Shown here in pieces: positions 1-50,043 of a stretch of DNA of 50,043 nt. Below the pieces are notes generated by a model. That model saw only the letters and a list, made by a program, of their open reading frames with translations. It did no database searches and was not told the DNA's origin. The position numbers and the translations under genes were made by a program. Location: positions 1 to 50,043 of the IMG/VR virus record IMGVR_UViG_3300047508_000210. One strand, given 5' to 3'. Every line of letters starts with the position of its first letter. Position 1 is the stretch's first letter. This DNA is from a virus. Its lineage: Duplodnaviria; Caudoviricetes.

Positions 1-127
1 CCTTGCTATTCCCTTGCGATTAAGCGATTATTCAAAATCTATGGTACTCTCACGGTGGGATGTACTCACTCCCCCTCCCATACCCCTATACCTATATATT
101 TATTTTTTTTTTTTTTTTTTTTTATTT
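1..127. repeat. Terminal direct repeat, copy 1 (identical to 49917-50043); probable circular-assembly overlap
   Basis: First 127 nt match the last 127 nt; 127 is a common assembler k-mer size. Confidence 0.9.
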
Positions 128-202
128 CATTTAGACACGTGTACAGGGGGAGTAGGTACACTAGCAGGGGATAGGCATGAAGGTTTTTGTTAATCGCTTA
201 AT

Positions 203-246
203 CGCAAGGATATCGTGAGGATATCTCTTGGATATCGCAAGGATAT
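203..246. repeat. 4 x 11-bp tandem iteron-like repeats, inverted relative to 49891-49934
   Basis: cgcaaggatat/cgtgaggatat/ctcttggatat/cgcaaggatat. Confidence 0.85.
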
Positions 247-362
247 GGCACGAATGGCTAGCGAAGAATTAGATGCGCGTTATCTAAATTTAATGCGAGA
301 CAAATGCAATCGACTGGCCTAGTGTCGTCATCGTGGTAATCACGCCACCAAGGACCAAACCC

Positions 363-707
363 ATGACCATCAACTTTAAATCCGCTGAAACCCAAGCTAA
401 CGCCATCCTACGCGCCGACCGCGCCAAGCTTACATGGGCGAAGATGCCATTCGCCGACATGCCAAAGGACATCCAATCCCTTGCCATCACAGCCGTCGAG
501 GCCGAGCTAGTCGCCCGCAGCGCCAAGGCTGCTCTCCAATCTGCCCTTGACGATAAGGTCGTCGCCCCTACTGGCAAGCGTCTGATCGTCACCCTTGGTC
601 GTGATGTCTCCGTCAACACCGATAGCGTCCTAGTCGCATGGGCTAACGCCTCTGCCCCATCCACGCGCACCATGACCTTCGACCAGTTCCTCAAATCCAA
701 CGCCTAG
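363..707 (+). CDS. Hypothetical protein (~114 aa)
   Basis: ATG 363 preceded by AAGGA; C-rich codon style like neighbouring phage genes. Confidence 0.7.
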   Translation: MTINFKSAETQANAILRADRAKLTWAKMPFADMPKDIQSLAITAVEAELVARSAKAALQSALDDKVVAPTGKRLIVTLGRDVSVNTDSVLVAWANASAPSTRTMTFDQFLKSNA

Positions 708-935
708 CCGGCCCGCTCCGCCACCGCCCCTGGGATGGCCGATCGCCACCCCGGGGGCCAAAATTTTGCCTTCTCGCGCGCGGCAGAGGGTATGGGGGCA
801 AAAATTGAGATTTTAAGATTGGTGTATGGGTCTACCAGCAAAAATTATAAATTTGAGAATGGTGTATTAGGGAACATATTGAGCTGTGAAATAGTTCTTG
901 ACTTTTAACCCGAAGGGTAGGAAGGTTGGGGGACA

Positions 936-1322
936 ATGGGCGAAGTGGCGAAGGCGGTGAATGGTTCGGCCTTGCTTGGTGCAGGGGTTTATCTCCTATA
1001 CCTTGCGGGCGAGGTTGTCTACGTCGGCAAATCCAAATGCCTGCTCAATCGAATCTACGCCCATCACTACCGGCAACGTTACCGCGATCGCCCGCATGTC
1101 ACCGATCCCGCCGAGGGAATTGAGTTCGATGGCCTCGAGTTCGTCGCCTGCCGCCCGTCCCGCCTCGACGAACTCGAGACCGCCCTCATCAAACTCTATT
1201 CCCCCCGCCACAACATCCAACATAACCAAATCACCATCGCCGAAATCGTGAACGACATCCTAACCACCCTTCCCCAACCACCGCCACAACCGCGGATGTT
1301 CAAATGTCGCCCGCTAGCCTAG
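936..1322 (+). CDS. GIY-YIG nuclease-family protein
   Basis: GVYLL...VVYVGKS, R..H, ETALI and P.HN motifs. Confidence 0.85.
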   Translation: MGEVAKAVNGSALLGAGVYLLYLAGEVVYVGKSKCLLNRIYAHHYRQRYRDRPHVTDPAEGIEFDGLEFVACRPSRLDELETALIKLYSPRHNIQHNQITIAEIVNDILTTLPQPPPQPRMFKCRPLA

Positions 1323-1843
1323 CCCATCGCAAGCCCGGCACCGCTACCATTCTCTCAGTCCGCCCGTTGACCGAGGCGGATTTGTCACATCTACGGGAGC
1401 GCGCTGTCCAGCAACCCATCCAGAAAATGCGTGATAGCCATCATCGCGTCGCCCGACTCATGGCCTCGGGTGTTTACAAAGACTATGAAGTCGCCCGCAT
1501 GTGCGGCTATTCCCTCGCCATGATCGGCCTCCTTCGCCACGACCCAGCCTTCAACGAAACCCTCGCCCACTATCGCGCGCTAGAATTCAACGAAGCCTCC
1601 GACTTCATCGCCCGTGAGCGAGAGGTCATGGAAGACCACGCAGTCAAAGCCAATCGCCGAATCACCGACATCCTCGACGACGAGGACACACCAATCCCCC
1701 TCGAGAAGCTCATCGCCCTCCGCGCTGATGCCCACGACCGCGTTGGCCTAACCAAAAAGCAAACCAACCTAAACCTCAACGTCGACTTCGCCGCCAAGCT
1801 CGAAGCCGCCATTGCCCGTACCAAGAAGGTTGCCGCAGAATGA
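1304..1843 (+). CDS. HTH protein, probable terminase small subunit
   Basis: HTH-like segment (HHRVARLMASG...EVARMCGYS), helical C-terminus, position upstream of TerL. Confidence 0.6.
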   Translation: MSPASLAHRKPGTATILSVRPLTEADLSHLRERAVQQPIQKMRDSHHRVARLMASGVYKDYEVARMCGYSLAMIGLLRHDPAFNETLAHYRALEFNEASDFIAREREVMEDHAVKANRRITDILDDEDTPIPLEKLIALRADAHDRVGLTKKQTNLNLNVDFAAKLEAAIARTKKVAAE

Positions 1844-2205
1844 AACGCCTCGCCCTAGTCGTTGCCCTATCGCTAGGGCTTGCCGTTCCAGGCTTATGCC
1901 AAATCGCCCCGAACACTTGGATCGCGGCGGCATACAACTTCACCAACATCACCACCGACGCAACGACCACGGTCGTCTCCGGGCCCAGCGTCCTCGGCGC
2001 GATCTGTATCAATACCACCGCGTCAACCGAAACCATCACCATCTACAACAACACCGCTGCCTCCGGGACCAAAGTCGGCACCATCACTCTCGGCACTTCC
2101 TCCGGCGGTTGCTATTCCTACAACGCCTACCTCGCTACCGGCCTCACCATCGTCACAGCCGTCGCAGCTGGTGACATTACCGTAATCTGGCATCCCGTTC
2201 CGTGA
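1840..2205 (+). CDS. Small beta-rich protein with Sec signal peptide (putative virion decoration)
   Basis: MKRLALVVALSLGLAVPGLC|Q; Thr/Gly-rich; 2 mature Cys; ATGA-coupled. Confidence 0.7.
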   Translation: MKRLALVVALSLGLAVPGLCQIAPNTWIAAAYNFTNITTDATTTVVSGPSVLGAICINTTASTETITIYNNTAASGTKVGTITLGTSSGGCYSYNAYLATGLTIVTAVAAGDITVIWHPVP

Positions 2206-3092
2206 TACGTTACCTCTTCATATTCCTCTTCCTCCTCGGTGTCACCCCGGCCCCGGCCCAAATGCTATTGCTCGGCTCCAGCAGCCCTGTCTCCAGTGGA
2301 GGCGGCGCCCCAGCCGGATGTACCGCTGCCACCAATTATCTCGCCCGCACAACCGGTGGTAACGAAGGCGGCAACGCAACCAACATCACCACCCTAATCT
2401 GTGGCCTCGTCACCGACGGCGTCATTACTGGCGATCTCTCTGGGGCGACTGGTTGCGGCGCATTCTTCGACGGGCTCTATATCACCGCGCAGCAAAACGC
2501 AACCGACGCCAAACTAAACCTATGCGGGACGAGCTACGGGTTGGGAACAACAACCGCGACGTTCACATCCTATCAAGGTTACTCAGCCTTTCCATCCCCG
2601 CCAATAGACACAGGGTTCAACCCATCCACAGCTAGCGGTCATTTTAACCCCGGCTCGGGGGGTGGGTTTGTTGGCAGCATGTCTGTTTGGGCATACGATG
2701 CGCCAAATAATATACAGGTGGGAACGTCTTCATCTGGCACCAGTTTTACCTATCTTCTTGCTAATTTATCCTCCGTGTTTTATTGTGATATTAACAATTC
2801 CGCCGCTGATAATTCCGTCGCGTCCCCAACGACGAACGGGTTTTATAGCTGCGACCGAACAGGGCAAACCAACACCAATTTATATTTTAACGGCTCTAGC
2901 TTAGGCACAGGTAACGCTGCGGCATCTAACGCCGTAGACAACATTGATCTATTCATCGGAGGTCGTCAAACGGATTTAAGTACCACCAAAACCCTTAGTG
3001 AGGCGAGCTTCGGCGGTCCACTTGGCGCAACCCTTCAAACTGCTCTCTACACCCGCCTCCGCGCCTACATGACCGCGGTAGGTGTGCCATGA
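2202..3092 (+). CDS. Signal-peptide protein with probable ConA/LamG-like lectin domain
   Basis: MIRYLFIFLFLLGVTPAPA|Q; LYFNG..LG and LFIGG strands; 6 Cys. Confidence 0.65.
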   Translation: MIRYLFIFLFLLGVTPAPAQMLLLGSSSPVSSGGGAPAGCTAATNYLARTTGGNEGGNATNITTLICGLVTDGVITGDLSGATGCGAFFDGLYITAQQNATDAKLNLCGTSYGLGTTTATFTSYQGYSAFPSPPIDTGFNPSTASGHFNPGSGGGFVGSMSVWAYDAPNNIQVGTSSSGTSFTYLLANLSSVFYCDINNSAADNSVASPTTNGFYSCDRTGQTNTNLYFNGSSLGTGNAAASNAVDNIDLFIGGRQTDLSTTKTLSEASFGGPLGATLQTALYTRLRAYMTAVGVP

Positions 3093-3191
3093 ATCCAGCA
3101 GCGGTCTCCCCCGCGCTGGTGAGACCCCCGGCCTCGTCGACGTTATTGGGCTTCGTCGACTTGATGGCCGGGGGTCGACCGGACCGCCACC

Positions 3192-4700
3192 ATGGATGAG
3201 AAAGTCATCGCATGGCTCGCCGAAGTCCGCGACGATCCCCTCGCCTTCACCCTTGGCGCCTACCCATGGGGCGTGCCCGGCACGGTCCTCGAAAACTACC
3301 ACGGCCCCGATGACTGGTCCCGCGAACTCATGGAGCGCATCCGTACCGGCCTCCTCACTCCCAATGCCGCAATCCAAGAAGCCACCGCTTCCGGCCACGG
3401 TATCGGCAAATCCGCCACCGTCTCATGGCTCATCATGTGGGCCTTTTGCACTTTCCCCGATTGCCGCGGTACCATCACCGCCAACACCGAAGTCCAGCTT
3501 AAAACCAAAACCTGGTCTGAACTCGGCAAATGGTTCAACCTCTGCTGGTTCGCCCAAGACTCCTTCAACCTCGAAGCAACGGCGTTATTCAGCCGCGACC
3601 CCAACCGCAAATTCACATGGCGCATCGACATGGTGCCATGGTCCAAAAACCACCCCGCCGCGTTCGCCGGACTTCACAACCAAGGCAAACGCATAATCCT
3701 CCTCTTCGACGAGGCGTCAGAAATCGATGACATCATCTGGGAGACTGCCGAAGGGGCGCTCACTGACACAGACACGCAAATCCTATGGCTCGTCTTCGGC
3801 AATCCCACCCGAAACGTGGGCCGATTTCGTGAGTGCTTTGAAGGCGGAAGCCATGCGGAGTCGTGGCATTCCCGACAGATCGATTCACGTACCGTCAAGA
3901 TCACCAACAAATCCCGATTCGAACGATGGATAAAAACCTATGGCGCTGACTCTGACTTCGTTAGAGTTCGTGTTCTTGGACAGTTCCCTCGGCGCGGACT
4001 CCAAGAGTTTTTCTCTGCGAGCGACATCAGCGAAGCGATGTCCCGTGAACTCCCTTACACAGACCGATCTACACCGCTTGCTATTGGAGTTGACGTTGCC
4101 CGTTACGGTGGAAACAACTCCGTCATTTTCCCCCGCAAAGGCCGAGACGCCCGATCAATAGAACGGCAATCCTTCAATGGCCTCTCAACCACCGAACTCA
4201 CCAACAAGATTTTCGAGGCTTGGCAGCGTTGGCGTCCTGATGGTATTTTTATTGATGGCGGCGGTGTTGGTGGCGGCGTCGTTGATCAGTGTCGTAATAT
4301 ACGGCTGGCCGTTCACGAGGTTCAGTTCGGCGGAAAGGATGACATCACCGGCGTCAACGTCGACACTTCCGGCGAGCGCTACGCTAACAAACGAGCGGCC
4401 ATGTATGGGGCCGTTAGGGCTTGGCTCAAGTCCGGGGCCTTGCCCAACGATCCAGAATTAAAACAGGCGATGCTTGCAATCCGCTACACCATCCAAGAAA
4501 AAACCGGGGCGATTCTCCTCATCGCCAAAGAGGATTTGATGGAGGACAATCCAAACCTTGTCCTCGACGATCTTGATGCCCTAGCCTGTACCTTCGGCGG
4601 TCCACTAGTCGCCAGCGCCATCGCCGGTGGCGAGTTCCCCCACCGCGATCTCGTCGAATCCGAATACGATCCCTACGATGCCCAAAGGATAGCGGCATGA
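3192..4700 (+). CDS. terL: Terminase large subunit
   Basis: Walker A SGHGIGKS, Walker B LLFDEAS, GNPT coupling motif, GVDVA nuclease Asp. Confidence 0.95.
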   Translation: MDEKVIAWLAEVRDDPLAFTLGAYPWGVPGTVLENYHGPDDWSRELMERIRTGLLTPNAAIQEATASGHGIGKSATVSWLIMWAFCTFPDCRGTITANTEVQLKTKTWSELGKWFNLCWFAQDSFNLEATALFSRDPNRKFTWRIDMVPWSKNHPAAFAGLHNQGKRIILLFDEASEIDDIIWETAEGALTDTDTQILWLVFGNPTRNVGRFRECFEGGSHAESWHSRQIDSRTVKITNKSRFERWIKTYGADSDFVRVRVLGQFPRRGLQEFFSASDISEAMSRELPYTDRSTPLAIGVDVARYGGNNSVIFPRKGRDARSIERQSFNGLSTTELTNKIFEAWQRWRPDGIFIDGGGVGGGVVDQCRNIRLAVHEVQFGGKDDITGVNVDTSGERYANKRAAMYGAVRAWLKSGALPNDPELKQAMLAIRYTIQEKTGAILLIAKEDLMEDNPNLVLDDLDALACTFGGPLVASAIAGGEFPHRDLVESEYDPYDAQRIAA

Positions 4701-4981
4701 AACTCCCCTTTTTCTACAACGTCATCCTCTGTGACCCCGTCTCCGCGGCCATCGGTCTAGGCGCTGCCCTCGTCGGTACGGCTGGCACCCTTCTCGCCCC
4801 AAAGCCCAAAACCCCTGCTCCACCCAACGTCCCTGCTCCCCCACCCCCAATCCAACAACCCCAAGGCACTCCCGCTACCGCCGGTGGTACCCAACAAGCC
4901 CCATCCTTCCTCGCCGCTGCCGCTGCCCCTGCCCAAGCCAATACCATCGGCGGTGCTGGCAAAACCCTCCTCGGCCAATAG
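4697..4981 (+). CDS. Small Pro-rich pre-portal virion protein
   Basis: CDPVS N-terminal motif, Pro-rich linker, KTLLG C-terminus typical of pre-portal genes in this phage type. Confidence 0.65.
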   Translation: MKLPFFYNVILCDPVSAAIGLGAALVGTAGTLLAPKPKTPAPPNVPAPPPPIQQPQGTPATAGGTQQAPSFLAAAAAPAQANTIGGAGKTLLGQ

Positions 4982-4984
4982 CCC

Positions 4985-5155
4985 ATGGCCCTCGTTGTTC
5001 CCATTCGCAAGGATGTCCCCGCCGCCCCTCAAGGCCCAATGTCCACGACCCAACCGCCCGATCCCAACTTCCTCCTCATGGCCGCTGCCCTAATGCATCG
5101 CGACGGCCGACTGATTAAGAAAGACTCCGTTGGCAAAGACCAACAACCCCAGTAA
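4985..5155 (+). CDS. Hypothetical protein (56 aa; below ORF-track cutoff)
   Basis: Manual translation MALVVPIRK...KDQQPQ*; fills the gap before the portal. Confidence 0.55.
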   Translation: MALVVPIRKDVPAAPQGPMSTTQPPDPNFLLMAAALMHRDGRLIKKDSVGKDQQPQ

Positions 5156-6899
5156 AGCCAGAGCGGTTGGGCCCATTCGCCCAATCACCGAGGCTGATTA
5201 TTCCTACCATCGCTATTGCGAGGGGCGACTTATCGCGCTCCGCGTCAACCGTTATTCATGGTGGGTCCACTGGCGCGAACTCGCGGACTACACCCTCCCA
5301 CGGAGGTACAAATGGCTGATCACCCCAAACCAGATGGCACGCGGAGCCCCGATCAACCAGCACATCCTCGACTCAACTGGAACGATCTGCGCACGCAACC
5401 TCGCTTCGGGCCTTGTCAGTGGGAAATCATCGCCAACCCAGCAGTGGTTTCGGCTGAAAATTGGGAAGTTAGATTCTACTCAGACTTCGCCCGTGAGTTT
5501 ATGGCTCGCTGAGTGTGAACGCCTGCTCTATCTCATCTTCGCCGAGTCCAACTTCTACACCGCCATCGGGGTTTTCTACTTCGACCTCGTTGTCTTCGGC
5601 ACCGCGGTCACCCTCGAATACCCCGACTTCAAAACCGTCGTCAACTTCATCAACCCATGCCTTGGCGAATACTACGTCGACATCGACGGCAACTACCGCC
5701 CCTGCGTGTTCTATCGCGAATTCACCATGACCGTCGACGCCTGCGTCTCGGAGTTCGGCCTTGAAAACTGCAGCGCCCCGATCCAAGAACTCTACCTCGA
5801 CCCAAGTGGAGCCAACCGCACTCGCGAACTTATTGTCGCCCATTCCATTGAGCCCAACGACGATGGCAATGCTCGAGCTTTTAACTATGATGCCAGCTGG
5901 GCTTACCGAGAAGCTTATTGGGAATGGGGCGGAAGCACTTCGCCTCAGGGAGGCGCTACGGCTCCTCCTGGATTCCTACGCAAGCGCGGCTACAACGAAA
6001 ACCCGGCTATCATAGGGAGATGGGACATTGTCTCGAACGACCCGTACGGTCGATCGCCTGGTATGGATGCGCTACCAGACATTAAGCAAATCCAACTGGA
6101 ACAACGCCGCAAGGCGCAAGCTATTGATAAGATGGTCAACCCGCCGCTGGTGGCCGATGTGCAACTTAAAAACCAGCCAGCGAACCTTACACCGGGTGGC
6201 ATTACGTACGTCGCAGGGTTTACTTCTGGAGGTAAACCAGGTTTTGCATCCGTTTATGAAACCAAATTCCCCGTGCAGGAAATCACCCAAGATTTGATGG
6301 AGGTGAAGCAACGTGTCAGTCAGGTCTTCTTTAATGATGTCCTCAAGGTTGCCAGTCAGTACGAAACCCGGTCTAACGTTACAGCTGTCGAGTGGGACCT
6401 ACGTAAGTCAGAAGCCTTGGTCATGTTGGGGCCTGTTCTTGAGCGCATCGATACCGAGGTTCTCAAACCCATCGTTGAACGGACTTTCAACATTGCTAAC
6501 CGAGCCGGTGTCCTACCGCCTCCCCCACCCGAGGTCCAAGGACAAATGCTTAACATCGAGTTCATTTCTATGTTATCCCAGGCTCAACAAGCCACTCAGT
6601 CCGGTTCTATTGAACGAATGTTTACGATAGGCGCCCAACTCGCGGGCATCGACCCCTCCGCCATGGACAACATCGACGTTGACTATGGCCTAGATAAGAT
6701 GTCCTCCCTCCTCGGCAATGACCCCAAGATGATCCGCTCGCCCGAAGCCCTTGCCGCCATCCGCAAACAACGCGCCGACCAAATGGCACAAGCCCAGCAG
6801 GCCGACATCGCCAACAAACTTTCCGCCGGGGCAAAGAACCTCTCCACCGCCCCACAACCCGGCTCTCCCCTCGAGTCCATGATGGGAGGTAGCCAGTAA
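5130..6899 (+). CDS. Portal (head-to-tail connector), BPP-1/T7-type
   Basis: WRELADY.LP, YGRSPGM.ALPD, TA.E, LGPVLER motifs; start uncertain. Confidence 0.95.
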   Translation: MAKTNNPSKARAVGPIRPITEADYSYHRYCEGRLIALRVNRYSWWVHWRELADYTLPRRYKWLITPNQMARGAPINQHILDSTGTICARNLASGLVSGKSSPTQQWFRLKIGKLDSTQTSPVSLWLAECERLLYLIFAESNFYTAIGVFYFDLVVFGTAVTLEYPDFKTVVNFINPCLGEYYVDIDGNYRPCVFYREFTMTVDACVSEFGLENCSAPIQELYLDPSGANRTRELIVAHSIEPNDDGNARAFNYDASWAYREAYWEWGGSTSPQGGATAPPGFLRKRGYNENPAIIGRWDIVSNDPYGRSPGMDALPDIKQIQLEQRRKAQAIDKMVNPPLVADVQLKNQPANLTPGGITYVAGFTSGGKPGFASVYETKFPVQEITQDLMEVKQRVSQVFFNDVLKVASQYETRSNVTAVEWDLRKSEALVMLGPVLERIDTEVLKPIVERTFNIANRAGVLPPPPPEVQGQMLNIEFISMLSQAQQATQSGSIERMFTIGAQLAGIDPSAMDNIDVDYGLDKMSSLLGNDPKMIRSPEALAAIRKQRADQMAQAQQADIANKLSAGAKNLSTAPQPGSPLESMMGGSQ

Positions 6900-7312
6900 T
6901 GTACAATGCCTCCGATCGCAAGCAAATCCGCGCGGCCGAGAAAGCGGCCCAACGCAGCGACCTATCCAAAATCGAATTCCTCAAGTCCATGCTCGCATCC
7001 CCAGGCGGTCGCCTGTGGTTCTACGATCTCCTCGAATCTTGCCACCTCTTCTCCGACATCCCCACCTTCGAGCCCTACAAAGACGCCTATCGCCAAGGAG
7101 AACGCAACGTCGGGTTGCGTATCTTCTCCGACATAATCACCAACTGCCCCGACCAGTACATCTCCATGATGAAGGACGCCAATGCCCGAAGATCAGAACT
7201 CGACGCAGCCATCTCCCCCGACCGAGAGCCCGCAGCCGAATACGACCGAAGCCCGGACCCCAGATGGGACGCTCAAGGACCAGAGTTCCCTCCAACCAGC
7301 GGTAACGAATGA
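6899..7312 (+). CDS. Bbp19-like phage protein
   Basis: SPGGRLWFYDLLESC...AYRQGERNVGL; position after portal. Confidence 0.8.
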   Translation: MYNASDRKQIRAAEKAAQRSDLSKIEFLKSMLASPGGRLWFYDLLESCHLFSDIPTFEPYKDAYRQGERNVGLRIFSDIITNCPDQYISMMKDANARRSELDAAISPDREPAAEYDRSPDPRWDAQGPEFPPTSGNE

Positions 7313-7850
7313 TGCCACCAAGCCCGATGCCCCCGCCCCGTCCGGCGCCCCGGAAAAATACGAGTTCAAGCCTGCCGAAGGGAAGACCCTCGACCAGTCC
7401 GCCATCGACGCAGCTGTCCCCGTCTTCAAGGAACTTGGGCTCACCCAAGCTCAGGCAGACAAGTTGATGAATGTTTGGAACGGCCGAATTGACGACCTCG
7501 CCAAAGAGAATGTCAAATACGTCGAAACCATGCGGGCTGAATGGCGAGACAAGGTCTCCAAAGACCCCGACATGGCGGGCCGTCTCGACCAAATCAAATC
7601 CGACATCGGTCAGTTCAAAGCCACCCTCGACCCGAAACTCCGTGCCGATTTCGAGGAAGCCATGAACCTTACCGGCGCTGGCGATCACCCTGCCTTCGTC
7701 AAGGCCTTTTGGAAAATGTCCCAATCGGCAATCGAGGGCAAACACGTGTCTGGCAAGGGCCCATCGCTCAACGGCCAGACTCCACCGAACACTGCTGCGC
7801 CATCACTTGCCCAGCAGATGTACCCGCACCTACCATCCGGACGCGCATAA
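7182..7850 (+). CDS. Capsid scaffolding protein
   Basis: APEKYEF, ELGLTQAQA, GAGDHP.FVK, MYP C-terminus; immediately before capsid. Confidence 0.85.
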   Translation: MPEDQNSTQPSPPTESPQPNTTEARTPDGTLKDQSSLQPAVTNDATKPDAPAPSGAPEKYEFKPAEGKTLDQSAIDAAVPVFKELGLTQAQADKLMNVWNGRIDDLAKENVKYVETMRAEWRDKVSKDPDMAGRLDQIKSDIGQFKATLDPKLRADFEEAMNLTGAGDHPAFVKAFWKMSQSAIEGKHVSGKGPSLNGQTPPNTAAPSLAQQMYPHLPSGRA

Positions 7851-7927
7851 ACCAGACCCCGTCGTGGGTTGAACAGCTTCGCTCAGACTGGCAAATGCAC
7901 ATACTCTAACCCTAGGACACAACTCAA

Positions 7928-8971
7928 ATGGCCACCATTGGTTCAGTCGCACTTACCTACGCGGACTGGGCGAAGCGCACCGAAGGGATGGGCAGAATTG
8001 CCAGCATCATCGAGCTGCTTTCCCAGACAAATGAAATCCTCGACGACATGCTTGTGGTCGAGGGAAATCTGGAAACCGGACACAAGACTACGGTCCGAAC
8101 CGGGCTACCCCAAGCCACTTGGCGCTTGCTAAACACCGGTGTTCCGAACGCCAAATCCACCACCGCTCAGATCGTCGACACCTGCGGCAATCTGGAAACC
8201 TACGCGGTTATCGACAAGGACATCGCCGATCTCAACGGCAACACCGCTGAGTTCCGGCTCTCCGAAGTCAAGGCGTTCCTCGAAGGTATGTCCCAGCAGA
8301 TTGCCACAACCCTAATCTACGGCAATCAGCATGTAAACCCCGAGCGCTTCACCGGCCTCGCACCACGCTACTCCACCGTCACCACCGCCAACTCACAGAC
8401 AGCCAACAACGTCCTCAACGGCGGCGGTACTGGTTCAACCAACACCTCCATCTGGGGTGTGGTTTGGGGCAATGACACCCTACACGCAACCTTCCCGAAG
8501 GGCAAGATCACTGGCCTTCAGCATCGGGACATGGGCGAGTGGCCGGTGCTTGATAGCGCGTCCAACACCTACCAAGCTTACCGCGATCACTTCAAGTGGG
8601 AAATCGGTCTGGTCCTCCGCGATTGGCGCTATGTGTTCCGCGTCGCCAACATCGACGTGACGCAGCTAACCGGCGTCTCCGCCGCGAACCTAATCAACCT
8701 GTTGGTTCGTGGGCTCTATCGCCTTCCCACCGCCCCGGCCAACGCCACCGCGATCCAAACCTCCGACACTCCGGAAGTCCGCGCCAACCAAGGCCGTCTG
8801 GTGTTCTACTGCAATCGTATCATCCGCACCTACCTCGATCTGCAGGCCATGAACAAAACCAACGTTCTCCTCCGTCTCGAGGAGTTCAACGGTATGGTCG
8901 TCACCACCTTCCGCGGTGTCCCCATCCGGACGGTTGACGCGATCACCTCCACCGAAGCGCAGGTGACCTAA
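7928..8971 (+). CDS. Major capsid protein (BPP-1/epsilon15-like)
   Basis: IIELLSQTNEIL.D, RTGLP...WR, FTGLAPRY, DWRY..R.ANID, FRGVPIR.VDAI. Confidence 0.95.
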   Translation: MATIGSVALTYADWAKRTEGMGRIASIIELLSQTNEILDDMLVVEGNLETGHKTTVRTGLPQATWRLLNTGVPNAKSTTAQIVDTCGNLETYAVIDKDIADLNGNTAEFRLSEVKAFLEGMSQQIATTLIYGNQHVNPERFTGLAPRYSTVTTANSQTANNVLNGGGTGSTNTSIWGVVWGNDTLHATFPKGKITGLQHRDMGEWPVLDSASNTYQAYRDHFKWEIGLVLRDWRYVFRVANIDVTQLTGVSAANLINLLVRGLYRLPTAPANATAIQTSDTPEVRANQGRLVFYCNRIIRTYLDLQAMNKTNVLLRLEEFNGMVVTTFRGVPIRTVDAITSTEAQVT

Positions 8972-9014
8972 TGGGATCATCGCTGACCTCCCTCATTCAC
9001 AAGGACCCTTCATC

Positions 9015-9572
9015 ATGATCCTCGACGGACTACTCACCTTCACCGGGACTTCCAACGGCGCATCGGGCGGTATCACACTCGGCGCACAGACGGACGCTCC
9101 CACCACCGGCACTCAGATCGCATCCAACATCATCGACCTCGGTGTTACTTCCGGCGTCCCCTCCTCAGCCAACGGCGGTGGGGCTCGAGACATCGGCATC
9201 GGCGACGATCCGGCAATGAAGCTCTCTGCCATCTGCCCCATCGCTTGGGTCGGCGGCACGAGCGTTCAGCTTGAACTTGACGGCGCCCCAGACAATGGCT
9301 CAGGTGCTCCCGGCTCCTACACCGTTATGTGGACGGGGCAGGCAGTCCTGACCGCGGCCCTCGTCGCCGGTGTGCAAATCGCCAACGTCGACGTTCCTCG
9401 CGTCGTCCCAGGACAGGTACTCCCCCGCTTCCTTCGCCTTCGCTTTATCACCGTCGGCACCTACACCACCTCGTCCATCGAGGCGCAGATCGTGCTTGAC
9501 CTTGATCAGCAAATCCAAGGCGCGGCTGGGGTCTATTCCGGCTATCCCGCTGGCACCACGGTCGCAAACTAA
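9015..9572 (+). CDS. Capsid cement protein (Bbp16-like)
   Basis: MILD..L.F, SNIIDLG, RFLRL motifs; directly after capsid. Confidence 0.8.
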   Translation: MILDGLLTFTGTSNGASGGITLGAQTDAPTTGTQIASNIIDLGVTSGVPSSANGGGARDIGIGDDPAMKLSAICPIAWVGGTSVQLELDGAPDNGSGAPGSYTVMWTGQAVLTAALVAGVQIANVDVPRVVPGQVLPRFLRLRFITVGTYTTSSIEAQIVLDLDQQIQGAAGVYSGYPAGTTVAN

Positions 9573-9585
9573 AGGAGCAATCGCT

Positions 9586-10212
9586 GTGAAGAAACTTCTC
9601 CTCACCACAGCGATTGTGCTGGGGCTTTGTGCCCCAGCCTTCGCTCAGAGCGTCAACTTCGTCCCGCAGGTCGGAACGATTAACGCCATCGTTAAACAAA
9701 ACACCTACTCCGCATCAGGCGTGTTGATGGTGCCAGCAGCATCTGCCACCGATCTCATTTGCCTGAATGGCTCAACCTCCAAGAACGTATCCCTCAAAGA
9801 GATCATCGTCTCTGGATCAGCCGGTACCGCCATCACCACCCCGATCTTGGTTAATCTAAACCACAGCCTCGATACGGGTGGTACCGCCAACACCGGCCTT
9901 GCGTTGCCAGTGGCGGTGCCCCTAGTCACCACCAACCCAGCGGCCACCGCAACCCTAACCTCCTACAGCGCCAACCCGACCGTCAACGATGCCACCCCGA
10001 ACCTCCTCGCGGTGTTCTCGCCAACCTTCGCAGTCACAACCACGGCACAGCCAATCACCATCTTCCCCGGCTCTACCGCGATTGACTGGTTTGCGCAGGG
10101 CTTTGACATCCTCAAAGCCGGGACGGTTGTCCAGCAAATCTGCCTCAACCTCGATGGGAAAACCATCTCAACGGGTTTGATCAACGTTACCATGATCTGG
10201 ACGGAGAACTGA
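9586..10212 (+). CDS. Beta-rich protein with Sec signal peptide (putative capsid decoration)
   Basis: AAGGAG then GTG 9586; MKKLLLTTAIVLGLCAPAFA|Q; 2 mature Cys. Confidence 0.75.
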   Translation: MKKLLLTTAIVLGLCAPAFAQSVNFVPQVGTINAIVKQNTYSASGVLMVPAASATDLICLNGSTSKNVSLKEIIVSGSAGTAITTPILVNLNHSLDTGGTANTGLALPVAVPLVTTNPAATATLTSYSANPTVNDATPNLLAVFSPTFAVTTTAQPITIFPGSTAIDWFAQGFDILKAGTVVQQICLNLDGKTISTGLINVTMIWTEN

Positions 10213-10215
10213 ACC

Positions 10216-10770
10216 ATGGCCCGATGGAGACTATCAACCTCCCACTACCTCCGCGTTGTGGAGAAGTGGGAATGGGAATACAAGCAGGTCAATCGCAAAA
10301 CCGGGCGTGAGGATCGCAAGCGGATGGAAGTGCCGCGGTTTCTCGACATCAACGATCCGGCTGATTGGACGGTGAAACCCGAAGGCGTCAGCACCGCCCA
10401 CGGTGGTAACATGGACGACGTCGCCGGTATCATCATCGTCTGCCACGAAGGTAAGGGCGATCCTGCCGATGTCGAGTTCATCGGCGAACCAACGCCTGAA
10501 ATGATCCCGATCGACGACGAGGCCCGTGCCATCACCGCGACCTTTGAGGAAAAGTGGCGCTACAAACCCGAAGGCATGGAAATCTCCCACTCCCAATCCA
10601 TGATCGACAGGTTTGAAACCGATATGGCTGAGCTTAAGGATCGCGCCTCGATCCCGCAGCAAATGGTCATCCCGGGGCTCGAGGATTTGGTCAAGGCCAT
10701 GACCATCCTCACTACCAACCAAGCCGTGATGATGGAGAAGCTCTCCAAACCAACCCCTCGGTTAGGATAA
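10216..10770 (+). CDS. Hypothetical protein
   Basis: 184 aa ORF with RBS (GGAG), in operon. Confidence 0.75.
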   Translation: MARWRLSTSHYLRVVEKWEWEYKQVNRKTGREDRKRMEVPRFLDINDPADWTVKPEGVSTAHGGNMDDVAGIIIVCHEGKGDPADVEFIGEPTPEMIPIDDEARAITATFEEKWRYKPEGMEISHSQSMIDRFETDMAELKDRASIPQQMVIPGLEDLVKAMTILTTNQAVMMEKLSKPTPRLG

Positions 10771-10774
10771 CGCC

Positions 10775-11182
10775 ATGCCCTCCGCTTTCGACGTAGCGCC
10801 GGTAGGCCCCACTTCAGGTGGCAAAGTCTACGCGTTTAACAACCTCGGTACTACGCCGGAAGTGGTGGCTCCGGCCAATCCTGCTCGAGCCTCGATCCGA
10901 TTCGATAACCAAGGAACGGTGGATGTCATCATCTTTCCTTGTAACGTCCAAGCCCTGAACCCAAGTTGGGTTGCGACCAGTACACTCCAAGGCGGGGTGA
11001 GCGGGAGTGTTAATCTCTCCAACGTCGCCCTCTCGCCCAATACCACCACACTTGGTGGTGGTTATCGCATCTTCGCCAATGGTGGCTTCATCATCTTCGC
11101 CGGTGAATGTCAGGGCTCCTTCCAAGCCCTTGCAATTACTGGCTCGGGCAATCCTCTCACAGTCACGGACTCGAACACGTGA
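10775..11182 (+). CDS. Beta-rich putative structural protein (no signal peptide)
   Basis: AGGA RBS; ANPAR.SI.F.N.G strand pattern. Confidence 0.7.
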   Translation: MPSAFDVAPVGPTSGGKVYAFNNLGTTPEVVAPANPARASIRFDNQGTVDVIIFPCNVQALNPSWVATSTLQGGVSGSVNLSNVALSPNTTTLGGGYRIFANGGFIIFAGECQGSFQALAITGSGNPLTVTDSNT

Positions 11183-13347
11183 GAAAGCTTCTTTTAATTC
11201 TAGCTCTCCTATGGGCTGTTTCAGCAACGGCCCAACAGCAGGTATTCTGTCCAACCCGCCCGCCGGGTGATAATACCAATGCCTGTGCTAGCACCGCATT
11301 CGTGCAGGCTGCGGGTGGTGGTGGAGGTGGAGGAAGTCTTAGCGTTACGGATGGGACCCATACAGTTACCGGCACAACGGCCCTAACCTTCTCCGGTCCG
11401 GTGACAGTCTCCGGTTCAACCCCCAACGCCACAGTCACAGTCTCGCCCGGGGCGGTCACCATCACCAACAACTCCACCGCCGTCTCCGGTTTCACCAACG
11501 GCGATGTCCTCACCAACAACGGCTCCGTCGTCACCCAATCCAGCCCAACGATCACCGTCAACGGCACCAACTGCACGCTCGGGGCTTCTTGCTCCCCCAC
11601 CAATCCCACCTCCGCCAACATCCCCAACGCCTCTGGCTCGGCCGCCTTCACCGCGGGTTCCATCTCCGCGACATCCCACACCCTCACTCTCTCCGCGGCC
11701 CAAGACTTCACCAATGGTCAAGGCATCCGCATCAACCACGCAGGCGCGGCCTTCACCCTCAACCCACCCACAGGCGGGACCGTCACCCCTCTCGGCGCTG
11801 CGGGCTCAACCACTTACCAATACAAAATCGCCTCTGTCGACGCAGCGGGTGGGATAGGCGCAGTCACCGCCAGCTTCCAAACCACCGTTGCCCCGGCAAC
11901 TCTATCAAACCAAAACGCCAATCTCCTCAACTGGACAGCCCCGGCCTCGGGCACTCCCCCAACCGCCTATGCGATTTACAAAAATATCTCCGGGACCTAC
12001 ACCCTCGTAGGCTTGGCGGACTCCCTCCTTGAATGGGCCGACGAGGGCCTAACCGGCTTCCCATTCTGCGACTGGCTCCCAGCCACAGCCCCGGCCAGTC
12101 CGCTTGCCGATGCCCTTACCACCACCATCTCCGCGGGTGGCGGGACTACAAGCCTAACCCTCGCCGCCGCAGCCACAACCACTGCTAGTAACCAAGGCGT
12201 CTACCACGACGACTCAGCCGCGATTCAAGCGGCGTTGAATGTATCTGGAGTCCACCAAGTCACCGCCCCAACTGGCACATTCTACGTCGACACCAATTCC
12301 AACATCCCTACCGGCGTTCAATTCTCCGGCCAACGTTACGGTACCACTTTCAAAACCGTCTTCCCCAACCAGTCCGCCTTCTCAATCGGCGGCAATGCCT
12401 TCCTCAACGGAGCATTCTCCGACGCAATCTTCCAACTCGTCCCAGACAGTAAGGCTGTGAATCTAGTCAGCCCGGCAAATGCCAGGGTCAATGACATCTG
12501 GTGTCAGGGCGGTTCCACTGGTTGGGTTGCTACCCCCGCCTGTGTCTACACCACCGGCGGCGGTGCTGATATAACCATAGCCCACCTTATCATGGACGGC
12601 TGGGGCGGGGCGGTCAGCAATCTCGCCATACCAACCGGCGGCGATGTCCCGACCATCACCATGGATGGCACGGGTGAGGTGCTAGGCATCAACATCTCCG
12701 ATGTAATCATGACCAACGATTCCAGCGTTGGCACACTCAGCACCTACATCGCGTTTAATGATTGTTTCAACTGCAACCTCTCCACCGCTGTCCTCAATGC
12801 GAACTTTGGCGCCTCAGGCTCGGACATCTTCGGCACAGCGGGTGTTGGTGTTATCAACGGCAGTCAAGCGGTTCATATAAGCAACATCCAAACCTTGGGC
12901 TTTGATACAAACATCGTAATGGGCGGCACTGGCTCTGCCCCACTCCAGATGGATGTGACCGGTAGCCATTTCGACTTCTGCGGAACGGATTGCATCAACC
13001 TCTCCACCGGGAGTTGGGTGACGATCACCGGCAATACCTTTGATGGTGAAGGTAATTCCCCGTGGCTACTAGTTGGCAACCACGGCATCCACACTTCAGG
13101 CTCATTCACAGCAGGCCCAAATACAATCACCGGCAATGCCATCAAAGACTTCTCTGGTTCCGGCTCAAGCGCTATCCAGTTCACTTCCGCGATGAACGAT
13201 ACCATCGTCGGCGCTAATGCCATGACAAGCAATGCCACGGACGTCTCTGGCGGTACCGGTGGCACAGGCTCAGCCATCGGCCAGAATTGCTCCGGATCGC
13301 CCACCGGCAGCTTCTCCTCTCGTAACGGAATTGTGGGGCATTGCTAA
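11179..13347 (+). CDS. Tailspike-like protein with signal peptide, FN3/Ig-like domain and right-handed beta-helix
   Basis: GTGA-coupled start; MRKLLLILALLWAVSATA|Q; DDSAAIQAALN...P.GTFYV beta-helix cap; ITGN repeats. Confidence 0.8.
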   Translation: MRKLLLILALLWAVSATAQQQVFCPTRPPGDNTNACASTAFVQAAGGGGGGGSLSVTDGTHTVTGTTALTFSGPVTVSGSTPNATVTVSPGAVTITNNSTAVSGFTNGDVLTNNGSVVTQSSPTITVNGTNCTLGASCSPTNPTSANIPNASGSAAFTAGSISATSHTLTLSAAQDFTNGQGIRINHAGAAFTLNPPTGGTVTPLGAAGSTTYQYKIASVDAAGGIGAVTASFQTTVAPATLSNQNANLLNWTAPASGTPPTAYAIYKNISGTYTLVGLADSLLEWADEGLTGFPFCDWLPATAPASPLADALTTTISAGGGTTSLTLAAAATTTASNQGVYHDDSAAIQAALNVSGVHQVTAPTGTFYVDTNSNIPTGVQFSGQRYGTTFKTVFPNQSAFSIGGNAFLNGAFSDAIFQLVPDSKAVNLVSPANARVNDIWCQGGSTGWVATPACVYTTGGGADITIAHLIMDGWGGAVSNLAIPTGGDVPTITMDGTGEVLGINISDVIMTNDSSVGTLSTYIAFNDCFNCNLSTAVLNANFGASGSDIFGTAGVGVINGSQAVHISNIQTLGFDTNIVMGGTGSAPLQMDVTGSHFDFCGTDCINLSTGSWVTITGNTFDGEGNSPWLLVGNHGIHTSGSFTAGPNTITGNAIKDFSGSGSSAIQFTSAMNDTIVGANAMTSNATDVSGGTGGTGSAIGQNCSGSPTGSFSSRNGIVGHC

Positions 13348-16300
13348 TGCGCCGTTTACTCATAGCTCTATGCATCTGGCTACTAGCTGGTGCACCCGTC
13401 TGGGCGCAGTTCAACGGCCAGTCCGGCATCTACGCGCTGAATCATATGTGGTTCAGCATCATGGCGCAGAACCTAACCGTCGCCACACCAGGCTCTGGTT
13501 ATGCCACCAACGACACCGTCACCCTCGATTGCCCCGATACCAATATCTTCCAAACCCCGCATACAACCCGTCCAGTAGTCACTTGGAACGGAAGTTCATG
13601 GACCCTCACCAATCCCGGCGTTTCAACCTCCATCCCATCAACCGGACTAGCTGGGGGCAATAACGGAACCTGTGTCTTAACTCAATTCGCAACATCGGGT
13701 ACGGGTTCAGGCGTTAGTTTCAACGCCACCTTTGGTTTCAACGCCGCATCGTTGAACGGTAGCAACTCGGGTGGGGGAGGTGGAGGTAGTGGCATTACCA
13801 TCGGCACCACCACCATCACCGGCGGAGTTAACGGCGAGTGTATATACGACAACTCCGGAGTTGCTGGGGTTATAACCTGCGGCGGCGGGGGAGGTGGTTC
13901 AGTCACGGTCTATGCCACGCATGCCGCGTTGATCGCAGGGACCACAACGCTAGGAACGGGGCCAATAGTACAACAGGGTTTTACGGCTACGGGCGATGGC
14001 GGTCAGGCGGTTTATCAGCCGAACGCCTCATCCTATTGCCCCGGCGGGTCATCAGGCTCGCCAACCGCCGCTGACGGACTCACCTGTATTCTTCCTTCTG
14101 GGCAAAGCGCTAGCACGGCTGGCCGATACCTTCTACAAGTGTCCGGCGAGATTGATGTTCGTGTGGTGGGAATGCAGCCCGGAGGGCAGGATAATAGTCC
14201 GTACGTTGCGGCATTACTAGCTGCGGCCGGTCCTGTGCTTAATAATGGCCCCGGTCCGGTCTTTGTTTTCCCTCCACTTCTTGGTTTAAACTATACATAC
14301 TGGTATTTCTCCAGTCAGCTCACTGCTTCTGTTGGGGGACAATTTGATTGTCGCGGGCACGTATCGGAGCAGTCTGGCGCGTCTGTGCTGGTCTTTGCCC
14401 CAGGTACTAACGGAGTCGTGCAGGCTAATACCGGAGGGACAGGCCAGACTGATATAAGCCGTTGCACAATCACATCTCTCGGTGGAGGAACCGCTGCAAA
14501 CCCGACCTTCGGGTCGAGCACTATAAATAACGTTAGCTTAAACGGCCTTCTCGGGGGAATTTTCACCTTCCCATCAGCCTGCACTCCGGTCGGCGGGCAA
14601 TGCACCTTTGGTGTTGGCGATGGGGTCATCATGGCTTCTCAAAGCGCCATGATGACTGCTCCTGGCGCGTATGTGAGTGCGGTGTCTGGGCGGACGCTAA
14701 CCCTAGCATCTCCTTACACCATCCTAGCTACGGCAGCGGCCATTCCAACGAGAATTTTCGATCTTCCCGTGAGTCAAAAATACACCATCCAAACAACAAC
14801 TGGCAGCAATTCAGCGACCGTAACCGCAGGTCCGCGTCCCTTGGAACCGGGGGATATGCTCTGGTCCGACGCCTTCCTGTTCGGGGCGACCGTGCTTACC
14901 GTGAGCAATTCGACCGCTTTTCCCCAAACAATCACCGTGTTCGATGTAACGATGACGAGCCACGCTAATGCGCTGGTTACTCACACCGGCGGGTCTCCGG
15001 GACAAATGTGGATAGCCCCGGCCGGGGTGGAAAGACAGGTGCAGGGTTCCTTGCATCAAGATGCAGTAACATTTTTCCCGTTTGAACTAAGATTGTCTTG
15101 TTCAGCCTCCACCGTTCCCGCGGGTGGATGCAACGGAAGCTTTGACCAAGAGAATAGCTTACAGTTTGGACTGATTGGCCGATTAACTCGTGGCGATAAC
15201 ACGGGTGGCAGCACTATTATTAGCAACGTGTACGCGCAGAATGCGCTTATGGACGAAGTGGAGGCGGGAACAATCGGAAGCACTTATGTTGGCGAAGAGG
15301 ACAATAGCCAAGATAGCGGCACGTCGGCATATGGGACAATAACTTTCTGCACCGGAACTAGCGCAACAACATACATCGGATCATACCTATCTGGTCAAAG
15401 TCCTAACGCTGTCTGCCTGGGACTTGATGCGCAAAGCAATCCATCGATTGTTGCGACGCCCGTAAATGGGCAGGCGGCCTTGTTTCTTGGGCCGCTGTTT
15501 GGTTCGCCCCCGCCGTCAATTGTCGGGGGTGAGATGACGGGGGCTTGGAGTTTCCAAGGCCCAAGCACTGCAACCGTGGTGGCCACCACCCCAACCGCTT
15601 CCGGTACTGTGATCGCTGTTCCGACTACTATTCAGGTGCAAAACGGGACCAAAATTACTGATCTCACTAACGCGGTTATTCCAGTTAATACGACCATCGT
15701 ATCACACGCTGTTAATACGGTAACTTTATCAAACGCACTAACGGGTGGGGGTATTCTTACCAATGATATTATTCAATATTCGAGTGATGGTGTTGGAAAC
15801 CCCTCTATCCACATAAACGGTGGTATTGGGGCTAATGCGGGGGTATCGTTTGATCCCAATACATCATCCTTGTATAATCTTCTCATGCAGTTTGATGGGT
15901 ATGTAGGTTCATGGGATTTCGGCGCCATGCGCTTTGGCGGATTGCTTTACCAAGGTTATAACCCAGGTGGCGTATCGAACTTTATAGTGCTGCCTGGCGG
16001 GGCCACGATTGGGAATAACTCCGAAGATTTTACCGGGATGGAGAGGCTTCTTGACGGTGGCAGTGTCCAGCCAACTGATCCCACGCATCTTCAGGGTGAT
16101 ACGCGGATAAATAGCAAGCCTTTGCCTGGGGGGAATCTGGCTTGGACAGACGCAGCATCGTTCTCCACGTCGCTAACCGCGAATGTTACTGCCGGCGTGA
16201 CGACTTCGGTTGCGGTTGCGGCTTGTCCCTCGCCATCGCTTCCGGCTGGTACGCCGATTGTCGCGTATCAGAACTACCAGATTTCAGGACTGGTAGTCTT

Positions 16301-16724
16301 GGATCAGCCTTTGGGAACGCTATCTTCATGCTCCGGTACGACCCTGACATTCCAAGCCGCTGCGGCTTATAATAGTCTAAGCAGCACTGTGATCCGGTTC
16401 TTGCAATGGCAGAAAGCGGGGATAATTCAGGACGGCATTCCGAGTATTTCGTCTTGCGGTACCGGAACGCCGACCGTAACAGCGGGGTCGAATAATATCG
16501 GCGGTCAGTTCACTATGGGGACTGGAACGCCAACCGCCTGCACAATTCTATTCGCTCACGCTTACCCGAACGTTGGCTTTTGTACCGTGACCCCAGTGTC
16601 TTCCGGCGGTGCGGCTATTACGGGTGGCTATTACCTTTCTACTGCGAATAACACCGGGTTTGTGTTGACGTTGGGAACCGGCACTTCTAGTCTTGTATTC
16701 GACTACACCTGTACGGGTAACTAA
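13347..16724 (+). CDS. Large tailspike/fibre-like protein with signal peptide (1125 aa)
   Basis: TAATG-coupled; MRRLLIALCIWLLAGAPVWA|Q; GF...GDGG spike neck motif; 20 mature Cys; C-terminal beta-sandwich. Confidence 0.8.
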   Translation: MRRLLIALCIWLLAGAPVWAQFNGQSGIYALNHMWFSIMAQNLTVATPGSGYATNDTVTLDCPDTNIFQTPHTTRPVVTWNGSSWTLTNPGVSTSIPSTGLAGGNNGTCVLTQFATSGTGSGVSFNATFGFNAASLNGSNSGGGGGGSGITIGTTTITGGVNGECIYDNSGVAGVITCGGGGGGSVTVYATHAALIAGTTTLGTGPIVQQGFTATGDGGQAVYQPNASSYCPGGSSGSPTAADGLTCILPSGQSASTAGRYLLQVSGEIDVRVVGMQPGGQDNSPYVAALLAAAGPVLNNGPGPVFVFPPLLGLNYTYWYFSSQLTASVGGQFDCRGHVSEQSGASVLVFAPGTNGVVQANTGGTGQTDISRCTITSLGGGTAANPTFGSSTINNVSLNGLLGGIFTFPSACTPVGGQCTFGVGDGVIMASQSAMMTAPGAYVSAVSGRTLTLASPYTILATAAAIPTRIFDLPVSQKYTIQTTTGSNSATVTAGPRPLEPGDMLWSDAFLFGATVLTVSNSTAFPQTITVFDVTMTSHANALVTHTGGSPGQMWIAPAGVERQVQGSLHQDAVTFFPFELRLSCSASTVPAGGCNGSFDQENSLQFGLIGRLTRGDNTGGSTIISNVYAQNALMDEVEAGTIGSTYVGEEDNSQDSGTSAYGTITFCTGTSATTYIGSYLSGQSPNAVCLGLDAQSNPSIVATPVNGQAALFLGPLFGSPPPSIVGGEMTGAWSFQGPSTATVVATTPTASGTVIAVPTTIQVQNGTKITDLTNAVIPVNTTIVSHAVNTVTLSNALTGGGILTNDIIQYSSDGVGNPSIHINGGIGANAGVSFDPNTSSLYNLLMQFDGYVGSWDFGAMRFGGLLYQGYNPGGVSNFIVLPGGATIGNNSEDFTGMERLLDGGSVQPTDPTHLQGDTRINSKPLPGGNLAWTDAASFSTSLTANVTAGVTTSVAVAACPSPSLPAGTPIVAYQNYQISGLVVLDQPLGTLSSCSGTTLTFQAAAAYNSLSSTVIRFLQWQKAGIIQDGIPSISSCGTGTPTVTAGSNNIGGQFTMGTGTPTACTILFAHAYPNVGFCTVTPVSSGGAAITGGYYLSTANNTGFVLTLGTGTSSLVFDYTCTGN

Positions 16725-16798
16725 TGCAAATCTCCCTCGGACGCAGGCGTTCCGAGCGAGCGCAGTTCCTCACGCCTGATAAGGCAAGCTCAACATGA
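16724..16798 (+). pseudogene. Internally deleted endolysin (GH24 lysozyme-like) remnant, 24 codons
   Basis: MQISLGRRRSERAQFLTPDKASST*; coupled TAATG upstream and ATGA downstream; precedes holin-like gene. Confidence 0.65.
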
Positions 16799-17082
16799 TT
16801 TCAACCAAACAAATCGGCACGGTGGTCATGATATCGATGGCGGTCCTTGCTGCGGTTTCGCAAGGAGCCATTCATCTTCCACTCGGTGTCCCGGAGTCTT
16901 GGGGACCATACATCCAATCATGGTCGGCCTCGATTATAGCGCTTTATACTATCATCAACCCGTTCCTGCCCGCGGGGGTTTTTGGCCCACTAGCCCCACC
17001 ACCGCAACAGCAGACGTTGACCAAAGACACCGCCGTCATCGCCCCAGCAGGAACGCAAGTCACAAAGGAGACGAATAAGTAA
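16795..17082 (+). CDS. Holin-like membrane protein
   Basis: Two hydrophobic segments; adjacent to lysozyme remnant. Confidence 0.55.
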   Translation: MISTKQIGTVVMISMAVLAAVSQGAIHLPLGVPESWGPYIQSWSASIIALYTIINPFLPAGVFGPLAPPPQQQTLTKDTAVIAPAGTQVTKETNK

Positions 17083-17128
17083 TGCCCAATGGACAATCAA
17101 CCGCAGCAGGAAAGTAAGGAGAAAGCTC

Positions 17129-17476
17129 ATGGGTTTCAATTTCGGACAACTGTTCAATGCCGTTACCAACGCCGCGTCGAGTGGCAATCTGGCATCCACC
17201 ATCAACGCCGTCTCTGGCCTACAGGCTGCGCTTGGTACCAGCCAAGCGACCTTGGTCCAGGCGCAGATGTACCTAACCAATGCCCGTCTAGCACAGGCGC
17301 AGAAGGACCAAGCGGCGTGGCTTGCTGCGTGTAATGGCCTTGTCGCCATGACTGCGGCCCTCCCGGTGAATGACGCGCCCCTTGTTGGCGAACTCGGCGG
17401 GCTATTCAATAACCCCGACATGGCTGCGGATGTCATCGCCCGCATCCAAGCCTCACTTCTAAACCACAACTTCTAA
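17129..17476 (+). CDS. Hypothetical Ala-rich helical protein
   Basis: AAGGAG RBS; 115 aa. Confidence 0.7.
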   Translation: MGFNFGQLFNAVTNAASSGNLASTINAVSGLQAALGTSQATLVQAQMYLTNARLAQAQKDQAAWLAACNGLVAMTAALPVNDAPLVGELGGLFNNPDMAADVIARIQASLLNHNF

Positions 17477-17706
17477 TGCACGCAGCGGTTATAGTGACTG
17501 TCATCGCGTGGTTGTTGACGGGGAACAATCTTGCCAACACCATCGATGCAGTCACAGCTGTTGTTCAGATATACCAAGGAGTTCACAATGCCCAGCAAAA
17601 CGCCAGCGCAAGCAAAGCTTATGCGAGCCGCAGCCCATACCAAAGGGGGATTTGGTGGAGTGCCCCAGAAGGTGGGCAGAGAGTTCACCATGGCCGACAA
17701 GGCTAA
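17476..17706 (+). CDS. Hypothetical membrane-anchored protein
   Basis: TAATG-coupled; hydrophobic N-terminus; overlaps next gene out of frame. Confidence 0.45.
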   Translation: MHAAVIVTVIAWLLTGNNLANTIDAVTAVVQIYQGVHNAQQNASASKAYASRSPYQRGIWWSAPEGGQRVHHGRQG

Positions 17707-17737
17707 GCGGCCGATGAAAAAGAAAGGAGGTAAGTGA
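17588..17737 (+). CDS. Small basic phage protein (MPSK..AQA.LM.AAAH type)
   Basis: AAGGAG RBS; 49 aa Lys-rich; motif familiar from phage late regions. Confidence 0.7.
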   Translation: MPSKTPAQAKLMRAAAHTKGGFGGVPQKVGREFTMADKAKRPMKKKGGK

Positions 17738-17934
17738 TGGTTGAGGCAATCATACGGGCGCTGCTCTATGTCTGCGGTATCGTCCTGTGCTACTTCCTCA
17801 TCATCTGGGTGCTAGGCGAGATTGGCATAGCCATCCCGGTGATGGTTGCGCATATCATCTTGGTGATGTTGGTTTTGGTGTGTATCTTGGTTTTATACCG
17901 ACTGTTTAGTCCGTGGTTTGGTAGCTTACCATGA
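17734..17934 (+). CDS. Small two-TM membrane protein
   Basis: AGGAGG RBS; two long hydrophobic helices. Confidence 0.75.
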   Translation: MMVEAIIRALLYVCGIVLCYFLIIWVLGEIGIAIPVMVAHIILVMLVLVCILVLYRLFSPWFGSLP

Positions 17935-18332
17935 GCGAGACAGATAGTGTAGCAGGACAGGGTGAGGCTTCCAGCGCGGCAATTGGCAATATTGCCCGGG
18001 ATATGCGGGCAATCTTACTCGAACTCCGCGAAGTCACCCGCTATATGAAAGAAGCCGAAACCGAAGTTCCTGAACGAGTGCGGCGGTTTATCATGTACTT
18101 CCACGACGTACATGATATGCAGAACCTATATAACGAACTCGGCCTTACCCCGCCGCTACATATTCGCCAAGAAATCGAGCGATGTGCCGATCGATTCAAA
18201 CACATCCTCGAGGATATGTACGACACCGACAAACACGGCGGGTTCGAGCGAGTTCGCCAAGATATGACAGAGCGTGGGGGTAATCGGTATGATTGGACCC
18301 ACGCCCTCGCCAAACCGGAGAAGGGATCATGA
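17931..18332 (+). CDS. Hypothetical protein
   Basis: ATGA-coupled 133 aa ORF. Confidence 0.7.
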   Translation: MSETDSVAGQGEASSAAIGNIARDMRAILLELREVTRYMKEAETEVPERVRRFIMYFHDVHDMQNLYNELGLTPPLHIRQEIERCADRFKHILEDMYDTDKHGGFERVRQDMTERGGNRYDWTHALAKPEKGS

Positions 18333-18529
18333 AGCAAGGACGAGCGAGTTCGTCGGGTATGGCTTCGACCAAGGTCGAGCCAGTATCCAAGGGTGTGAAC
18401 CCAGCTAAGGTAGCAATGATCGGCGTTCATCAGGTGGTTACACGAGCCCCATCTGATGGCGGGCGTGGGTATAAGGCCCCGATGGCGGCGGCCTCAACCC
18501 ACAAATGCGGCTCGCAAGGGAAACACTGA
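18329..18529 (+). CDS. Small basic disordered protein (66 aa, ends QGKH)
   Basis: ATGA-coupled start at 18329. Confidence 0.65.
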   Translation: MKQGRASSSGMASTKVEPVSKGVNPAKVAMIGVHQVVTRAPSDGGRGYKAPMAAASTHKCGSQGKH

Positions 18530-18530
18530 C

Positions 18531-18875
18531 ATGGATGGGAATGAAGTCTATCAGGCGCTATTGCTTCGAAAGGAGCTTCTCGGTTTGCCACACTTGGCAC
18601 ACCTCAACGCACTCGCCGAGGGAAATCTACAGGAGCTTAATCTCAAGGCCAAGGACGAAGCCGAGAAGATGGCCGAGGCCCGCAAGAAGCGGGAACAGGA
18701 TGAGGTTAATCGTATCGCCAAGGAGAAGTTTGACCTGGAAGCTGCTGAGAAGCGAGCGGCTGCGGTTCGCCCCGAAGGCCAGCCTGCGCAGAGGTATGGC
18801 GATGTCCCAACCCCCGGCCCGGGTGGCATTCAGCCCCGTGCCATCCCATCCAACGAGGTGAAACCAAATGGCTAA
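18531..18875 (+). CDS. Hypothetical coiled-coil protein
   Basis: ATG just after previous stop; charged helix and Pro-rich tail. Confidence 0.7.
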   Translation: MDGNEVYQALLLRKELLGLPHLAHLNALAEGNLQELNLKAKDEAEKMAEARKKREQDEVNRIAKEKFDLEAAEKRAAAVRPEGQPAQRYGDVPTPGPGGIQPRAIPSNEVKPNG

Positions 18876-19068
18876 GGATATCCTCTCCATGTACGGCAGC
18901 GATGCCAGCAGCGCTACCAAGCAGGTTGCCCGCGCAGATTGCGGTGGCTATTGCCCGCCCAAGGAACTACCCTACTCCCCGCCGGTAGGGCCCAAAGGAC
19001 AGATGGAGAAAGGACCGGGACTCCATGGCACCAACCACGGTAACGCCGTCAACCAAGGGCGACACTAA
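18868..19068 (+). CDS. Small disordered protein (66 aa, ends QGRH)
   Basis: GAGGTG RBS. Confidence 0.7.
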   Translation: MAKDILSMYGSDASSATKQVARADCGGYCPPKELPYSPPVGPKGQMEKGPGLHGTNHGNAVNQGRH

Positions 19069-19123
19069 CGGTATCCCTTGGTTCCCAACCAACTACTATC
19101 TCGCACAGCAATTGGAGAAGATC

Positions 19124-19312
19124 ATGTCAGGACTTACCGACCTTCAGGCAGCAGTGGCTGCGCTTACTTCGGCGGTTGCCGCGGTTGCAGCCGCCCTCTC
19201 CGCCGCAGCAGGCGATCCCGATGCAACCGTCGAGTCCCTCGCCCAGCAGGTTAACGCGCAGGTCACGGCGTTGAATGCGGCAGTTGCCGCGGCTCCCCCG
19301 GCTGGTTCGTAA
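19124..19312 (+). CDS. Small Ala-rich helical protein
   Basis: GGAG RBS; amphipathic helical hairpin; start uncertain. Confidence 0.6.
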   Translation: MSGLTDLQAAVAALTSAVAAVAAALSAAAGDPDATVESLAQQVNAQVTALNAAVAAAPPAGS

Positions 19313-19338
19313 CACCTAACTTGATGGAATAGGCTGCA

Positions 19339-20493
19339 ATGACTACTGCAACTGACATTGCGAACTGGGCCCTACAGGTTCCGGGCACACGTACAAACGT
19401 CACCGATGCGGAGCTTGCGGCCAATTCCACCAACGAGGCCCTGCAGATCAATCTCAAAATCGACAATGTCCGTCGGCGGTTACTCCGTATGGCCCCGTGG
19501 AACTGTGGGCTTAAGACCGCGAACTTAATCTACATCACCTCCGCGCCGGGCACGCCTGAAAATACCATGGCCGCAACCACCCTTTGGCAACGTGGCCAAC
19601 CATCCCCGCCGTGGAATTACGAATACCAATACCCCGTCGATTGCTTGCGGGAGTGTTTTATCATCCCCGCTACCCAGACCGGATTCGCTGGGGGTGTCCC
19701 CATCACCACCGCTGTAACCGGCGGCGCATCCAGCTTCTGGCAAGGCCAACCCGTCAAGTTCAAGGTCCAAAATGACACATTCATCCCGGTCACTGCCGCC
19801 GCTGTGGTTTCTGGCGGTGTTGGCTACAACGTCGGCGACATCATCTTCGGCCCGGGAGCTCTCAACCCAACAACAGGTCAACAACCCGTGGCCGCTCAGG
19901 GCTTGCAGCCGGTCGGCGGACCCGTGCAATTGCTTGTCCTTACTACATCAGGCGGTGGCGCAGTTGCGACCGTCGGAGTCATTTCACAAGTCAATAACGG
20001 ACAGACCGCTCCAGCACAGAGCGGAGTCGCACAAGGCCCGATTGCTGGAGGAAGCTATTTTAGCAAGTTGCCAAACCCTATAGCGCAGAGCTTTACCACG
20101 GGGAGCGGGACCGGTGCGACGTTCAACCTGACCTACGGCCCCGCCAGCAACCAGCGGGTGGTGTTGTGTAATCAAGAATTCGCCATTTGTGTGTATTGCC
20201 AAGACATCACCGATCCCGATACGATGGATCAGAACTTCATCGATGCTTGGGCAAAGGCGTTGGGGGCGGAGATTTGCATACCACTCACGGGTGATAAGAA
20301 ACTCGCCAATATGGCAATCGGTGAGGTAAACAACGCCATCACCTGGGCCCGAGCCAACGACGGTAACGAAGGTTTCTCCGTCAACGACGTAACCCCGGAT
20401 TGGATACGGATTCGCGGAATTGATTGGGCACAACCCTATTCAAGCCCTTGGTCCGGGTTTGATTGGGGTGGCATGTATCCGATATTTGGGTGA
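19339..20493 (+). CDS. Tail adaptor (tail tubular protein A-like) with internal beta-rich insertion
   Basis: TDIAN.AL, LLR..PWN, W.YEYQYP.DCLR, F..A...ALG, DWIR.RG. Confidence 0.85.
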   Translation: MTTATDIANWALQVPGTRTNVTDAELAANSTNEALQINLKIDNVRRRLLRMAPWNCGLKTANLIYITSAPGTPENTMAATTLWQRGQPSPPWNYEYQYPVDCLRECFIIPATQTGFAGGVPITTAVTGGASSFWQGQPVKFKVQNDTFIPVTAAAVVSGGVGYNVGDIIFGPGALNPTTGQQPVAAQGLQPVGGPVQLLVLTTSGGGAVATVGVISQVNNGQTAPAQSGVAQGPIAGGSYFSKLPNPIAQSFTTGSGTGATFNLTYGPASNQRVVLCNQEFAICVYCQDITDPDTMDQNFIDAWAKALGAEICIPLTGDKKLANMAIGEVNNAITWARANDGNEGFSVNDVTPDWIRIRGIDWAQPYSSPWSGFDWGGMYPIFG

Positions 20494-20499
20494 TGGCTC

Positions 20500-23391
20500 G
20501 TGGCTGAGATTGCGGTAACTGCTAGTTTTAATTCCGGCGAATGGAGCCCGAGTCTATTCGCGCGGGTGGACATTGCCAAGTATCGCTCAGCCGCGGCGTT
20601 ATTGCAGAACTTTTTCGTCGACTACCGTGGCGGCGCAAGCACACGGGCGGGATCGCAGTACGTTATCCAGACCCGGAATTTGAACACACCTGCTCGATTG
20701 ATCCCATTCCAAGCCTCGTTCAACCTCGGCTACATCCTTGAGTTTGGTAACTTCTACATCCGCTTCATCTTCCAAGGTTCGCCGATTTTGGAAAATGGGT
20801 TCACCATCTCTGCCGCGACCAATGCCAACCCTCTCGTAATCACCGCCACCGGTAACAACTTCGTCATCGGCGATTGGGTTTTTGTCTCCGGTGTCGGCGG
20901 TATGACCCAGATCAACGGCGGGTATTACCGCGTTCTCAATGTTTCCGGCGCGGCGGTGACGTTGGAAGATTTGTTCGGCGTGGCAATCGACTCCACTTTC
21001 TACGGCGTTTACACCTCCGGAGGTGAAGTCCAACGTATCTACACCCTCGCCAGCCCATATGCCGCGGCTGATTTGGCCCTGCTCAAATACACCCAACTCA
21101 CTACCAACATGATCCTCACCCACCCGAGTTATAAACCCCAGGAACTAACACTAATCTCCGCAATTAATTGGGCGATTACCCCAATCTCATTCGGCAGCAC
21201 AGCTACAACACCGAACCTAACCTCAGTTACCACCACCCTCCCAACTCTCGACATCTACACCACCCCAGCAACAACCGGGCAGGCGTACTATACCTACCGC
21301 GTTACCAGTGTCGATGCACAGGGTCAGGAGTCATTGCCATCCAACCTCCAAGGCGTTGGGCCTGTGGTAGATATCCGCACCTACGGCGGAACAAACCGCA
21401 TTTCATGGAACTCTGTCGCCGGAGCCGTAGCGTATAATGTATACGAAAGCGCTATTTCCTACTTTGGCCTACAACCCGCTACCGCATATTACGGCTTCAT
21501 CGGTACGAGCTATGGAACTCAATTCGTCGACGATAATATCGGCCCAGATTTCGCTGAGGGCCCGCCGAACTCCGAGAATCCGTTCACCGGGGCTGGAATT
21601 GCATTCTATACCGTTACAGCGGCTGGGACATACACCTCTGTCCCGTCAGTGATCTTAACCGGCGGTTCGCCATCCACGCCTGCTTCTGCGGCGGCGTTGC
21701 TTACAATTCAAGGAACTCCCACCATCACAGCTGGCGGGACCGGCTTTGCCGTTGGCGATACCGTCAACTTCAACCACGGTATCATCATGTCCGTGACGGG
21801 AGTGAGCGGTGGCGTTATCACCTCTTGGGCGGTATCGGGTGAGGGCGCCATCACCTCAGGCTCTGTGCCAAGCAACCCGATTCCCCAATACCAAACTTCA
21901 GGCGCTGGCACAGGCGCTACCATGACCGCGACATGGGGCGTTGGGCAGGTGTATCCGGTAACAGCCGGGATTGGGTATGTGTCCACCCCCACGGTTTCGT
22001 TTGGTAGTGGTGCAGCCACAGCAACGGCGACGTTGAGCGCTACTGGTTCCGGCAACCCCGGGGTGTGTACGGTGTTCCAACAACGGCTGGTGCTAGCGGC
22101 ATCTCTAGGTGCGCCACAAACGTTCTGGATGTCGGTGCCGGGGGCGTATTTTAACTTTAATACGCATAACCCCGTGAATGAGGGCGATGCGATTACCGGA
22201 ACCCTCACCTCGGGGGTGGTGAATACCATCAAATCCTTCGCCAGCGTCCCATCCGGGTTGCTATGTCTAACCGACAAAGCGGCATGGGCGATCACCGGCG
22301 GCTTCAACTTCTCCGGCGTTAGCTCGGCGGTGTCGGCGTTCTCCATCGTCGCGGCGCAGCAGTCGTTCATCGGGGCGAATGACATGCCGCCGATTATTGC
22401 GAATTACGATATCTTGTACGTCGAGAGCAAAGGCTCCAAGGTTCGAGACCTGACCTACAATATATACTTCAACACCTTCACCGGCTCCGACATCTCCACC
22501 ACAGCCTCACATCTATTCTACGGTTTCACTCTAACCGAATGGGCGTGGGCGGAACAGCCGTTCTACATGGTCTGGGCTGTGCGGAGCGATGGCACAATGC
22601 TCACCCTAACCTATCTCAAAGAGCAAGAGTTCATCGGCTGGAGCCATCAGGTTACGTTGGGGTTGTATAAGTCCGTCGCCACCATCACCGAGCCCAGCAC
22701 CGTAGCTGGCACAGTCGACGCAGTCTACACCATCGTCGAGCGGGTGGTGAATGGGCAAACTGTCCAGTACATCGAACGCCAAGTTGAGCGGGTGTTTCCA
22801 CTTGGCTTACAGGATGCGTGGTGTGTTGATGCTGGGTTGGAGTACATCGGCCCATCTGCCCTATCGTTCCAAGGCGCTCCCCATCTCTCTGGCCTTAACG
22901 TTACAGGCCTTGCCACCGATAACCTCGGCAACACCACCATCCTCACCCCATTCGCCATGCCCTACTCCGGCGCTTTCACCCTCCCAGCGCCGGTAGAGCC
23001 CGGGGCGACCGGCTACATCCAAGTCGTGTTGGGGATTGGGTATACTTGCCAATTGCAAACCATGCCGCTGGATTTGGGTGAGCCCTCCATCCAAGGCAAG
23101 GTGAAGAAGATCAATAACGTCGACGTGCGGGTGAACCAAACCCTAGGTCTGGAAATCGGCCCAGACTTCTCCCATCTAGTCCCCATGAAAGATTTGGTGA
23201 TCGGCAATGTTGGCTCAATGCTCACGGGACAGTCAGTTCAAATCGTCGATGACCTCTATACTGGAGATGCCCGTACTTTCCTCAACCCGACTTACACGGT
23301 ACCTGGTCAATACTGCATTCAGCAGTCGCTACCATACCCAGCTACTGTGCTTGGCGTATTCCCCAACTACACCATCGGGGATGACAAATGA
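20500..23391 (+). CDS. Tail nozzle / stabilization protein (tail tubular protein B-like)
   Basis: SFNSGEWSP.L..R.D, RLIPF.., LEFG..YIRF, FQQRL, W.VRSDG, W..Q.T.G. Confidence 0.9.
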   Translation: MAEIAVTASFNSGEWSPSLFARVDIAKYRSAAALLQNFFVDYRGGASTRAGSQYVIQTRNLNTPARLIPFQASFNLGYILEFGNFYIRFIFQGSPILENGFTISAATNANPLVITATGNNFVIGDWVFVSGVGGMTQINGGYYRVLNVSGAAVTLEDLFGVAIDSTFYGVYTSGGEVQRIYTLASPYAAADLALLKYTQLTTNMILTHPSYKPQELTLISAINWAITPISFGSTATTPNLTSVTTTLPTLDIYTTPATTGQAYYTYRVTSVDAQGQESLPSNLQGVGPVVDIRTYGGTNRISWNSVAGAVAYNVYESAISYFGLQPATAYYGFIGTSYGTQFVDDNIGPDFAEGPPNSENPFTGAGIAFYTVTAAGTYTSVPSVILTGGSPSTPASAAALLTIQGTPTITAGGTGFAVGDTVNFNHGIIMSVTGVSGGVITSWAVSGEGAITSGSVPSNPIPQYQTSGAGTGATMTATWGVGQVYPVTAGIGYVSTPTVSFGSGAATATATLSATGSGNPGVCTVFQQRLVLAASLGAPQTFWMSVPGAYFNFNTHNPVNEGDAITGTLTSGVVNTIKSFASVPSGLLCLTDKAAWAITGGFNFSGVSSAVSAFSIVAAQQSFIGANDMPPIIANYDILYVESKGSKVRDLTYNIYFNTFTGSDISTTASHLFYGFTLTEWAWAEQPFYMVWAVRSDGTMLTLTYLKEQEFIGWSHQVTLGLYKSVATITEPSTVAGTVDAVYTIVERVVNGQTVQYIERQVERVFPLGLQDAWCVDAGLEYIGPSALSFQGAPHLSGLNVTGLATDNLGNTTILTPFAMPYSGAFTLPAPVEPGATGYIQVVLGIGYTCQLQTMPLDLGEPSIQGKVKKINNVDVRVNQTLGLEIGPDFSHLVPMKDLVIGNVGSMLTGQSVQIVDDLYTGDARTFLNPTYTVPGQYCIQQSLPYPATVLGVFPNYTIGDDK

Positions 23392-23792
23392 ACGCCACCA
23401 TCCAACGGGTCGAGGCGTATGAATTGGAAACGCTACCTATCGAACCAACTGAACTCGCCGACATTACCCGCGCTGCTGGTGTTAGCGATCCTATCCTTCG
23501 CGGTGACTACAACGGCAATCTACTCGTGGTCTTGGGTTTCATCCCCCCAACCATCCTTTCCGACGATGCATATTTGTGGATGTATTCGTCACCTGTGGTT
23601 CGGCAGTATCCCATGGTTGTTGGACGGTGGGGATATAGGGTCATTGAAGCCGCTTTTCATCGGTACCCTCGCATCGTTGGGCATTGCAATCGGAATAGCG
23701 CGCATTGGCTTCGTCGTTTGGGTGCGGAAGTGACAACTGGTCCCGGTGGGTTGGTGTTTAAACTAGAGGCGCAACATGTCGCTCGCAACTGA
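23388..23792 (+). CDS. GNAT-fold T7 gp13-like virion-assembly protein
   Basis: AYLWM, S..WLRRLGA motif; position between nozzle and ejection proteins. Confidence 0.7.
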   Translation: MNATIQRVEAYELETLPIEPTELADITRAAGVSDPILRGDYNGNLLVVLGFIPPTILSDDAYLWMYSSPVVRQYPMVVGRWGYRVIEAAFHRYPRIVGHCNRNSAHWLRRLGAEVTTGPGGLVFKLEAQHVARN

Positions 23793-24321
23793 TATCGGGG
23801 CCGCTGGAATTGGTGGGACCATCGCTGGGGGTTTGACCTCGGCGTTTGGATCATTCCTTCAAGGCGAAAGCCAGAAGGCGTATTATGATTATCAAGCTGG
23901 CGTGGCGAGGATGAATGCGATCATCGCCAAACAAAACGCGGAGTATGCGGTTAATGTTGGGGAGATTCAAACCCAGCAGGAGGGTCTGAGGGGTGGGCAG
24001 CAGATGGGGCGAATACTTGCGGCGCAAGGGGCGAGTGGTTTGGATGTAAACTCTGGCTCAGCCAAGCAGGTGCGAGAAAGCCAAGTCGGTCTTACCAGAA
24101 CTAGCGAAACCTCCATCCGATCGACCGCTGCTAAGACCGCATACAACTATGAGGTTGAAGGTGCTGGCTTCACCGCACAGGCTGGGGCTGACATCGCCGC
24201 GGGCAAAACCTCTATGACTGCCGGAATGATCGGGGCGGCGAGTTCTATCCTCGGCGCGGCCACCTCCGTCTCTAGCGAATGGCTGCGTGGCCAGCAACTT
24301 GGCTTGTGGAGTCCAGCATAA
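23776..24321 (+). CDS. Internal virion/ejection protein (gp14-like)
   Basis: Gly/Ala-rich amphipathic ends; AAQGASGLDV.SGSA motif. Confidence 0.8.
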   Translation: MSLATDIGAAGIGGTIAGGLTSAFGSFLQGESQKAYYDYQAGVARMNAIIAKQNAEYAVNVGEIQTQQEGLRGGQQMGRILAAQGASGLDVNSGSAKQVRESQVGLTRTSETSIRSTAAKTAYNYEVEGAGFTAQAGADIAAGKTSMTAGMIGAASSILGAATSVSSEWLRGQQLGLWSPA

Positions 24322-26489
24322 TGCCCGAGATTCCCTACACTGGCGTACCGGATAGGACTCCCGAACTCCGGCCAACCCCAAACCTCAACGTCAATCCCCC
24401 CGAAGCGGCGTTTGGGACCAACATCGCTGCCGCCACCCAACACCTCGGGCAGGTGGAGGAGGGTGCGGGGAAGGAACTCTTCGACCGGGCTTATGCCATT
24501 CAAGAACTCAACGTCCAGTCCGACGCCCTTGCTCGCATGGCAAAAGCTCAGGATGGAATGAATAATGCGTTTGTAGCGTTTAAGGAAAAGCGTGGGCAGG
24601 ATGCCATTAATGCATTCCCTCAATTTCAACAGGATTTAAACAAAGCTCTAGACGATAATAGCGAGGGTCTAAGCCCGTATGGTAAAGTGTACTACGATCG
24701 CGATATGCGAACGTATCGCGGTAAGATGTTGTTTAACGGTTCGGAGCATGCGGCGGATGAACAGAAAAGCTATTTCGTAAGCTCTGCCCAAGCACGACAA
24801 TCAACCGCGATGAAGGGAATGGAACTCAATCCTGATGATGTGAAGGGGAATGAAAAGCTGCTCGATGGCATTCGCTCAGATTCCCACGATACCTCGGCTG
24901 CGTTAGGTGAACCTCCTGGCAGCCCACAGTATATCAAGCGCGAAGCCGATGCTGTTAACGCTGCTATCATCTCCCAACTTCGCGGCATGGGCCAGACTAA
25001 TCCAATCGGCGCGTTGAAACTATTCGACCAAGCCAAATCCAAGAATGAAATCTACGGCGAAGATGCGGGGCGGATGTACCAATGGCTGAAGGTTCAGCGC
25101 GATACTATCGGCGCACGGCATAACGCCGGGCAAGTGTTAAATGAAGCCGCTGGGTTTAATCTCGGTGGCAGGATGTTGGATGAGAAAGGCGCATTGGCTG
25201 GGCTCACCGGCTCGGAAGGCGGGGCGAGGTTTTACAACTGGTCTGGTGCGGACCAGTGGGATCAATCCCACCAAAACTTCGGCCATCCGATTGGGGCGTA
25301 TTCGGTTATGTCGTATGCCCTTCAAGGCTTCCTGCGCCAAGCCGGAATGGGCCCGATGACGGAGGAGGAATTCAAAGCTGATCATGCCGCGCAGGACCAG
25401 CTAGCATGGACGATGTTTAATAAATACCAACAACAGTTCGGCTCAGCCGATGCAGCGGCGATTGCGTGGTTTGGGGGTGAGGGATCGGTTAAGGCAAACC
25501 TTGCCGCGTTGAGCGATGGTCATACCTCTGGTCCAGAGTACCTCTCCCGCTTCCATCGTGGGGTGGTGCAAGGGGCTGGCGAGGCTGACATTGCCACAGC
25601 GGCGAGGACAGTGGCGAAGTCCCAATTCCCAGGTGATGATGACTTCGCCGATGCCAATGAGAACGCTGCGTTAACCCAATACAATAAAGAAAAGCAAATC
25701 CGCACCGATACCAACAACGCCAACACCCAGACTTTGTGGGGCGCACTCATCAACGGCGTTGGGCCACAGCATGAAATTCCAACAACGCCGGATGAACTTA
25801 AGCTCGACCCAACCGCCGCACAAGCATGGGACTCGTTGACGCATGATGATCCGAAAGCTGTGCAGCAGTTCTTGAATCAGATGGCAAAGAACGCGAAGGG
25901 GGATGTTGCTCTCACCCCTGAACGTGAACAGAACTGGCAGAAGCTAGCGGGGCTTTCGGTCAACGATCCAAAAGCATTCATGGACCAAACCGCTGATGTC
26001 TCCAAGCTCGACTTGCCGCTTTCGATGAAGAAGCAAATCATCGCTTGGCAGAGGGATATCTATAAGAAAGCCGACGCCGATCCACAGATGTCGCATGCGA
26101 TGACCTATCTCCAGCGCACCGGTATCCTCCCCGCTTCTGGCCTAACCAAAGACCAAGACCCAGACGGCCTCAACCAATTCACCGGCATCCTCCACGACAT
26201 CATGTCCGATTACCAAATGCGGAATGATAAGCCCATGCCGGATGATGAGATTGAAGCCACGGCGACGAGGCTGTTGCAGCGGACGTCCACCGGGTACTTC
26301 GGCACCAGCATCGGCCAAGGCCCGCAATGGTTTAAGTCAATCGACACCGTCCCCGAACATGAGCGCAACCTAATCATCCAAAACCCAATCTGGCAAGGGG
26401 CACAGCCGAGCGACGAGCAAATCTTAAAGATTTACCTCGCCACGCAATACAACAACGTCGTCAATCCACCCAAACCCCCGAGTAAGTGA
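24321..26489 (+). CDS. Ejection protein (gp15-like) with lysozyme/transglycosylase-like domain
   Basis: TAATG-coupled MPEIP start; GSEGG...IGAYSVM...QD.LA...AAIAWFGGEG. Confidence 0.8.
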   Translation: MPEIPYTGVPDRTPELRPTPNLNVNPPEAAFGTNIAAATQHLGQVEEGAGKELFDRAYAIQELNVQSDALARMAKAQDGMNNAFVAFKEKRGQDAINAFPQFQQDLNKALDDNSEGLSPYGKVYYDRDMRTYRGKMLFNGSEHAADEQKSYFVSSAQARQSTAMKGMELNPDDVKGNEKLLDGIRSDSHDTSAALGEPPGSPQYIKREADAVNAAIISQLRGMGQTNPIGALKLFDQAKSKNEIYGEDAGRMYQWLKVQRDTIGARHNAGQVLNEAAGFNLGGRMLDEKGALAGLTGSEGGARFYNWSGADQWDQSHQNFGHPIGAYSVMSYALQGFLRQAGMGPMTEEEFKADHAAQDQLAWTMFNKYQQQFGSADAAAIAWFGGEGSVKANLAALSDGHTSGPEYLSRFHRGVVQGAGEADIATAARTVAKSQFPGDDDFADANENAALTQYNKEKQIRTDTNNANTQTLWGALINGVGPQHEIPTTPDELKLDPTAAQAWDSLTHDDPKAVQQFLNQMAKNAKGDVALTPEREQNWQKLAGLSVNDPKAFMDQTADVSKLDLPLSMKKQIIAWQRDIYKKADADPQMSHAMTYLQRTGILPASGLTKDQDPDGLNQFTGILHDIMSDYQMRNDKPMPDDEIEATATRLLQRTSTGYFGTSIGQGPQWFKSIDTVPEHERNLIIQNPIWQGAQPSDEQILKIYLATQYNNVVNPPKPPSK

Positions 26490-26638
26490 TGGAAGTCCCG
26501 CTCGAAATCTGGCAAGGGATTGTGGATCGAATTGGCGTGGCGATTCAGAATTCGCCGGGCCCGATGTACACACTCGAACTCCACGAAGAAGAACTCAACG
26601 CTATGCTTGAAGCGGTGAAGGGTATGCTCGATGGCTGA
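26489..26638 (+). CDS. Hypothetical 49-aa acidic protein
   Basis: TGATG-coupled; MEVPLEIWQG...GMLDG*; overlaps next start. Confidence 0.55.
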   Translation: MEVPLEIWQGIVDRIGVAIQNSPGPMYTLELHEEELNAMLEAVKGMLDG

Positions 26639-29600
26639 TATGCTTGACGAGGCGGTGCAGGATTACATTACCTCTGCCAAGTCCCGTACCGTTGCGGGGT
26701 TTGCCACAACCCCCGATGATGCAGCGCGGGCGGTACAGCTAGAGGATGCCACCGGTACCCCCGCTCCGCTCATCTCCCCCGACGTTCAATCCTACGACAA
26801 AACCACCCAGCGCGATATGGCGTCGACGATGGTGGAGCGCGATCCGCAGTTGATGGCGTATGTGCATAGCCACCCAATGGCGGCGTCGGTGAGCCAGAAC
26901 GATTGGGGCAATTTGTCTATACTCAGTCAGGCGGCACAGGCGCATGCGGGCATTCTCAAAACCCTAAACGCCCCGTGGGATCGCGGGTTTGATGCTGCAC
27001 TCGATGCCGCGAAGGAAGACTTCAACCGGCCGATTACACAGTATAGCTATGAGGACATCGCCAAGTCGTTCCCCGCGATGGGTCCTGGGAAAGGGCCGTT
27101 GGGCTTTACCGCGAACCTACTCACCGCGACGGGACTTAACATCGGCAGCATCATCGGGGAGGGCACATCCAACATCGCCTCTGGTCTAATCCACGGGGCG
27201 AGTGCTTTCGTCAGCCAATTCGCCAAGTCAGTGGGGATGTCCGACACCGCGGCGGATTCGCTAACCCGCGAAGTAGGCGCGATCCTTGAACAAAAAACCA
27301 TCGAGCCCGGTGCGGCGATGGAGGCTGTGCATGGCGATACCACCGAACATCTCAACGCCATGCTCCAAGCCTCGCAGGTTTCGCGGTCATTTATCAACAC
27401 CCTCAAGACCTTTGGCGATGCCGGGAAGGAAGCTCCTAAGGGTGTTGTCCCCGCCATCGATGCCTTACGCGGTGCAGCAAATGCACAGTTGCTGGAACAC
27501 CTGGACGAAGTTGTGAAGCAAGCCCAATCCAGCGATACCAAAGAACTCGCCTCTGGGCTTTTTCGCAACTTCATGGAACAGCACTATGGGCAATCAACCC
27601 TCGGCATTTCCAGCGATGCGGCGATGGCGCTGTATGGTGACAAACTTCCCGAACCCAACGATGGGCTGTTGGGTTGGGTTCCTGGCATTGCCGACAAACT
27701 CGAAGTCGCTCGCCAGACCGGGTCCGATGTTGACATCCCCATCGCCGATTGGGTGGCGCATGTGGACCCGGCGATTGCTAAGAACCTGCATGATGATCTT
27801 CGCATCTGGCCCGGTGGAGTCACCGCTCGGGAGGGGCTGGAACTTGGAGAAGCCGAGCCGAAGCTTATGATTGAGGATACCCTCCCACAGGTGCGCGGAT
27901 CGTATGGCATGGAGCCGATGTTCTCGATGGGGGATAGAAAACTCACACTTCGATCTGATGCAGATAGGTTCGGGCATGAACTGCCTAAATATGGCCAAAC
28001 AGAAGAGATGCATGGAATAGGTATCTACGATGAAAATAGTAGAATGGTTGGTTACATTACATTAACCCCGCAAGGTAAAAATTTAAACATTGAAGAGATT
28101 AGTGGGACAGCTGGGCGATGGGCAAATCACTTCGGGCCAGCACTGATTATGGATTTGAAGCGTCAATTAAAAGCTATGTATCCAGAAGCCGAGACTATCT
28201 CAGGCTATCGCGTTACAGGAGCGCGTAAGGAAGCTGGTAGCGGACCGGCAACAACTTCGGTAAAGCTTGATGCCAAAGGCTTGGATCAGGTTGAGGCAAC
28301 ACGTGACCTTCTCTCCGAAACCTATGCCCGCAAACTCAGCGAGAATGTGTCCGTTGACATTGTCCCCAGTCACCTCTACGAAGCCAACGAAAAAGCGATG
28401 GCGGGGATTGTTCATGAAGAACTAGCGCGGATAACTGGTAAGAAGGCGAAGGTTGTTCCATCGGCGGGGATAGACTACAAAGGCGTTGGGCAACCGCGTG
28501 GGTTGTATATTCCCAAGGCTGGGTTGATTGTCTATGATCTGCTGGGCGAGGACCCGATTGGAACTGGTCGGCATGAAGCCATCCACTTCCTCAAAGATCA
28601 AGGGTTGTTCAGTGACAAGGAATGGAACACTCTAACCGAAGCGGCCGAGCAGGAGGGGTGGAAAGAACGCTACAACATCGGCGATCGGTATGCCAAGTTC
28701 TCGCCCGAAGTCCACACCGAGGAAGCAATCGCCGAAGCATTTCGCGAATGGGCAAAGGCCAAGGACGGCGAACGGCGTGAACATTCCCCCGTCGCCCAGA
28801 TTTTCCAAAAGATCATGGACTTGCTAGATAAGATCAGGGGCAGGTTCAAGGAACTATTCGGCCGCGAACCCTCCGCTGATGAGTTGTTTCAGAAGGTGTC
28901 GTCGGGTGAGATTGGTGAACGGGCAAGCATGGGCACTGGTGGTGGTGGCCCGTTGTTCTCCATGGACGAACTCGAGAACCTCAAGGCCAGTGGTCTAGGC
29001 CTCGATTCCAAAACCTTTGCCAATCTCACCAAACTCGTCAACGAGCGCTATGAACGTGACCTCGCCAAAGCCCAAGAGAAGGCCGAGCGTGACCAGAAGA
29101 AACGCCAATCCGCGGAGTGGAAAGAAAACCGCGAGGCGATGAAGCAGGATGTTGAAGCCAGCATCCGGCAACGTCCCGACATTGCGGTCGACCAGTTCCT
29201 TGGGACTGGGCAACTCAACGGCAAGCAGATGCCGCAGAAGCGGTATTCGCTCCTCGAGAGCGATCTCACCGCCGAACAGAAGAAGCTGCTACCCTCCACC
29301 TACTATTCCAAATCCGGCTTTCCAGTCGATGAAGTCGCCAAGCAGTTTGGCTACCCCTCCGGCGAGGCGATGATCCAGCACCTCGGCTCCTACAATTCCG
29401 CCAAAGCCGGACGTTCTACCCGCGAGATGTTCGAACACACCGTCAACGTTGAAACCGATCGGCAAATGGAGGCGAAGTATGGCGACCTACCCTCTAACAT
29501 TCTATCTGAAGCCAAAGCGCAGGCCTTCTCGGATAGTGAGGTGCATCTTGTCACCGAGGAATATCAAGCTGCGGCCCAGATGGCGGGTGTTACCGCAGTT

Positions 29601-32336
29601 GACCGGGCTGTTATCGCTCAGTCCGCTAGGGACTCCGTCAACAAGATGGCGTTCGAGGGGATCAAATCCGACAAATTCGCTGAACTTGTTAAGAAGGCGC
29701 AAGACATCGCCGTTCGGGCGCTGGCTAATGGAGATCCAGCGTTAGCGGTGCAGGCCCTGCAGCGAAGAACCGAGAACGCTCATATCGTCAAGGAAATACA
29801 GGCGATCGAAAAGCAAATTCCCAAGTTCCAACGCCTGACCAAGTTCTACGCCAAGCCGTGGGATGTAACCAAGCCATCGCCGGTTGATGCGGAGTGGAGC
29901 CTGTTCACCCGGAACATGCTATCGAAGGTCGGCCTCCCATCCGGCATGTCGATCCAAGGTATGGCCCAGCGAATTGCCTCGAAGCGATTTGCCGATCTTG
30001 CCGATTTCGTCACCAAGATGGAAAACGAGAACGAGGTTGCAGGATTGCAGTTGCCTGTCCCGGATTGGTTGTTGAAGAATGACCCACAGCAAAAGCCGTT
30101 CAAAAACCTCACCGTCCAGGAATGGAAAGACCTCAACCAGTCCCTCGTGACCTTCGACAAACTCGGGCGTGATGAACAAAAGGCCGTCACCGCCGACGCC
30201 AAAGTCGACAAGGCCGAGCTTGTTGGGAAGATGAAGCGGCAGCTTGCGGATTACTTCGAGCCAATTACCAAGGACCTTGCAGGGAAGGGCGAGTGGTCAC
30301 AAGCCCTTGGTCACTTCATCGCCGCAAGCACTAGCAACGAAACCCTTATGTCGCGTTTTGACCACCGTGACACCCATGGTTTATTCACCGAAACCTTTTC
30401 CAAACCAGCGGCTAGTGCCGCCAACCACGCTGCTGTGTTGGAACGGGAAACGGGCAAAGCCCTTAGAGAGTTAGGCCCTGTCAAAGATGGTGAACGAACT
30501 CTCACCTCCCCCTTCATTGACCCGCGAAGCAAGGAGCCGATAAAGAACTTCACCCGCAATAATCTCGCCGTCGTCATCTCCAACCTTGGCAACGAGTACA
30601 ACTGGAGAACCCTAACCAAAGGTTGGCGGATTGACCCCGACCAACTCATGAAATGGGTTGAGGCGCACTCCACCATCGAAGACCTTGAACGCGCCCAATC
30701 CATGGGCAAGATTTGGAAGGGGTTGTGGGAGCAATCCTCCGCCATGTACGAGCGACTATATGGCGTGGCACCCGAGGCTGTGGAACCTCGCCCGTTCATG
30801 ATGCATGGGAAACAATGGGATGGGTGGTATCATCCAATCATCGGGGACACGGACCTATCTCGCTACGTCAACAAACTCCCCGAACTTGATAAAGCCGAAA
30901 CCAACTTCTGGCCTGCTACTAACAACGCCTATACCAAGCGGCGAACGGGAGCTATCCAAGTCCTTGACCTGTCTTACGACCAAATCGGCGTTCGGCTTTC
31001 GCAAGAAATCCACGACATCGCCTTTCGAGAGTTCGTCTCCAACACCGCGAAGTTGATGAAGGACCAAACCTTCAGGCAGGCAGTCACCGCCCACTACGGC
31101 AAAGAATACCTCGACCAGATGGACGGGTGGCTCCAGCGAACCGCCGGGAAGAATTCGTTCAACGGTGCAGCGATGCGACTTGCCCAACGTTGGTCGAATG
31201 AGCTGCGCCAGAATGTCATCTCCACCTACGTCGCCTTCAACCCCATCACCGCGGCAAAGCATGGCTCAACCGCATGGATGATGTCGTCGAGGGAGCTTGA
31301 CGCTAACCTATTCAAGTCCGTGCCGAAGTTCCTCGGCTTCACCGCTGAACTTAAAATGAACCAGTGGTTTGGTACCGCTGTTAGTGACCTGTACGGCAAG
31401 TCCCCTCAAATGGGCGATAAGCTTTGGGACTGGTCGGTTGGGGAGTCGGAAGAACTCAAGCGGCGGGAGCGCAACTACCAAGACACCATCGGTGGGGCGA
31501 TGGGATTGAACGCAGGCGAACGCCGATGGAGGGATAAGGTATCACAGGTCGGGGCGTCGGTGGTTGCTTGGTCCGACCTACAATCCGCCGTGCCGCTATG
31601 GCTTGCGACGTATCGCAAAGAATTCGCCCGTTCGGCCGAGCATGGTACCGCGGTACGTGAGGGTGATTTGGCTGTACGTCGGGCGCATGGATCAACCGCC
31701 ATCACCAACCTTCCTGCAATCGCCACAAGCCAAGACATCCTAGGCCCGTGGATGACGTCGCTATATGGCTTCATGGGTACCAACATGCAGCGGCGAATTG
31801 AGATGTTTCATGACTTGAACGATGCCTACAAACTCAGCATGTCGGGGCATATTAATGAAGCCAGCAAGAAGCTCCCCACCATCCTATCCTCCCTCGCCAC
31901 CTATGTGATCTGGACAGGGATTGTGGAGGAGGTTGCGAGCCAGCAGTTCTTCTCGGACCATCGATCGCTTGGGGAGAAAACCCTTGGCTGGTTGTTTGGC
32001 ACCGCTGCACAAACCGTAATCGGCGTGCGGGACTTAGTCTACGACGTCGCCACGGGGAAGGAAGATGCTGGTCTAATCTCCACCCCGATGCATGATATGT
32101 CCAACCTGCTCCGTGATGCGAAGAAGAATGACCCATTGGGCAAAGCCCATATCGGCAAGTTCGTGGCGGATGGCTGTGCAACCATCGGCGATCTCAAAGG
32201 CCTTTGCCCACGACACGTTGGCAAAGCTGCACAATACGGTATCGACATGTTCAACGGCTACCAAATCCCACACTCAATCGGCGATATTGAAAAGGGCCTT
32301 GTCACCGGAACTCAAAAATCAAAAATCGTACGCTAA
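26631..32336 (+). CDS. Large ejection/polyvalent protein (gp16-like) with HExxH metallopeptidase-like domain
   Basis: 1901 aa helical; RHEAIH...EEAIAEAF; last gene of the tail module. Confidence 0.85.
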   Translation: MADMLDEAVQDYITSAKSRTVAGFATTPDDAARAVQLEDATGTPAPLISPDVQSYDKTTQRDMASTMVERDPQLMAYVHSHPMAASVSQNDWGNLSILSQAAQAHAGILKTLNAPWDRGFDAALDAAKEDFNRPITQYSYEDIAKSFPAMGPGKGPLGFTANLLTATGLNIGSIIGEGTSNIASGLIHGASAFVSQFAKSVGMSDTAADSLTREVGAILEQKTIEPGAAMEAVHGDTTEHLNAMLQASQVSRSFINTLKTFGDAGKEAPKGVVPAIDALRGAANAQLLEHLDEVVKQAQSSDTKELASGLFRNFMEQHYGQSTLGISSDAAMALYGDKLPEPNDGLLGWVPGIADKLEVARQTGSDVDIPIADWVAHVDPAIAKNLHDDLRIWPGGVTAREGLELGEAEPKLMIEDTLPQVRGSYGMEPMFSMGDRKLTLRSDADRFGHELPKYGQTEEMHGIGIYDENSRMVGYITLTPQGKNLNIEEISGTAGRWANHFGPALIMDLKRQLKAMYPEAETISGYRVTGARKEAGSGPATTSVKLDAKGLDQVEATRDLLSETYARKLSENVSVDIVPSHLYEANEKAMAGIVHEELARITGKKAKVVPSAGIDYKGVGQPRGLYIPKAGLIVYDLLGEDPIGTGRHEAIHFLKDQGLFSDKEWNTLTEAAEQEGWKERYNIGDRYAKFSPEVHTEEAIAEAFREWAKAKDGERREHSPVAQIFQKIMDLLDKIRGRFKELFGREPSADELFQKVSSGEIGERASMGTGGGGPLFSMDELENLKASGLGLDSKTFANLTKLVNERYERDLAKAQEKAERDQKKRQSAEWKENREAMKQDVEASIRQRPDIAVDQFLGTGQLNGKQMPQKRYSLLESDLTAEQKKLLPSTYYSKSGFPVDEVAKQFGYPSGEAMIQHLGSYNSAKAGRSTREMFEHTVNVETDRQMEAKYGDLPSNILSEAKAQAFSDSEVHLVTEEYQAAAQMAGVTAVDRAVIAQSARDSVNKMAFEGIKSDKFAELVKKAQDIAVRALANGDPALAVQALQRRTENAHIVKEIQAIEKQIPKFQRLTKFYAKPWDVTKPSPVDAEWSLFTRNMLSKVGLPSGMSIQGMAQRIASKRFADLADFVTKMENENEVAGLQLPVPDWLLKNDPQQKPFKNLTVQEWKDLNQSLVTFDKLGRDEQKAVTADAKVDKAELVGKMKRQLADYFEPITKDLAGKGEWSQALGHFIAASTSNETLMSRFDHRDTHGLFTETFSKPAASAANHAAVLERETGKALRELGPVKDGERTLTSPFIDPRSKEPIKNFTRNNLAVVISNLGNEYNWRTLTKGWRIDPDQLMKWVEAHSTIEDLERAQSMGKIWKGLWEQSSAMYERLYGVAPEAVEPRPFMMHGKQWDGWYHPIIGDTDLSRYVNKLPELDKAETNFWPATNNAYTKRRTGAIQVLDLSYDQIGVRLSQEIHDIAFREFVSNTAKLMKDQTFRQAVTAHYGKEYLDQMDGWLQRTAGKNSFNGAAMRLAQRWSNELRQNVISTYVAFNPITAAKHGSTAWMMSSRELDANLFKSVPKFLGFTAELKMNQWFGTAVSDLYGKSPQMGDKLWDWSVGESEELKRRERNYQDTIGGAMGLNAGERRWRDKVSQVGASVVAWSDLQSAVPLWLATYRKEFARSAEHGTAVREGDLAVRRAHGSTAITNLPAIATSQDILGPWMTSLYGFMGTNMQRRIEMFHDLNDAYKLSMSGHINEASKKLPTILSSLATYVIWTGIVEEVASQQFFSDHRSLGEKTLGWLFGTAAQTVIGVRDLVYDVATGKEDAGLISTPMHDMSNLLRDAKKNDPLGKAHIGKFVADGCATIGDLKGLCPRHVGKAAQYGIDMFNGYQIPHSIGDIEKGLVTGTQKSKIVR

Positions 32337-32366
32337 CCCTGCGGATAAAGAAAGCACGAGCATGAA

Positions 32367-32756
32367 ATGGCAGAGAGTTATGGGAATGGGAACGGACACA
32401 ATGGCCGTTCCTTACAGCTAAACTGGCTAATCACAGTCGTGTTTTGTATCGCAAACTTTGCGATAGGGCTGGTGGTGAGTACGATATGGGCAGATACACA
32501 GCACAATACTACCGATCTAGCGGGGATGTCTGAGAGGGTATCGGGGATAGTGAATCGGGTGAATGGGGTTGAGGTGCATGTAAACGCGGTGGACGAGGCG
32601 AAGAACCTGAACACCGCGGAGGTGGCGAGGCTAAGGGCGGAATTGGAGGCGCTTGAGAAACGTGAGACTGCGTGGCAGCAGGACTTGTACCATGAACAAA
32701 CACGACTGGATAATTTGGAATCGCTATTGCGACCGTTGGATGGGTTGAAGAGATGA
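32367..32756 (+). CDS. Single-TM coiled-coil membrane protein
   Basis: N-terminal TM followed by heptad-rich coiled coil. Confidence 0.7.
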   Translation: MAESYGNGNGHNGRSLQLNWLITVVFCIANFAIGLVVSTIWADTQHNTTDLAGMSERVSGIVNRVNGVEVHVNAVDEAKNLNTAEVARLRAELEALEKRETAWQQDLYHEQTRLDNLESLLRPLDGLKR

Positions 32757-32764
32757 GGTGAGCC

Positions 32765-33139
32765 ATGCCTATTAAAGCCCTTATGACGTCGATATTATTA
32801 GCTCAGGCTATGCCTGCACAGGCTGAGCCGATTGAGATTAACCGTCAGGCCTTGACGGATGAAGCGGATGTATGCGAGAAGGGCCAATCGATTGTTATTG
32901 TGAGATGCAAACGCGGGACGTTTTTAGGGTGTGAGAGGGAACAGGGGAATTATGAATGTGTTGGGGGATACCCTGAACACAAGGCGGCGATTGCGCCGGT
33001 GGTAGAGAAGAAGGTAGTGCCGCAGGTGGTGGCTGTGCCTAAGCAAGTGACGGTACATCGGCCCGTCCATCGGCGTAGAGCAGCCGGAAGTCCATTTAGC
33101 AACTTCCTCCGATCGCTGTTACATGGCGGGAGAAAATGA
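32765..33139 (+). CDS. Exported protein with 4 Cys
   Basis: GAGGTG RBS; signal ending AQA|E; basic C-terminus. Confidence 0.65.
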   Translation: MPIKALMTSILLAQAMPAQAEPIEINRQALTDEADVCEKGQSIVIVRCKRGTFLGCEREQGNYECVGGYPEHKAAIAPVVEKKVVPQVVAVPKQVTVHRPVHRRRAAGSPFSNFLRSLLHGGRK

Positions 33140-33369
33140 GCGAGCCGGTGGAGATAGCGCTGATTACCAGTATCCTCCCGGTGATTGCTACGGTGATCAG
33201 CGCTTTGATTGCGTGGGCTGTTTCTCGCAATGCGGCGAAGAAGATTAATGAAATACATTTGATTGTAAATAGCCAGCGGAGTGAGATGATGCTGGAAATC
33301 CAAAGCCAAGCCGAGCAGATTAGGAAATTGAAAAATACTATTGAAGGGTTTGACCGTCCTGCTCGGTAG
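33136..33369 (+). CDS. Single-TM coiled-coil protein (holin-like)
   Basis: TM helix then EIH..VNS motif; ATGA-coupled. Confidence 0.65.
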   Translation: MSEPVEIALITSILPVIATVISALIAWAVSRNAAKKINEIHLIVNSQRSEMMLEIQSQAEQIRKLKNTIEGFDRPAR

Positions 33370-34675
33370 GTCCGGCGGAGAACATCCGATACCCGGTTTT
33401 GCTGTCGATTCCGCGGTTTTGAATTAACCCAGCCGATTCCATTACATCAAATACCTTCATCAGGGTGTGGATGGGGATGTATTCCCGGGCAAAGTTAGTA
33501 ATCTTGTGTTCCGCCACGCCCTTGCCGCGATCAGTTACCCTGATGAAGTGGACGATTTCATTCATCGCCTGTGAATCCACACTCACAGTCCCGGCTTTGA
33601 AGATGTCGGGCATGTAGGCTTCGGCTTCCGATAACCATCCAAGTGCACGTATAAAGTCAGCAGCTGTGAGGACAAGGGAATTGGAGCGGTCCACCGCCGA
33701 GACCATTGATAATTTGTATATATTAACCTTCCTCCGTGATATGTAATGGAGAAGCTTCGGGTGTTTAGGTATGGGTGGCTCGCCTTGGCTAACCCAAGTG
33801 TTAACACAACGTGCGTATTCTTCAGTGACATGAAACTCTCCGGCGAGATTGTGGATGATGTTTAGGTCGTGCGAGAGATCGCCGAGCTTAGGCGCTGGGC
33901 GTTTGGCGAAGTCGTCGATGATAATACGTTCGCCGGAATAGACCATGATGGTGCGGGACGTAAACCCCTGCCCCCACGCTACATCGGGGAGTAGCTTGAG
34001 CAAATCCTGCGGCGCACAGGCGCAGAGCATGGATACCTGTGGGCGATCGATCTTTATCTTAATGTCGTTCGTTCGCCGGTTCTGGGCGTAGGGGTCGACG
34101 TCATAGAAGGCGCTAAGCCCCTTGATCATTTCCTCATCCCATTTATGGATGAACGCCCCGAGCTCCTCCGCGCAGATATAAATTGAATTGTACTCCTGTA
34201 CCTCATCACTACCAGGTATTGCGATTGTGCGCTTTGCCAAATCCATCACGTCGACCAATGCCGGGAACGTCATGGAAGTTGGTGCGATAGCGAATTCCGG
34301 AACTGCCATACCCAAGCGCTTTGCGACTCTCAAGGTCCTCGTTTTGCCAGTGCCAGGCTCGCCAATGATCATCATATACAGGTTGGGATAGAGTGCGCTT
34401 GAGGTTTGTATCCATACCCGTTGCTCCAACACCGCGGCTATTGCAGAAATCGCCACCCATTGCCGCCAGATTTTGGGTGCGCCGAGATTTTCGGTTTCAC
34501 TTACAAATGACCCTATCCAAGATATGCACTTTCGGGCGACGACTCCGCGTGTCGTGTCCAGTATATTCTCTGAGTCCGTCGGGATTCGGGTGTGTGCCCC
34601 GACAGTCTTTCTTGCACCCGAGCCCTGATCCTGGCTTGCCACAGCAGTATTTCCCTTTGTTCCAACCGGTTTCAC
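33338..34675 (-). CDS. AAA+ helicase-like protein (DUF3987-like); start uncertain
   Basis: YPNLY...GEPGTGKT Walker A, ICAEE Walker B, GFTSR Arg finger, winged-helix-like C-terminus. Confidence 0.85.
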   Translation of the reverse strand: MKPVGTKGNTAVASQDQGSGARKTVGAHTRIPTDSENILDTTRGVVARKCISWIGSFVSETENLGAPKIWRQWVAISAIAAVLEQRVWIQTSSALYPNLYMMIIGEPGTGKTRTLRVAKRLGMAVPEFAIAPTSMTFPALVDVMDLAKRTIAIPGSDEVQEYNSIYICAEELGAFIHKWDEEMIKGLSAFYDVDPYAQNRRTNDIKIKIDRPQVSMLCACAPQDLLKLLPDVAWGQGFTSRTIMVYSGERIIIDDFAKRPAPKLGDLSHDLNIIHNLAGEFHVTEEYARCVNTWVSQGEPPIPKHPKLLHYISRRKVNIYKLSMVSAVDRSNSLVLTAADFIRALGWLSEAEAYMPDIFKAGTVSVDSQAMNEIVHFIRVTDRGKGVAEHKITNFAREYIPIHTLMKVFDVMESAGLIQNRGIDSKTGYRMFSAGPTEQDGQTLQ

Positions 34676-36035
34676 AATCGTAGGGGATGCGGAGGGTGCG
34701 ACCGTTGTTCAACTCGATCGGCACCACCAAATTCGCAGCGAGGATGGGCACAATCCTATCCTCGGTTTCTTCGGGGTACATGAAGGTGATTGCGTCGTGG
34801 TCTTGGAACATGACTATAGCTAGGTTTTGGAGCCAGATGTTGAGCATTGCGGTGTTGACGATGTCGGCGAGGGAGCCTTGGGGATCGTAGGCGATGGCTT
34901 GGCGAAAGGTTTTGGGGTCGGTGCGGCGGCCATGGAAATGGCGACGTCGGCCGGTGAGGGTGGTGAGGGTGCCGGTGGTTCGCAGTTGTTCGCGGGTCCA
35001 GTCGTGCCAGAGTAGGTGGGCGGGAAAGGCTTTGAAGTATTTGGGCTGGAAGGCTTGGACAATTTCCAAATCTAATCTTGTCTGCGCGGCTAGGGTTGGC
35101 GGCATACCGCCATAGTTACTTCCATGCCCGAGTTTTTTGCATGTGAAACGGTAAGAGTGGTGGCGATAGAAGGGTTGCTCTGCAACGTGCCGGTCAGTTT
35201 CCAAGTTGCCACTCCAGGGTAAGCTTGGCCAACATAATCTAGCAACTGCTGTGTGAGGGTCTCCAGATTCACACGCGGCAAGGTATCGGTCGTCGGCGAA
35301 GAGGTTCCATTCGATTGCGCCGACGCAGAAGGATTCGCCGGATTTGGCGTCGAATTTAGCGAACTTCTGGCCTCTATCAGCGATAAATATGCTGCGCAGA
35401 GATTCTTCCACGTTCTGGAGATTTCCTCCGGTTCCAAACTCGGATAGGCTAGAACTAAAGCGTCCTGTGCCCGTGCCAGCGATGTTATAGCTCGTTCTAA
35501 TTCGACCATCTGGATCGATTTCCGTCCTGAGAACACTGATCTTATCTCCTAGCTCTGTCATCAAGTTGATATGCCGCACGATCTGCGTGGCAGCGGGGTA
35601 GTTCTCAAGCTGTTCCCGGGCAGCCCGGTCTGTCGTCGGTCGGCCTTGCTTTAGGATTTCGGGGAGTTGGAGTTCGTCGTAGAATAGGCGCTGGAGGTCT
35701 TGGTTGGATCGCCAGTTAAAACTCGACATTCCCACGCCTTTGAGCACGATATCATCAAGGTCTCTTTCGAGTCTATCGAGAAGATCGGCAAACTCGTCGA
35801 TAACTTCATCGCGTCGTCCCATGTCAACGAGGCAACCTCGGAGCCGCATATCCAACACAGGACCTTGTAATGCCTTTGAAAACTCATACGTCGCCCTCGT
35901 TTGGTTGTCGAGTTGGGGTTCGATGGCGGACCAGATGGAGGAAGTTTGGCAAACGTCCAAGCCGTTGTATATCATCTCCCGATCCCATTCGGTGAGATCG
36001 TCTGGGTCCATGAGGTGGGTGCGGATGATTCTCAA
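34497..36035 (-). CDS. polA: Family A DNA polymerase, polymerase subunit (carries ExoIII motif)
   Basis: TGTGRFSS, NLQN, motif A FDAKSGE, motif B KKLGHGSNYG, motif C QDHDA; YNGLD near N-terminus. Confidence 0.93.
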   Translation of the reverse strand: MRIIRTHLMDPDDLTEWDREMIYNGLDVCQTSSIWSAIEPQLDNQTRATYEFSKALQGPVLDMRLRGCLVDMGRRDEVIDEFADLLDRLERDLDDIVLKGVGMSSFNWRSNQDLQRLFYDELQLPEILKQGRPTTDRAAREQLENYPAATQIVRHINLMTELGDKISVLRTEIDPDGRIRTSYNIAGTGTGRFSSSLSEFGTGGNLQNVEESLRSIFIADRGQKFAKFDAKSGESFCVGAIEWNLFADDRYLAACESGDPHTAVARLCWPSLPWSGNLETDRHVAEQPFYRHHSYRFTCKKLGHGSNYGGMPPTLAAQTRLDLEIVQAFQPKYFKAFPAHLLWHDWTREQLRTTGTLTTLTGRRRHFHGRRTDPKTFRQAIAYDPQGSLADIVNTAMLNIWLQNLAIVMFQDHDAITFMYPEETEDRIVPILAANLVVPIELNNGRTLRIPYDCETGWNKGKYCCGKPGSGLGCKKDCRGTHPNPDGLREYTGHDTRSRRPKVHILDRVICK

Positions 36036-37132
36036 TTATCACCTTTGATGGTTTTTGCCTTCTTCCCAAGATGCTTCCATGCGCCTTCGTCGGTATAGAC
36101 CGAGCCCAAGAATCCCAGATCCTTAATCATCTCCGGCTGCAGGGCGTGGTGGGCGAGCATGGTATCCTCACTCGCGCCCATGACCCGGATGCCCATGGAG
36201 CGGTAGAGGAACGCTATATCGTAGAGTCCGTTTTGGAATAGCTTCGGGATTGATTGATCTTCGAGAACTCCCACAATAAGTTTCCAAGCGTCGTATTCAA
36301 ACTCTGCAGTTGCCCAATAACTTCGGCTTTTTCCTCGCGGGTCATCAAAGGGTATAACGATCGCAACCCCGGAGTATCCCATGCCAAGGCAAGTAATTCG
36401 CTCCCCGCTCGTTTCAATGTCGACAGACAGCGGTCGAACTCCTTCCCTTCGGATAACACTGCTAATGAATGTTTCGATGTCGGAAATAGTAGGCTCAATC
36501 CATATCTCACGCTCAGGCCTCCGTATGGTTGGGGTGGTGGACTCACGCAGGGCTTTGATTAGATCGGCAATTACTATTGACCGATCTTTAGGCTGTTTGA
36601 ACAAATAAGAAGGATGATAGGTGGCAATGCACTTAAAATCAGCCGCACAGTGCGTAGATAGAAAGGTAGAGCCTCGGAATTTCTTAATGCCAGTCCGTCC
36701 AGATAAAGCCCAGAAAGGAGTATTGCCAAGACAAATGACAATATTAGGGTTGATAGTGAGAAGTTCATTGGCAAGTCGGTCCAACTCGGTGGCGTATTGT
36801 CTACTAACATACTTCGATTTGACCAAGGCAGGGTAATCGTCCAAGCCCAAGAACTTGGGTCCGCATAGGGTGGCCAAGTCATTACCGTCTGGGTGGAGGT
36901 TGAAGACATTTGTTCGGTGGAGATCACTGTGGCGCTCCCAGATTTTGGCGTTGTAGCGCGGGTTTCGGGTTTTATAGTATTGGTTCATCAGCATTTTGTC
37001 GGTGGCGTCGAACTCGATGATGCCCGCGTCACTGAGGAGGCGGAGCAAAAACCCACCTGACGGCCCGACGAAGGGGATGCCAAGGCGGAGTTCTTCCTGT
37101 CCCCAAGCTTCGCCGATTAGGAGAATGGACAT
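36032..37132 (-). CDS. Uracil-DNA glycosylase-like domain fused to 3'-5' exonuclease (ExoI/ExoII)
   Basis: GEAWG..E...G.PFVGPSG, TNVF, TYHPSY; VDIET, QNGLYD, DTML. Confidence 0.9.
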   Translation of the reverse strand: MSILLIGEAWGQEELRLGIPFVGPSGGFLLRLLSDAGIIEFDATDKMLMNQYYKTRNPRYNAKIWERHSDLHRTNVFNLHPDGNDLATLCGPKFLGLDDYPALVKSKYVSRQYATELDRLANELLTINPNIVICLGNTPFWALSGRTGIKKFRGSTFLSTHCAADFKCIATYHPSYLFKQPKDRSIVIADLIKALRESTTPTIRRPEREIWIEPTISDIETFISSVIRREGVRPLSVDIETSGERITCLGMGYSGVAIVIPFDDPRGKSRSYWATAEFEYDAWKLIVGVLEDQSIPKLFQNGLYDIAFLYRSMGIRVMGASEDTMLAHHALQPEMIKDLGFLGSVYTDEGAWKHLGKKAKTIKGDN

Positions 37133-37141
37133 TAGGCTTCC

Positions 37142-37178
37142 AAATAAAATGGGGAGAGAAGCCGAAGCCTCCCTCCCC
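37142..37178 (-). terminator. Intrinsic terminator/attenuator after SSB gene
   Basis: Minus strand GGGGAGGGAGGC-UUCG-GCUUCUCUCCCC followed by AUUUUAUUU. Confidence 0.8.
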
Positions 37179-37186
37179 GAGGTTGG

Positions 37187-37675
37187 TTAGTCCGTCAACG
37201 CAAAGGTTCGGGCAATTCGCGCAAACTTCGGCGTTTCCGGATCATCCCGATCAGCGTTATCGGGGTACTGGTATTCGACGATGATGCCGACTTCGTAGTT
37301 CATGACGAGATCGTTTCGCTGACGACGGGATGCCGCCTGTTTGAGGTCCAACCCACAATGGGAATGGAACTGTTCGAAGCGGAACGCGTTCTTGTCGGTG
37401 ATATAGATGGTGTGGTCGAGGGTTTTGTCCTCCGATCCTCCAGCCGCCTCGATCGCCTCAAGAAACTCGTCCTCCGTCATCGACTTGGGCGGTTCGATGG
37501 CGGTTATGTTGGAAATCGGCCAACGGGCGAAGGGTGTGCCTTTCTGCTTGGACTTGTCGTAGGTAACCGCCCCGACGGTGCCGCGATATGATCCCTCGGG
37601 CAATTGCTTGGGAAGTTCAACATGATCGGGCGTTGCGTCGAGGATGGAGGCGAAGTTTGTTGTGACAGCGTTCAT
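37187..37675 (-). CDS. Probable ssDNA-binding protein (DUF669-like OB fold)
   Basis: LPEG.Y...V, SKQKGTP; follows Sak4-like gene. Confidence 0.65.
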   Translation of the reverse strand: MNAVTTNFASILDATPDHVELPKQLPEGSYRGTVGAVTYDKSKQKGTPFARWPISNITAIEPPKSMTEDEFLEAIEAAGGSEDKTLDHTIYITDKNAFRFEQFHSHCGLDLKQAASRRQRNDLVMNYEVGIIVEYQYPDNADRDDPETPKFARIARTFALTD

Positions 37676-37884
37676 TAGTGTGACACTCCTGGGGTTGCGT
37701 TGAAGGAATCGAAGATGGTTCGGAGTCGGGTTTCGATTTGGGTTTTGATCGCGGTGACGATTGGCGATGGCTCCTTTACACTGTCGAAATAGGCGTGGAA
37801 TTGGATCATTTGGTCTAGGGTGATGACGCCGTCGGCTTGTCGGTTATTCTGCATCGCCGCAGGGTTGAAGTGGCGTTCTGCCAT
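37675..37884 (-). CDS. Hypothetical protein
   Basis: TAATG-coupled on both sides. Confidence 0.65.
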   Translation of the reverse strand: MAERHFNPAAMQNNRQADGVITLDQMIQFHAYFDSVKEPSPIVTAIKTQIETRLRTIFDSFNATPGVSH

Positions 37885-38726
37885 TAGGTTGCCTTCCGTT
37901 GGAGTGGGAGAACCGTGGAGCGCTTCGCAGGTGGTTCTCGGAACGCTGCGAAGAAGTCGGCAAGACCGGTGTCGCTGGGGAGGGTGGCAGGGAGTTTGCG
38001 GGCGGAGGCCAACGCAATCATATTGTCCGACTCTAGTTGGATCGTACGCTTGCCTTGCCCGTCCATCTTATACCGCACATAGTTTGGGAAATATTGCGGG
38101 ATTTTGGGGCTAAGCTTTTGCCCGACACCTTGAGGGAAGATGCGCTTGGAGCCATCGGGCATGTCCATGTAGAGCCCGTGGCAGATCACGATGACGTTGG
38201 TGTTGAAGGATCGGGCGGTGAGCATACCGAGGACCTTTTCCACGTCATCCTGGGCATTGCCGTAGACTGCCCGGCCGTCGTACCCACCTGTCTGCGCGGA
38301 CTTGGGGATGGCACTTTCATGGAAATCATACGCCGCATCGCATAGCCTGCTCAACGAGTCGATAACCAGTATAGTATCACTATCCCAACTAGCAGGAACA
38401 CCAAGGTCGATGTCATCGTATTTCCAACTGTCGAGCATTTTGATGGCGTTTATCCATGCGGCGGGTTTGCCTGCGATCACAGCGCCGGCTGATCCTGCAC
38501 GGATAGGATCGCGGAGAGTGCGATAATCGACATTAGCAAGCTTATCAGGGCAACGCTCCTTGACCAGTTGGTAGAAGTAGTCAAGTAGATTGTCGAAATC
38601 AAGGATACGTAGCTTATACCCAGCGTTAACAAGACTAACCAGAGAAGCGGTTTTTCCAACTTTGGCGTCTCCGAGCAGTAGCAGTTTGACGATGGATGTG
38701 GAGTGGTGGTCGGCCAGACTGGTCAT
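37884..38726 (-). CDS. AAA_24/Sak4-like ATPase (annealing protein)
   Basis: GDAKVGKT, ILDFD, LVIDSLS, VIVICH. Confidence 0.85.
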   Translation of the reverse strand: MTSLADHHSTSIVKLLLLGDAKVGKTASLVSLVNAGYKLRILDFDNLLDYFYQLVKERCPDKLANVDYRTLRDPIRAGSAGAVIAGKPAAWINAIKMLDSWKYDDIDLGVPASWDSDTILVIDSLSRLCDAAYDFHESAIPKSAQTGGYDGRAVYGNAQDDVEKVLGMLTARSFNTNVIVICHGLYMDMPDGSKRIFPQGVGQKLSPKIPQYFPNYVRYKMDGQGKRTIQLESDNMIALASARKLPATLPSDTGLADFFAAFREPPAKRSTVLPLQRKAT

Positions 38727-39025
38727 CGTGGGTTTGGTTCCTCACAACAAATATTGGCGCCACAGGCAGCATAGCCTGCGACATCGGTCCATGAGTCGAG
38801 ATGGTTAGACTGATTGCTGAGACGGGCAACCTTCATAAGGATCATCATATTGGCGATGTCATCAGCGCGGAGAAGGTCTGGCTTTGCGCCGAATTTGTTG
38901 GTTTGATAAGCGTTCCAGAGCCGGGCGATGTTGTTGAAATTATCTTCGGGGAGGCCATAGTTAAGCCCTCTGTCAGCGACGGCATCAGCTGTGATCTGTA
39001 GTAGACGAGACTTGGTTATCTTCAT
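38723..39025 (-). CDS. DUF6378-like protein
   Basis: DRG..YG.PEDNF..IA.LW, MILMKVAR, H.DSW.D.AGYAAC. Confidence 0.85.
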   Translation of the reverse strand: MKITKSRLLQITADAVADRGLNYGLPEDNFNNIARLWNAYQTNKFGAKPDLLRADDIANMMILMKVARLSNQSNHLDSWTDVAGYAACGANICCEEPNPR

Positions 39026-39028
39026 CGC

Positions 39029-39349
39029 CTACCACCCTCTCAATCGTAATCCTAATCCTGTCAGCTTTTTGAAAGGTGTTGCCGACGTGGAAGCGCTCGT
39101 TGAGTCCGAGGGGGAGGAAGCTGTCAGGCGTGGCGTCGGCGATCGACGTTTCGATGATGTACCGTAGATTTGGTTGCCGGTCTTGCCCTTTTGTAACCAT
39201 GCGCCTATCCTATAGCTGCGGCCAATGACAGAGTTGCGGGTGCGGTGGAGGGAGTCGGCAATTTCCCTTGCGGAAAGGCCTTTGTCAGCGGATTGGATTA
39301 GGAGCAGGTCCTCTTCGGGTGTCCATGATTTGCCGCCAAATGTGTTCAT
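39029..39349 (-). CDS. gcrA: GcrA-like regulator (N-terminal HTH domain)
   Basis: WT.E...L......GLSAREIA..L..TRNSVIG...RIG. Confidence 0.8.
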   Translation of the reverse strand: MNTFGGKSWTPEEDLLLIQSADKGLSAREIADSLHRTRNSVIGRSYRIGAWLQKGKTGNQIYGTSSKRRSPTPRLTASSPSDSTSASTSATPFKKLTGLGLRLRGW

Positions 39350-39355
39350 GAGCGT

Positions 39356-40351
39356 TTACCTCGCTTTGAGTGGATTCCAGCGTTCTGATTCGGGGAGTTG
39401 GGTGAAGTCGGATTTGAGAAACCTTTCTCTTGCGTCTGGGGATTTGGAGCAGATGGTGCGGAATTTGCAACCGCCGAATTTGTCACAGGCGGTATCATTC
39501 ATGGGCCAGTAGTTGGCGGCGACGTAGGCTTCGTTGATGCGTAGGAGAACACTGAGGTCGGATAGCCATTCATCCAACTGATCTTGAGTCCGGTACGTGA
39601 AACCTCTAACGAAGCGATGTGGTTCTTCAAGAAGAAGCTGCGCAGCGCTGATAACGACTCCTCGGATGGGCGCTCCAAGTATGATGCGACCTGCAAGAGT
39701 GTAGAGTGACATTTGGTTATTGGGTTCCCATTGGTCAAAGTAGCGATCTCCGAGAGTTTTGGTGGTGGTTTTGTAGTCCATGACGAGGAGGGCGTTGTTG
39801 AGGGTGACCACCCGATCGAGATGGCCGCAGAGGAGGTAGGGTTGGGAGTGTTCAATTAGTGTACCGCCGTCGCCGTATGATATAGTTCCGCTACCCGCGG
39901 CGTTGGGCCCGTAGTCTAGACCAAATTTAAAGCTAAGCTCCACCGCGGCGTTTCCATCAGCCTTGATATACGTCACCGCCGGGTCATCGTCCCCATATTT
40001 GTCCAGGTAATCAACAACAAGAGAATAAAGATTACCACGAGACTTGTATTTGCCAGCATGGGAGCCTGCATCAGGGTTGTAATCGCCAGTCCTAGCATGC
40101 AGAGCAGACATTGCGTTGTGTAGAGCAGTCTCGTGATCGCACCCCGCTGCGCGGCCCACTTCGTAGTCTTGTAGGGCACTGTGATACTCCTGACCAAAGC
40201 GTAGGTCGATGGACTCGAGTGTCCCCGCCCAGCCTTCAAGGATGGTGTATTGGTAGAGGCGGGGACATGTCTTGAGATAGTTGAGTGAGGTTGAATCCCA
40301 GGCGAATTGTAGTTTGGTCCCCGGGAGGAATGGTGATTGGGCTTCGGGCAA
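39356..40351 (-). CDS. PD-(D/E)XK exonuclease with Fe-S staple (Cas4/AddB-like)
   Basis: CPR, G...H, GHLD, DYKT, Q..LY, C-terminal CDKFGGCKFRTIC. Confidence 0.88.
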   Translation of the reverse strand: MPEAQSPFLPGTKLQFAWDSTSLNYLKTCPRLYQYTILEGWAGTLESIDLRFGQEYHSALQDYEVGRAAGCDHETALHNAMSALHARTGDYNPDAGSHAGKYKSRGNLYSLVVDYLDKYGDDDPAVTYIKADGNAAVELSFKFGLDYGPNAAGSGTISYGDGGTLIEHSQPYLLCGHLDRVVTLNNALLVMDYKTTTKTLGDRYFDQWEPNNQMSLYTLAGRIILGAPIRGVVISAAQLLLEEPHRFVRGFTYRTQDQLDEWLSDLSVLLRINEAYVAANYWPMNDTACDKFGGCKFRTICSKSPDARERFLKSDFTQLPESERWNPLKAR

Positions 40352-40369
40352 TGGGCTGTTCCTTGTAGG

Positions 40370-40648
40370 TTATGGCTTGTCCTTGAGGGCGGCGCGGGCT
40401 GTTTCTAGCTGTTCGTGCGCTACCCACGCCCAATAGTCCGCCAAGCCTTCATCACCGGGGCCAAAGTCCTTTCGCCCTTGCCACGGTACGCGGTTGACGA
40501 TCCTTTCCAGCGCCTCTCCCCGCTCGCGCCATGAGGCGATGAGCAGGCGGGCATACGATGGCCTAAGAGTGACGGGTTCCATCTCGATGATGGACTCCAT
40601 CTGCGCCACGATTTCCTCAACGCTCGGCTCGTTGTCTGGAAGGGGCAT
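40370..40648 (-). CDS. Hypothetical protein (92 aa)
   Basis: TGATG-coupled start MPLPDNE at 40648. Confidence 0.6.
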   Translation of the reverse strand: MPLPDNEPSVEEIVAQMESIIEMEPVTLRPSYARLLIASWRERGEALERIVNRVPWQGRKDFGPGDEGLADYWAWVAHEQLETARAALKDKP

Positions 40649-42486
40649 CAATACGCTCCCGGTGGGATCGAACGGGCGTTGCCGGTGACGTTGAGGGGAG
40701 TTGAACAACTTGAAGTTGTACCAACTATGGATGCTGGTCCGGGCTTGAGGGTGAGGTTGGGGATGGTGTTCGGGATGATTACGCCGTTGGGACCAAAAAC
40801 AAGGGACTGGAACAGCGATGACTGCGCGGTGCCAGGGGTTAGGATGATTTCGTTGGTATGGTTCGCATCGTCGGTGGGGGAGAAACCGGTAGGGCCATAG
40901 AAACCGTTGCCGCCGTTGAAGAAGGAGCCGTTGGCGGCATAGGTGCCGTCGGGGTTTTGGAGCCAGTAGACGAGCTGTCCCAACGATAGATTGTGGTCGG
41001 CGGTCGTGCCGTGTTGGCCGTTCCATGAAATGGTTGGGGCGATGTTGTTGCAAATGCGGAATCCGTAGCCTGTGGAGATGCCGGGGGGATTGGCGGCACG
41101 GGCGATGTTGGTTCCGTCGGAGATGACGGTGTTACCGGCGATGATGGAGGTTGTGTCGGCGGAGTCGGCTAGGATGCCGATGAGTCCGCCGGTTACGAGG
41201 ACGTTGTTGGTGTATTGCATGTTGAGAAATTGGAGGTTGTTGTCGCCGGAGTAATCGTTGAAGCCGTTGCTGGGTGTGGGGAATTTGTTGGTGGGGTCGT
41301 ACATGTCAATGACGGTGTTGGAGTCAACGATGCCGTTGTTGTATTGCAGCCAAGTAATGCCTGGATGGGGGACGCTGTACCATTGGATGTCGTCTACGTG
41401 GGCGTAGACGAGGACGGGACCAGTCCCCGGCGTGCATGGGCCTGACGCTGGGCAGTTAGGGGCAGGTTGGCTTAGGTCAACCGCGTCGTGGATAAAGTTG
41501 TGGGTGATGGTGACGTTGCTACCACCGGGATTGATGGCGTCATCGGCGAAGTGATCGAACTCGTTGTTGGCGATGAGGGATTTCTGGGCGACGTTCGCGA
41601 GGAGGAAATGCCCGTCGTGGAAATGGTTGTTGGTGATGGAGATGCAAAAGGTGTTGGCGGCTTGGGCGCTGCCTTGGACGGACATTAGCTGGCTGGTTTG
41701 GTTGTACCAATCGATCTGGGCCCATGTAGCGGCGGTGGAGCGATCGGCGTTGGAGATGTCGTTGTTGTCGAAGATGATGTCATGGGTTTGTAGTGGGCCG
41801 GTGTAGTAATAGCCCTCGCCGCCGCCAGCGTCACCGATGCCGATGGCAAGGCCGGACATGTAGCTGGAGACGATGTTTTGGAACTTGATCCCGGAGAAGC
41901 GGAGGTTGTTGGTATCGGCGATTTGGAGAGAGTTGATGACTGGGGTTTGGTTAGGGCCAGCCATGAAGGTGAGGAAGGATGGGTTGTTGATGACGGTGCC
42001 GGGAGCCGCGATGTTAAGGCTGCCGTAGTTGCCGGACATGAGGATGATGGCATCGCCGGGGGAGATTGGAGAGTTGGGGTTGATTGAGATTAACGTTGGG
42101 TTGTTGGGGCTAGGGCCAGTTGGGCCGGGGAGATCGGCATAGGCCCATGGAACGGGGTTGACGGGTGGGATTTGGGGGAAGGTGATGGCGTGGGTGTATG
42201 GGGCGGTGGAAAGGAGGGGGAAGGGATAGCCGGGGGTGATGGAGGTGTTGGGTTGGGAGAATATGGCTTGGATGTCGTGCCATGGGGTGATGGCGGTGCC
42301 TTGGGAGGATAGGGGGATGCCTGCCGCGGTCCATTGCGCGGCGGTTTTGCCGTTGACGGGATCGAAGTACCATGTGTGGGCGAAGGTGGAGGGGGGAGCG
42401 GTGCAGCCGGGGTAAACCGCTGGGATGGATTGGGCAATGGCGGTGGTTGGGAGTAGGGCGAGGATGGCGAAGAGGGAGGTTTTCAT
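40648..42486 (-). CDS. Exported right-handed parallel beta-helix protein (polysaccharide lyase-like)
   Basis: MKTSLFAILALLPTTAIA|Q; PGD.I.L..G.Y, ITNNHFHD, DDAI, H.D..Q; 6 Cys. Confidence 0.8.
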   Translation of the reverse strand: MKTSLFAILALLPTTAIAQSIPAVYPGCTAPPSTFAHTWYFDPVNGKTAAQWTAAGIPLSSQGTAITPWHDIQAIFSQPNTSITPGYPFPLLSTAPYTHAITFPQIPPVNPVPWAYADLPGPTGPSPNNPTLISINPNSPISPGDAIILMSGNYGSLNIAAPGTVINNPSFLTFMAGPNQTPVINSLQIADTNNLRFSGIKFQNIVSSYMSGLAIGIGDAGGGEGYYYTGPLQTHDIIFDNNDISNADRSTAATWAQIDWYNQTSQLMSVQGSAQAANTFCISITNNHFHDGHFLLANVAQKSLIANNEFDHFADDAINPGGSNVTITHNFIHDAVDLSQPAPNCPASGPCTPGTGPVLVYAHVDDIQWYSVPHPGITWLQYNNGIVDSNTVIDMYDPTNKFPTPSNGFNDYSGDNNLQFLNMQYTNNVLVTGGLIGILADSADTTSIIAGNTVISDGTNIARAANPPGISTGYGFRICNNIAPTISWNGQHGTTADHNLSLGQLVYWLQNPDGTYAANGSFFNGGNGFYGPTGFSPTDDANHTNEIILTPGTAQSSLFQSLVFGPNGVIIPNTIPNLTLKPGPASIVGTTSSCSTPLNVTGNARSIPPGAY

Positions 42487-42493
42487 GGGCGGC

Positions 42494-42685
42494 TCACTTG
42501 GCGGCTAGGACTGCCGTGTAGACGGAGAGGATCATGGCCCGGACTTCGGGGGTGTCTTTTTGCTGGGCGTACCAAGGGAGGTGGGCGTTCATAGCTTCTA
42601 TGGCGACTAGGTATTGGTGTTCGGTCATGAGAGGAATTCCTATTGAGTAGTCTTTTACTGCGGCTGCAAATCCGTCAAGGACCAT
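42494..42685 (-). CDS. Hypothetical protein
   Basis: Coupled small ORF. Confidence 0.6.
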   Translation of the reverse strand: MVLDGFAAAVKDYSIGIPLMTEHQYLVAIEAMNAHLPWYAQQKDTPEVRAMILSVYTAVLAAK

Positions 42686-42924
42686 TAGAGCTTCCTACGT
42701 TTGAAGGTTGGGGTGGAGGATGGTTCCTCGGGGGCAACGCGGACAATGTCGAGGATATCGGCGAGCGTGCTGGTGGCACGGCTGGGCTTTTGGCCTTGGG
42801 ACTTGAGCTGTCGCATGCGCCGAGCGTTGGCGATTAGGGCGGTGATGTCGTCGTGGTCTAGTGGTGGGTCTTTGTGGTTGATTTCGTCAATGCGGAGCAT
42901 GAGCGTGTCGATTTCATTTGCCAT
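42685..42924 (-). CDS. Hypothetical protein
   Basis: Small ORF in early operon. Confidence 0.65.
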   Translation of the reverse strand: MANEIDTLMLRIDEINHKDPPLDHDDITALIANARRMRQLKSQGQKPSRATSTLADILDIVRVAPEEPSSTPTFKRRKL

Positions 42925-43159
42925 CGTTCATATCCATGTATTCTCCCCGTTCCATTTCGTTGTCGCCCCAATATAGATCGCTACGTTCTTTGATAGACTT
43001 TAGTTCTTGGTGGATGATATCGCGCGCTTGCTCGGTCCAGCCACGGCCGAAGAGTTGTTGCATGTAGACCACGTCCTCGGCATAGAGGTTAAGGTTGGTG
43101 CGGTGGAAGGTTGGATTGGGCAAGCTGCGTAAGGCCTTCTGCACGATGTCGCTGGTCAT
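42914..43159 (-). CDS. Hypothetical protein (possibly ribbon-helix-helix-like)
   Basis: RTNLNL strand followed by two helices. Confidence 0.6.
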   Translation of the reverse strand: MTSDIVQKALRSLPNPTFHRTNLNLYAEDVVYMQQLFGRGWTEQARDIIHQELKSIKERSDLYWGDNEMERGEYMDMNDGK

Positions 43160-43347
43160 GACTTGGGCAGGTAGTTTAGGAAAATTCGTTGTGTTAAATT
43201 GTGCGCTGATTGCTCGAATTCCTCCTTGGTTTCCATATCGAGGTTCTTTTTGTCGGTGTCATCTGCTGGGCGAAGTAGCTTGCCCTCCTCGATGTCCTTA
43301 ACCCAAAGGGAGTTGGTTATGTTCATGTATGTGAGACGTTCGGTCAA
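43156..43347 (-). CDS. Hypothetical protein
   Basis: TTGA-coupled start; alternative ATG at 43326. Confidence 0.5.
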   Translation of the reverse strand: MTERLTYMNITNSLWVKDIEEGKLLRPADDTDKKNLDMETKEEFEQSAHNLTQRIFLNYLPKS

Positions 43348-43556
43348 AACGATAACTCCACGCTGCGTTTCATGATGAAGATGGTGTTGGGGAGCGCAGG
43401 TTTGCAGATCATGATGCCGAGGGTTTCGCGGCAACCTGGGAATTGGTTGGTGATTTGCTGGGTGAGGGCATTGACGTTGTTGGTTTCGACGAAGAGGCCG
43501 ATGGTTTCGGTGGTGGCGCGATCGAGCAGCGCGGCGAGGGTTGCTTGAGCGATCAT
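43344..43556 (-). CDS. Hypothetical protein
   Basis: ATGA-coupled start MIAQATL. Confidence 0.6.
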   Translation of the reverse strand: MIAQATLAALLDRATTETIGLFVETNNVNALTQQITNQFPGCRETLGIMICKPALPNTIFIMKRSVELSF

Positions 43557-43864
43557 GCTGCGTCCTCGATTGAGAGAATGTTGGAACCATGCCGTTCGAT
43601 GTACACCCACCAATGCCCGACTGAATCCTCGCGAGGCTTGCGAACGACGAGGGGGTCATAGGGCGATCGCCCGTGACGGGGATCGTCGGGTTTGTAGAGG
43701 CGTTCCGTTTCCTCGCGATGGAGGGCCCGGGCGTTGCACATGCGGAGTTGGAAGGTGTTGGCCTCGGCGTAAGACTCGAACTCAACGCGGGTTGGTTTGT
43801 CGATGGCACGGTCGAACACATCGATGCAGTCGTGGTAGGCGTCTAGGCGTTGAGGTAGGCTCAT
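43553..43864 (-). CDS. Hypothetical protein
   Basis: ATGA-coupled, 103 aa. Confidence 0.7.
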   Translation of the reverse strand: MSLPQRLDAYHDCIDVFDRAIDKPTRVEFESYAEANTFQLRMCNARALHREETERLYKPDDPRHGRSPYDPLVVRKPREDSVGHWWVYIERHGSNILSIEDAA

Positions 43865-44088
43865 TTTCTTAGCTCCACGATAACGGGGACGTAGTGGTCG
43901 TCGGTTTCAATCTGGTATTCGTTGAGATAGACTTCTCGATGGTGCTTCCAGTCATCCTCACCTTTGGACCAGATGAATTTGGGGAATTTCCTGTTAGCAT
44001 GGGCGATTAAATCGCTAACGCAGTTGCTGCAACCACCATCGGCGAAACCTATCAGTCGAGCAACTTCCCTAGCTTCTTTTAGCGTCAT
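43861..44088 (-). CDS. Hypothetical protein with CxxC
   Basis: ADGGCSNC; downstream of promoter. Confidence 0.65.
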   Translation of the reverse strand: MTLKEAREVARLIGFADGGCSNCVSDLIAHANRKFPKFIWSKGEDDWKHHREVYLNEYQIETDDHYVPVIVELRK

Positions 44089-44116
44089 GTTGCTGGCATC
44101 CTGCGATTGTCCTTAG

Positions 44117-44144
44117 ATGATACGGGATTTTTTGGATTTGTCAA
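44117..44144 (-). promoter_or_regulatory. Sigma70-type promoter
   Basis: TTGACA-N16-TATCAT. Confidence 0.7.
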
Positions 44145-44158
44145 GTTGAGGGTGCGGA

Positions 44159-44366
44159 TTAGTTCACGCCGAACTGGCATCCACAGTTGGGGCAGTTCAC
44201 AACGTACTCTGGGTGTCCTTCATCTTCAACCTTGTCGGCGTGGAGTTGGCAGTATAGGCCGAGGGGGATGTGCGGCCTTGCCCATCCAAGATTGCCCAAT
44301 GGCGATTGCGGCTGCTGGTTCACCACAGTTCTCCCATTGACATAGCCCTTCGATTTTGGTTATCAT
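44159..44366 (-). pseudogene. Frameshifted zinc-finger-like ORF
   Basis: ATGA-coupled MITKIEGLCQWENC...; +1 shift near the C5 run gives LYCQLH...CPNCGCQFGVN*. Confidence 0.6.
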
Positions 44367-44593
44367 TGCAACTTGCCCACCATCATTTTCTCGATCTTGG
44401 ACCGGACCAGCGCCATCATTTGGGACATCCCCCGCCAGCCGGTGGCCATTAGTTCATCGCGGTGGGTGTCCTCGGTTTGGTGCAGGTGGCCCATGACCGC
44501 GCAGAGTTCTTCGCATTCGATCAGGTGTTCGCGGAGTTTCATGTAGGTTTCGCCACGGGTGACGATACCTGCGACACGTTCGTATTTTTTCAT
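44363..44593 (-). CDS. Hypothetical protein
   Basis: ATGA-coupled. Confidence 0.65.
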   Translation of the reverse strand: MKKYERVAGIVTRGETYMKLREHLIECEELCAVMGHLHQTEDTHRDELMATGWRGMSQMMALVRSKIEKMMVGKLQ

Positions 44594-44901
44594 GATCGAG
44601 TCCTTGAGAGGTAGTCGCGTTCTTCTTTGGTTAGATAGCGGTGCTGTTGGGCTTCGAAATCACCTATGAGATTGTTGATTATGTTTTGTTCAAGGATTAT
44701 ATCTTCGGGCTTTCGGTTGGAGATTTCGTCAAGGGTTTTGCCATAGGTTGGGTCAAGCTTGGCAATGATGCGGGATAAAGCATTGAACTGGAGGGATACA
44801 AGGGTTGAAAGCCGCTCCACCTTTACTTCGAGATGGACATTGGACTCTTGGACTTGTGCCCAAGCGCTGAGCATTTGGTTCCAGTGTTTGGGTTTGGTCA
44901 T
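44590..44901 (-). CDS. Hypothetical protein
   Basis: ATGA-coupled. Confidence 0.65.
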   Translation of the reverse strand: MTKPKHWNQMLSAWAQVQESNVHLEVKVERLSTLVSLQFNALSRIIAKLDPTYGKTLDEISNRKPEDIILEQNIINNLIGDFEAQQHRYLTKEERDYLSRTRS

Positions 44902-45239
44902 GAAATTGCCCTTCGCTTGAACAACGCAGGTTGATCGGATTGGAAGATGACGGACATGATGTCATCGTGGGCGGACGGGAGATCGATGTTGTTTTCGGCA
45001 GGTTTGTATTCGTGGGTTTCGAGATGCGGGTCTTTTTCAATGGCCTCGATGGCATAGGCTAGGGCCTCGGCCGGACCGATGCGGGATTGCCCGTAGCCCA
45101 CGGCGTTGACGCAGCCGTTCACCTTTTGTTCTAGGGGTTTGACGAGGCACGCCTCCCATATGGTTAGTTCGTACCCCCGGAGATAGTGGAGGTAATATCC
45201 CCGATCCACGAACTCGGCGAACAAGTCATCGAGGGTCAT
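44898..45239 (-). CDS. Hypothetical protein
   Basis: 113 aa ORF in early operon. Confidence 0.65.
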   Translation of the reverse strand: MTLDDLFAEFVDRGYYLHYLRGYELTIWEACLVKPLEQKVNGCVNAVGYGQSRIGPAEALAYAIEAIEKDPHLETHEYKPAENNIDLPSAHDDIMSVIFQSDQPALFKRRAIS

Positions 45240-45288
45240 GGAGACACCATACAGTTGTGTTGTCTCGTACCCGCCTTGCGGCGCCCGA

Positions 45289-45594
45289 TCATTTGATAAG
45301 CCCCATTTGGGTTAGGATTTTGTCAGCCATTGCACGGTCGATGGAGTCGCCTTTCATGAAGTTGGAGGTGCCGTAGCCGGATGGGACAGGGGCGAGGTAG
45401 TCGCCATCTATGCGGTGGAGGCCCAAGATAGTGAACAGATGGGCTATACCACGATGATCGTAGTTTACGGTTTCGATGTAGGGGCCTTTCTTCCCGGGGA
45501 TTTCGATGTAGATATCTCGCCCATTCGCCCAGACTCTGAGGGCGGAAGAAGGAGCCCCCGAAGGGGCTAAGGAGTCAGTGGGGGATTTGGTCAT
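45289..45594 (-). CDS. Hypothetical protein
   Basis: ATGA-coupled. Confidence 0.65.
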   Translation of the reverse strand: MTKSPTDSLAPSGAPSSALRVWANGRDIYIEIPGKKGPYIETVNYDHRGIAHLFTILGLHRIDGDYLAPVPSGYGTSNFMKGDSIDRAMADKILTQMGLIK

Positions 45595-45848
45595 AGTACA
45601 AACCCACAGATATAGACGGCGATGAAGGGGCCGTCTTTGATGACTTCATGGCTACAATGGTGATAGTCGGGGTCACGATTGGTAAGTTCGTCGTTTAGTT
45701 TGTGGATTGCGTCGTTATCTTCTGCGTTGATGTAATAGCCCATGCTTTGCTGGGCTAGATCGATGATGGTATCGTCAACTCCCTCTATTAGGATGAAGGC
45801 TTTGGTATCATCAGGGACTTCTTCCCAAATTAGGAGATGTCTGGTCAA
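45591..45848 (-). CDS. Hypothetical acidic protein
   Basis: TTGA-coupled. Confidence 0.6.
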   Translation of the reverse strand: MTRHLLIWEEVPDDTKAFILIEGVDDTIIDLAQQSMGYYINAEDNDAIHKLNDELTNRDPDYHHCSHEVIKDGPFIAVYICGFVL

Positions 45849-46084
45849 CGGAGCAATCTCCCTCGACCGGCGTCGTTCATAGCCTTGCGGAAAGCTATCG
45901 ATGTGTTAATGTCATTTCGGCGGAGACGTTCCTCGAAGTAGTGATCATCAATAGCGATGGGGATGGGCGTTGCCTTGGGGAGCGGGATGTACTTGGGATA
46001 GATCGGCTTAACAACGCACCATGAGATACGGAGTCGTCCGATTGAGAGCCAGTGAAGCCCTCCGATTTTGCGGTATTTCATCAC
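45845..46084 (-). CDS. Hypothetical protein
   Basis: YRKIGGLHW..IGRLRISWC; coupled. Confidence 0.65.
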   Translation of the reverse strand: MMKYRKIGGLHWLSIGRLRISWCVVKPIYPKYIPLPKATPIPIAIDDHYFEERLRRNDINTSIAFRKAMNDAGRGRLLR

Positions 46085-46281
46085 AGTGCCTCCTCGATTG
46101 GCTTGCAGATATGACGGGACTTTTTGCCTTCACCGTCTGGTACTGTTAGCGACTCTTTCCAGTTGGCTTCACATTCCGCGATGGAGTGAGTGGGGTAGAT
46201 ATAGACGATATGCTGAACGCTTTGCCACACCTCACATTCTGGCGACGTTGTGAGACACATCCATAGAATGAACATGTACAT
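46081..46281 (-). CDS. Small 4-Cys protein, possibly exported
   Basis: MYMFILWMC start; hydrophobic N-terminus. Confidence 0.5.
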   Translation of the reverse strand: MYMFILWMCLTTSPECEVWQSVQHIVYIYPTHSIAECEANWKESLTVPDGEGKKSRHICKPIEEAL

Positions 46282-46334
46282 GGGGGATAGTTGGAAGGGG
46301 TTATTAGCCCCTTTCCAATCCCTGGGGTTGGAGT

Positions 46335-47087
46335 TTAGACCAAATCCATCATCTCGGCTGTGACCCAATAGGGGACATCGCCGTTGTTGGATTGCCAATC
46401 TTTCCATGACATGTTGGAGGGCTTGAGCCAGTAAGGCCGGGACATGGGGCGATCAGACTGTGAATCCCCACTTGGCGTAGGCGAGGGAACGCTTGTATTG
46501 CCGACATCCGGGGCTGTGGATGTAGTACCATCGGCAACACTTGCATTGGTAGGGCTGGCCTCACTCTGACCACCACTCTGGTCCGAATATCTCGGCTCTG
46601 GTCCAGATCGCGATGTCGGATCGGCGAAAGGGACTTGGACAATCGGCCTTTCCCAAGCGGGAATGTCAGCGGCGGGTGAGGTAGCCTCTCCAGTCATCTG
46701 GCCCGATTGGCCAGAGGTCTCCCCGACGTGTAAAGGGTTTGGGAGAACAACCTCCGGCGGCGGAGCAGCAACCGGCTTGGGGTCAACCAACTCAATCACC
46801 CCACCAAGGCGGTCCATAACGTGGCGAGCCTGTTCAAGCAGTAGTTCAGTGTTGACCTTATGGCCCTGCTCACTTTTGGTGGCGTGGGCTAGGTCAGCCT
46901 CCAGCTTTACGACCTGATCGCCAAGTTCGGTGTTGCGGGAGGAGAGGAAGGCGATGCGGGCATTGAGTTTGTCAATCTCAGCCTTGGCATCGGTAAGGTC
47001 GGCTTCAACCTGCGGGAGTTTGTCGAGGGCGGCTGCCATCTCGACGAATGAACTGGCCAGACTACGGCCGATTTCGGTGTTTGTCAT
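46335..47087 (-). CDS. Coiled-coil protein with disordered linker and Trp-rich C-terminal motif
   Basis: AAGGA RBS; heptads; RPYWLKP....W.DW. Confidence 0.75.
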   Translation of the reverse strand: MTNTEIGRSLASSFVEMAAALDKLPQVEADLTDAKAEIDKLNARIAFLSSRNTELGDQVVKLEADLAHATKSEQGHKVNTELLLEQARHVMDRLGGVIELVDPKPVAAPPPEVVLPNPLHVGETSGQSGQMTGEATSPAADIPAWERPIVQVPFADPTSRSGPEPRYSDQSGGQSEASPTNASVADGTTSTAPDVGNTSVPSPTPSGDSQSDRPMSRPYWLKPSNMSWKDWQSNNGDVPYWVTAEMMDLV

Positions 47088-47110
47088 TTGGGCTTGTGAT
47101 CCTTGTGGTT

Positions 47111-47357
47111 ATGGGTGGCTTTAATGTCACCGGACATTGTCTCGCACCCATCTTGGGAAGGGGGAAGCGGCGATCCTGAGATTGGTGTGGGTTAAGCTTT
47201 TGGCCATACCAACTTTTGTAACCGTCTCTCATTGCTCGCCGCTATATTCTAGGGTTTACACAGACCCTACAACTGTTGGTATCCTGAGGATGTGGGGTGG
47301 ATCGGCGGGGGTTGAGTAGCTACCCCGCTTCTTCGCACTGTTCCTCATTGCTACCAA
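47111..47357. ncRNA. Putative structured RNA region (four stem-loops, two sharing an internal-loop motif)
   Basis: Helices at 47111-47151, 47166-47243, 47250-47269, 47276-47357; no credible ORF. Confidence 0.6.
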
Positions 47358-47438
47358 GTGGCTACATCCGACGGTTTAGTGTCCGCCTCACTCTGCTGTC
47401 AATGATAGGTCCGCCAGACCGACCGTCTACCTCACTCC

Positions 47439-48140
47439 TTAGTGAGCCGTATGCGCCGGGGTATCGCCCTTACGAACCGGAACCGGGCCTTTGCCCTTAC
47501 CAGCACGCTTGAGTGGAAGCCCAGCTTGGGTCTTAGACAGCGTCTCCGCCTTTCGCTTAGCCTTCTCCGCTTCCAGTTCTGCAACCTTCTTCGGATCTTC
47601 CTGAGCGATAGACAGAACATCTACCTCGGCAGTATCCTCAGCAAGGCGAGCGTCGATAGCTGCCTTGGCCTTGGCGATGTAAAACTCCTCACGTTCAGCA
47701 AGCAATTTCTTGGCTGCCTCGGTAATGAGTTTTGCAGGGACCGTGGAGATACGCTTCTTCGCGGCCTTGAGGCGATCACGAACAACTTCCTTGCACTGAC
47801 GAAGGGCCTCGGTGAGAACTTCCTTGGGTTCCTTCGACGCGGACTTGGAGGTTGTGCGTTTCGCAACCTTGCCGGACTTGATTTCGGCATAGTTCTCGGC
47901 GGCTTTTGCTAGGGCCTCCGTCTTTGCCGTTTCGGCTTCTTCTCCCGACAGCTTGGTCGGGGCGGGAAGCTTAGACATCTTGGCGTTGAGCATGGTTTTG
48001 AAGTATTCAAACACCATAGCTTGCATAAGCCCGGGGTTTGAATCCAACATCGCCTCTACATCTTCGCTTTCGATGTCGAACGTCACGCCTTTGCCCGCTT
48101 TGCTAATCGGGATCGATAGGGTGGTCATCGAGTTTACCAT
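47439..48140 (-). CDS. Lys/Ala-rich helical protein, probable nucleic-acid binding
   Basis: 233 aa, highly charged, basic tail. Confidence 0.8.
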   Translation of the reverse strand: MVNSMTTLSIPISKAGKGVTFDIESEDVEAMLDSNPGLMQAMVFEYFKTMLNAKMSKLPAPTKLSGEEAETAKTEALAKAAENYAEIKSGKVAKRTTSKSASKEPKEVLTEALRQCKEVVRDRLKAAKKRISTVPAKLITEAAKKLLAEREEFYIAKAKAAIDARLAEDTAEVDVLSIAQEDPKKVAELEAEKAKRKAETLSKTQAGLPLKRAGKGKGPVPVRKGDTPAHTAH

Positions 48141-48148
48141 CCTCTTGT

Positions 48149-48441
48149 TTGAGCCCAGCCCTATTGCTCGGGCTCGGGGTTATTAAGCACTACCAACACT
48201 TGGGGTCACAGGATTACTCCGTGGTCGGGTCTTTGGTATGGTTGTAGAAACCATGTTCACCCAACCTTTTTGGTCCTACCTTGCTGTGGGTCTCTGGCCT
48301 AATCGGATAGAGCAAGTGATTGCTCTGGAGAATAGCGATCGGGTGGGAGGTTGGACGAGGATGCCTGTGTTTCACCCTAATCCCCCGTCGCTATTCACCG
48401 CAACAATCGGGGTGTCATCTCGTTGTTGGAGATGACACCCG
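48149..48441. other. Structured intergenic/leader region with several hairpins
   Basis: Stems at 48151-48175, 48238-48254, 48309-48326, 48330-48396, 48410-48440. Confidence 0.5.
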
Positions 48442-48451
48442 CTTTATGGCG

Positions 48452-48655
48452 TTAGTATTGAAGCAAGATACGCCTTAGCCCTTGTGGAGCGGACATGATC
48501 CAGCCGAAGTTTCGAGTTTCGAACGCTACGGCTCTATCAGGGTAGTCGCTAGGGTTTTCACCATTCTTAAGCACAACAGCGTTGTATTCTTTGATCTTGT
48601 TCGCCCAGAAAGGATCGTATTTACCATCGCTGTAGACTCGTCGGGGCTTGTTCAT
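48452..48655 (-). CDS. Hypothetical protein
   Basis: ATGA-coupled. Confidence 0.6.
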   Translation of the reverse strand: MNKPRRVYSDGKYDPFWANKIKEYNAVVLKNGENPSDYPDRAVAFETRNFGWIMSAPQGLRRILLQY

Positions 48656-48861
48656 CTCAACATCTCCCTACGTTCATCGGCGAGGAATTTGAAATGGGCG
48701 GAACGGCGATGGGCAGAGCGTTGACGGGCTTGGACGTATTTGATAGCGCGATCTATATTATGCTTCTCGTCAAACGTAAAGCCTTCACCCATCCAAGCTT
48801 TAACATTTACCAGCAACTGCTCAAGCTGTTTCATGTTCATGGGTTGGGATCGTTTGCACAT
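48652..48861 (-). CDS. Hypothetical protein
   Basis: Small ORF in early operon; start uncertain. Confidence 0.55.
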   Translation of the reverse strand: MCKRSQPMNMKQLEQLLVNVKAWMGEGFTFDEKHNIDRAIKYVQARQRSAHRRSAHFKFLADERREMLR

Positions 48862-48930
48862 GATAGGCTCCGATCTATATGGGCTGAACTTGCCCGACGC
48901 TTTCCAGTCTGGACCCAGATTGTGGCGGAA

Positions 48931-49200
48931 TTAAGGCATGGTGTGGCACGGGGCTTGCTTGGCGTGTGCGTTGCGGGCGGATAGTCCCTCGCGTAAGCAT
49001 AGCGCATGCCATTCGATGAGTTTGGTACGATATTCGGCTTCCGAGTCTGAGGCTATCGCGATCATGCAATTGAATGTTCGGGCATAGGACATAGCTAACG
49101 TCAACGCCTCGATAGGGTTGATGTCATGGATATTCTTAAGCTGGCGCTGGACCCGTTCATGTATTTGATGCTCGTATGTCTTGTATTGCTCGATGTCCAT
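48931..49200 (-). CDS. Hypothetical protein
   Basis: GGAGG RBS. Confidence 0.65.
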   Translation of the reverse strand: MDIEQYKTYEHQIHERVQRQLKNIHDINPIEALTLAMSYARTFNCMIAIASDSEAEYRTKLIEWHALCLREGLSARNAHAKQAPCHTMP

Positions 49201-49205
49201 TGGGC

Positions 49206-49418
49206 TTATCCTCCGAGTTCGGATATAATCTGGGCAATGATATCGCCCAACTCAACCAAATTATCCTTGGTAAGAGTGGCAAATCCCCATCCATAACTAT
49301 CTTGCACCCGCATGAACACGCTCCCATCTGCATATTTATTAAATTCAATAACATCGCCACTCTCAACCTTCAACACAAAACAATGATCTGCATGTATCGT
49401 CGCCACATTACCCATCAC
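49206..49418 (-). CDS. Hypothetical protein
   Basis: GGGAGG RBS; coupled. Confidence 0.6.
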   Translation of the reverse strand: MMGNVATIHADHCFVLKVESGDVIEFNKYADGSVFMRVQDSYGWGFATLTKDNLVELGDIIAQIISELGG

Positions 49419-49618
49419 TCCCTCCCAATCTTACGAGTGTTTCCCACGCTGCGCTGTTCCCTATGCTCATATTCATACGTTATCTTCGCCCATTTCGCCG
49501 CATCTTCAAACGTCTGCATTACCGCCCTTGGCAATCCGCGCCTATGATACAACACCACCCAATTACCATATAGCGGATTGAACTGAATATGCGGCTTAGC
49601 CTTTGGCCAATTGCTCAT
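49415..49618 (-). CDS. Hypothetical protein
   Basis: ATGA-coupled start MSNWPK, GGAG RBS. Confidence 0.6.
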   Translation of the reverse strand: MSNWPKAKPHIQFNPLYGNWVVLYHRRGLPRAVMQTFEDAAKWAKITYEYEHREQRSVGNTRKIGRE

Positions 49619-49800
49619 TGCTCGCTCCCAGCTGGTGCTGCCCGTTTCCATTTCACCTTAGGCAATGTAACCTTGGCCTTCTTCTCGGGATCAGCAATAT
49701 TACTCTGCTGTATTTCCCTACGCTCTTGATCTGCTGCTGTTATCATTGGTGGCTTTAGTTTAGGTCTAACCGTAGGCATTTCATCTAGACCCTTTTCCAT
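49615..49800 (-). CDS. First early gene, small basic protein (start 49800 or 49779)
   Basis: Immediately downstream of strong promoter; KVTLPKVKW motif. Confidence 0.55.
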   Translation of the reverse strand: MEKGLDEMPTVRPKLKPPMITAADQERREIQQSNIADPEKKAKVTLPKVKWKRAAPAGSEQ

Positions 49801-49809
49801 TGTCCTTAT

Positions 49810-49838
49810 ACTATAGACTAGTTTGCTCAAATAGTCAA
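49810..49838 (-). promoter_or_regulatory. Sigma70-type early promoter
   Basis: TTGACT-N17-TATAGT. Confidence 0.8.
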
Positions 49839-49890
49839 CAACTATTTCATTCTTCAATAGATATCCCATCGATACAACACAGCCACATAG

Positions 49891-49934
49891 ATATCCTTGC
49901 GATATCCTTACCATATCCTTGCTATTCCCTTGCG
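49891..49934. repeat. 4 x 11-bp tandem iteron-like repeats
   Basis: atatccttgcg/atatccttacc/atatccttgct/attcccttgcg. Confidence 0.85.
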
Positions 49935-50043
49935 ATTAAGCGATTATTCAAAATCTATGGTACTCTCACGGTGGGATGTACTCACTCCCCCTCCCATACC
50001 CCTATACCTATATATTTATTTTTTTTTTTTTTTTTTTTTATTT
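49917..50043. repeat. Terminal direct repeat, copy 2
   Basis: Identical to 1-127. Confidence 0.9.

What the first reader, a model, noticed from the sequence alone, without database searches (positions are those of the whole stretch)
1840..16724. Virion-module genes encode Sec-exported, Cys-paired spike and decoration proteins
Seen: five genes in the morphogenesis operon start with a basic-hydrophobic-small residue signal followed by Gln: 1840 (GLC|Q), 2202 (APA|Q), 9586 (AFA|Q), 11179 (ATA|Q), 13347 (VWA|Q). Hand-counted mature Cys numbers are 2, 6, 2, 13 and 20; in the 1125-aa protein they fall in neighbouring pairs. They include both tailspike-like proteins, and no signal-less fibre gene is evident. 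Known: tailed-phage fibres normally fold and attach in the reducing cytoplasm without signal peptides. Inference: receptor-binding and decoration proteins are exported, disulfide-bonded in the periplasm and dock on particles during or after release, a compartment-split assembly pathway. Alternatively they act on the infected cell surface. This is my best candidate for an undescribed system.
Basis: partly seen in the sequence, partly recalled or inferred. Interest (0 to 1): 0.9.

Follow-up and report, generated by a model that had tools for sequence, protein, structure and literature searches.

The report
Phage fibre proteins carrying export signals
An uncultivated short-tailed phage and many of its relatives put classic bacterial export signals and paired cysteines on their fibre- and spike-like proteins, which suggests that these parts mature outside the cytoplasm where the particle itself is built.

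Summary
The window is a complete 50-kb podovirus genome of the epsilon15/BPP-1 type. All five named genes begin with a textbook Sec/signal-peptidase-I leader followed by Gln, and the hand-counted Cys numbers (2, 6, 2, 13, 20) are exact. A sixth such gene lies at 40648-42486 on the minus strand.

The leaders are conserved in homologues: 114 of 120 for the 208-aa protein and 75 of 95 for the 1125-aa family. Every 722-aa relative that shares its N-terminus also has one. Mature chains have even Cys counts far more often than chance. Thirty of 34 environmental sister phages carry at least one such gene between cement and adaptor, against 0 of 3 cultured relatives. Export and disulfide bonding are therefore well supported in silico.

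Docking on virions is only partly supported. The 722-aa protein is a beta-helix that starts with a known tail-fibre motif. Its N-terminal module co-varies with the small signal-less protein encoded just upstream. A second type of that small protein occurs fused to signal-less fibres in sister phages. No other fibre gene exists.

The small exported proteins look like portable accessories, not proven decorations. The fold of the 1125-aa protein was not determined. My literature searches found no precedent in tailed phages.

The parts
1840..2205 (+). SP1: 121-aa exported small protein, 2 mature Cys, inserted between the terS-like gene 1304-1843 and terL
   Evidence: 3 of 3 homologues in related loci are also flagged as signal-bearing. 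Weak sub-threshold Pfam hit only (GldM_2nd).
2202..3092 (+). SP2: 296-aa exported protein, 6 mature Cys; its start overlaps the SP1 stop
   Evidence: Residues 83-282 match phrog_18498 (unknown function, E 7e-9). Its 2 homologues in related loci lack a signal; one is a 541-aa protein inside a fibre gene cluster of L040.
9015..9572 (+). Context: cement protein (Bbp16 family), signal-less
   Evidence: Pfam PF21190 Bbp16, E 6e-8.
9586..10212 (+). SP3: 208-aa exported jelly-roll protein with two invariant Cys (C59, C186)
   Evidence: family of 527 proteins, 114 of 120 listed flagged. AF2 pLDDT 79.6. Only generic jelly-roll matches, best Z 9.3.
10216..10770 (+). g10216: conserved signal-less 184-aa protein of the clade, function unknown
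   Evidence: 47 homologues in related loci, 0 flagged. No Pfam, PHROG or NCBIfam hit.
10775..11182 (+). g10775: conserved signal-less 135-aa protein; candidate virion-side docking partner ('type A') of SP4
   Evidence: Its stop overlaps the SP4 start. In 15 of 18 related loci with a next ORF in reach, that ORF has a hydrophobic leader followed by the fibre motif. It is also present in sister phages without a fibre gene there (L028, L059).
11179..13347 (+). SP4: 722-aa exported protein. Leader 1-18, Cys-flanked tail-fibre motif 24-42, Gly-rich linker, low-confidence strand-rich region to about 150, then a right-handed beta-helix to about 700; 13 mature Cys
13347..16724 (+). SP5: 1125-aa exported protein, 20 mature Cys. 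The N-terminal module (about 21-135) is shared with proteins of other lengths. Fold not determined
   Evidence: No Pfam or PDB sequence match. Absent from the closest relative L012 (MCP 98% identical). GC3 0.53 against 0.64-0.75 in core genes.
19339..20493 (+). Context: tail adaptor (T7 gp11-like)
   Evidence: phrog_394, E 7e-29.
20500..23391 (+). Context: tail nozzle (T7 gp12-like)
   Evidence: phrog_376, E 1e-140.
40648..42486 (-). SP6: sixth signal-bearing protein (612 aa, AIA-Q, 6 mature Cys), among replication genes. Repeats suggest a beta-helix, but it was not folded
   Evidence: No family, PDB or viral-contig relative found.

Best explanation
This is a mixed model with three tiers of support. 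(1) Well supported. The phage routes six proteins through the host Sec translocon. Signal peptidase I cuts before Gln, and the chains fold in the oxidising periplasm with disulfide bonds. (2) Inferred. SP4, and probably SP5, is the distal depolymerase or receptor-binding part of a tail fibre that has been split from its particle-side anchor. The small signal-less protein encoded just upstream (g10775) would be built into the particle in the cytoplasm. The exported beta-helix protein would expose its conserved N-terminal fibre motif only after leader cleavage, and would dock on that partner when lysis mixes the two compartments. (3) Weakest. The small exported proteins (SP1, SP2, SP3) and the early-region SP6 are portable exported lectin- or enzyme-like accessories. 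Whether they end up on particles is open.
For: Export and disulfides. The n/h/c leaders are conserved while their sequences drift: SP3 family 114 of 120, SP5 family 75 of 95 representatives of 600 aa or more, and SP4 family 34 of 58, including every member that shares the N-terminus. Mature Cys counts are even in 109 of 117, 31 of 34 and 68 of 75 members, against 12 of 23 in signal-less SP4 relatives (Fisher p 0.0013). Extra Cys in the SP3 family come as pairs (2 or 4). Clade-wide: 30 of 34 environmental sister loci have at least one such gene between cement and adaptor, against 0 of 3 cultured relatives. Fibre identity. The SP4 model is a beta-helix (pLDDT above 85 for most of residues 150-700). 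It resembles tailspikes of CBA120, Sf6, HK620 and LKA1 as well as secreted glycanases. Its mature N-terminus is a Cys-flanked version of a motif that, in the signal-less protein L086:6119-6844, matches annotated tail fibre proteins of cultured phages at 58-73% identity over about 35-40 residues. The same beta-helix family also occurs behind ordinary signal-less fibre N-termini (P0126, P0142). Docking. Type-A small proteins (g10775 family) are followed by a fibre-motif N-terminus in 15 of 18 loci and never by the other type. This counts 11 Cys-flanked, 2 Cys-free and 2 degenerate copies. Type-B small proteins (141 aa) are followed by a different N-terminus beginning Q-C-N-G-V-F in 4 of 6 loci and never by the first type. 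The C-terminal parts range from 345 to 859 aa. Type B is homologous to the N-terminal 137 residues of signal-less 841- and 565-aa fibre-like proteins in sister phages (31-41% identity, E 1e-9 to 1e-18). Start and stop codons overlap, indicating coupled translation. No other fibre candidate exists, and the canonical tailspike slot is empty.
Against: No tailed phage is known to assemble this way, and five literature searches found none. Exported proteins and cytoplasmic particles cannot meet before lysis. The best structural matches of SP4 are secreted bacterial enzymes (GH87, AlgE4, RbmB). Co-variation of adjacent gene ends may reflect linkage rather than binding, and several loci are near-duplicates (L006/L007, L021/L023). 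g10775 has no detectable relation to the type-B anchor (hhalign probability 0.7%) or to any solved structure. The C-terminal parts of the fused proteins do not match the signal-bearing proteins. Sister phages L028 and L059 keep g10775 with no fibre gene beside it. SP6 lies outside the virion module. The SP3 family also occurs in an unrelated prophage head module. All signal calls rest on a home-made heuristic.
Confidence: 0.45

Rival explanations
1. The proteins are exported but are not virion parts. They would be periplasmic or lysis-released glycanases and lectins. They could act on the infected cell's own envelope polysaccharides, destroying receptor or capsule from within, excluding superinfection or keeping progeny from sticking to debris. 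Alternatively they could diffuse as soluble depolymerases. The particle would then bind its host through the adaptor, the nozzle or g10775.
For: This model needs no crossing of compartments. SP6 sits among replication genes. SP1 and SP2 are inserted between terS and terL, and an SP5 relative sits before terL in L003, which is cargo-like placement. SP5 is absent from the closest relative L012. The SP3 family occurs in an unrelated Paraburkholderia prophage head module. Small exported proteins persist in sister phages whose fibres lack signals (L031, L040, L080, L086). The top structural matches of SP4 are secreted enzymes. Sister phages L028 and L059 have no fibre gene in the slot. Published precedent, from passages I read: Porphyromonas gingivalis prophages encode signal-bearing proteins with Gln at +1, read there as envelope modifiers (PMC10367356).
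Against: It does not explain why the N-terminal module of the large exported proteins is conserved and matches the type of the upstream signal-less protein while the catalytic part varies. It also does not explain why that module is a tail-fibre motif, or why the type-B small protein is a fibre N-terminus elsewhere. It would leave a 50-kb podovirus with no fibre or spike gene at all. Six genes, 18% of the genome, would be spent on non-structural exoproteins.
Confidence: 0.35
2. The hydrophobic N-termini are not cleaved export signals. They would be uncleaved membrane anchors that tether fibres at the inner membrane, or artefacts of start-codon choice, and the proteins would fold in the cytoplasm like ordinary fibres.
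For: The record's own gene call for SP4 starts 74 codons downstream and lacks the leader (P0122). No SignalP run or experiment is available. A few homologues lack a basic n-region (L071, P0159).
Against: The leader and the adjoining motif are conserved in frame across homologues. The SP3 GTG start has a canonical AAGGAG. A small-x-small site followed by Gln is kept in nearly all members, which an uncleaved anchor would not need. The even-Cys bias points to an oxidising compartment.
Confidence: 0.07
3. They are morons: autonomous lysogenic-conversion genes lodged in the late operon of a temperate phage, expressed from the prophage for the host's benefit.
For: Signal-bearing genes in tail regions of temperate phages are known (lambda lom and bor, cor of T1/phi80; recalled, not checked here). 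The SP3 relative in Paraburkholderia is in a prophage-like region of an isolate genome.
Against: No integrase or repressor domain turned up among the ORFs scanned; the genome has direct terminal repeats and a family-A DNA polymerase module. The genes overlap their neighbours' stop codons. Promoter-like and terminator-like sites are no more frequent than in shuffles (15 against 10.6 ± 3.3, and 25 against 20.5 ± 4.5). GC3 of SP1, SP3 and SP4 equals that of core genes.
Confidence: 0.05

Closest known systems
Two-part podovirus spikes: an anchor or adaptor protein on the tail plus separately encoded tailspikes that dock through a short conserved N-terminal module
   Same: A small particle-side protein is encoded next to a large beta-helix protein. 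That large protein has a conserved N-terminus and a freely exchanged C-terminus. Fused and split forms both occur in sister phages.
   Different: In the known systems both parts are cytoplasmic. Here the distal part carries a cleavable Sec leader and paired cysteines. No sequence relation of g10775 to any known adaptor was found.
Bdellovibrio bacteriovorus MAT fibres (PMC10769870; passages read)
   Same: These are phage-tail-fibre-like proteins that carry a signal peptide. It is followed directly by a conserved beta-rich module of about 130 aa and then by variable fibre and tip domains. SP5 has the same layout, and C-terminal tips of Bd2133 appear among the weak structural matches of SP3 (Z 6.5-6.6).
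   Different: MAT fibres are cellular adhesins of a predator, not phage genes. Homology with SP5 was not tested because no MAT N-terminal sequence was at hand.
Filamentous-phage g3p and g8p (recalled)
   Same: They are virion proteins, including the receptor-binding one, made with cleavable Sec leaders; g3p is disulfide-bonded in the periplasm.
   Different: Inoviruses assemble by extrusion at the membrane. This is a tailed, HK97-fold podovirus whose capsid and tail are cytoplasmic.
Signal-bearing accessory genes in phage late or tail regions: lambda Lom and Bor, Cor of T1/phi80, T5 Llp (recalled); Q-rule proteins of Porphyromonas gingivalis prophages (PMC10367356; passages read)
   Same: Exported proteins encoded among structural genes, with Gln after the cleavage site in the P. 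gingivalis case.
   Different: Those are one or two small envelope proteins per phage, mostly in temperate phages. Here there are six, including the only fibre or spike candidates, translationally coupled to structural genes of an apparently virulent phage.
Cultured relatives with the same capsid and tail module: phiV10/epsilon15, Limnohabitans phage DC33, Pseudomonas phage Shamal
   Same: Portal, scaffold, GP7-type capsid, Bbp16 cement, adaptor, nozzle and internal virion proteins in the same order. MCP identity is 48-53%.
   Different: They have one or two small genes between cement and adaptor, and a signal-less tailspike or fibre after the internal proteins. My heuristic flags 0 signal-bearing ORFs there. 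The window instead has a 10-kb insert that holds SP3, SP4 and SP5.

Membership tests
Sec / signal peptidase I cleavable signal peptide | Short n-region with net positive charge | tested here: met
   MKR, MIR, MKK, MRK and MRR in the five proteins, MK in SP6.
Sec / signal peptidase I cleavable signal peptide | Uncharged hydrophobic h-region of about 10-17 residues | tested here: met
   13-17 residues in each protein.
Sec / signal peptidase I cleavable signal peptide | Small residues at -3 and -1 of the cleavage site | tested here: met
   APA, AFA, ATA, VWA and AIA before Gln. SP1 is ambiguous. The consensus rule is recalled.
Sec / signal peptidase I cleavable signal peptide | Features kept in homologues although the leader sequence drifts | tested here: met
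   114 of 120, 34 of 58 and 75 of 95; 34 of 35 in related loci.
Sec / signal peptidase I cleavable signal peptide | Positive call by a trained predictor, or demonstrated cleavage and export | not testable with these tools
   No SignalP here; only a heuristic of my own was used.
Lipoprotein (signal peptidase II) signal | Lipobox ending in Cys with a small residue at -1 | tested here: not met
   Only SP1 has a Cys at the end of its leader, preceded by Leu (P-G-L-C). The others have no Cys at the site. The lipobox consensus is recalled.
Tat signal | Twin-arginine motif within a long n-region and a weakly hydrophobic h-region | tested here: not met
   SP5 has RR directly after Met, followed by a strongly hydrophobic stretch. 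The others have no RR. The consensus is recalled.
Phage tailspike / depolymerase | Right-handed parallel beta-helix | tested here: met
   SP4 only: AF2 model; Foldseek probability 1.0 to CBA120 TSP3, Sf6, HK620, LKA1 and Dettilon spikes, and to secreted glycanases.
Phage tailspike / depolymerase | Same fold in the 1125-aa protein | tested here: inconclusive
No Pfam or PDB sequence hit for it or for 7 relatives. The Atlas gives 'tail fiber' leads at 0.86-0.87 only.
Phage tailspike / depolymerase | N-terminal particle-binding module | tested here: inconclusive
   The N-terminal motif is conserved and co-varies with the upstream small protein, but binding is not shown.
Phage tailspike / depolymerase | Presence on purified virions | not testable with these tools
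   No cultured relative carries these genes: no match in 50,697 phage records for SP3, SP4 or SP5.
Tail-fibre N-terminal motif (P-T-x-x-P-G-D-N-x-x-x-x-A-[ST]-T-A-F-V type) | The motif is present and shared with annotated tail fibres | tested here: met
   SP4 residues 24-42. The Cys-free version in L086:6119-6844 matches tail fibre proteins of Pseudomonas, Ralstonia, Dinoroseobacter and Microcystis phages. SP4 itself gave no direct hit.
Moron | Own promoter and terminator; composition unlike the neighbours; temperate phage | tested here: not met
   Consensus promoter and terminator sites are at chance level. Start and stop codons overlap. GC3 of SP1, SP3 and SP4 is like core genes, while SP2 and SP5 are lower. 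No integrase domain was found in the ORFs scanned.
Capsid cement / decoration protein | Relation of SP3 to a known decoration family, or specificity for one capsid type | tested here: inconclusive
   The Bbp16 cement is the neighbouring gene, not SP3. The SP3 jelly-roll matches are generic: Ralstonia GP4 and Pam1 capsid chains at Z 7.0-7.5, among many unrelated folds. The family also occurs beside a different capsid type, PF09950.
Type IX secretion cargo | C-terminal sorting domain | tested here: inconclusive
   No Pfam or NCBIfam hit of that kind in any of the six proteins.
Bdellovibrio MAT fibres | Homology of the module that follows the signal peptide | not tested
   Only the architecture is alike.

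The most novel reading that the evidence does not exclude
A large clade of uncultivated podoviruses builds its particle in two compartments; at least 597 viral contigs share the capsid gene. Capsid, tail and a small fibre anchor assemble in the cytoplasm. The receptor-binding and depolymerase fibres are exported by Sec, trimmed to an N-terminal Gln, oxidised to disulfide-bonded proteins in the periplasm, and snap onto the particles only when lysis merges the compartments. Leader cleavage would act as the switch that exposes the docking motif.
Probability: 0.4. Interest if true: 0.9.

Novelty: new variant of a known kind. Interest (0 to 1): 0.77.

Why it matters
Tailed-phage morphogenesis is taught as a purely cytoplasmic process. 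Receptor-binding proteins that must pass through Sec and the host's disulfide machinery would add host factors (SecYEG/SecA, signal peptidase I, DsbA and possibly glutaminyl cyclase) to the list of what a phage needs. Such fibres would have stabilising disulfides that the cytoplasm cannot provide. Infectivity would then be acquired only at or after lysis.

This also matters for annotation. Gene callers and host-range predictors may discard or truncate such genes; the record's own call for the 722-aa gene lacks the leader. Recombinant depolymerases from this group may need periplasmic expression to fold.

If the rival is right instead, the finding is a phage that spends 18% of its genome on exported envelope-active proteins, which would itself be unusual.

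Tried and rejected
- **Family searches.** PHROGs, Pfam and NCBIfam gave no informative hit for SP1-SP6, g10216 or g10775. Seven SP5 relatives also had no Pfam family.
- **PDB sequence searches.** SP4, SP5, SP6 and the profiles A3, A4 and A6 found nothing below E 0.001.
- **Cultured phages.** tblastn or blastn found no match for SP3, SP4, SP5 or the g10216-g10775 DNA, and one weak match for SP2.
- **SP6.** It has no relative in viral contigs by pattern scan.
- **hhalign.** The g10775 family showed no relation to the type-B anchor family or to the two small phiV10 proteins in the same slot.
- **BLASTP of SP4 against SP5.** No similarity.
- **SP3 fold.** Foldseek against PDB found nothing at E ≤ 0.001. 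VIA-align gave generic jelly rolls only. BFVD gave uncharacterised phage proteins.
- **Complex prediction.** g10775 × 3 with SP4 residues 20-110 × 3 returned 'no answer' (median 0.30, mark 0.32). I do not count this for or against binding.
- **Host from the Gln-at-+1 rule.** All six proteins have Gln at +1, as in Bacteroidota (PMC5837995, abstract and passages). However, that paper compared only five phyla. The phage uses clear Shine-Dalgarno sites: 24 of 42 starts by a loose pattern, with AAGGAG before SP3. SP3 relatives lie in records titled Paraburkholderia, Burkholderiales and Edaphobacter. The host is left open.
- **Promoter and terminator scan.** Not above chance.
- **Protein Atlas.** Leads for SP5 are below 0.9, and g10775 matches only unnamed viral clusters.
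- **Literature.** Five full-text searches found no description of Sec leaders on fibres or spikes of tailed phages. I also read passages of PMC10975493, the phi24B preprint, PMC3517404 and PMC3556154. Supplements were not consulted, and subscription journals are not covered.
- **Longer fused forms of SP3.** Only two were found: one 488-aa signal-less repeat-rich protein and one 369-aa protein with a leader.

Full report
**What the window is.** The window is a whole virus record of 50,043 bp with direct terminal repeats. The plus strand from about 1.3 to 33 kb carries these genes:
- A terS-like gene and the large terminase.
- A T7-type portal and a scaffold.
- A GP7-type major capsid protein and a Bbp16-type cement protein.
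- A tail adaptor, a nozzle and four internal virion proteins.

The minus strand from 33 to 48 kb carries a family-A DNA polymerase, an exonuclease/UDG protein, a DUF3987 protein, a PD-(D/E)XK nuclease and an AAA_24 protein. No integrase domain was seen in the ORFs scanned.

The capsid protein is 48-55% identical to those of phiV10/epsilon15-like, Pseudomonas, Xanthomonas, Bordetella and Limnohabitans phages. No tRNA gene was found.

**Check of the observation.** The five ORFs exist at the stated coordinates. Each begins with two basic residues, then 13-17 uncharged hydrophobic residues, then a small-x-small site followed by Gln.

A simple n/h/c-region scorer of my own ranked them at the top of all ORFs of 60 aa or more in the six frames. 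Three other ORFs came close:
- A 95-aa membrane protein at 16795.
- An alternative-frame ORF at 23419.

The SP3 GTG start follows AAGGAG at the right distance. SP2, SP4 and SP5 start on or within the stop codon of the gene before them.

The mature Cys counts are exactly as hand-counted: 2, 6, 2, 13, 20, plus 6 for the sixth protein. Cys content is 1.0-2.2%, against 0.54% in 20 signal-less structural proteins.

**Conservation of the signals.** The 208-aa protein (SP3) belongs to a family of 527 metagenomic proteins, many on contigs of 47-51 kb.
- Of the 120 listed, 114 passed the heuristic. Two of the six misses are truncated at the N-terminus, and four have obvious leaders that fall just under a threshold.
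- The leaders differ in sequence but keep their charge, hydrophobicity and cleavage-site character. The mature N-terminus (Q-V-N-x-V-P-Q-V-G) and two Cys are nearly invariant.

For the 1125-aa protein (SP5), an exhaustive HMMER search found 467 cluster representatives. Of the 150 listed I dropped the 55 shorter than 600 aa, since many are fragments. Of the remaining 95, 75 passed. Several of the 20 misses show a leader behind a mis-called start.

For the 722-aa protein (SP4), 34 of 58 relatives passed. All those that share its N-terminus have a leader followed by the same Cys-flanked motif. The relatives that share only the beta-helix often have ordinary fibre-like N-termini with no leader.

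The record's own gene call for SP4 starts 74 codons downstream. The conserved upstream sequence shows that call is too short.

**Cysteine parity.** After removal of the leader, the Cys number is even in:
- 109 of 117 SP3-family members.
- 31 of 34 SP4-family members.
- 68 of 75 SP5-family members.

The signal-less relatives of SP4 are even in only 12 of 23 (Fisher p 0.0013). In the SP3 family the counts are 2 (97 members) or 4 (12 members), and the extra pair appears together.

Family members are related, so the p-values overstate independence. Even so, the pattern is what disulfide-bonded extracytoplasmic proteins show.

**The clade.** A pattern scan with the capsid protein hit at least 597 viral contigs. 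The best 80 are 83-98% identical.

On these loci the heuristic is specific:
- Flagged 0 of 86 capsid, 0 of 66 portal, 0 of 80 scaffold, 0 of 47 g10216 and 0 of 24 g10775 proteins.
- Flagged 34 of 35 SP3 homologues.
- False calls through internal starts: cement 5 of 62, adaptor 2 of 19, terminase 1 of 41.

Thirty-eight loci, including the window, have at least 5 kb after the capsid gene. Of the 34 environmental sister loci among them, 30 carry at least one signal-bearing ORF between cement and adaptor. The three cultured relatives (phiV10, DC33, Shamal) carry none.

Two of the four zero loci (L071, L086) have leaders that the strict rule missed.

In all, 188 flagged ORFs fell into several families:
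- The SP3 family, in 32 loci.
- A family of about 160 aa, in 29 loci.
- A family of about 141 aa, in 25 loci.
- Beta-helix-type large proteins and others.

In cultured relatives only one or two small genes separate cement from adaptor, and the tailspike follows the internal virion proteins. In the window that last slot holds only two small ORFs, and a 10-kb block with SP3, SP4 and SP5 sits between cement and adaptor.

**What the proteins look like.**
- SP3 folds, with an alignment of 38 sequences, into an eight-stranded jelly roll (mean pLDDT 79.6). Foldseek against PDB found nothing at E ≤ 0.001.
- A search independent of Foldseek gave only generic jelly rolls: best Z 9.3 to a nanovirus coat. 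Around Z 7-8 it found a 7-7-1 tail-fibre tip, capsid-associated chains of Ralstonia phage GP4 and cyanophage Pam1, XepA/YomS and TNF/C1q domains. That does not decide a function.
- In BFVD, SP3 resembles uncharacterised phage proteins, including parts of 1323- and 1474-aa virion proteins.
- Sequence search for longer forms found two. One is a 488-aa signal-less, repeat-rich protein with the SP3 domain at its C-terminus. The other is a 369-aa protein with a leader.
- SP4 folds into a confident right-handed beta-helix from about residue 150 to 700. The N-terminal 150 residues are of low confidence as a monomer.
- SP4 matches secreted glycan-active enzymes (GH87 glucanases, AlgE4, RbmB) and tailspikes (CBA120 TSP3, Sf6, HK620, LKA1, Dettilon), all at probability 1.0 but low TM-scores.
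It has no family or PDB match, so calling it 'tailspike-like' remains unverified.
- SP4 and SP5 are unrelated in sequence.

**Evidence bearing on virion association.**

First, the mature SP4 N-terminus (residues 24-42) is a Cys-flanked version of a motif that also occurs in sister phages. It is Cys-free right after a leader in L021. It is also Cys-free in the signal-less 242-aa protein of L086. That L086 protein matches annotated tail fibre proteins of cultured Pseudomonas, Ralstonia, Dinoroseobacter and Microcystis phages over exactly this motif, and 'tail collar' proteins over its C-terminal part.

Second, the gene upstream of SP4 is g10775 (135 aa, no leader, conserved in 24 other loci). 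It is followed, usually with overlapping codons, by a gene for a leader plus this motif in 15 of the 18 loci where a next ORF is in reach. That count is 11 Cys-flanked, 2 Cys-free and 2 degenerate copies. The rest of the downstream protein varies from 345 to 859 aa.

Third, some sister phages have a different small protein at the same position: type B, 141 aa, starting near D-L-D-Q-G-G. In 4 of the 6 such loci with a next ORF, it is followed by a leader plus a different N-terminus (Q-C-N-G-V-F...). The two types never cross.

Fourth, type B is homologous to the first 137 residues or so of signal-less 841- and 565-aa fibre-like proteins in L086 and L080 (31-41% identity, E 1e-9 to 1e-18). The same module is therefore a fibre N-terminus in some phages and a free-standing protein next to an exported protein in others.

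Together these points suggest a fibre split into a cytoplasmic anchor and an exported distal part.

Limits of this evidence:
- Types A and B are not detectably related.
- The distal parts of the fused proteins do not match the exported ones.
- Adjacent gene ends can co-vary through linkage alone.
- L028 and L059 keep g10775 without a fibre gene beside it.
- The one complex prediction gave no verdict.

**Evidence bearing on the rival.**
- SP6 lies among replication genes.
- SP1 and SP2 are inserted between terS and terL, whereas L006 and L007 have these two genes adjacent. An SP5 relative with its own leader sits before terL in L003.
- SP5 is missing from the closest relative L012 and has lower GC3 than the core genes.
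- SP3 relatives, leader included, occur in records titled Paraburkholderia, Burkholderiales and Edaphobacter. There they sit between a Mu-F-like gene and a DUF2213 gene, in a head module with different portal and capsid families.
- The small exported proteins persist in sister phages whose fibres have no leader.

For SP1-SP3 and SP6, an accessory exported role is therefore at least as likely as a place on the particle.

**Comparison with what is known.**
- Split anchor-plus-spike designs are known in podoviruses, but both parts are cytoplasmic (recalled).
- Sec-exported, disulfide-bonded receptor-binding virion proteins are known in filamentous phages, which assemble at the membrane (recalled).
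- Signal-bearing, fibre-like proteins with a conserved module right after the leader are known in Bdellovibrio as cellular adhesins (PMC10769870, passages read).
- Signal-bearing accessory genes among structural genes are known in temperate phages. Porphyromonas gingivalis prophages encode proteins that follow the Gln-at-+1 rule (PMC10367356, passages read).
- Five full-text searches found no report of Sec leaders on the fibres or spikes of a tailed phage. This is not proof of absence.

**Verdict.** Export and disulfide bonding are well supported in silico.

Post-export docking of SP4 (and perhaps SP5) is the explanation I favour, at about 0.45. A non-virion exported role stands at about 0.35. 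The 'decoration' reading of the small proteins is unsupported.

Whichever is right, the system departs from cultured relatives and is worth an experimental test.

Noticed in passing
window 40648-42486 (-): A sixth signal-bearing protein (612 aa, Gln at +1, 6 mature Cys) with repeat patterns suggestive of a beta-helix lies among replication genes. No relative was found in viral contigs, and no family hit.
   Followed up: partly
window 9572-19339, compared with L090, L091 and L092: Cultured relatives have only one or two small genes between cement and adaptor, and keep the tailspike after the internal virion proteins. The window has a 10-kb block between cement and adaptor, and only two small ORFs (32367-32756, 32765-33139) in the usual tailspike slot.
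   Followed up: yes
window 16795-17934: Small membrane proteins lie directly after SP5: 95 aa at 16795-17082 and 66 aa at 17734-17934 with several hydrophobic spans. They could be holins. No endolysin or spanin was recognised by PHROGs.
   Followed up: partly
window 13347-16724 and 2202-3092: SP5 and SP2 have lower GC3 (0.53, 0.57) than the core structural genes (0.64-0.75). SP5 has GC skew near 0, against -0.12 to -0.25 for its neighbours. SP5 is absent from L012, whose capsid protein is 98% identical. This looks like a recent acquisition.
   Followed up: partly
window 11179-13347: The record's own gene call for this gene (P0122, 648 aa) starts 74 codons downstream and omits the leader and the fibre motif that are conserved in homologues.
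   Followed up: yes
L012:12256-14340; P0124, P0125, P0129, P0132: A sub-group of SP4 relatives has an extra segment of roughly 10-14 residues (ending H-A-I-A-Q) between the hydrophobic leader and the fibre motif, as if there were a second processing site.
   Followed up: no
L091 (PQ492659.1): Limnohabitans phage DC33 carries the same HK97-type capsid, adaptor and nozzle module, yet its record's taxonomy line places it in Inoviridae. This is probably a mislabel.
   Followed up: no
L009 compared with L010: A 6-kb contig of a MAG titled Edaphobacter is collinear with the Paraburkholderia prophage-like head module. The host assignment of that contig may be a binning artefact.
   Followed up: no
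window 19339-20493: The adaptor (384 aa) has an insert of about 120 residues (roughly 147-269) that is missing from the 278-aa adaptors of L006 and L007. It could be a surface domain.
   Followed up: no
all signal-bearing ORFs of the window and of L002-L008: Gln follows the predicted cleavage site in 6 of 6 window proteins and in nearly all flagged proteins of the related loci. This is the pattern described for Bacteroidota, yet the phage uses Shine-Dalgarno sites. The host phylum is unresolved.
   Followed up: partly

Follow-up and report, generated by a model that had tools for sequence, protein, structure and literature searches.

Paired hairpins downstream of an early phage gene belong to a conserved structured RNA of dozens of related phages, outside catalogued families

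Phage early operons are a main source of known RNA-based transcription control, including nut, put and RNase III sites, and to our knowledge almost all such early-operon examples come from a few coliphages. In lambda, nutR lies behind the first early gene, ahead of a terminator and the replication genes; in the RAT hairpin, two similar internal loops are read by a protein dimer; and T7 carries many early RNase III sites per genome. HK022 put is described, in the part of the account drawn on here, as ~70 nt of RNA forming two stem-loops, with putR ~270 nt from its own promoter and affecting terminators as far as 10 kb away (PMC9378689). Here we analyze two stem-loops in a 351-nt gap between two minus-strand early genes, X and Y, of a complete 50-kb phage genome (the window, meaning the whole 50,043-nt stretch analyzed) in which the capsid, and only the capsid, resembles those of epsilon15/phiV10-type phages at 52-55% identity. 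These hairpins belong to a conserved structured RNA of dozens of related phages that lies outside the catalogued families, and the literature listings and abstracts that we searched contain no description of this two-hairpin element.

Both hairpins lie where a sequence-only reading of this DNA had placed them (Table 1), and their letters are as it gave them, with unit A reading agcggcgA-TCC-TGAGa ... tCTCA-TTGC-Tcgccgct, unit B reading ttggtA-TCC-TGAGga ... tcCTCA-TTGC-Taccaa, and only 17 loop-flanking bases in common between the two. On the minus strand these bases frame the internal loop 5'-A-GYAA-U / 5'-A-GGA-U, which we term M1 and which defines the RNA family. The pair of M1 hairpins spans 192 nt. 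In the mRNA, unit B comes first and contains M1 together with another conserved internal loop, M2; a small linker hairpin follows, and then unit A, with M1 and a variable top. The earlier picture of two stem-loops therefore stands, and what it lacked was M2, the third small hairpin between the units, and the tie to the 3' side of gene X.

Table 1. Positions of the element, its parts and its flanking genes in the window.
Feature	Position	Strand	Description or basis
Gap between genes X and Y	47088-47438	minus-strand element	intergenic
Gene X, 233 aa, early gene	47439..48140	-	ORF and translation; conserved upstream neighbor of the RNA
Unit B, first hairpin in the mRNA	47276..47357	-	outer stem, M1, 6-bp inner stem, M2, capped apical helix
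M1 of unit B, 5' strand A-GCAA-UGAG	47344..47352	-	sequence
M1 of unit B, 3' strand CUCA-GGA-U	47281..47288	-	sequence
M2 module inside unit B	47297..47338	-	GUG/CAC lower helix, CGAAGA / GAUC loop, GCGGGG...CCCCGC apical hairpin
Linker hairpin between units	47250..47269	-	UAGGGU-CUGUGUAA-ACCCUA
Unit A, second hairpin	47166..47243	-	8-bp outer stem, M1, 5-bp inner stem, variable apical domain
M1 of unit A, 5' strand A-GCAA-UGAG	47228..47236	-	sequence
M1 of unit A, 3' strand CUCA-GGA-U	47173..47180	-	sequence
Gene Y, 250 aa, first gene after the RNA	46335..47087	-	N-terminal coiled coil, disordered middle, Trp-rich C-terminal motif

Counted simply as short words, the two loop strands are not significant, whereas their arrangement within units A and B is. 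Exact copies of ATCCTGAG occur at 47173 and 47281, with a third, unrelated minus-strand copy at 24547, which amounts to 3 matches against 1.57 expected and a count of at least three in 20 of 100 shuffles; those of CTCATTGCT occur at 47228, 47344 and 49614, the last falling without its partner word on the ATGA stop/start overlap of two ORFs. Taken singly as minus-strand RNA, units A and B folded to -27.9 kcal/mol (z -3.75) and -27.5 kcal/mol (z -3.28), respectively, with none of 200 shuffles folding as well in either case, and both isolated folds were the described outer stem, 4x3 loop and inner stem. Searching the whole window with covariance model R1 returned only these two units, both of which are among the model seeds (unit A, 58.1 bits with R1 and 47.3 bits with R2; unit B, 52.5 and 46.0 bits). 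Relative to its closest relative (L136/L002), unit B carries three double compensatory changes and one G-U change in the outer and inner stems, and unit A carries three double compensatory stem changes relative to L136. At the linker position L136 has GGCAGU-CUGUAAA-ACUGCC, in which four of six pairs are changed on both sides around a similar loop, as judged from two sequences only.

Evaluating the element across phages in an unbiased sample, namely loci fetched only through protein X (56-57 loci), revealed a family of fixed strand and place. Model R1 gave 35 matches in 29 of 57 such loci, every one in the sense of the gene and immediately 3' of X; covariance modeling found a family member in 35 of 56 loci and more permissive searches raised this to 45, with M1 not found in the other 11; and a strict rule-based search placed M1 after X in 31 of 56 loci, with none on the antisense strand of the post-X regions (28.5 kb) and none in another 400 kb. 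The distance from the X stop codon to the RNA is usually 8-54 nt and never more than about 230 nt (of 28 loci examined for their layout, 24 have 8-54 nt between the stop and the first modeled unit). The RNA occupies a single locus per genome, with two adjacent R1 matches in this window and a single locus in all 10 of the related records. Homologues of X (25-64% identity) stand directly upstream of it in nine of 10 genomes examined.

Comparison of the family members then bears on the base pairing itself. Stem cells are paired in 94.8% of 574 cases, a figure that falls to 28-37% when the partners are slid, and 11 of 13 stem pairs change on both sides. Around the loop, by contrast with these free stems, AGGAU is the same in all 45 distinct sequences, the opposite word reads AGCAAU in 40, AGUAAU in 4 and AGCAAC in 1, the loop-closing A-U pair is invariant (45/45), and the closing U-A pair is kept in 44 of 45. 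The check that the sequence-only reading had proposed, a covariance model with a search of relatives, thus yielded both conservation and covariation; its claim of one asymmetric loop on differing but pairing stems extends to related phages, where the loop recurs with compensating stems, and its view of the units as a repeated structured RNA motif holds, the minus (mRNA) strand being the one indicated by members that always lie on the gene-sense strand. Its use of G-U wobbles as a strand indicator does not hold up, as the family stems comprise 533 Watson-Crick cells with G-U in 11 and A-C in 8, which is uninformative.

That reading had been unable to assign a known family, and the covariance models of Rfam 15 assign none either: window positions 46900-47600 gave three weak, chance-level matches at E <= 10, none at half its gathering score, and the loci of 14 relatives gave only a tRNA (in L167) at E <= 0.1. 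Searches of 50,697 phage records with the gap (blastn) and with X (tblastn) returned no match, and among these records no cultured relative carries the locus. One scan of metagenomes and genomes for X gave three loci, and two further scans gave nothing, or nothing new; a partial X-like fragment in an alphaproteobacterial MAG had no RNA match alongside, its best R2 match having E 0.34 on the opposite strand.

The second loop, M2 (CG(C)AAGA / GAUC, with an invariant GATC), was found downstream of X in 25 distinct copies, and its lower and upper helices are paired in 87.3% and 78% of cases, compared with 31-43% and 21-29% when shifted. Together, M1 and M2 are arranged in several topologies: the hairpins may stand in tandem, two M1 loops may be nested head to head, and M2 may occupy an arm of its own. 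The M1 pair is in tandem in 10 lineages and nested with near two-fold symmetry in seven, nesting being the only workable pairing in L155, and other lineages (L142, L163 and L183) have a single M1, so two copies are not required. M1 and M2 are stacked in one hairpin in this window, L136, L148 and L184; they sit on adjacent arms under a common helix, GUUUGG/CCAAAC, in L139, L145, L147 and L155; and M1 stands without M2 in L142, L163/164/183/188, G005 and L079. The strand and place of the RNA are fixed, and its modules are rearranged between phages; the compact form in L145 is 73 nt long. The M2 hairpins are capped by UUCG in four separate lineages (L147, L174, L167, L176/178) and by GUAA in L184, which argues for RNA rather than DNA as the functional form; a wider census of GNRA and UNCG tetraloops, confounded by its G-U-allowed stems, counted 20 of 287 sense and 24 of 526 antisense loops. 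Judged by the strand lengths and flanking pairs that we take these motifs to have, K-turn, sarcin-ricin/loop-E and SRP-loop motifs seem to fit neither module. A lone-pair reading of M1, A(GYAA)U with A(GGA)U, is disfavored by a single example, L144, in which the inner closing U-A is replaced by G-C across the strands.

Neither flanking gene names a function. Gene X has no Pfam or PHROG family; the fold predicted for it, at pLDDT 79.5, is helical, and neither a fold search nor a profile search of PDB sequences gave a match at E <= 0.001. Most homologues found for X and Y are unnamed, the named ones of X being hypothetical proteins except for one labeled methionyl-tRNA synthetase by its source. 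Gene Y, homologues of which follow the RNA in L130, L132 and L122, has no Pfam family, and every named homologue is a hypothetical protein. A scan of 16 neighboring ORFs detected no N-like or CAT-domain protein. As G005 and G011 carry M1 without an X homologue, and 11 of 56 X loci lack a detected M1, X is not an obligate partner. A tRNA/tmRNA scan of the window found none. In L167, a tRNA-Pro gene lies ~66 nt downstream of the RNA on the same strand, such a neighbor being present in one of 53 loci.

The transcription context suggests that the RNA lies within a longer message. The sole good promoter-like site lies at 49838-49810, ~2.4 kb upstream of the RNA, and sigma-70-like promoters are not enriched upstream of the family (2 of 35 loci versus 172 of 1259 control windows), which makes an sRNA gene with its own promoter unlikely and, together with the short gap behind X, argues that the RNA is co-transcribed with X. 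The possibility that the hairpins would match an ordinary terminator class, raised at the outset, was not borne out here, since no intrinsic terminator was found on the minus strand across the gap; neither unit is followed by a U-tract, and after unit A comes UCCCCCUUCCC. Among relatives, a terminator-like hairpin follows the RNA by 10-11 nt in nine of 28 loci versus 12 of 133 control windows, and in G005 and L190 the M1 outer stem runs directly into five U, from which these members may also terminate. Downstream of the RNA, G005 has terminators and, beyond them, a fresh promoter-like site, a layout better suited to a 3'-terminal RNA than to an antiterminator.

Our tentative preference, held at rather less than even confidence, is for a cis element recognized by a protein or by RNA polymerase at the boundary between early and middle genes. 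The stem-loops are two copies of module M1 in an uncatalogued multi-module structured RNA, which would be made within the early polycistronic transcript directly after gene X. Because M1 occurs in tandem in 10 lineages and as a nested symmetric pair in seven, its invariant loops, usually present twice, may together offer a two-handed partner a specific surface to recognize; the candidates are RNA polymerase itself and a dimeric protein of phage or host. The terminator-like hairpins and U-runs that follow the RNA in relatives suggest a role at the boundary, where the RNA might work in cis as the immediate-early block ends and set how much transcription or intact mRNA reaches gene Y and the replication genes, perhaps by attenuation or antitermination in a manner comparable to nut, put or RAT elements. 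Against this stand the lack of a family or fold match for X and Y, the lack of a terminator after the RNA here, the distant promoter-like site, and the near absence of G-U in the stems (11/574), which is unusual for RNA.

The same position at or near the transcript end in many lineages, with U-runs, terminator-like hairpins and the new promoter-like site of G005, would also suit a stable non-coding RNA that, once freed from the early transcript's 3' end, acts in trans, for instance as a decoy or sponge for a host RNA-binding protein, a base-pairing sRNA or part of a phage RNP. We regard this as somewhat improbable. In many type-A tops a conserved single-stranded loop of CCACU type could be a seed, each RNA offers two GGA triplets, and the tRNA-Pro neighbor indicates that the gap can hold stable-RNA genes, although only that one locus does so; the RNA has no promoter of its own and no terminator after it in this window, and as a sponge it would present its GGA in an internal loop opposite the conserved GYAA, rather than in the hairpin loop of Csr/Rsm sponges, and in only one or two copies. 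A self-contained tertiary fold in which M1 docks with M2, as in a new self-cleaving ribozyme acting on the X/Y message or a ligand-sensing aptamer, is quite unlikely in our estimation. The ~10 invariant loop nucleotides per module are typical of active sites and binding pockets, both the stacked and adjacent-arm layouts would permit docking, and where relatives have a terminator-like hairpin at +10-11 the layout resembles an aptamer with its expression platform, but many members carry M1 without M2, the ribozyme and riboswitch models of Rfam give no match even at E <= 10, the sequence from the RNA to Y is not conserved, and topology varies more than in known aptamers.

Still less probable, we think, is a processing or stabilizing hairpin for RNase III or another host nuclease, like the T7 early R sites, with the loop limiting cutting to one strand. 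The element does lie between cistrons of an early polycistronic operon and is an irregular hairpin of two helices split by an asymmetric loop, and such a hairpin, remaining at the 3' end of the X message, would stabilize that message. Each genome has one locus rather than many, however, the inner helix is only 5 bp, and a double-strand-specific nuclease leaves unexplained why, between phages with X proteins of only 25-30% identity, the stems vary freely and the loop does not change. We consider it very improbable that the element works at the DNA level, as a single-stranded or cruciform replication or priming signal or as a hairpin promoter; stems this close to pure Watson-Crick pairing could fold on either strand, M2 holds its GATC, and the element is single-copy in the early/replication arm, yet the UUCG and GNRA caps recurring on the sense strand are RNA-specific stabilizers, the conserved loops are purine-rich on the mRNA strand only, and U-runs and terminator-like hairpins follow on that same strand. 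The likelihood that there is nothing special here, the hairpins being inverted repeats arisen by chance, an ordinary intrinsic terminator or part of short ORFs that begin at the ATG inside AGCAATGAG, we judge next to negligible. The short words alone are not over-represented, U-runs do follow a hairpin in G005 and L190, and ORFs of 56 and 33 aa overlap the units, but conservation and covariation extend across 45 distinct sequences while 400 kb of control sequence gave no match, and a terminator reading lacks its U-tract here. A protein-coding small ORF was rejected because its reading frame is not conserved: the ATG within the motif opens 56 and 30 codons in this window, the ATG-started peptides of L136, read by eye, have 7 and 17 codons, the words common to units A and B fall in different frames, and the AUG is AUA in L141 and L190.

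From uncultured phages, these results provide a well-supported structured RNA, with 45 distinct sequences and two invariant loop modules shuffled between topologies, whose size of 50-260 nt lends itself to direct biochemistry. As a defined target, it could lead to a new code of RNA-protein or RNA-polymerase recognition or to a new ribozyme or aptamer, or it could serve to mark the early/middle switch in this clade. The most far-reaching outcome, which we consider unlikely, would be a new catalytic or ligand-sensing RNA with an M1-M2 docking core, such as a self-cleaving ribozyme processing the early message or a switch made of RNA alone at the early-to-middle boundary, or else a new RNA class able, like put, to reprogram host RNA polymerase and widespread in a whole clade of environmental podophages. 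Were its function plain mRNA stabilization, it would still be a clean new RNA family fit for Rfam submission.

Unit B follows the helix-loop-helix-hinge-helix-loop-helix plan of the hairpin ribozyme, and other members place the loops on adjacent junction arms, but the loop sequences differ, many members lack M2, and the element is not a detectable homologue, as no Rfam family, ribozyme models included, matched at E <= 10. Antitoxin repeats of type III toxin-antitoxin systems, which are near-identical in tandem and stand before a terminator and an endoribonuclease toxin gene, were rejected, as units A and B have just the 17 bases in common and Y is a coiled-coil/disordered protein without a Pfam family. 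Csr/Rsm sponges, a sponge being among the roles suggested by the sequence-only reading, similarly present repeated GGA triplets on hairpins, whereas this RNA has one or two GGA, set in an internal loop opposite GYAA, and no own promoter, and Rfam CsrB/RsmY/RsmZ gave no match in the window or the relatives' loci. Like T7 RNase III sites, the hairpins are irregular, intercistronic and part of an early polycistronic mRNA, with an asymmetric internal loop; unlike them, they form one locus per genome rather than several, with free stems and an invariant loop, and of four T7 intercistronic regions that we folded, chosen at what we take to be the R-site positions (the record annotates none), three have stem sequence in common. 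HK022 put, compared by description, is likewise an early-operon phage RNA of two bulged stem-loops, read by host RNA polymerase, and relatives of our element lie upstream of terminators; put is ~70 nt near the early promoter, whereas this element is ~190 nt, ~2.4 kb from a good promoter-like site, with a third hairpin, its own invariant loops, and the option of a single hairpin. Compared with nut and RAT, it is much larger, its loops are conserved across very divergent phages, and no N-like or CAT-domain protein was detected in the 16 ORFs scanned. In position it nonetheless resembles lambda nut, lying after an early gene and before a terminator and the replication genes, and in form the nested double-M1 arrangement resembles the BglG-LicT RAT.

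The 50,043-bp window is a complete virus record with direct terminal repeats, its capsid protein 52-55% identical to those of the epsilon15/phiV10 type. Its two stem-loops, units A and B, lie in the gap between two minus-strand ORFs, the upstream gene X and the downstream gene Y, so that RNA from the gap is expected to be minus strand. The letters that the sequence-only reading assigned to both units were confirmed, with ATCCTGAG at 47173 and 47281 and CTCATTGCT at 47228 and 47344, as was the fold it proposed for each as minus-strand RNA, namely an outer stem, a 4x3 internal loop of GCAA against GGA (module M1) and an inner stem. Counted alone, the loop words are not unusual (ATCCTGAG has 3 matches in the window against 1.57 expected), and a third CTCATTGCT, at 49614, falls on an ATGA stop/start overlap and lacks the partner word. 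Folded singly as minus-strand RNA, unit A reached -27.9 kcal/mol (z -3.75) and unit B -27.5 kcal/mol (z -3.28), with 0 of 200 shuffles folding as well in either case; folding of the whole gap was less striking (z -1.79 minus strand, -2.25 plus strand).

Features of the window around the two stem-loops and elsewhere in the record
Feature	Position	Strand	Description
Structural genes	up to ~33 kb	+	terminase, T7-type portal, epsilon15/phiV10-like capsid
Early and replication genes	right end down to 33,338	-	DUF3987 primase-helicase, family-A DNA polymerase, Sak4-like protein, PD-(D/E)XK nuclease
1901-aa ORF	26631-32336	+	sole match is the 2231-position profile of PHROG 9880, of unknown function; probably a large protein, injected or part of the virion
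Family-A DNA polymerase	34497-37132	-	split over two adjacent ORFs
DNA polymerase ORF 1	36032-37132	-	UDG-like domain and 3'-5' exonuclease
DNA polymerase ORF 2	34497-36035	-	polymerase domain
Gene Y	46335-47087	-	250 aa ORF
Gap holding both units	47088-47438		351 nt between genes X and Y
Further predicted hairpin	47111-47151	-	AUGGGUG...CACCCAU, between unit A and the start of gene Y
Unit A	47166-47243	-	stem-loop
Linker hairpin	47250-47269	-	small, between the units
Unit B	47276-47357	-	stem-loop
M2 module within unit B	47297-47338	-	lower helix, CG(C)AAGA 5' / GAUC 3', capped helix
Gene X	47439-48140	-	233 aa ORF
Inverted repeats upstream of gene X	48318-48451		two, overlapping and imperfect, 26 nt (77%) and 23 nt (78%), where the early region has a further short piece of non-coding DNA
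Best sigma-70-like site of the region	49810-49838	-	TTGACT-17-TATAGT
Spaced repeats	49857-49934		three to four, 11-bp-spaced, ATATCCTTGCG-like, adjoining the sigma-70-like site
Terminal T-run	~50022-50043		long, ends the record

Comparison with relatives revealed a conserved, covarying and modular structured RNA that sits in a fixed place once per genome, a conclusion that we hold with very high confidence, and the general proposal of a repeated functional RNA motif stands. In the closest relative found (locus L002/L136, X 62% identical), both units follow X in the same order, with the loop words kept and stem pairs changed on both sides, as in the outer stem of unit A (A-U to C-G, G-C to A-U) and the inner stem of unit B (A-U to G-C). 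The linker hairpin likewise keeps its loop with 4 of 6 stem pairs changed, in these two sequences only. An IMG/VR scan for the two loop words 25-55 nt apart gave at least 118 loci; contiguous pairs just outside the pattern, scored for 120 matches among those listed, numbered 0 in 69, 1 in 25, 2 in 11, 3 in 5, 4 in 3 and 5-9 in 8. This long tail among the matches listed cannot be chance, and five of the last eight come from neither the window genome nor L002.

A seed alignment (A1) of thirteen units showed 96.4% paired cells and double changes at 11 of 15 pairs; because its members were picked for their outer stem, we sought an unbiased sample, 57 further IMG/VR loci fetched by alignment of X alone; in 9 of 10 genomes examined, a homologue of X is the ORF that immediately precedes the RNA (genome G005 is the exception). 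The covariance model R1 gave 35 matches spread over 29 loci of this sample, without exception on the strand of X and shortly downstream of it, and a second model, R2, gave 51 in the loci searched. Across the 45 distinct rows of the R2 alignment, 94.8% of 574 cells pair, against 28-37% with the 3' partners slid by 1-3 columns, and the covariation score is 0.731 against 0.05-0.09, a very large margin even for an alignment that, being fitted to the model, leans towards structure. The loops stay fixed over the same rows (5' word AGCAAU in 40, AGUAAU in 4, AGCAAC in 1; 3' word AGGAU in 45 of 45), so that the check for conservation and covariation came out positive. Alternation of C with U at the second loop position would be compatible with pairing to the middle G of GGA, and replacement of the inner closing pair U-A by G-C across strands in locus L144 supports a cross-strand reading of the loop.

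Independently of the models, a rule-based script requiring perfect stems found M1 after X in 31 of 56 loci with at least 150 nt of sequence there, with none on the antisense of these regions (28.5 kb) and none on either strand of the remaining 400 kb. R2 with default filters at E <= 0.1 found M1 in 35 of the 56; with filters off, 9 of the 21 non-match loci were re-searched, which added eight, and the script alone added two. All methods together place M1 in 45 of 56 loci, several of them near-duplicates of each other, leaving L150, L153, L159, L171, L176, L178, L179, L181, L182, L191 and L195 without it. Ten related records searched whole have one RNA locus per genome, which appears twice in G005 only through its position within the terminal repeat.

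The second module, M2, a further conserved internal loop that unit B contains beyond what the sequence-only reading described, is present downstream of X in 25 distinct copies, its lower helix abutting both loop strands and pairing at 87.3% in register against 31-43% shifted, its upper helix at 78% against 21-29%. Many type-A tops and the region above M1 share a conserved R-CCACU 5' strand and a 3' strand ending GYAA, of which the top of unit A in the window is a divergent form. These parts are assembled as B-then-A tandems (window, L136, L173, L184, L185, L148, L194), as single M1 hairpins (L142, L163/164/183/188), or, in L139, L145, L147 and L155, as a stand-alone M2 hairpin adjoining a 73-nt hairpin with two head-to-head M1 loops, both lying within a shared GUUUGG/CCAAAC helix; L138, L140 and L141 have the nested double-M1 hairpin with neither M2 arm nor enclosing helix. 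The inner helices of L155 differ in sequence, so that only nested, near-two-fold-symmetric pairing works. Within the first ~250 nt after X, L150, L153, L168 and L191 carry a different conserved, apparently structured sequence in place of the type-A unit (...gcauaugcc...gacugaccg...gggcauuuaacc...), after a stand-alone M2 hairpin in L191 and after a B unit in L168; this sequence may represent another RNA family of the gap. In a distant subclade (L174, L175, L176/L178), a motif agccauagcc-acc-ucaucuuu-gugg-cagccua and repeated cugacgc words lie 100-250 nt after X, downstream of the M1/M2 hairpin.

Beyond the last unit, a terminator-like hairpin follows at 10-11 nt in 9 of 28 loci (two subclades) against 12 of 133 control windows, and L079 also has a hairpin with a U-rich tail. 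Five U directly follow the M1 outer stem in G005 and L190, and G005 continues with a second terminator-like hairpin and then a promoter-like site. No terminator-like hairpin was found after the last unit in the window, L136 or L194, where a pyrimidine tract follows instead (UCCCCCUUCCC in the window); the hairpin at 47111-47151 has no U after it and no visible conservation in L136. A tRNA scan of 53 loci found one, a tRNA-Pro (UGG) in L167 (2370-2448), co-oriented with the M1/M2 hairpin and ~66 nt downstream of it. As for neighbour proteins, that of gene X has a helical predicted fold (pLDDT 79.5) with a basic tail and gave no fold match, family or cultured-phage homologue in the searches made, and that of gene Y is coiled-coil/disordered with a Trp-rich end. 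G005 and G011 have M1 and no X homologue, so X is not an obligate partner. A fragment 66% identical to X residues 76-185 in an alphaproteobacterial MAG contig of 1.5 Mb (L198), with no M1 RNA beside it, may be what is left of a prophage and may point to the host group.

The RNA starts 8-54 nt past the X stop codon in 24 of 28 loci compared, and the 110 nt before it show no enrichment of sigma-70-like sites, which occur in 2 of 35 loci as against 172 of 1259 control windows; the window is one of the two loci, its site at 47429-47402 being a weak one (9 of 12). Together these reject a stand-alone gene driven by a promoter of its own, and the layout points to probable co-transcription with the early operon, directly after X. 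Among public sequencing runs, no RNA data set containing the locus was found. The sigma-70-like site at 49810-49838 may be the early promoter, and the repeats adjoining it may be of an operator or iteron type. A coding reading was also rejected, as peptides from the motif ATG are not conserved and the shared words fall in different frames.

Four features favour a sense RNA: all 51 R2 matches run the same way as the genes on either side, the invariant loops are rich in purines only on the mRNA strand, U-runs and terminator-like hairpins follow on that strand in many relatives, and the short M2 hairpins have as caps a UUCG with a C-G closing pair in four separate lineages (L147, L174, L167, L176/178) and a GUAA in L184, RNA-specific stabilising loops that would be meaningless on the other strand. 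A structure formed in single-stranded DNA is, in our judgement, very improbable. The suggestion that G-U wobbles would favour the plus strand was not borne out, the stems being almost wholly Watson-Crick with G-U in 11 and A-C in 8 of 574 cells, which is uninformative as to strand.

We infer that a partner would recognise the loops themselves, as these are invariant while every stem position drifts and X proteins are only 25-30% identical, and that it may be two-handed, as suggested by M1 loops that are often paired, in tandem or nested with two-fold symmetry. Such an element could act in cis on read-through or message integrity at the early-block boundary, a reading that we prefer to its rivals but hold only tentatively, given its place after the first early block and before Y and the replication genes, often with terminator-like structures next to it. 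A released 3'-end ncRNA acting in trans, favoured by the G005 layout and the tRNA neighbour in L167, is possible, though we consider it doubtful. That M1 and M2 dock in a ribozyme or aptamer seems unlikely, with the two alternative topologies in its favour.

Among known systems, no Rfam 15 family matches positions 46900-47600 of the window at E <= 10, the search that the sequence-only reading had called for, nor is one found for the element at E <= 0.1 in 14 relatives' loci; it is a well-supported RNA family, absent from Rfam 15. No description of it was found in open-access text, which is not searchable by motif sequence, and its absence from print is unproven. A Csr/Rsm sponge, type III antitoxin repeats and an ordinary terminator were each rejected because one or more of the defining features tested was lacking. 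An RNase III-type processing site is distinctly unlikely: T7 has many RNase III sites per genome, and of four intercistronic regions folded at presumed R-site positions, as the T7 record annotates none, three have a common stem sequence, whereas in the present family the reverse holds, since its stems vary freely, its loops are fixed and each genome has one locus. The partner-dependent, cis-regulatory mechanism proposed here would, by analogy, be comparable to nut, put and RAT elements, a parallel that we offer tentatively. Put RNAs are ~70 nt and promoter-proximal (PMC9378689); set against that description, the element is larger and lies ~2.4 kb from the sole good promoter-like site.
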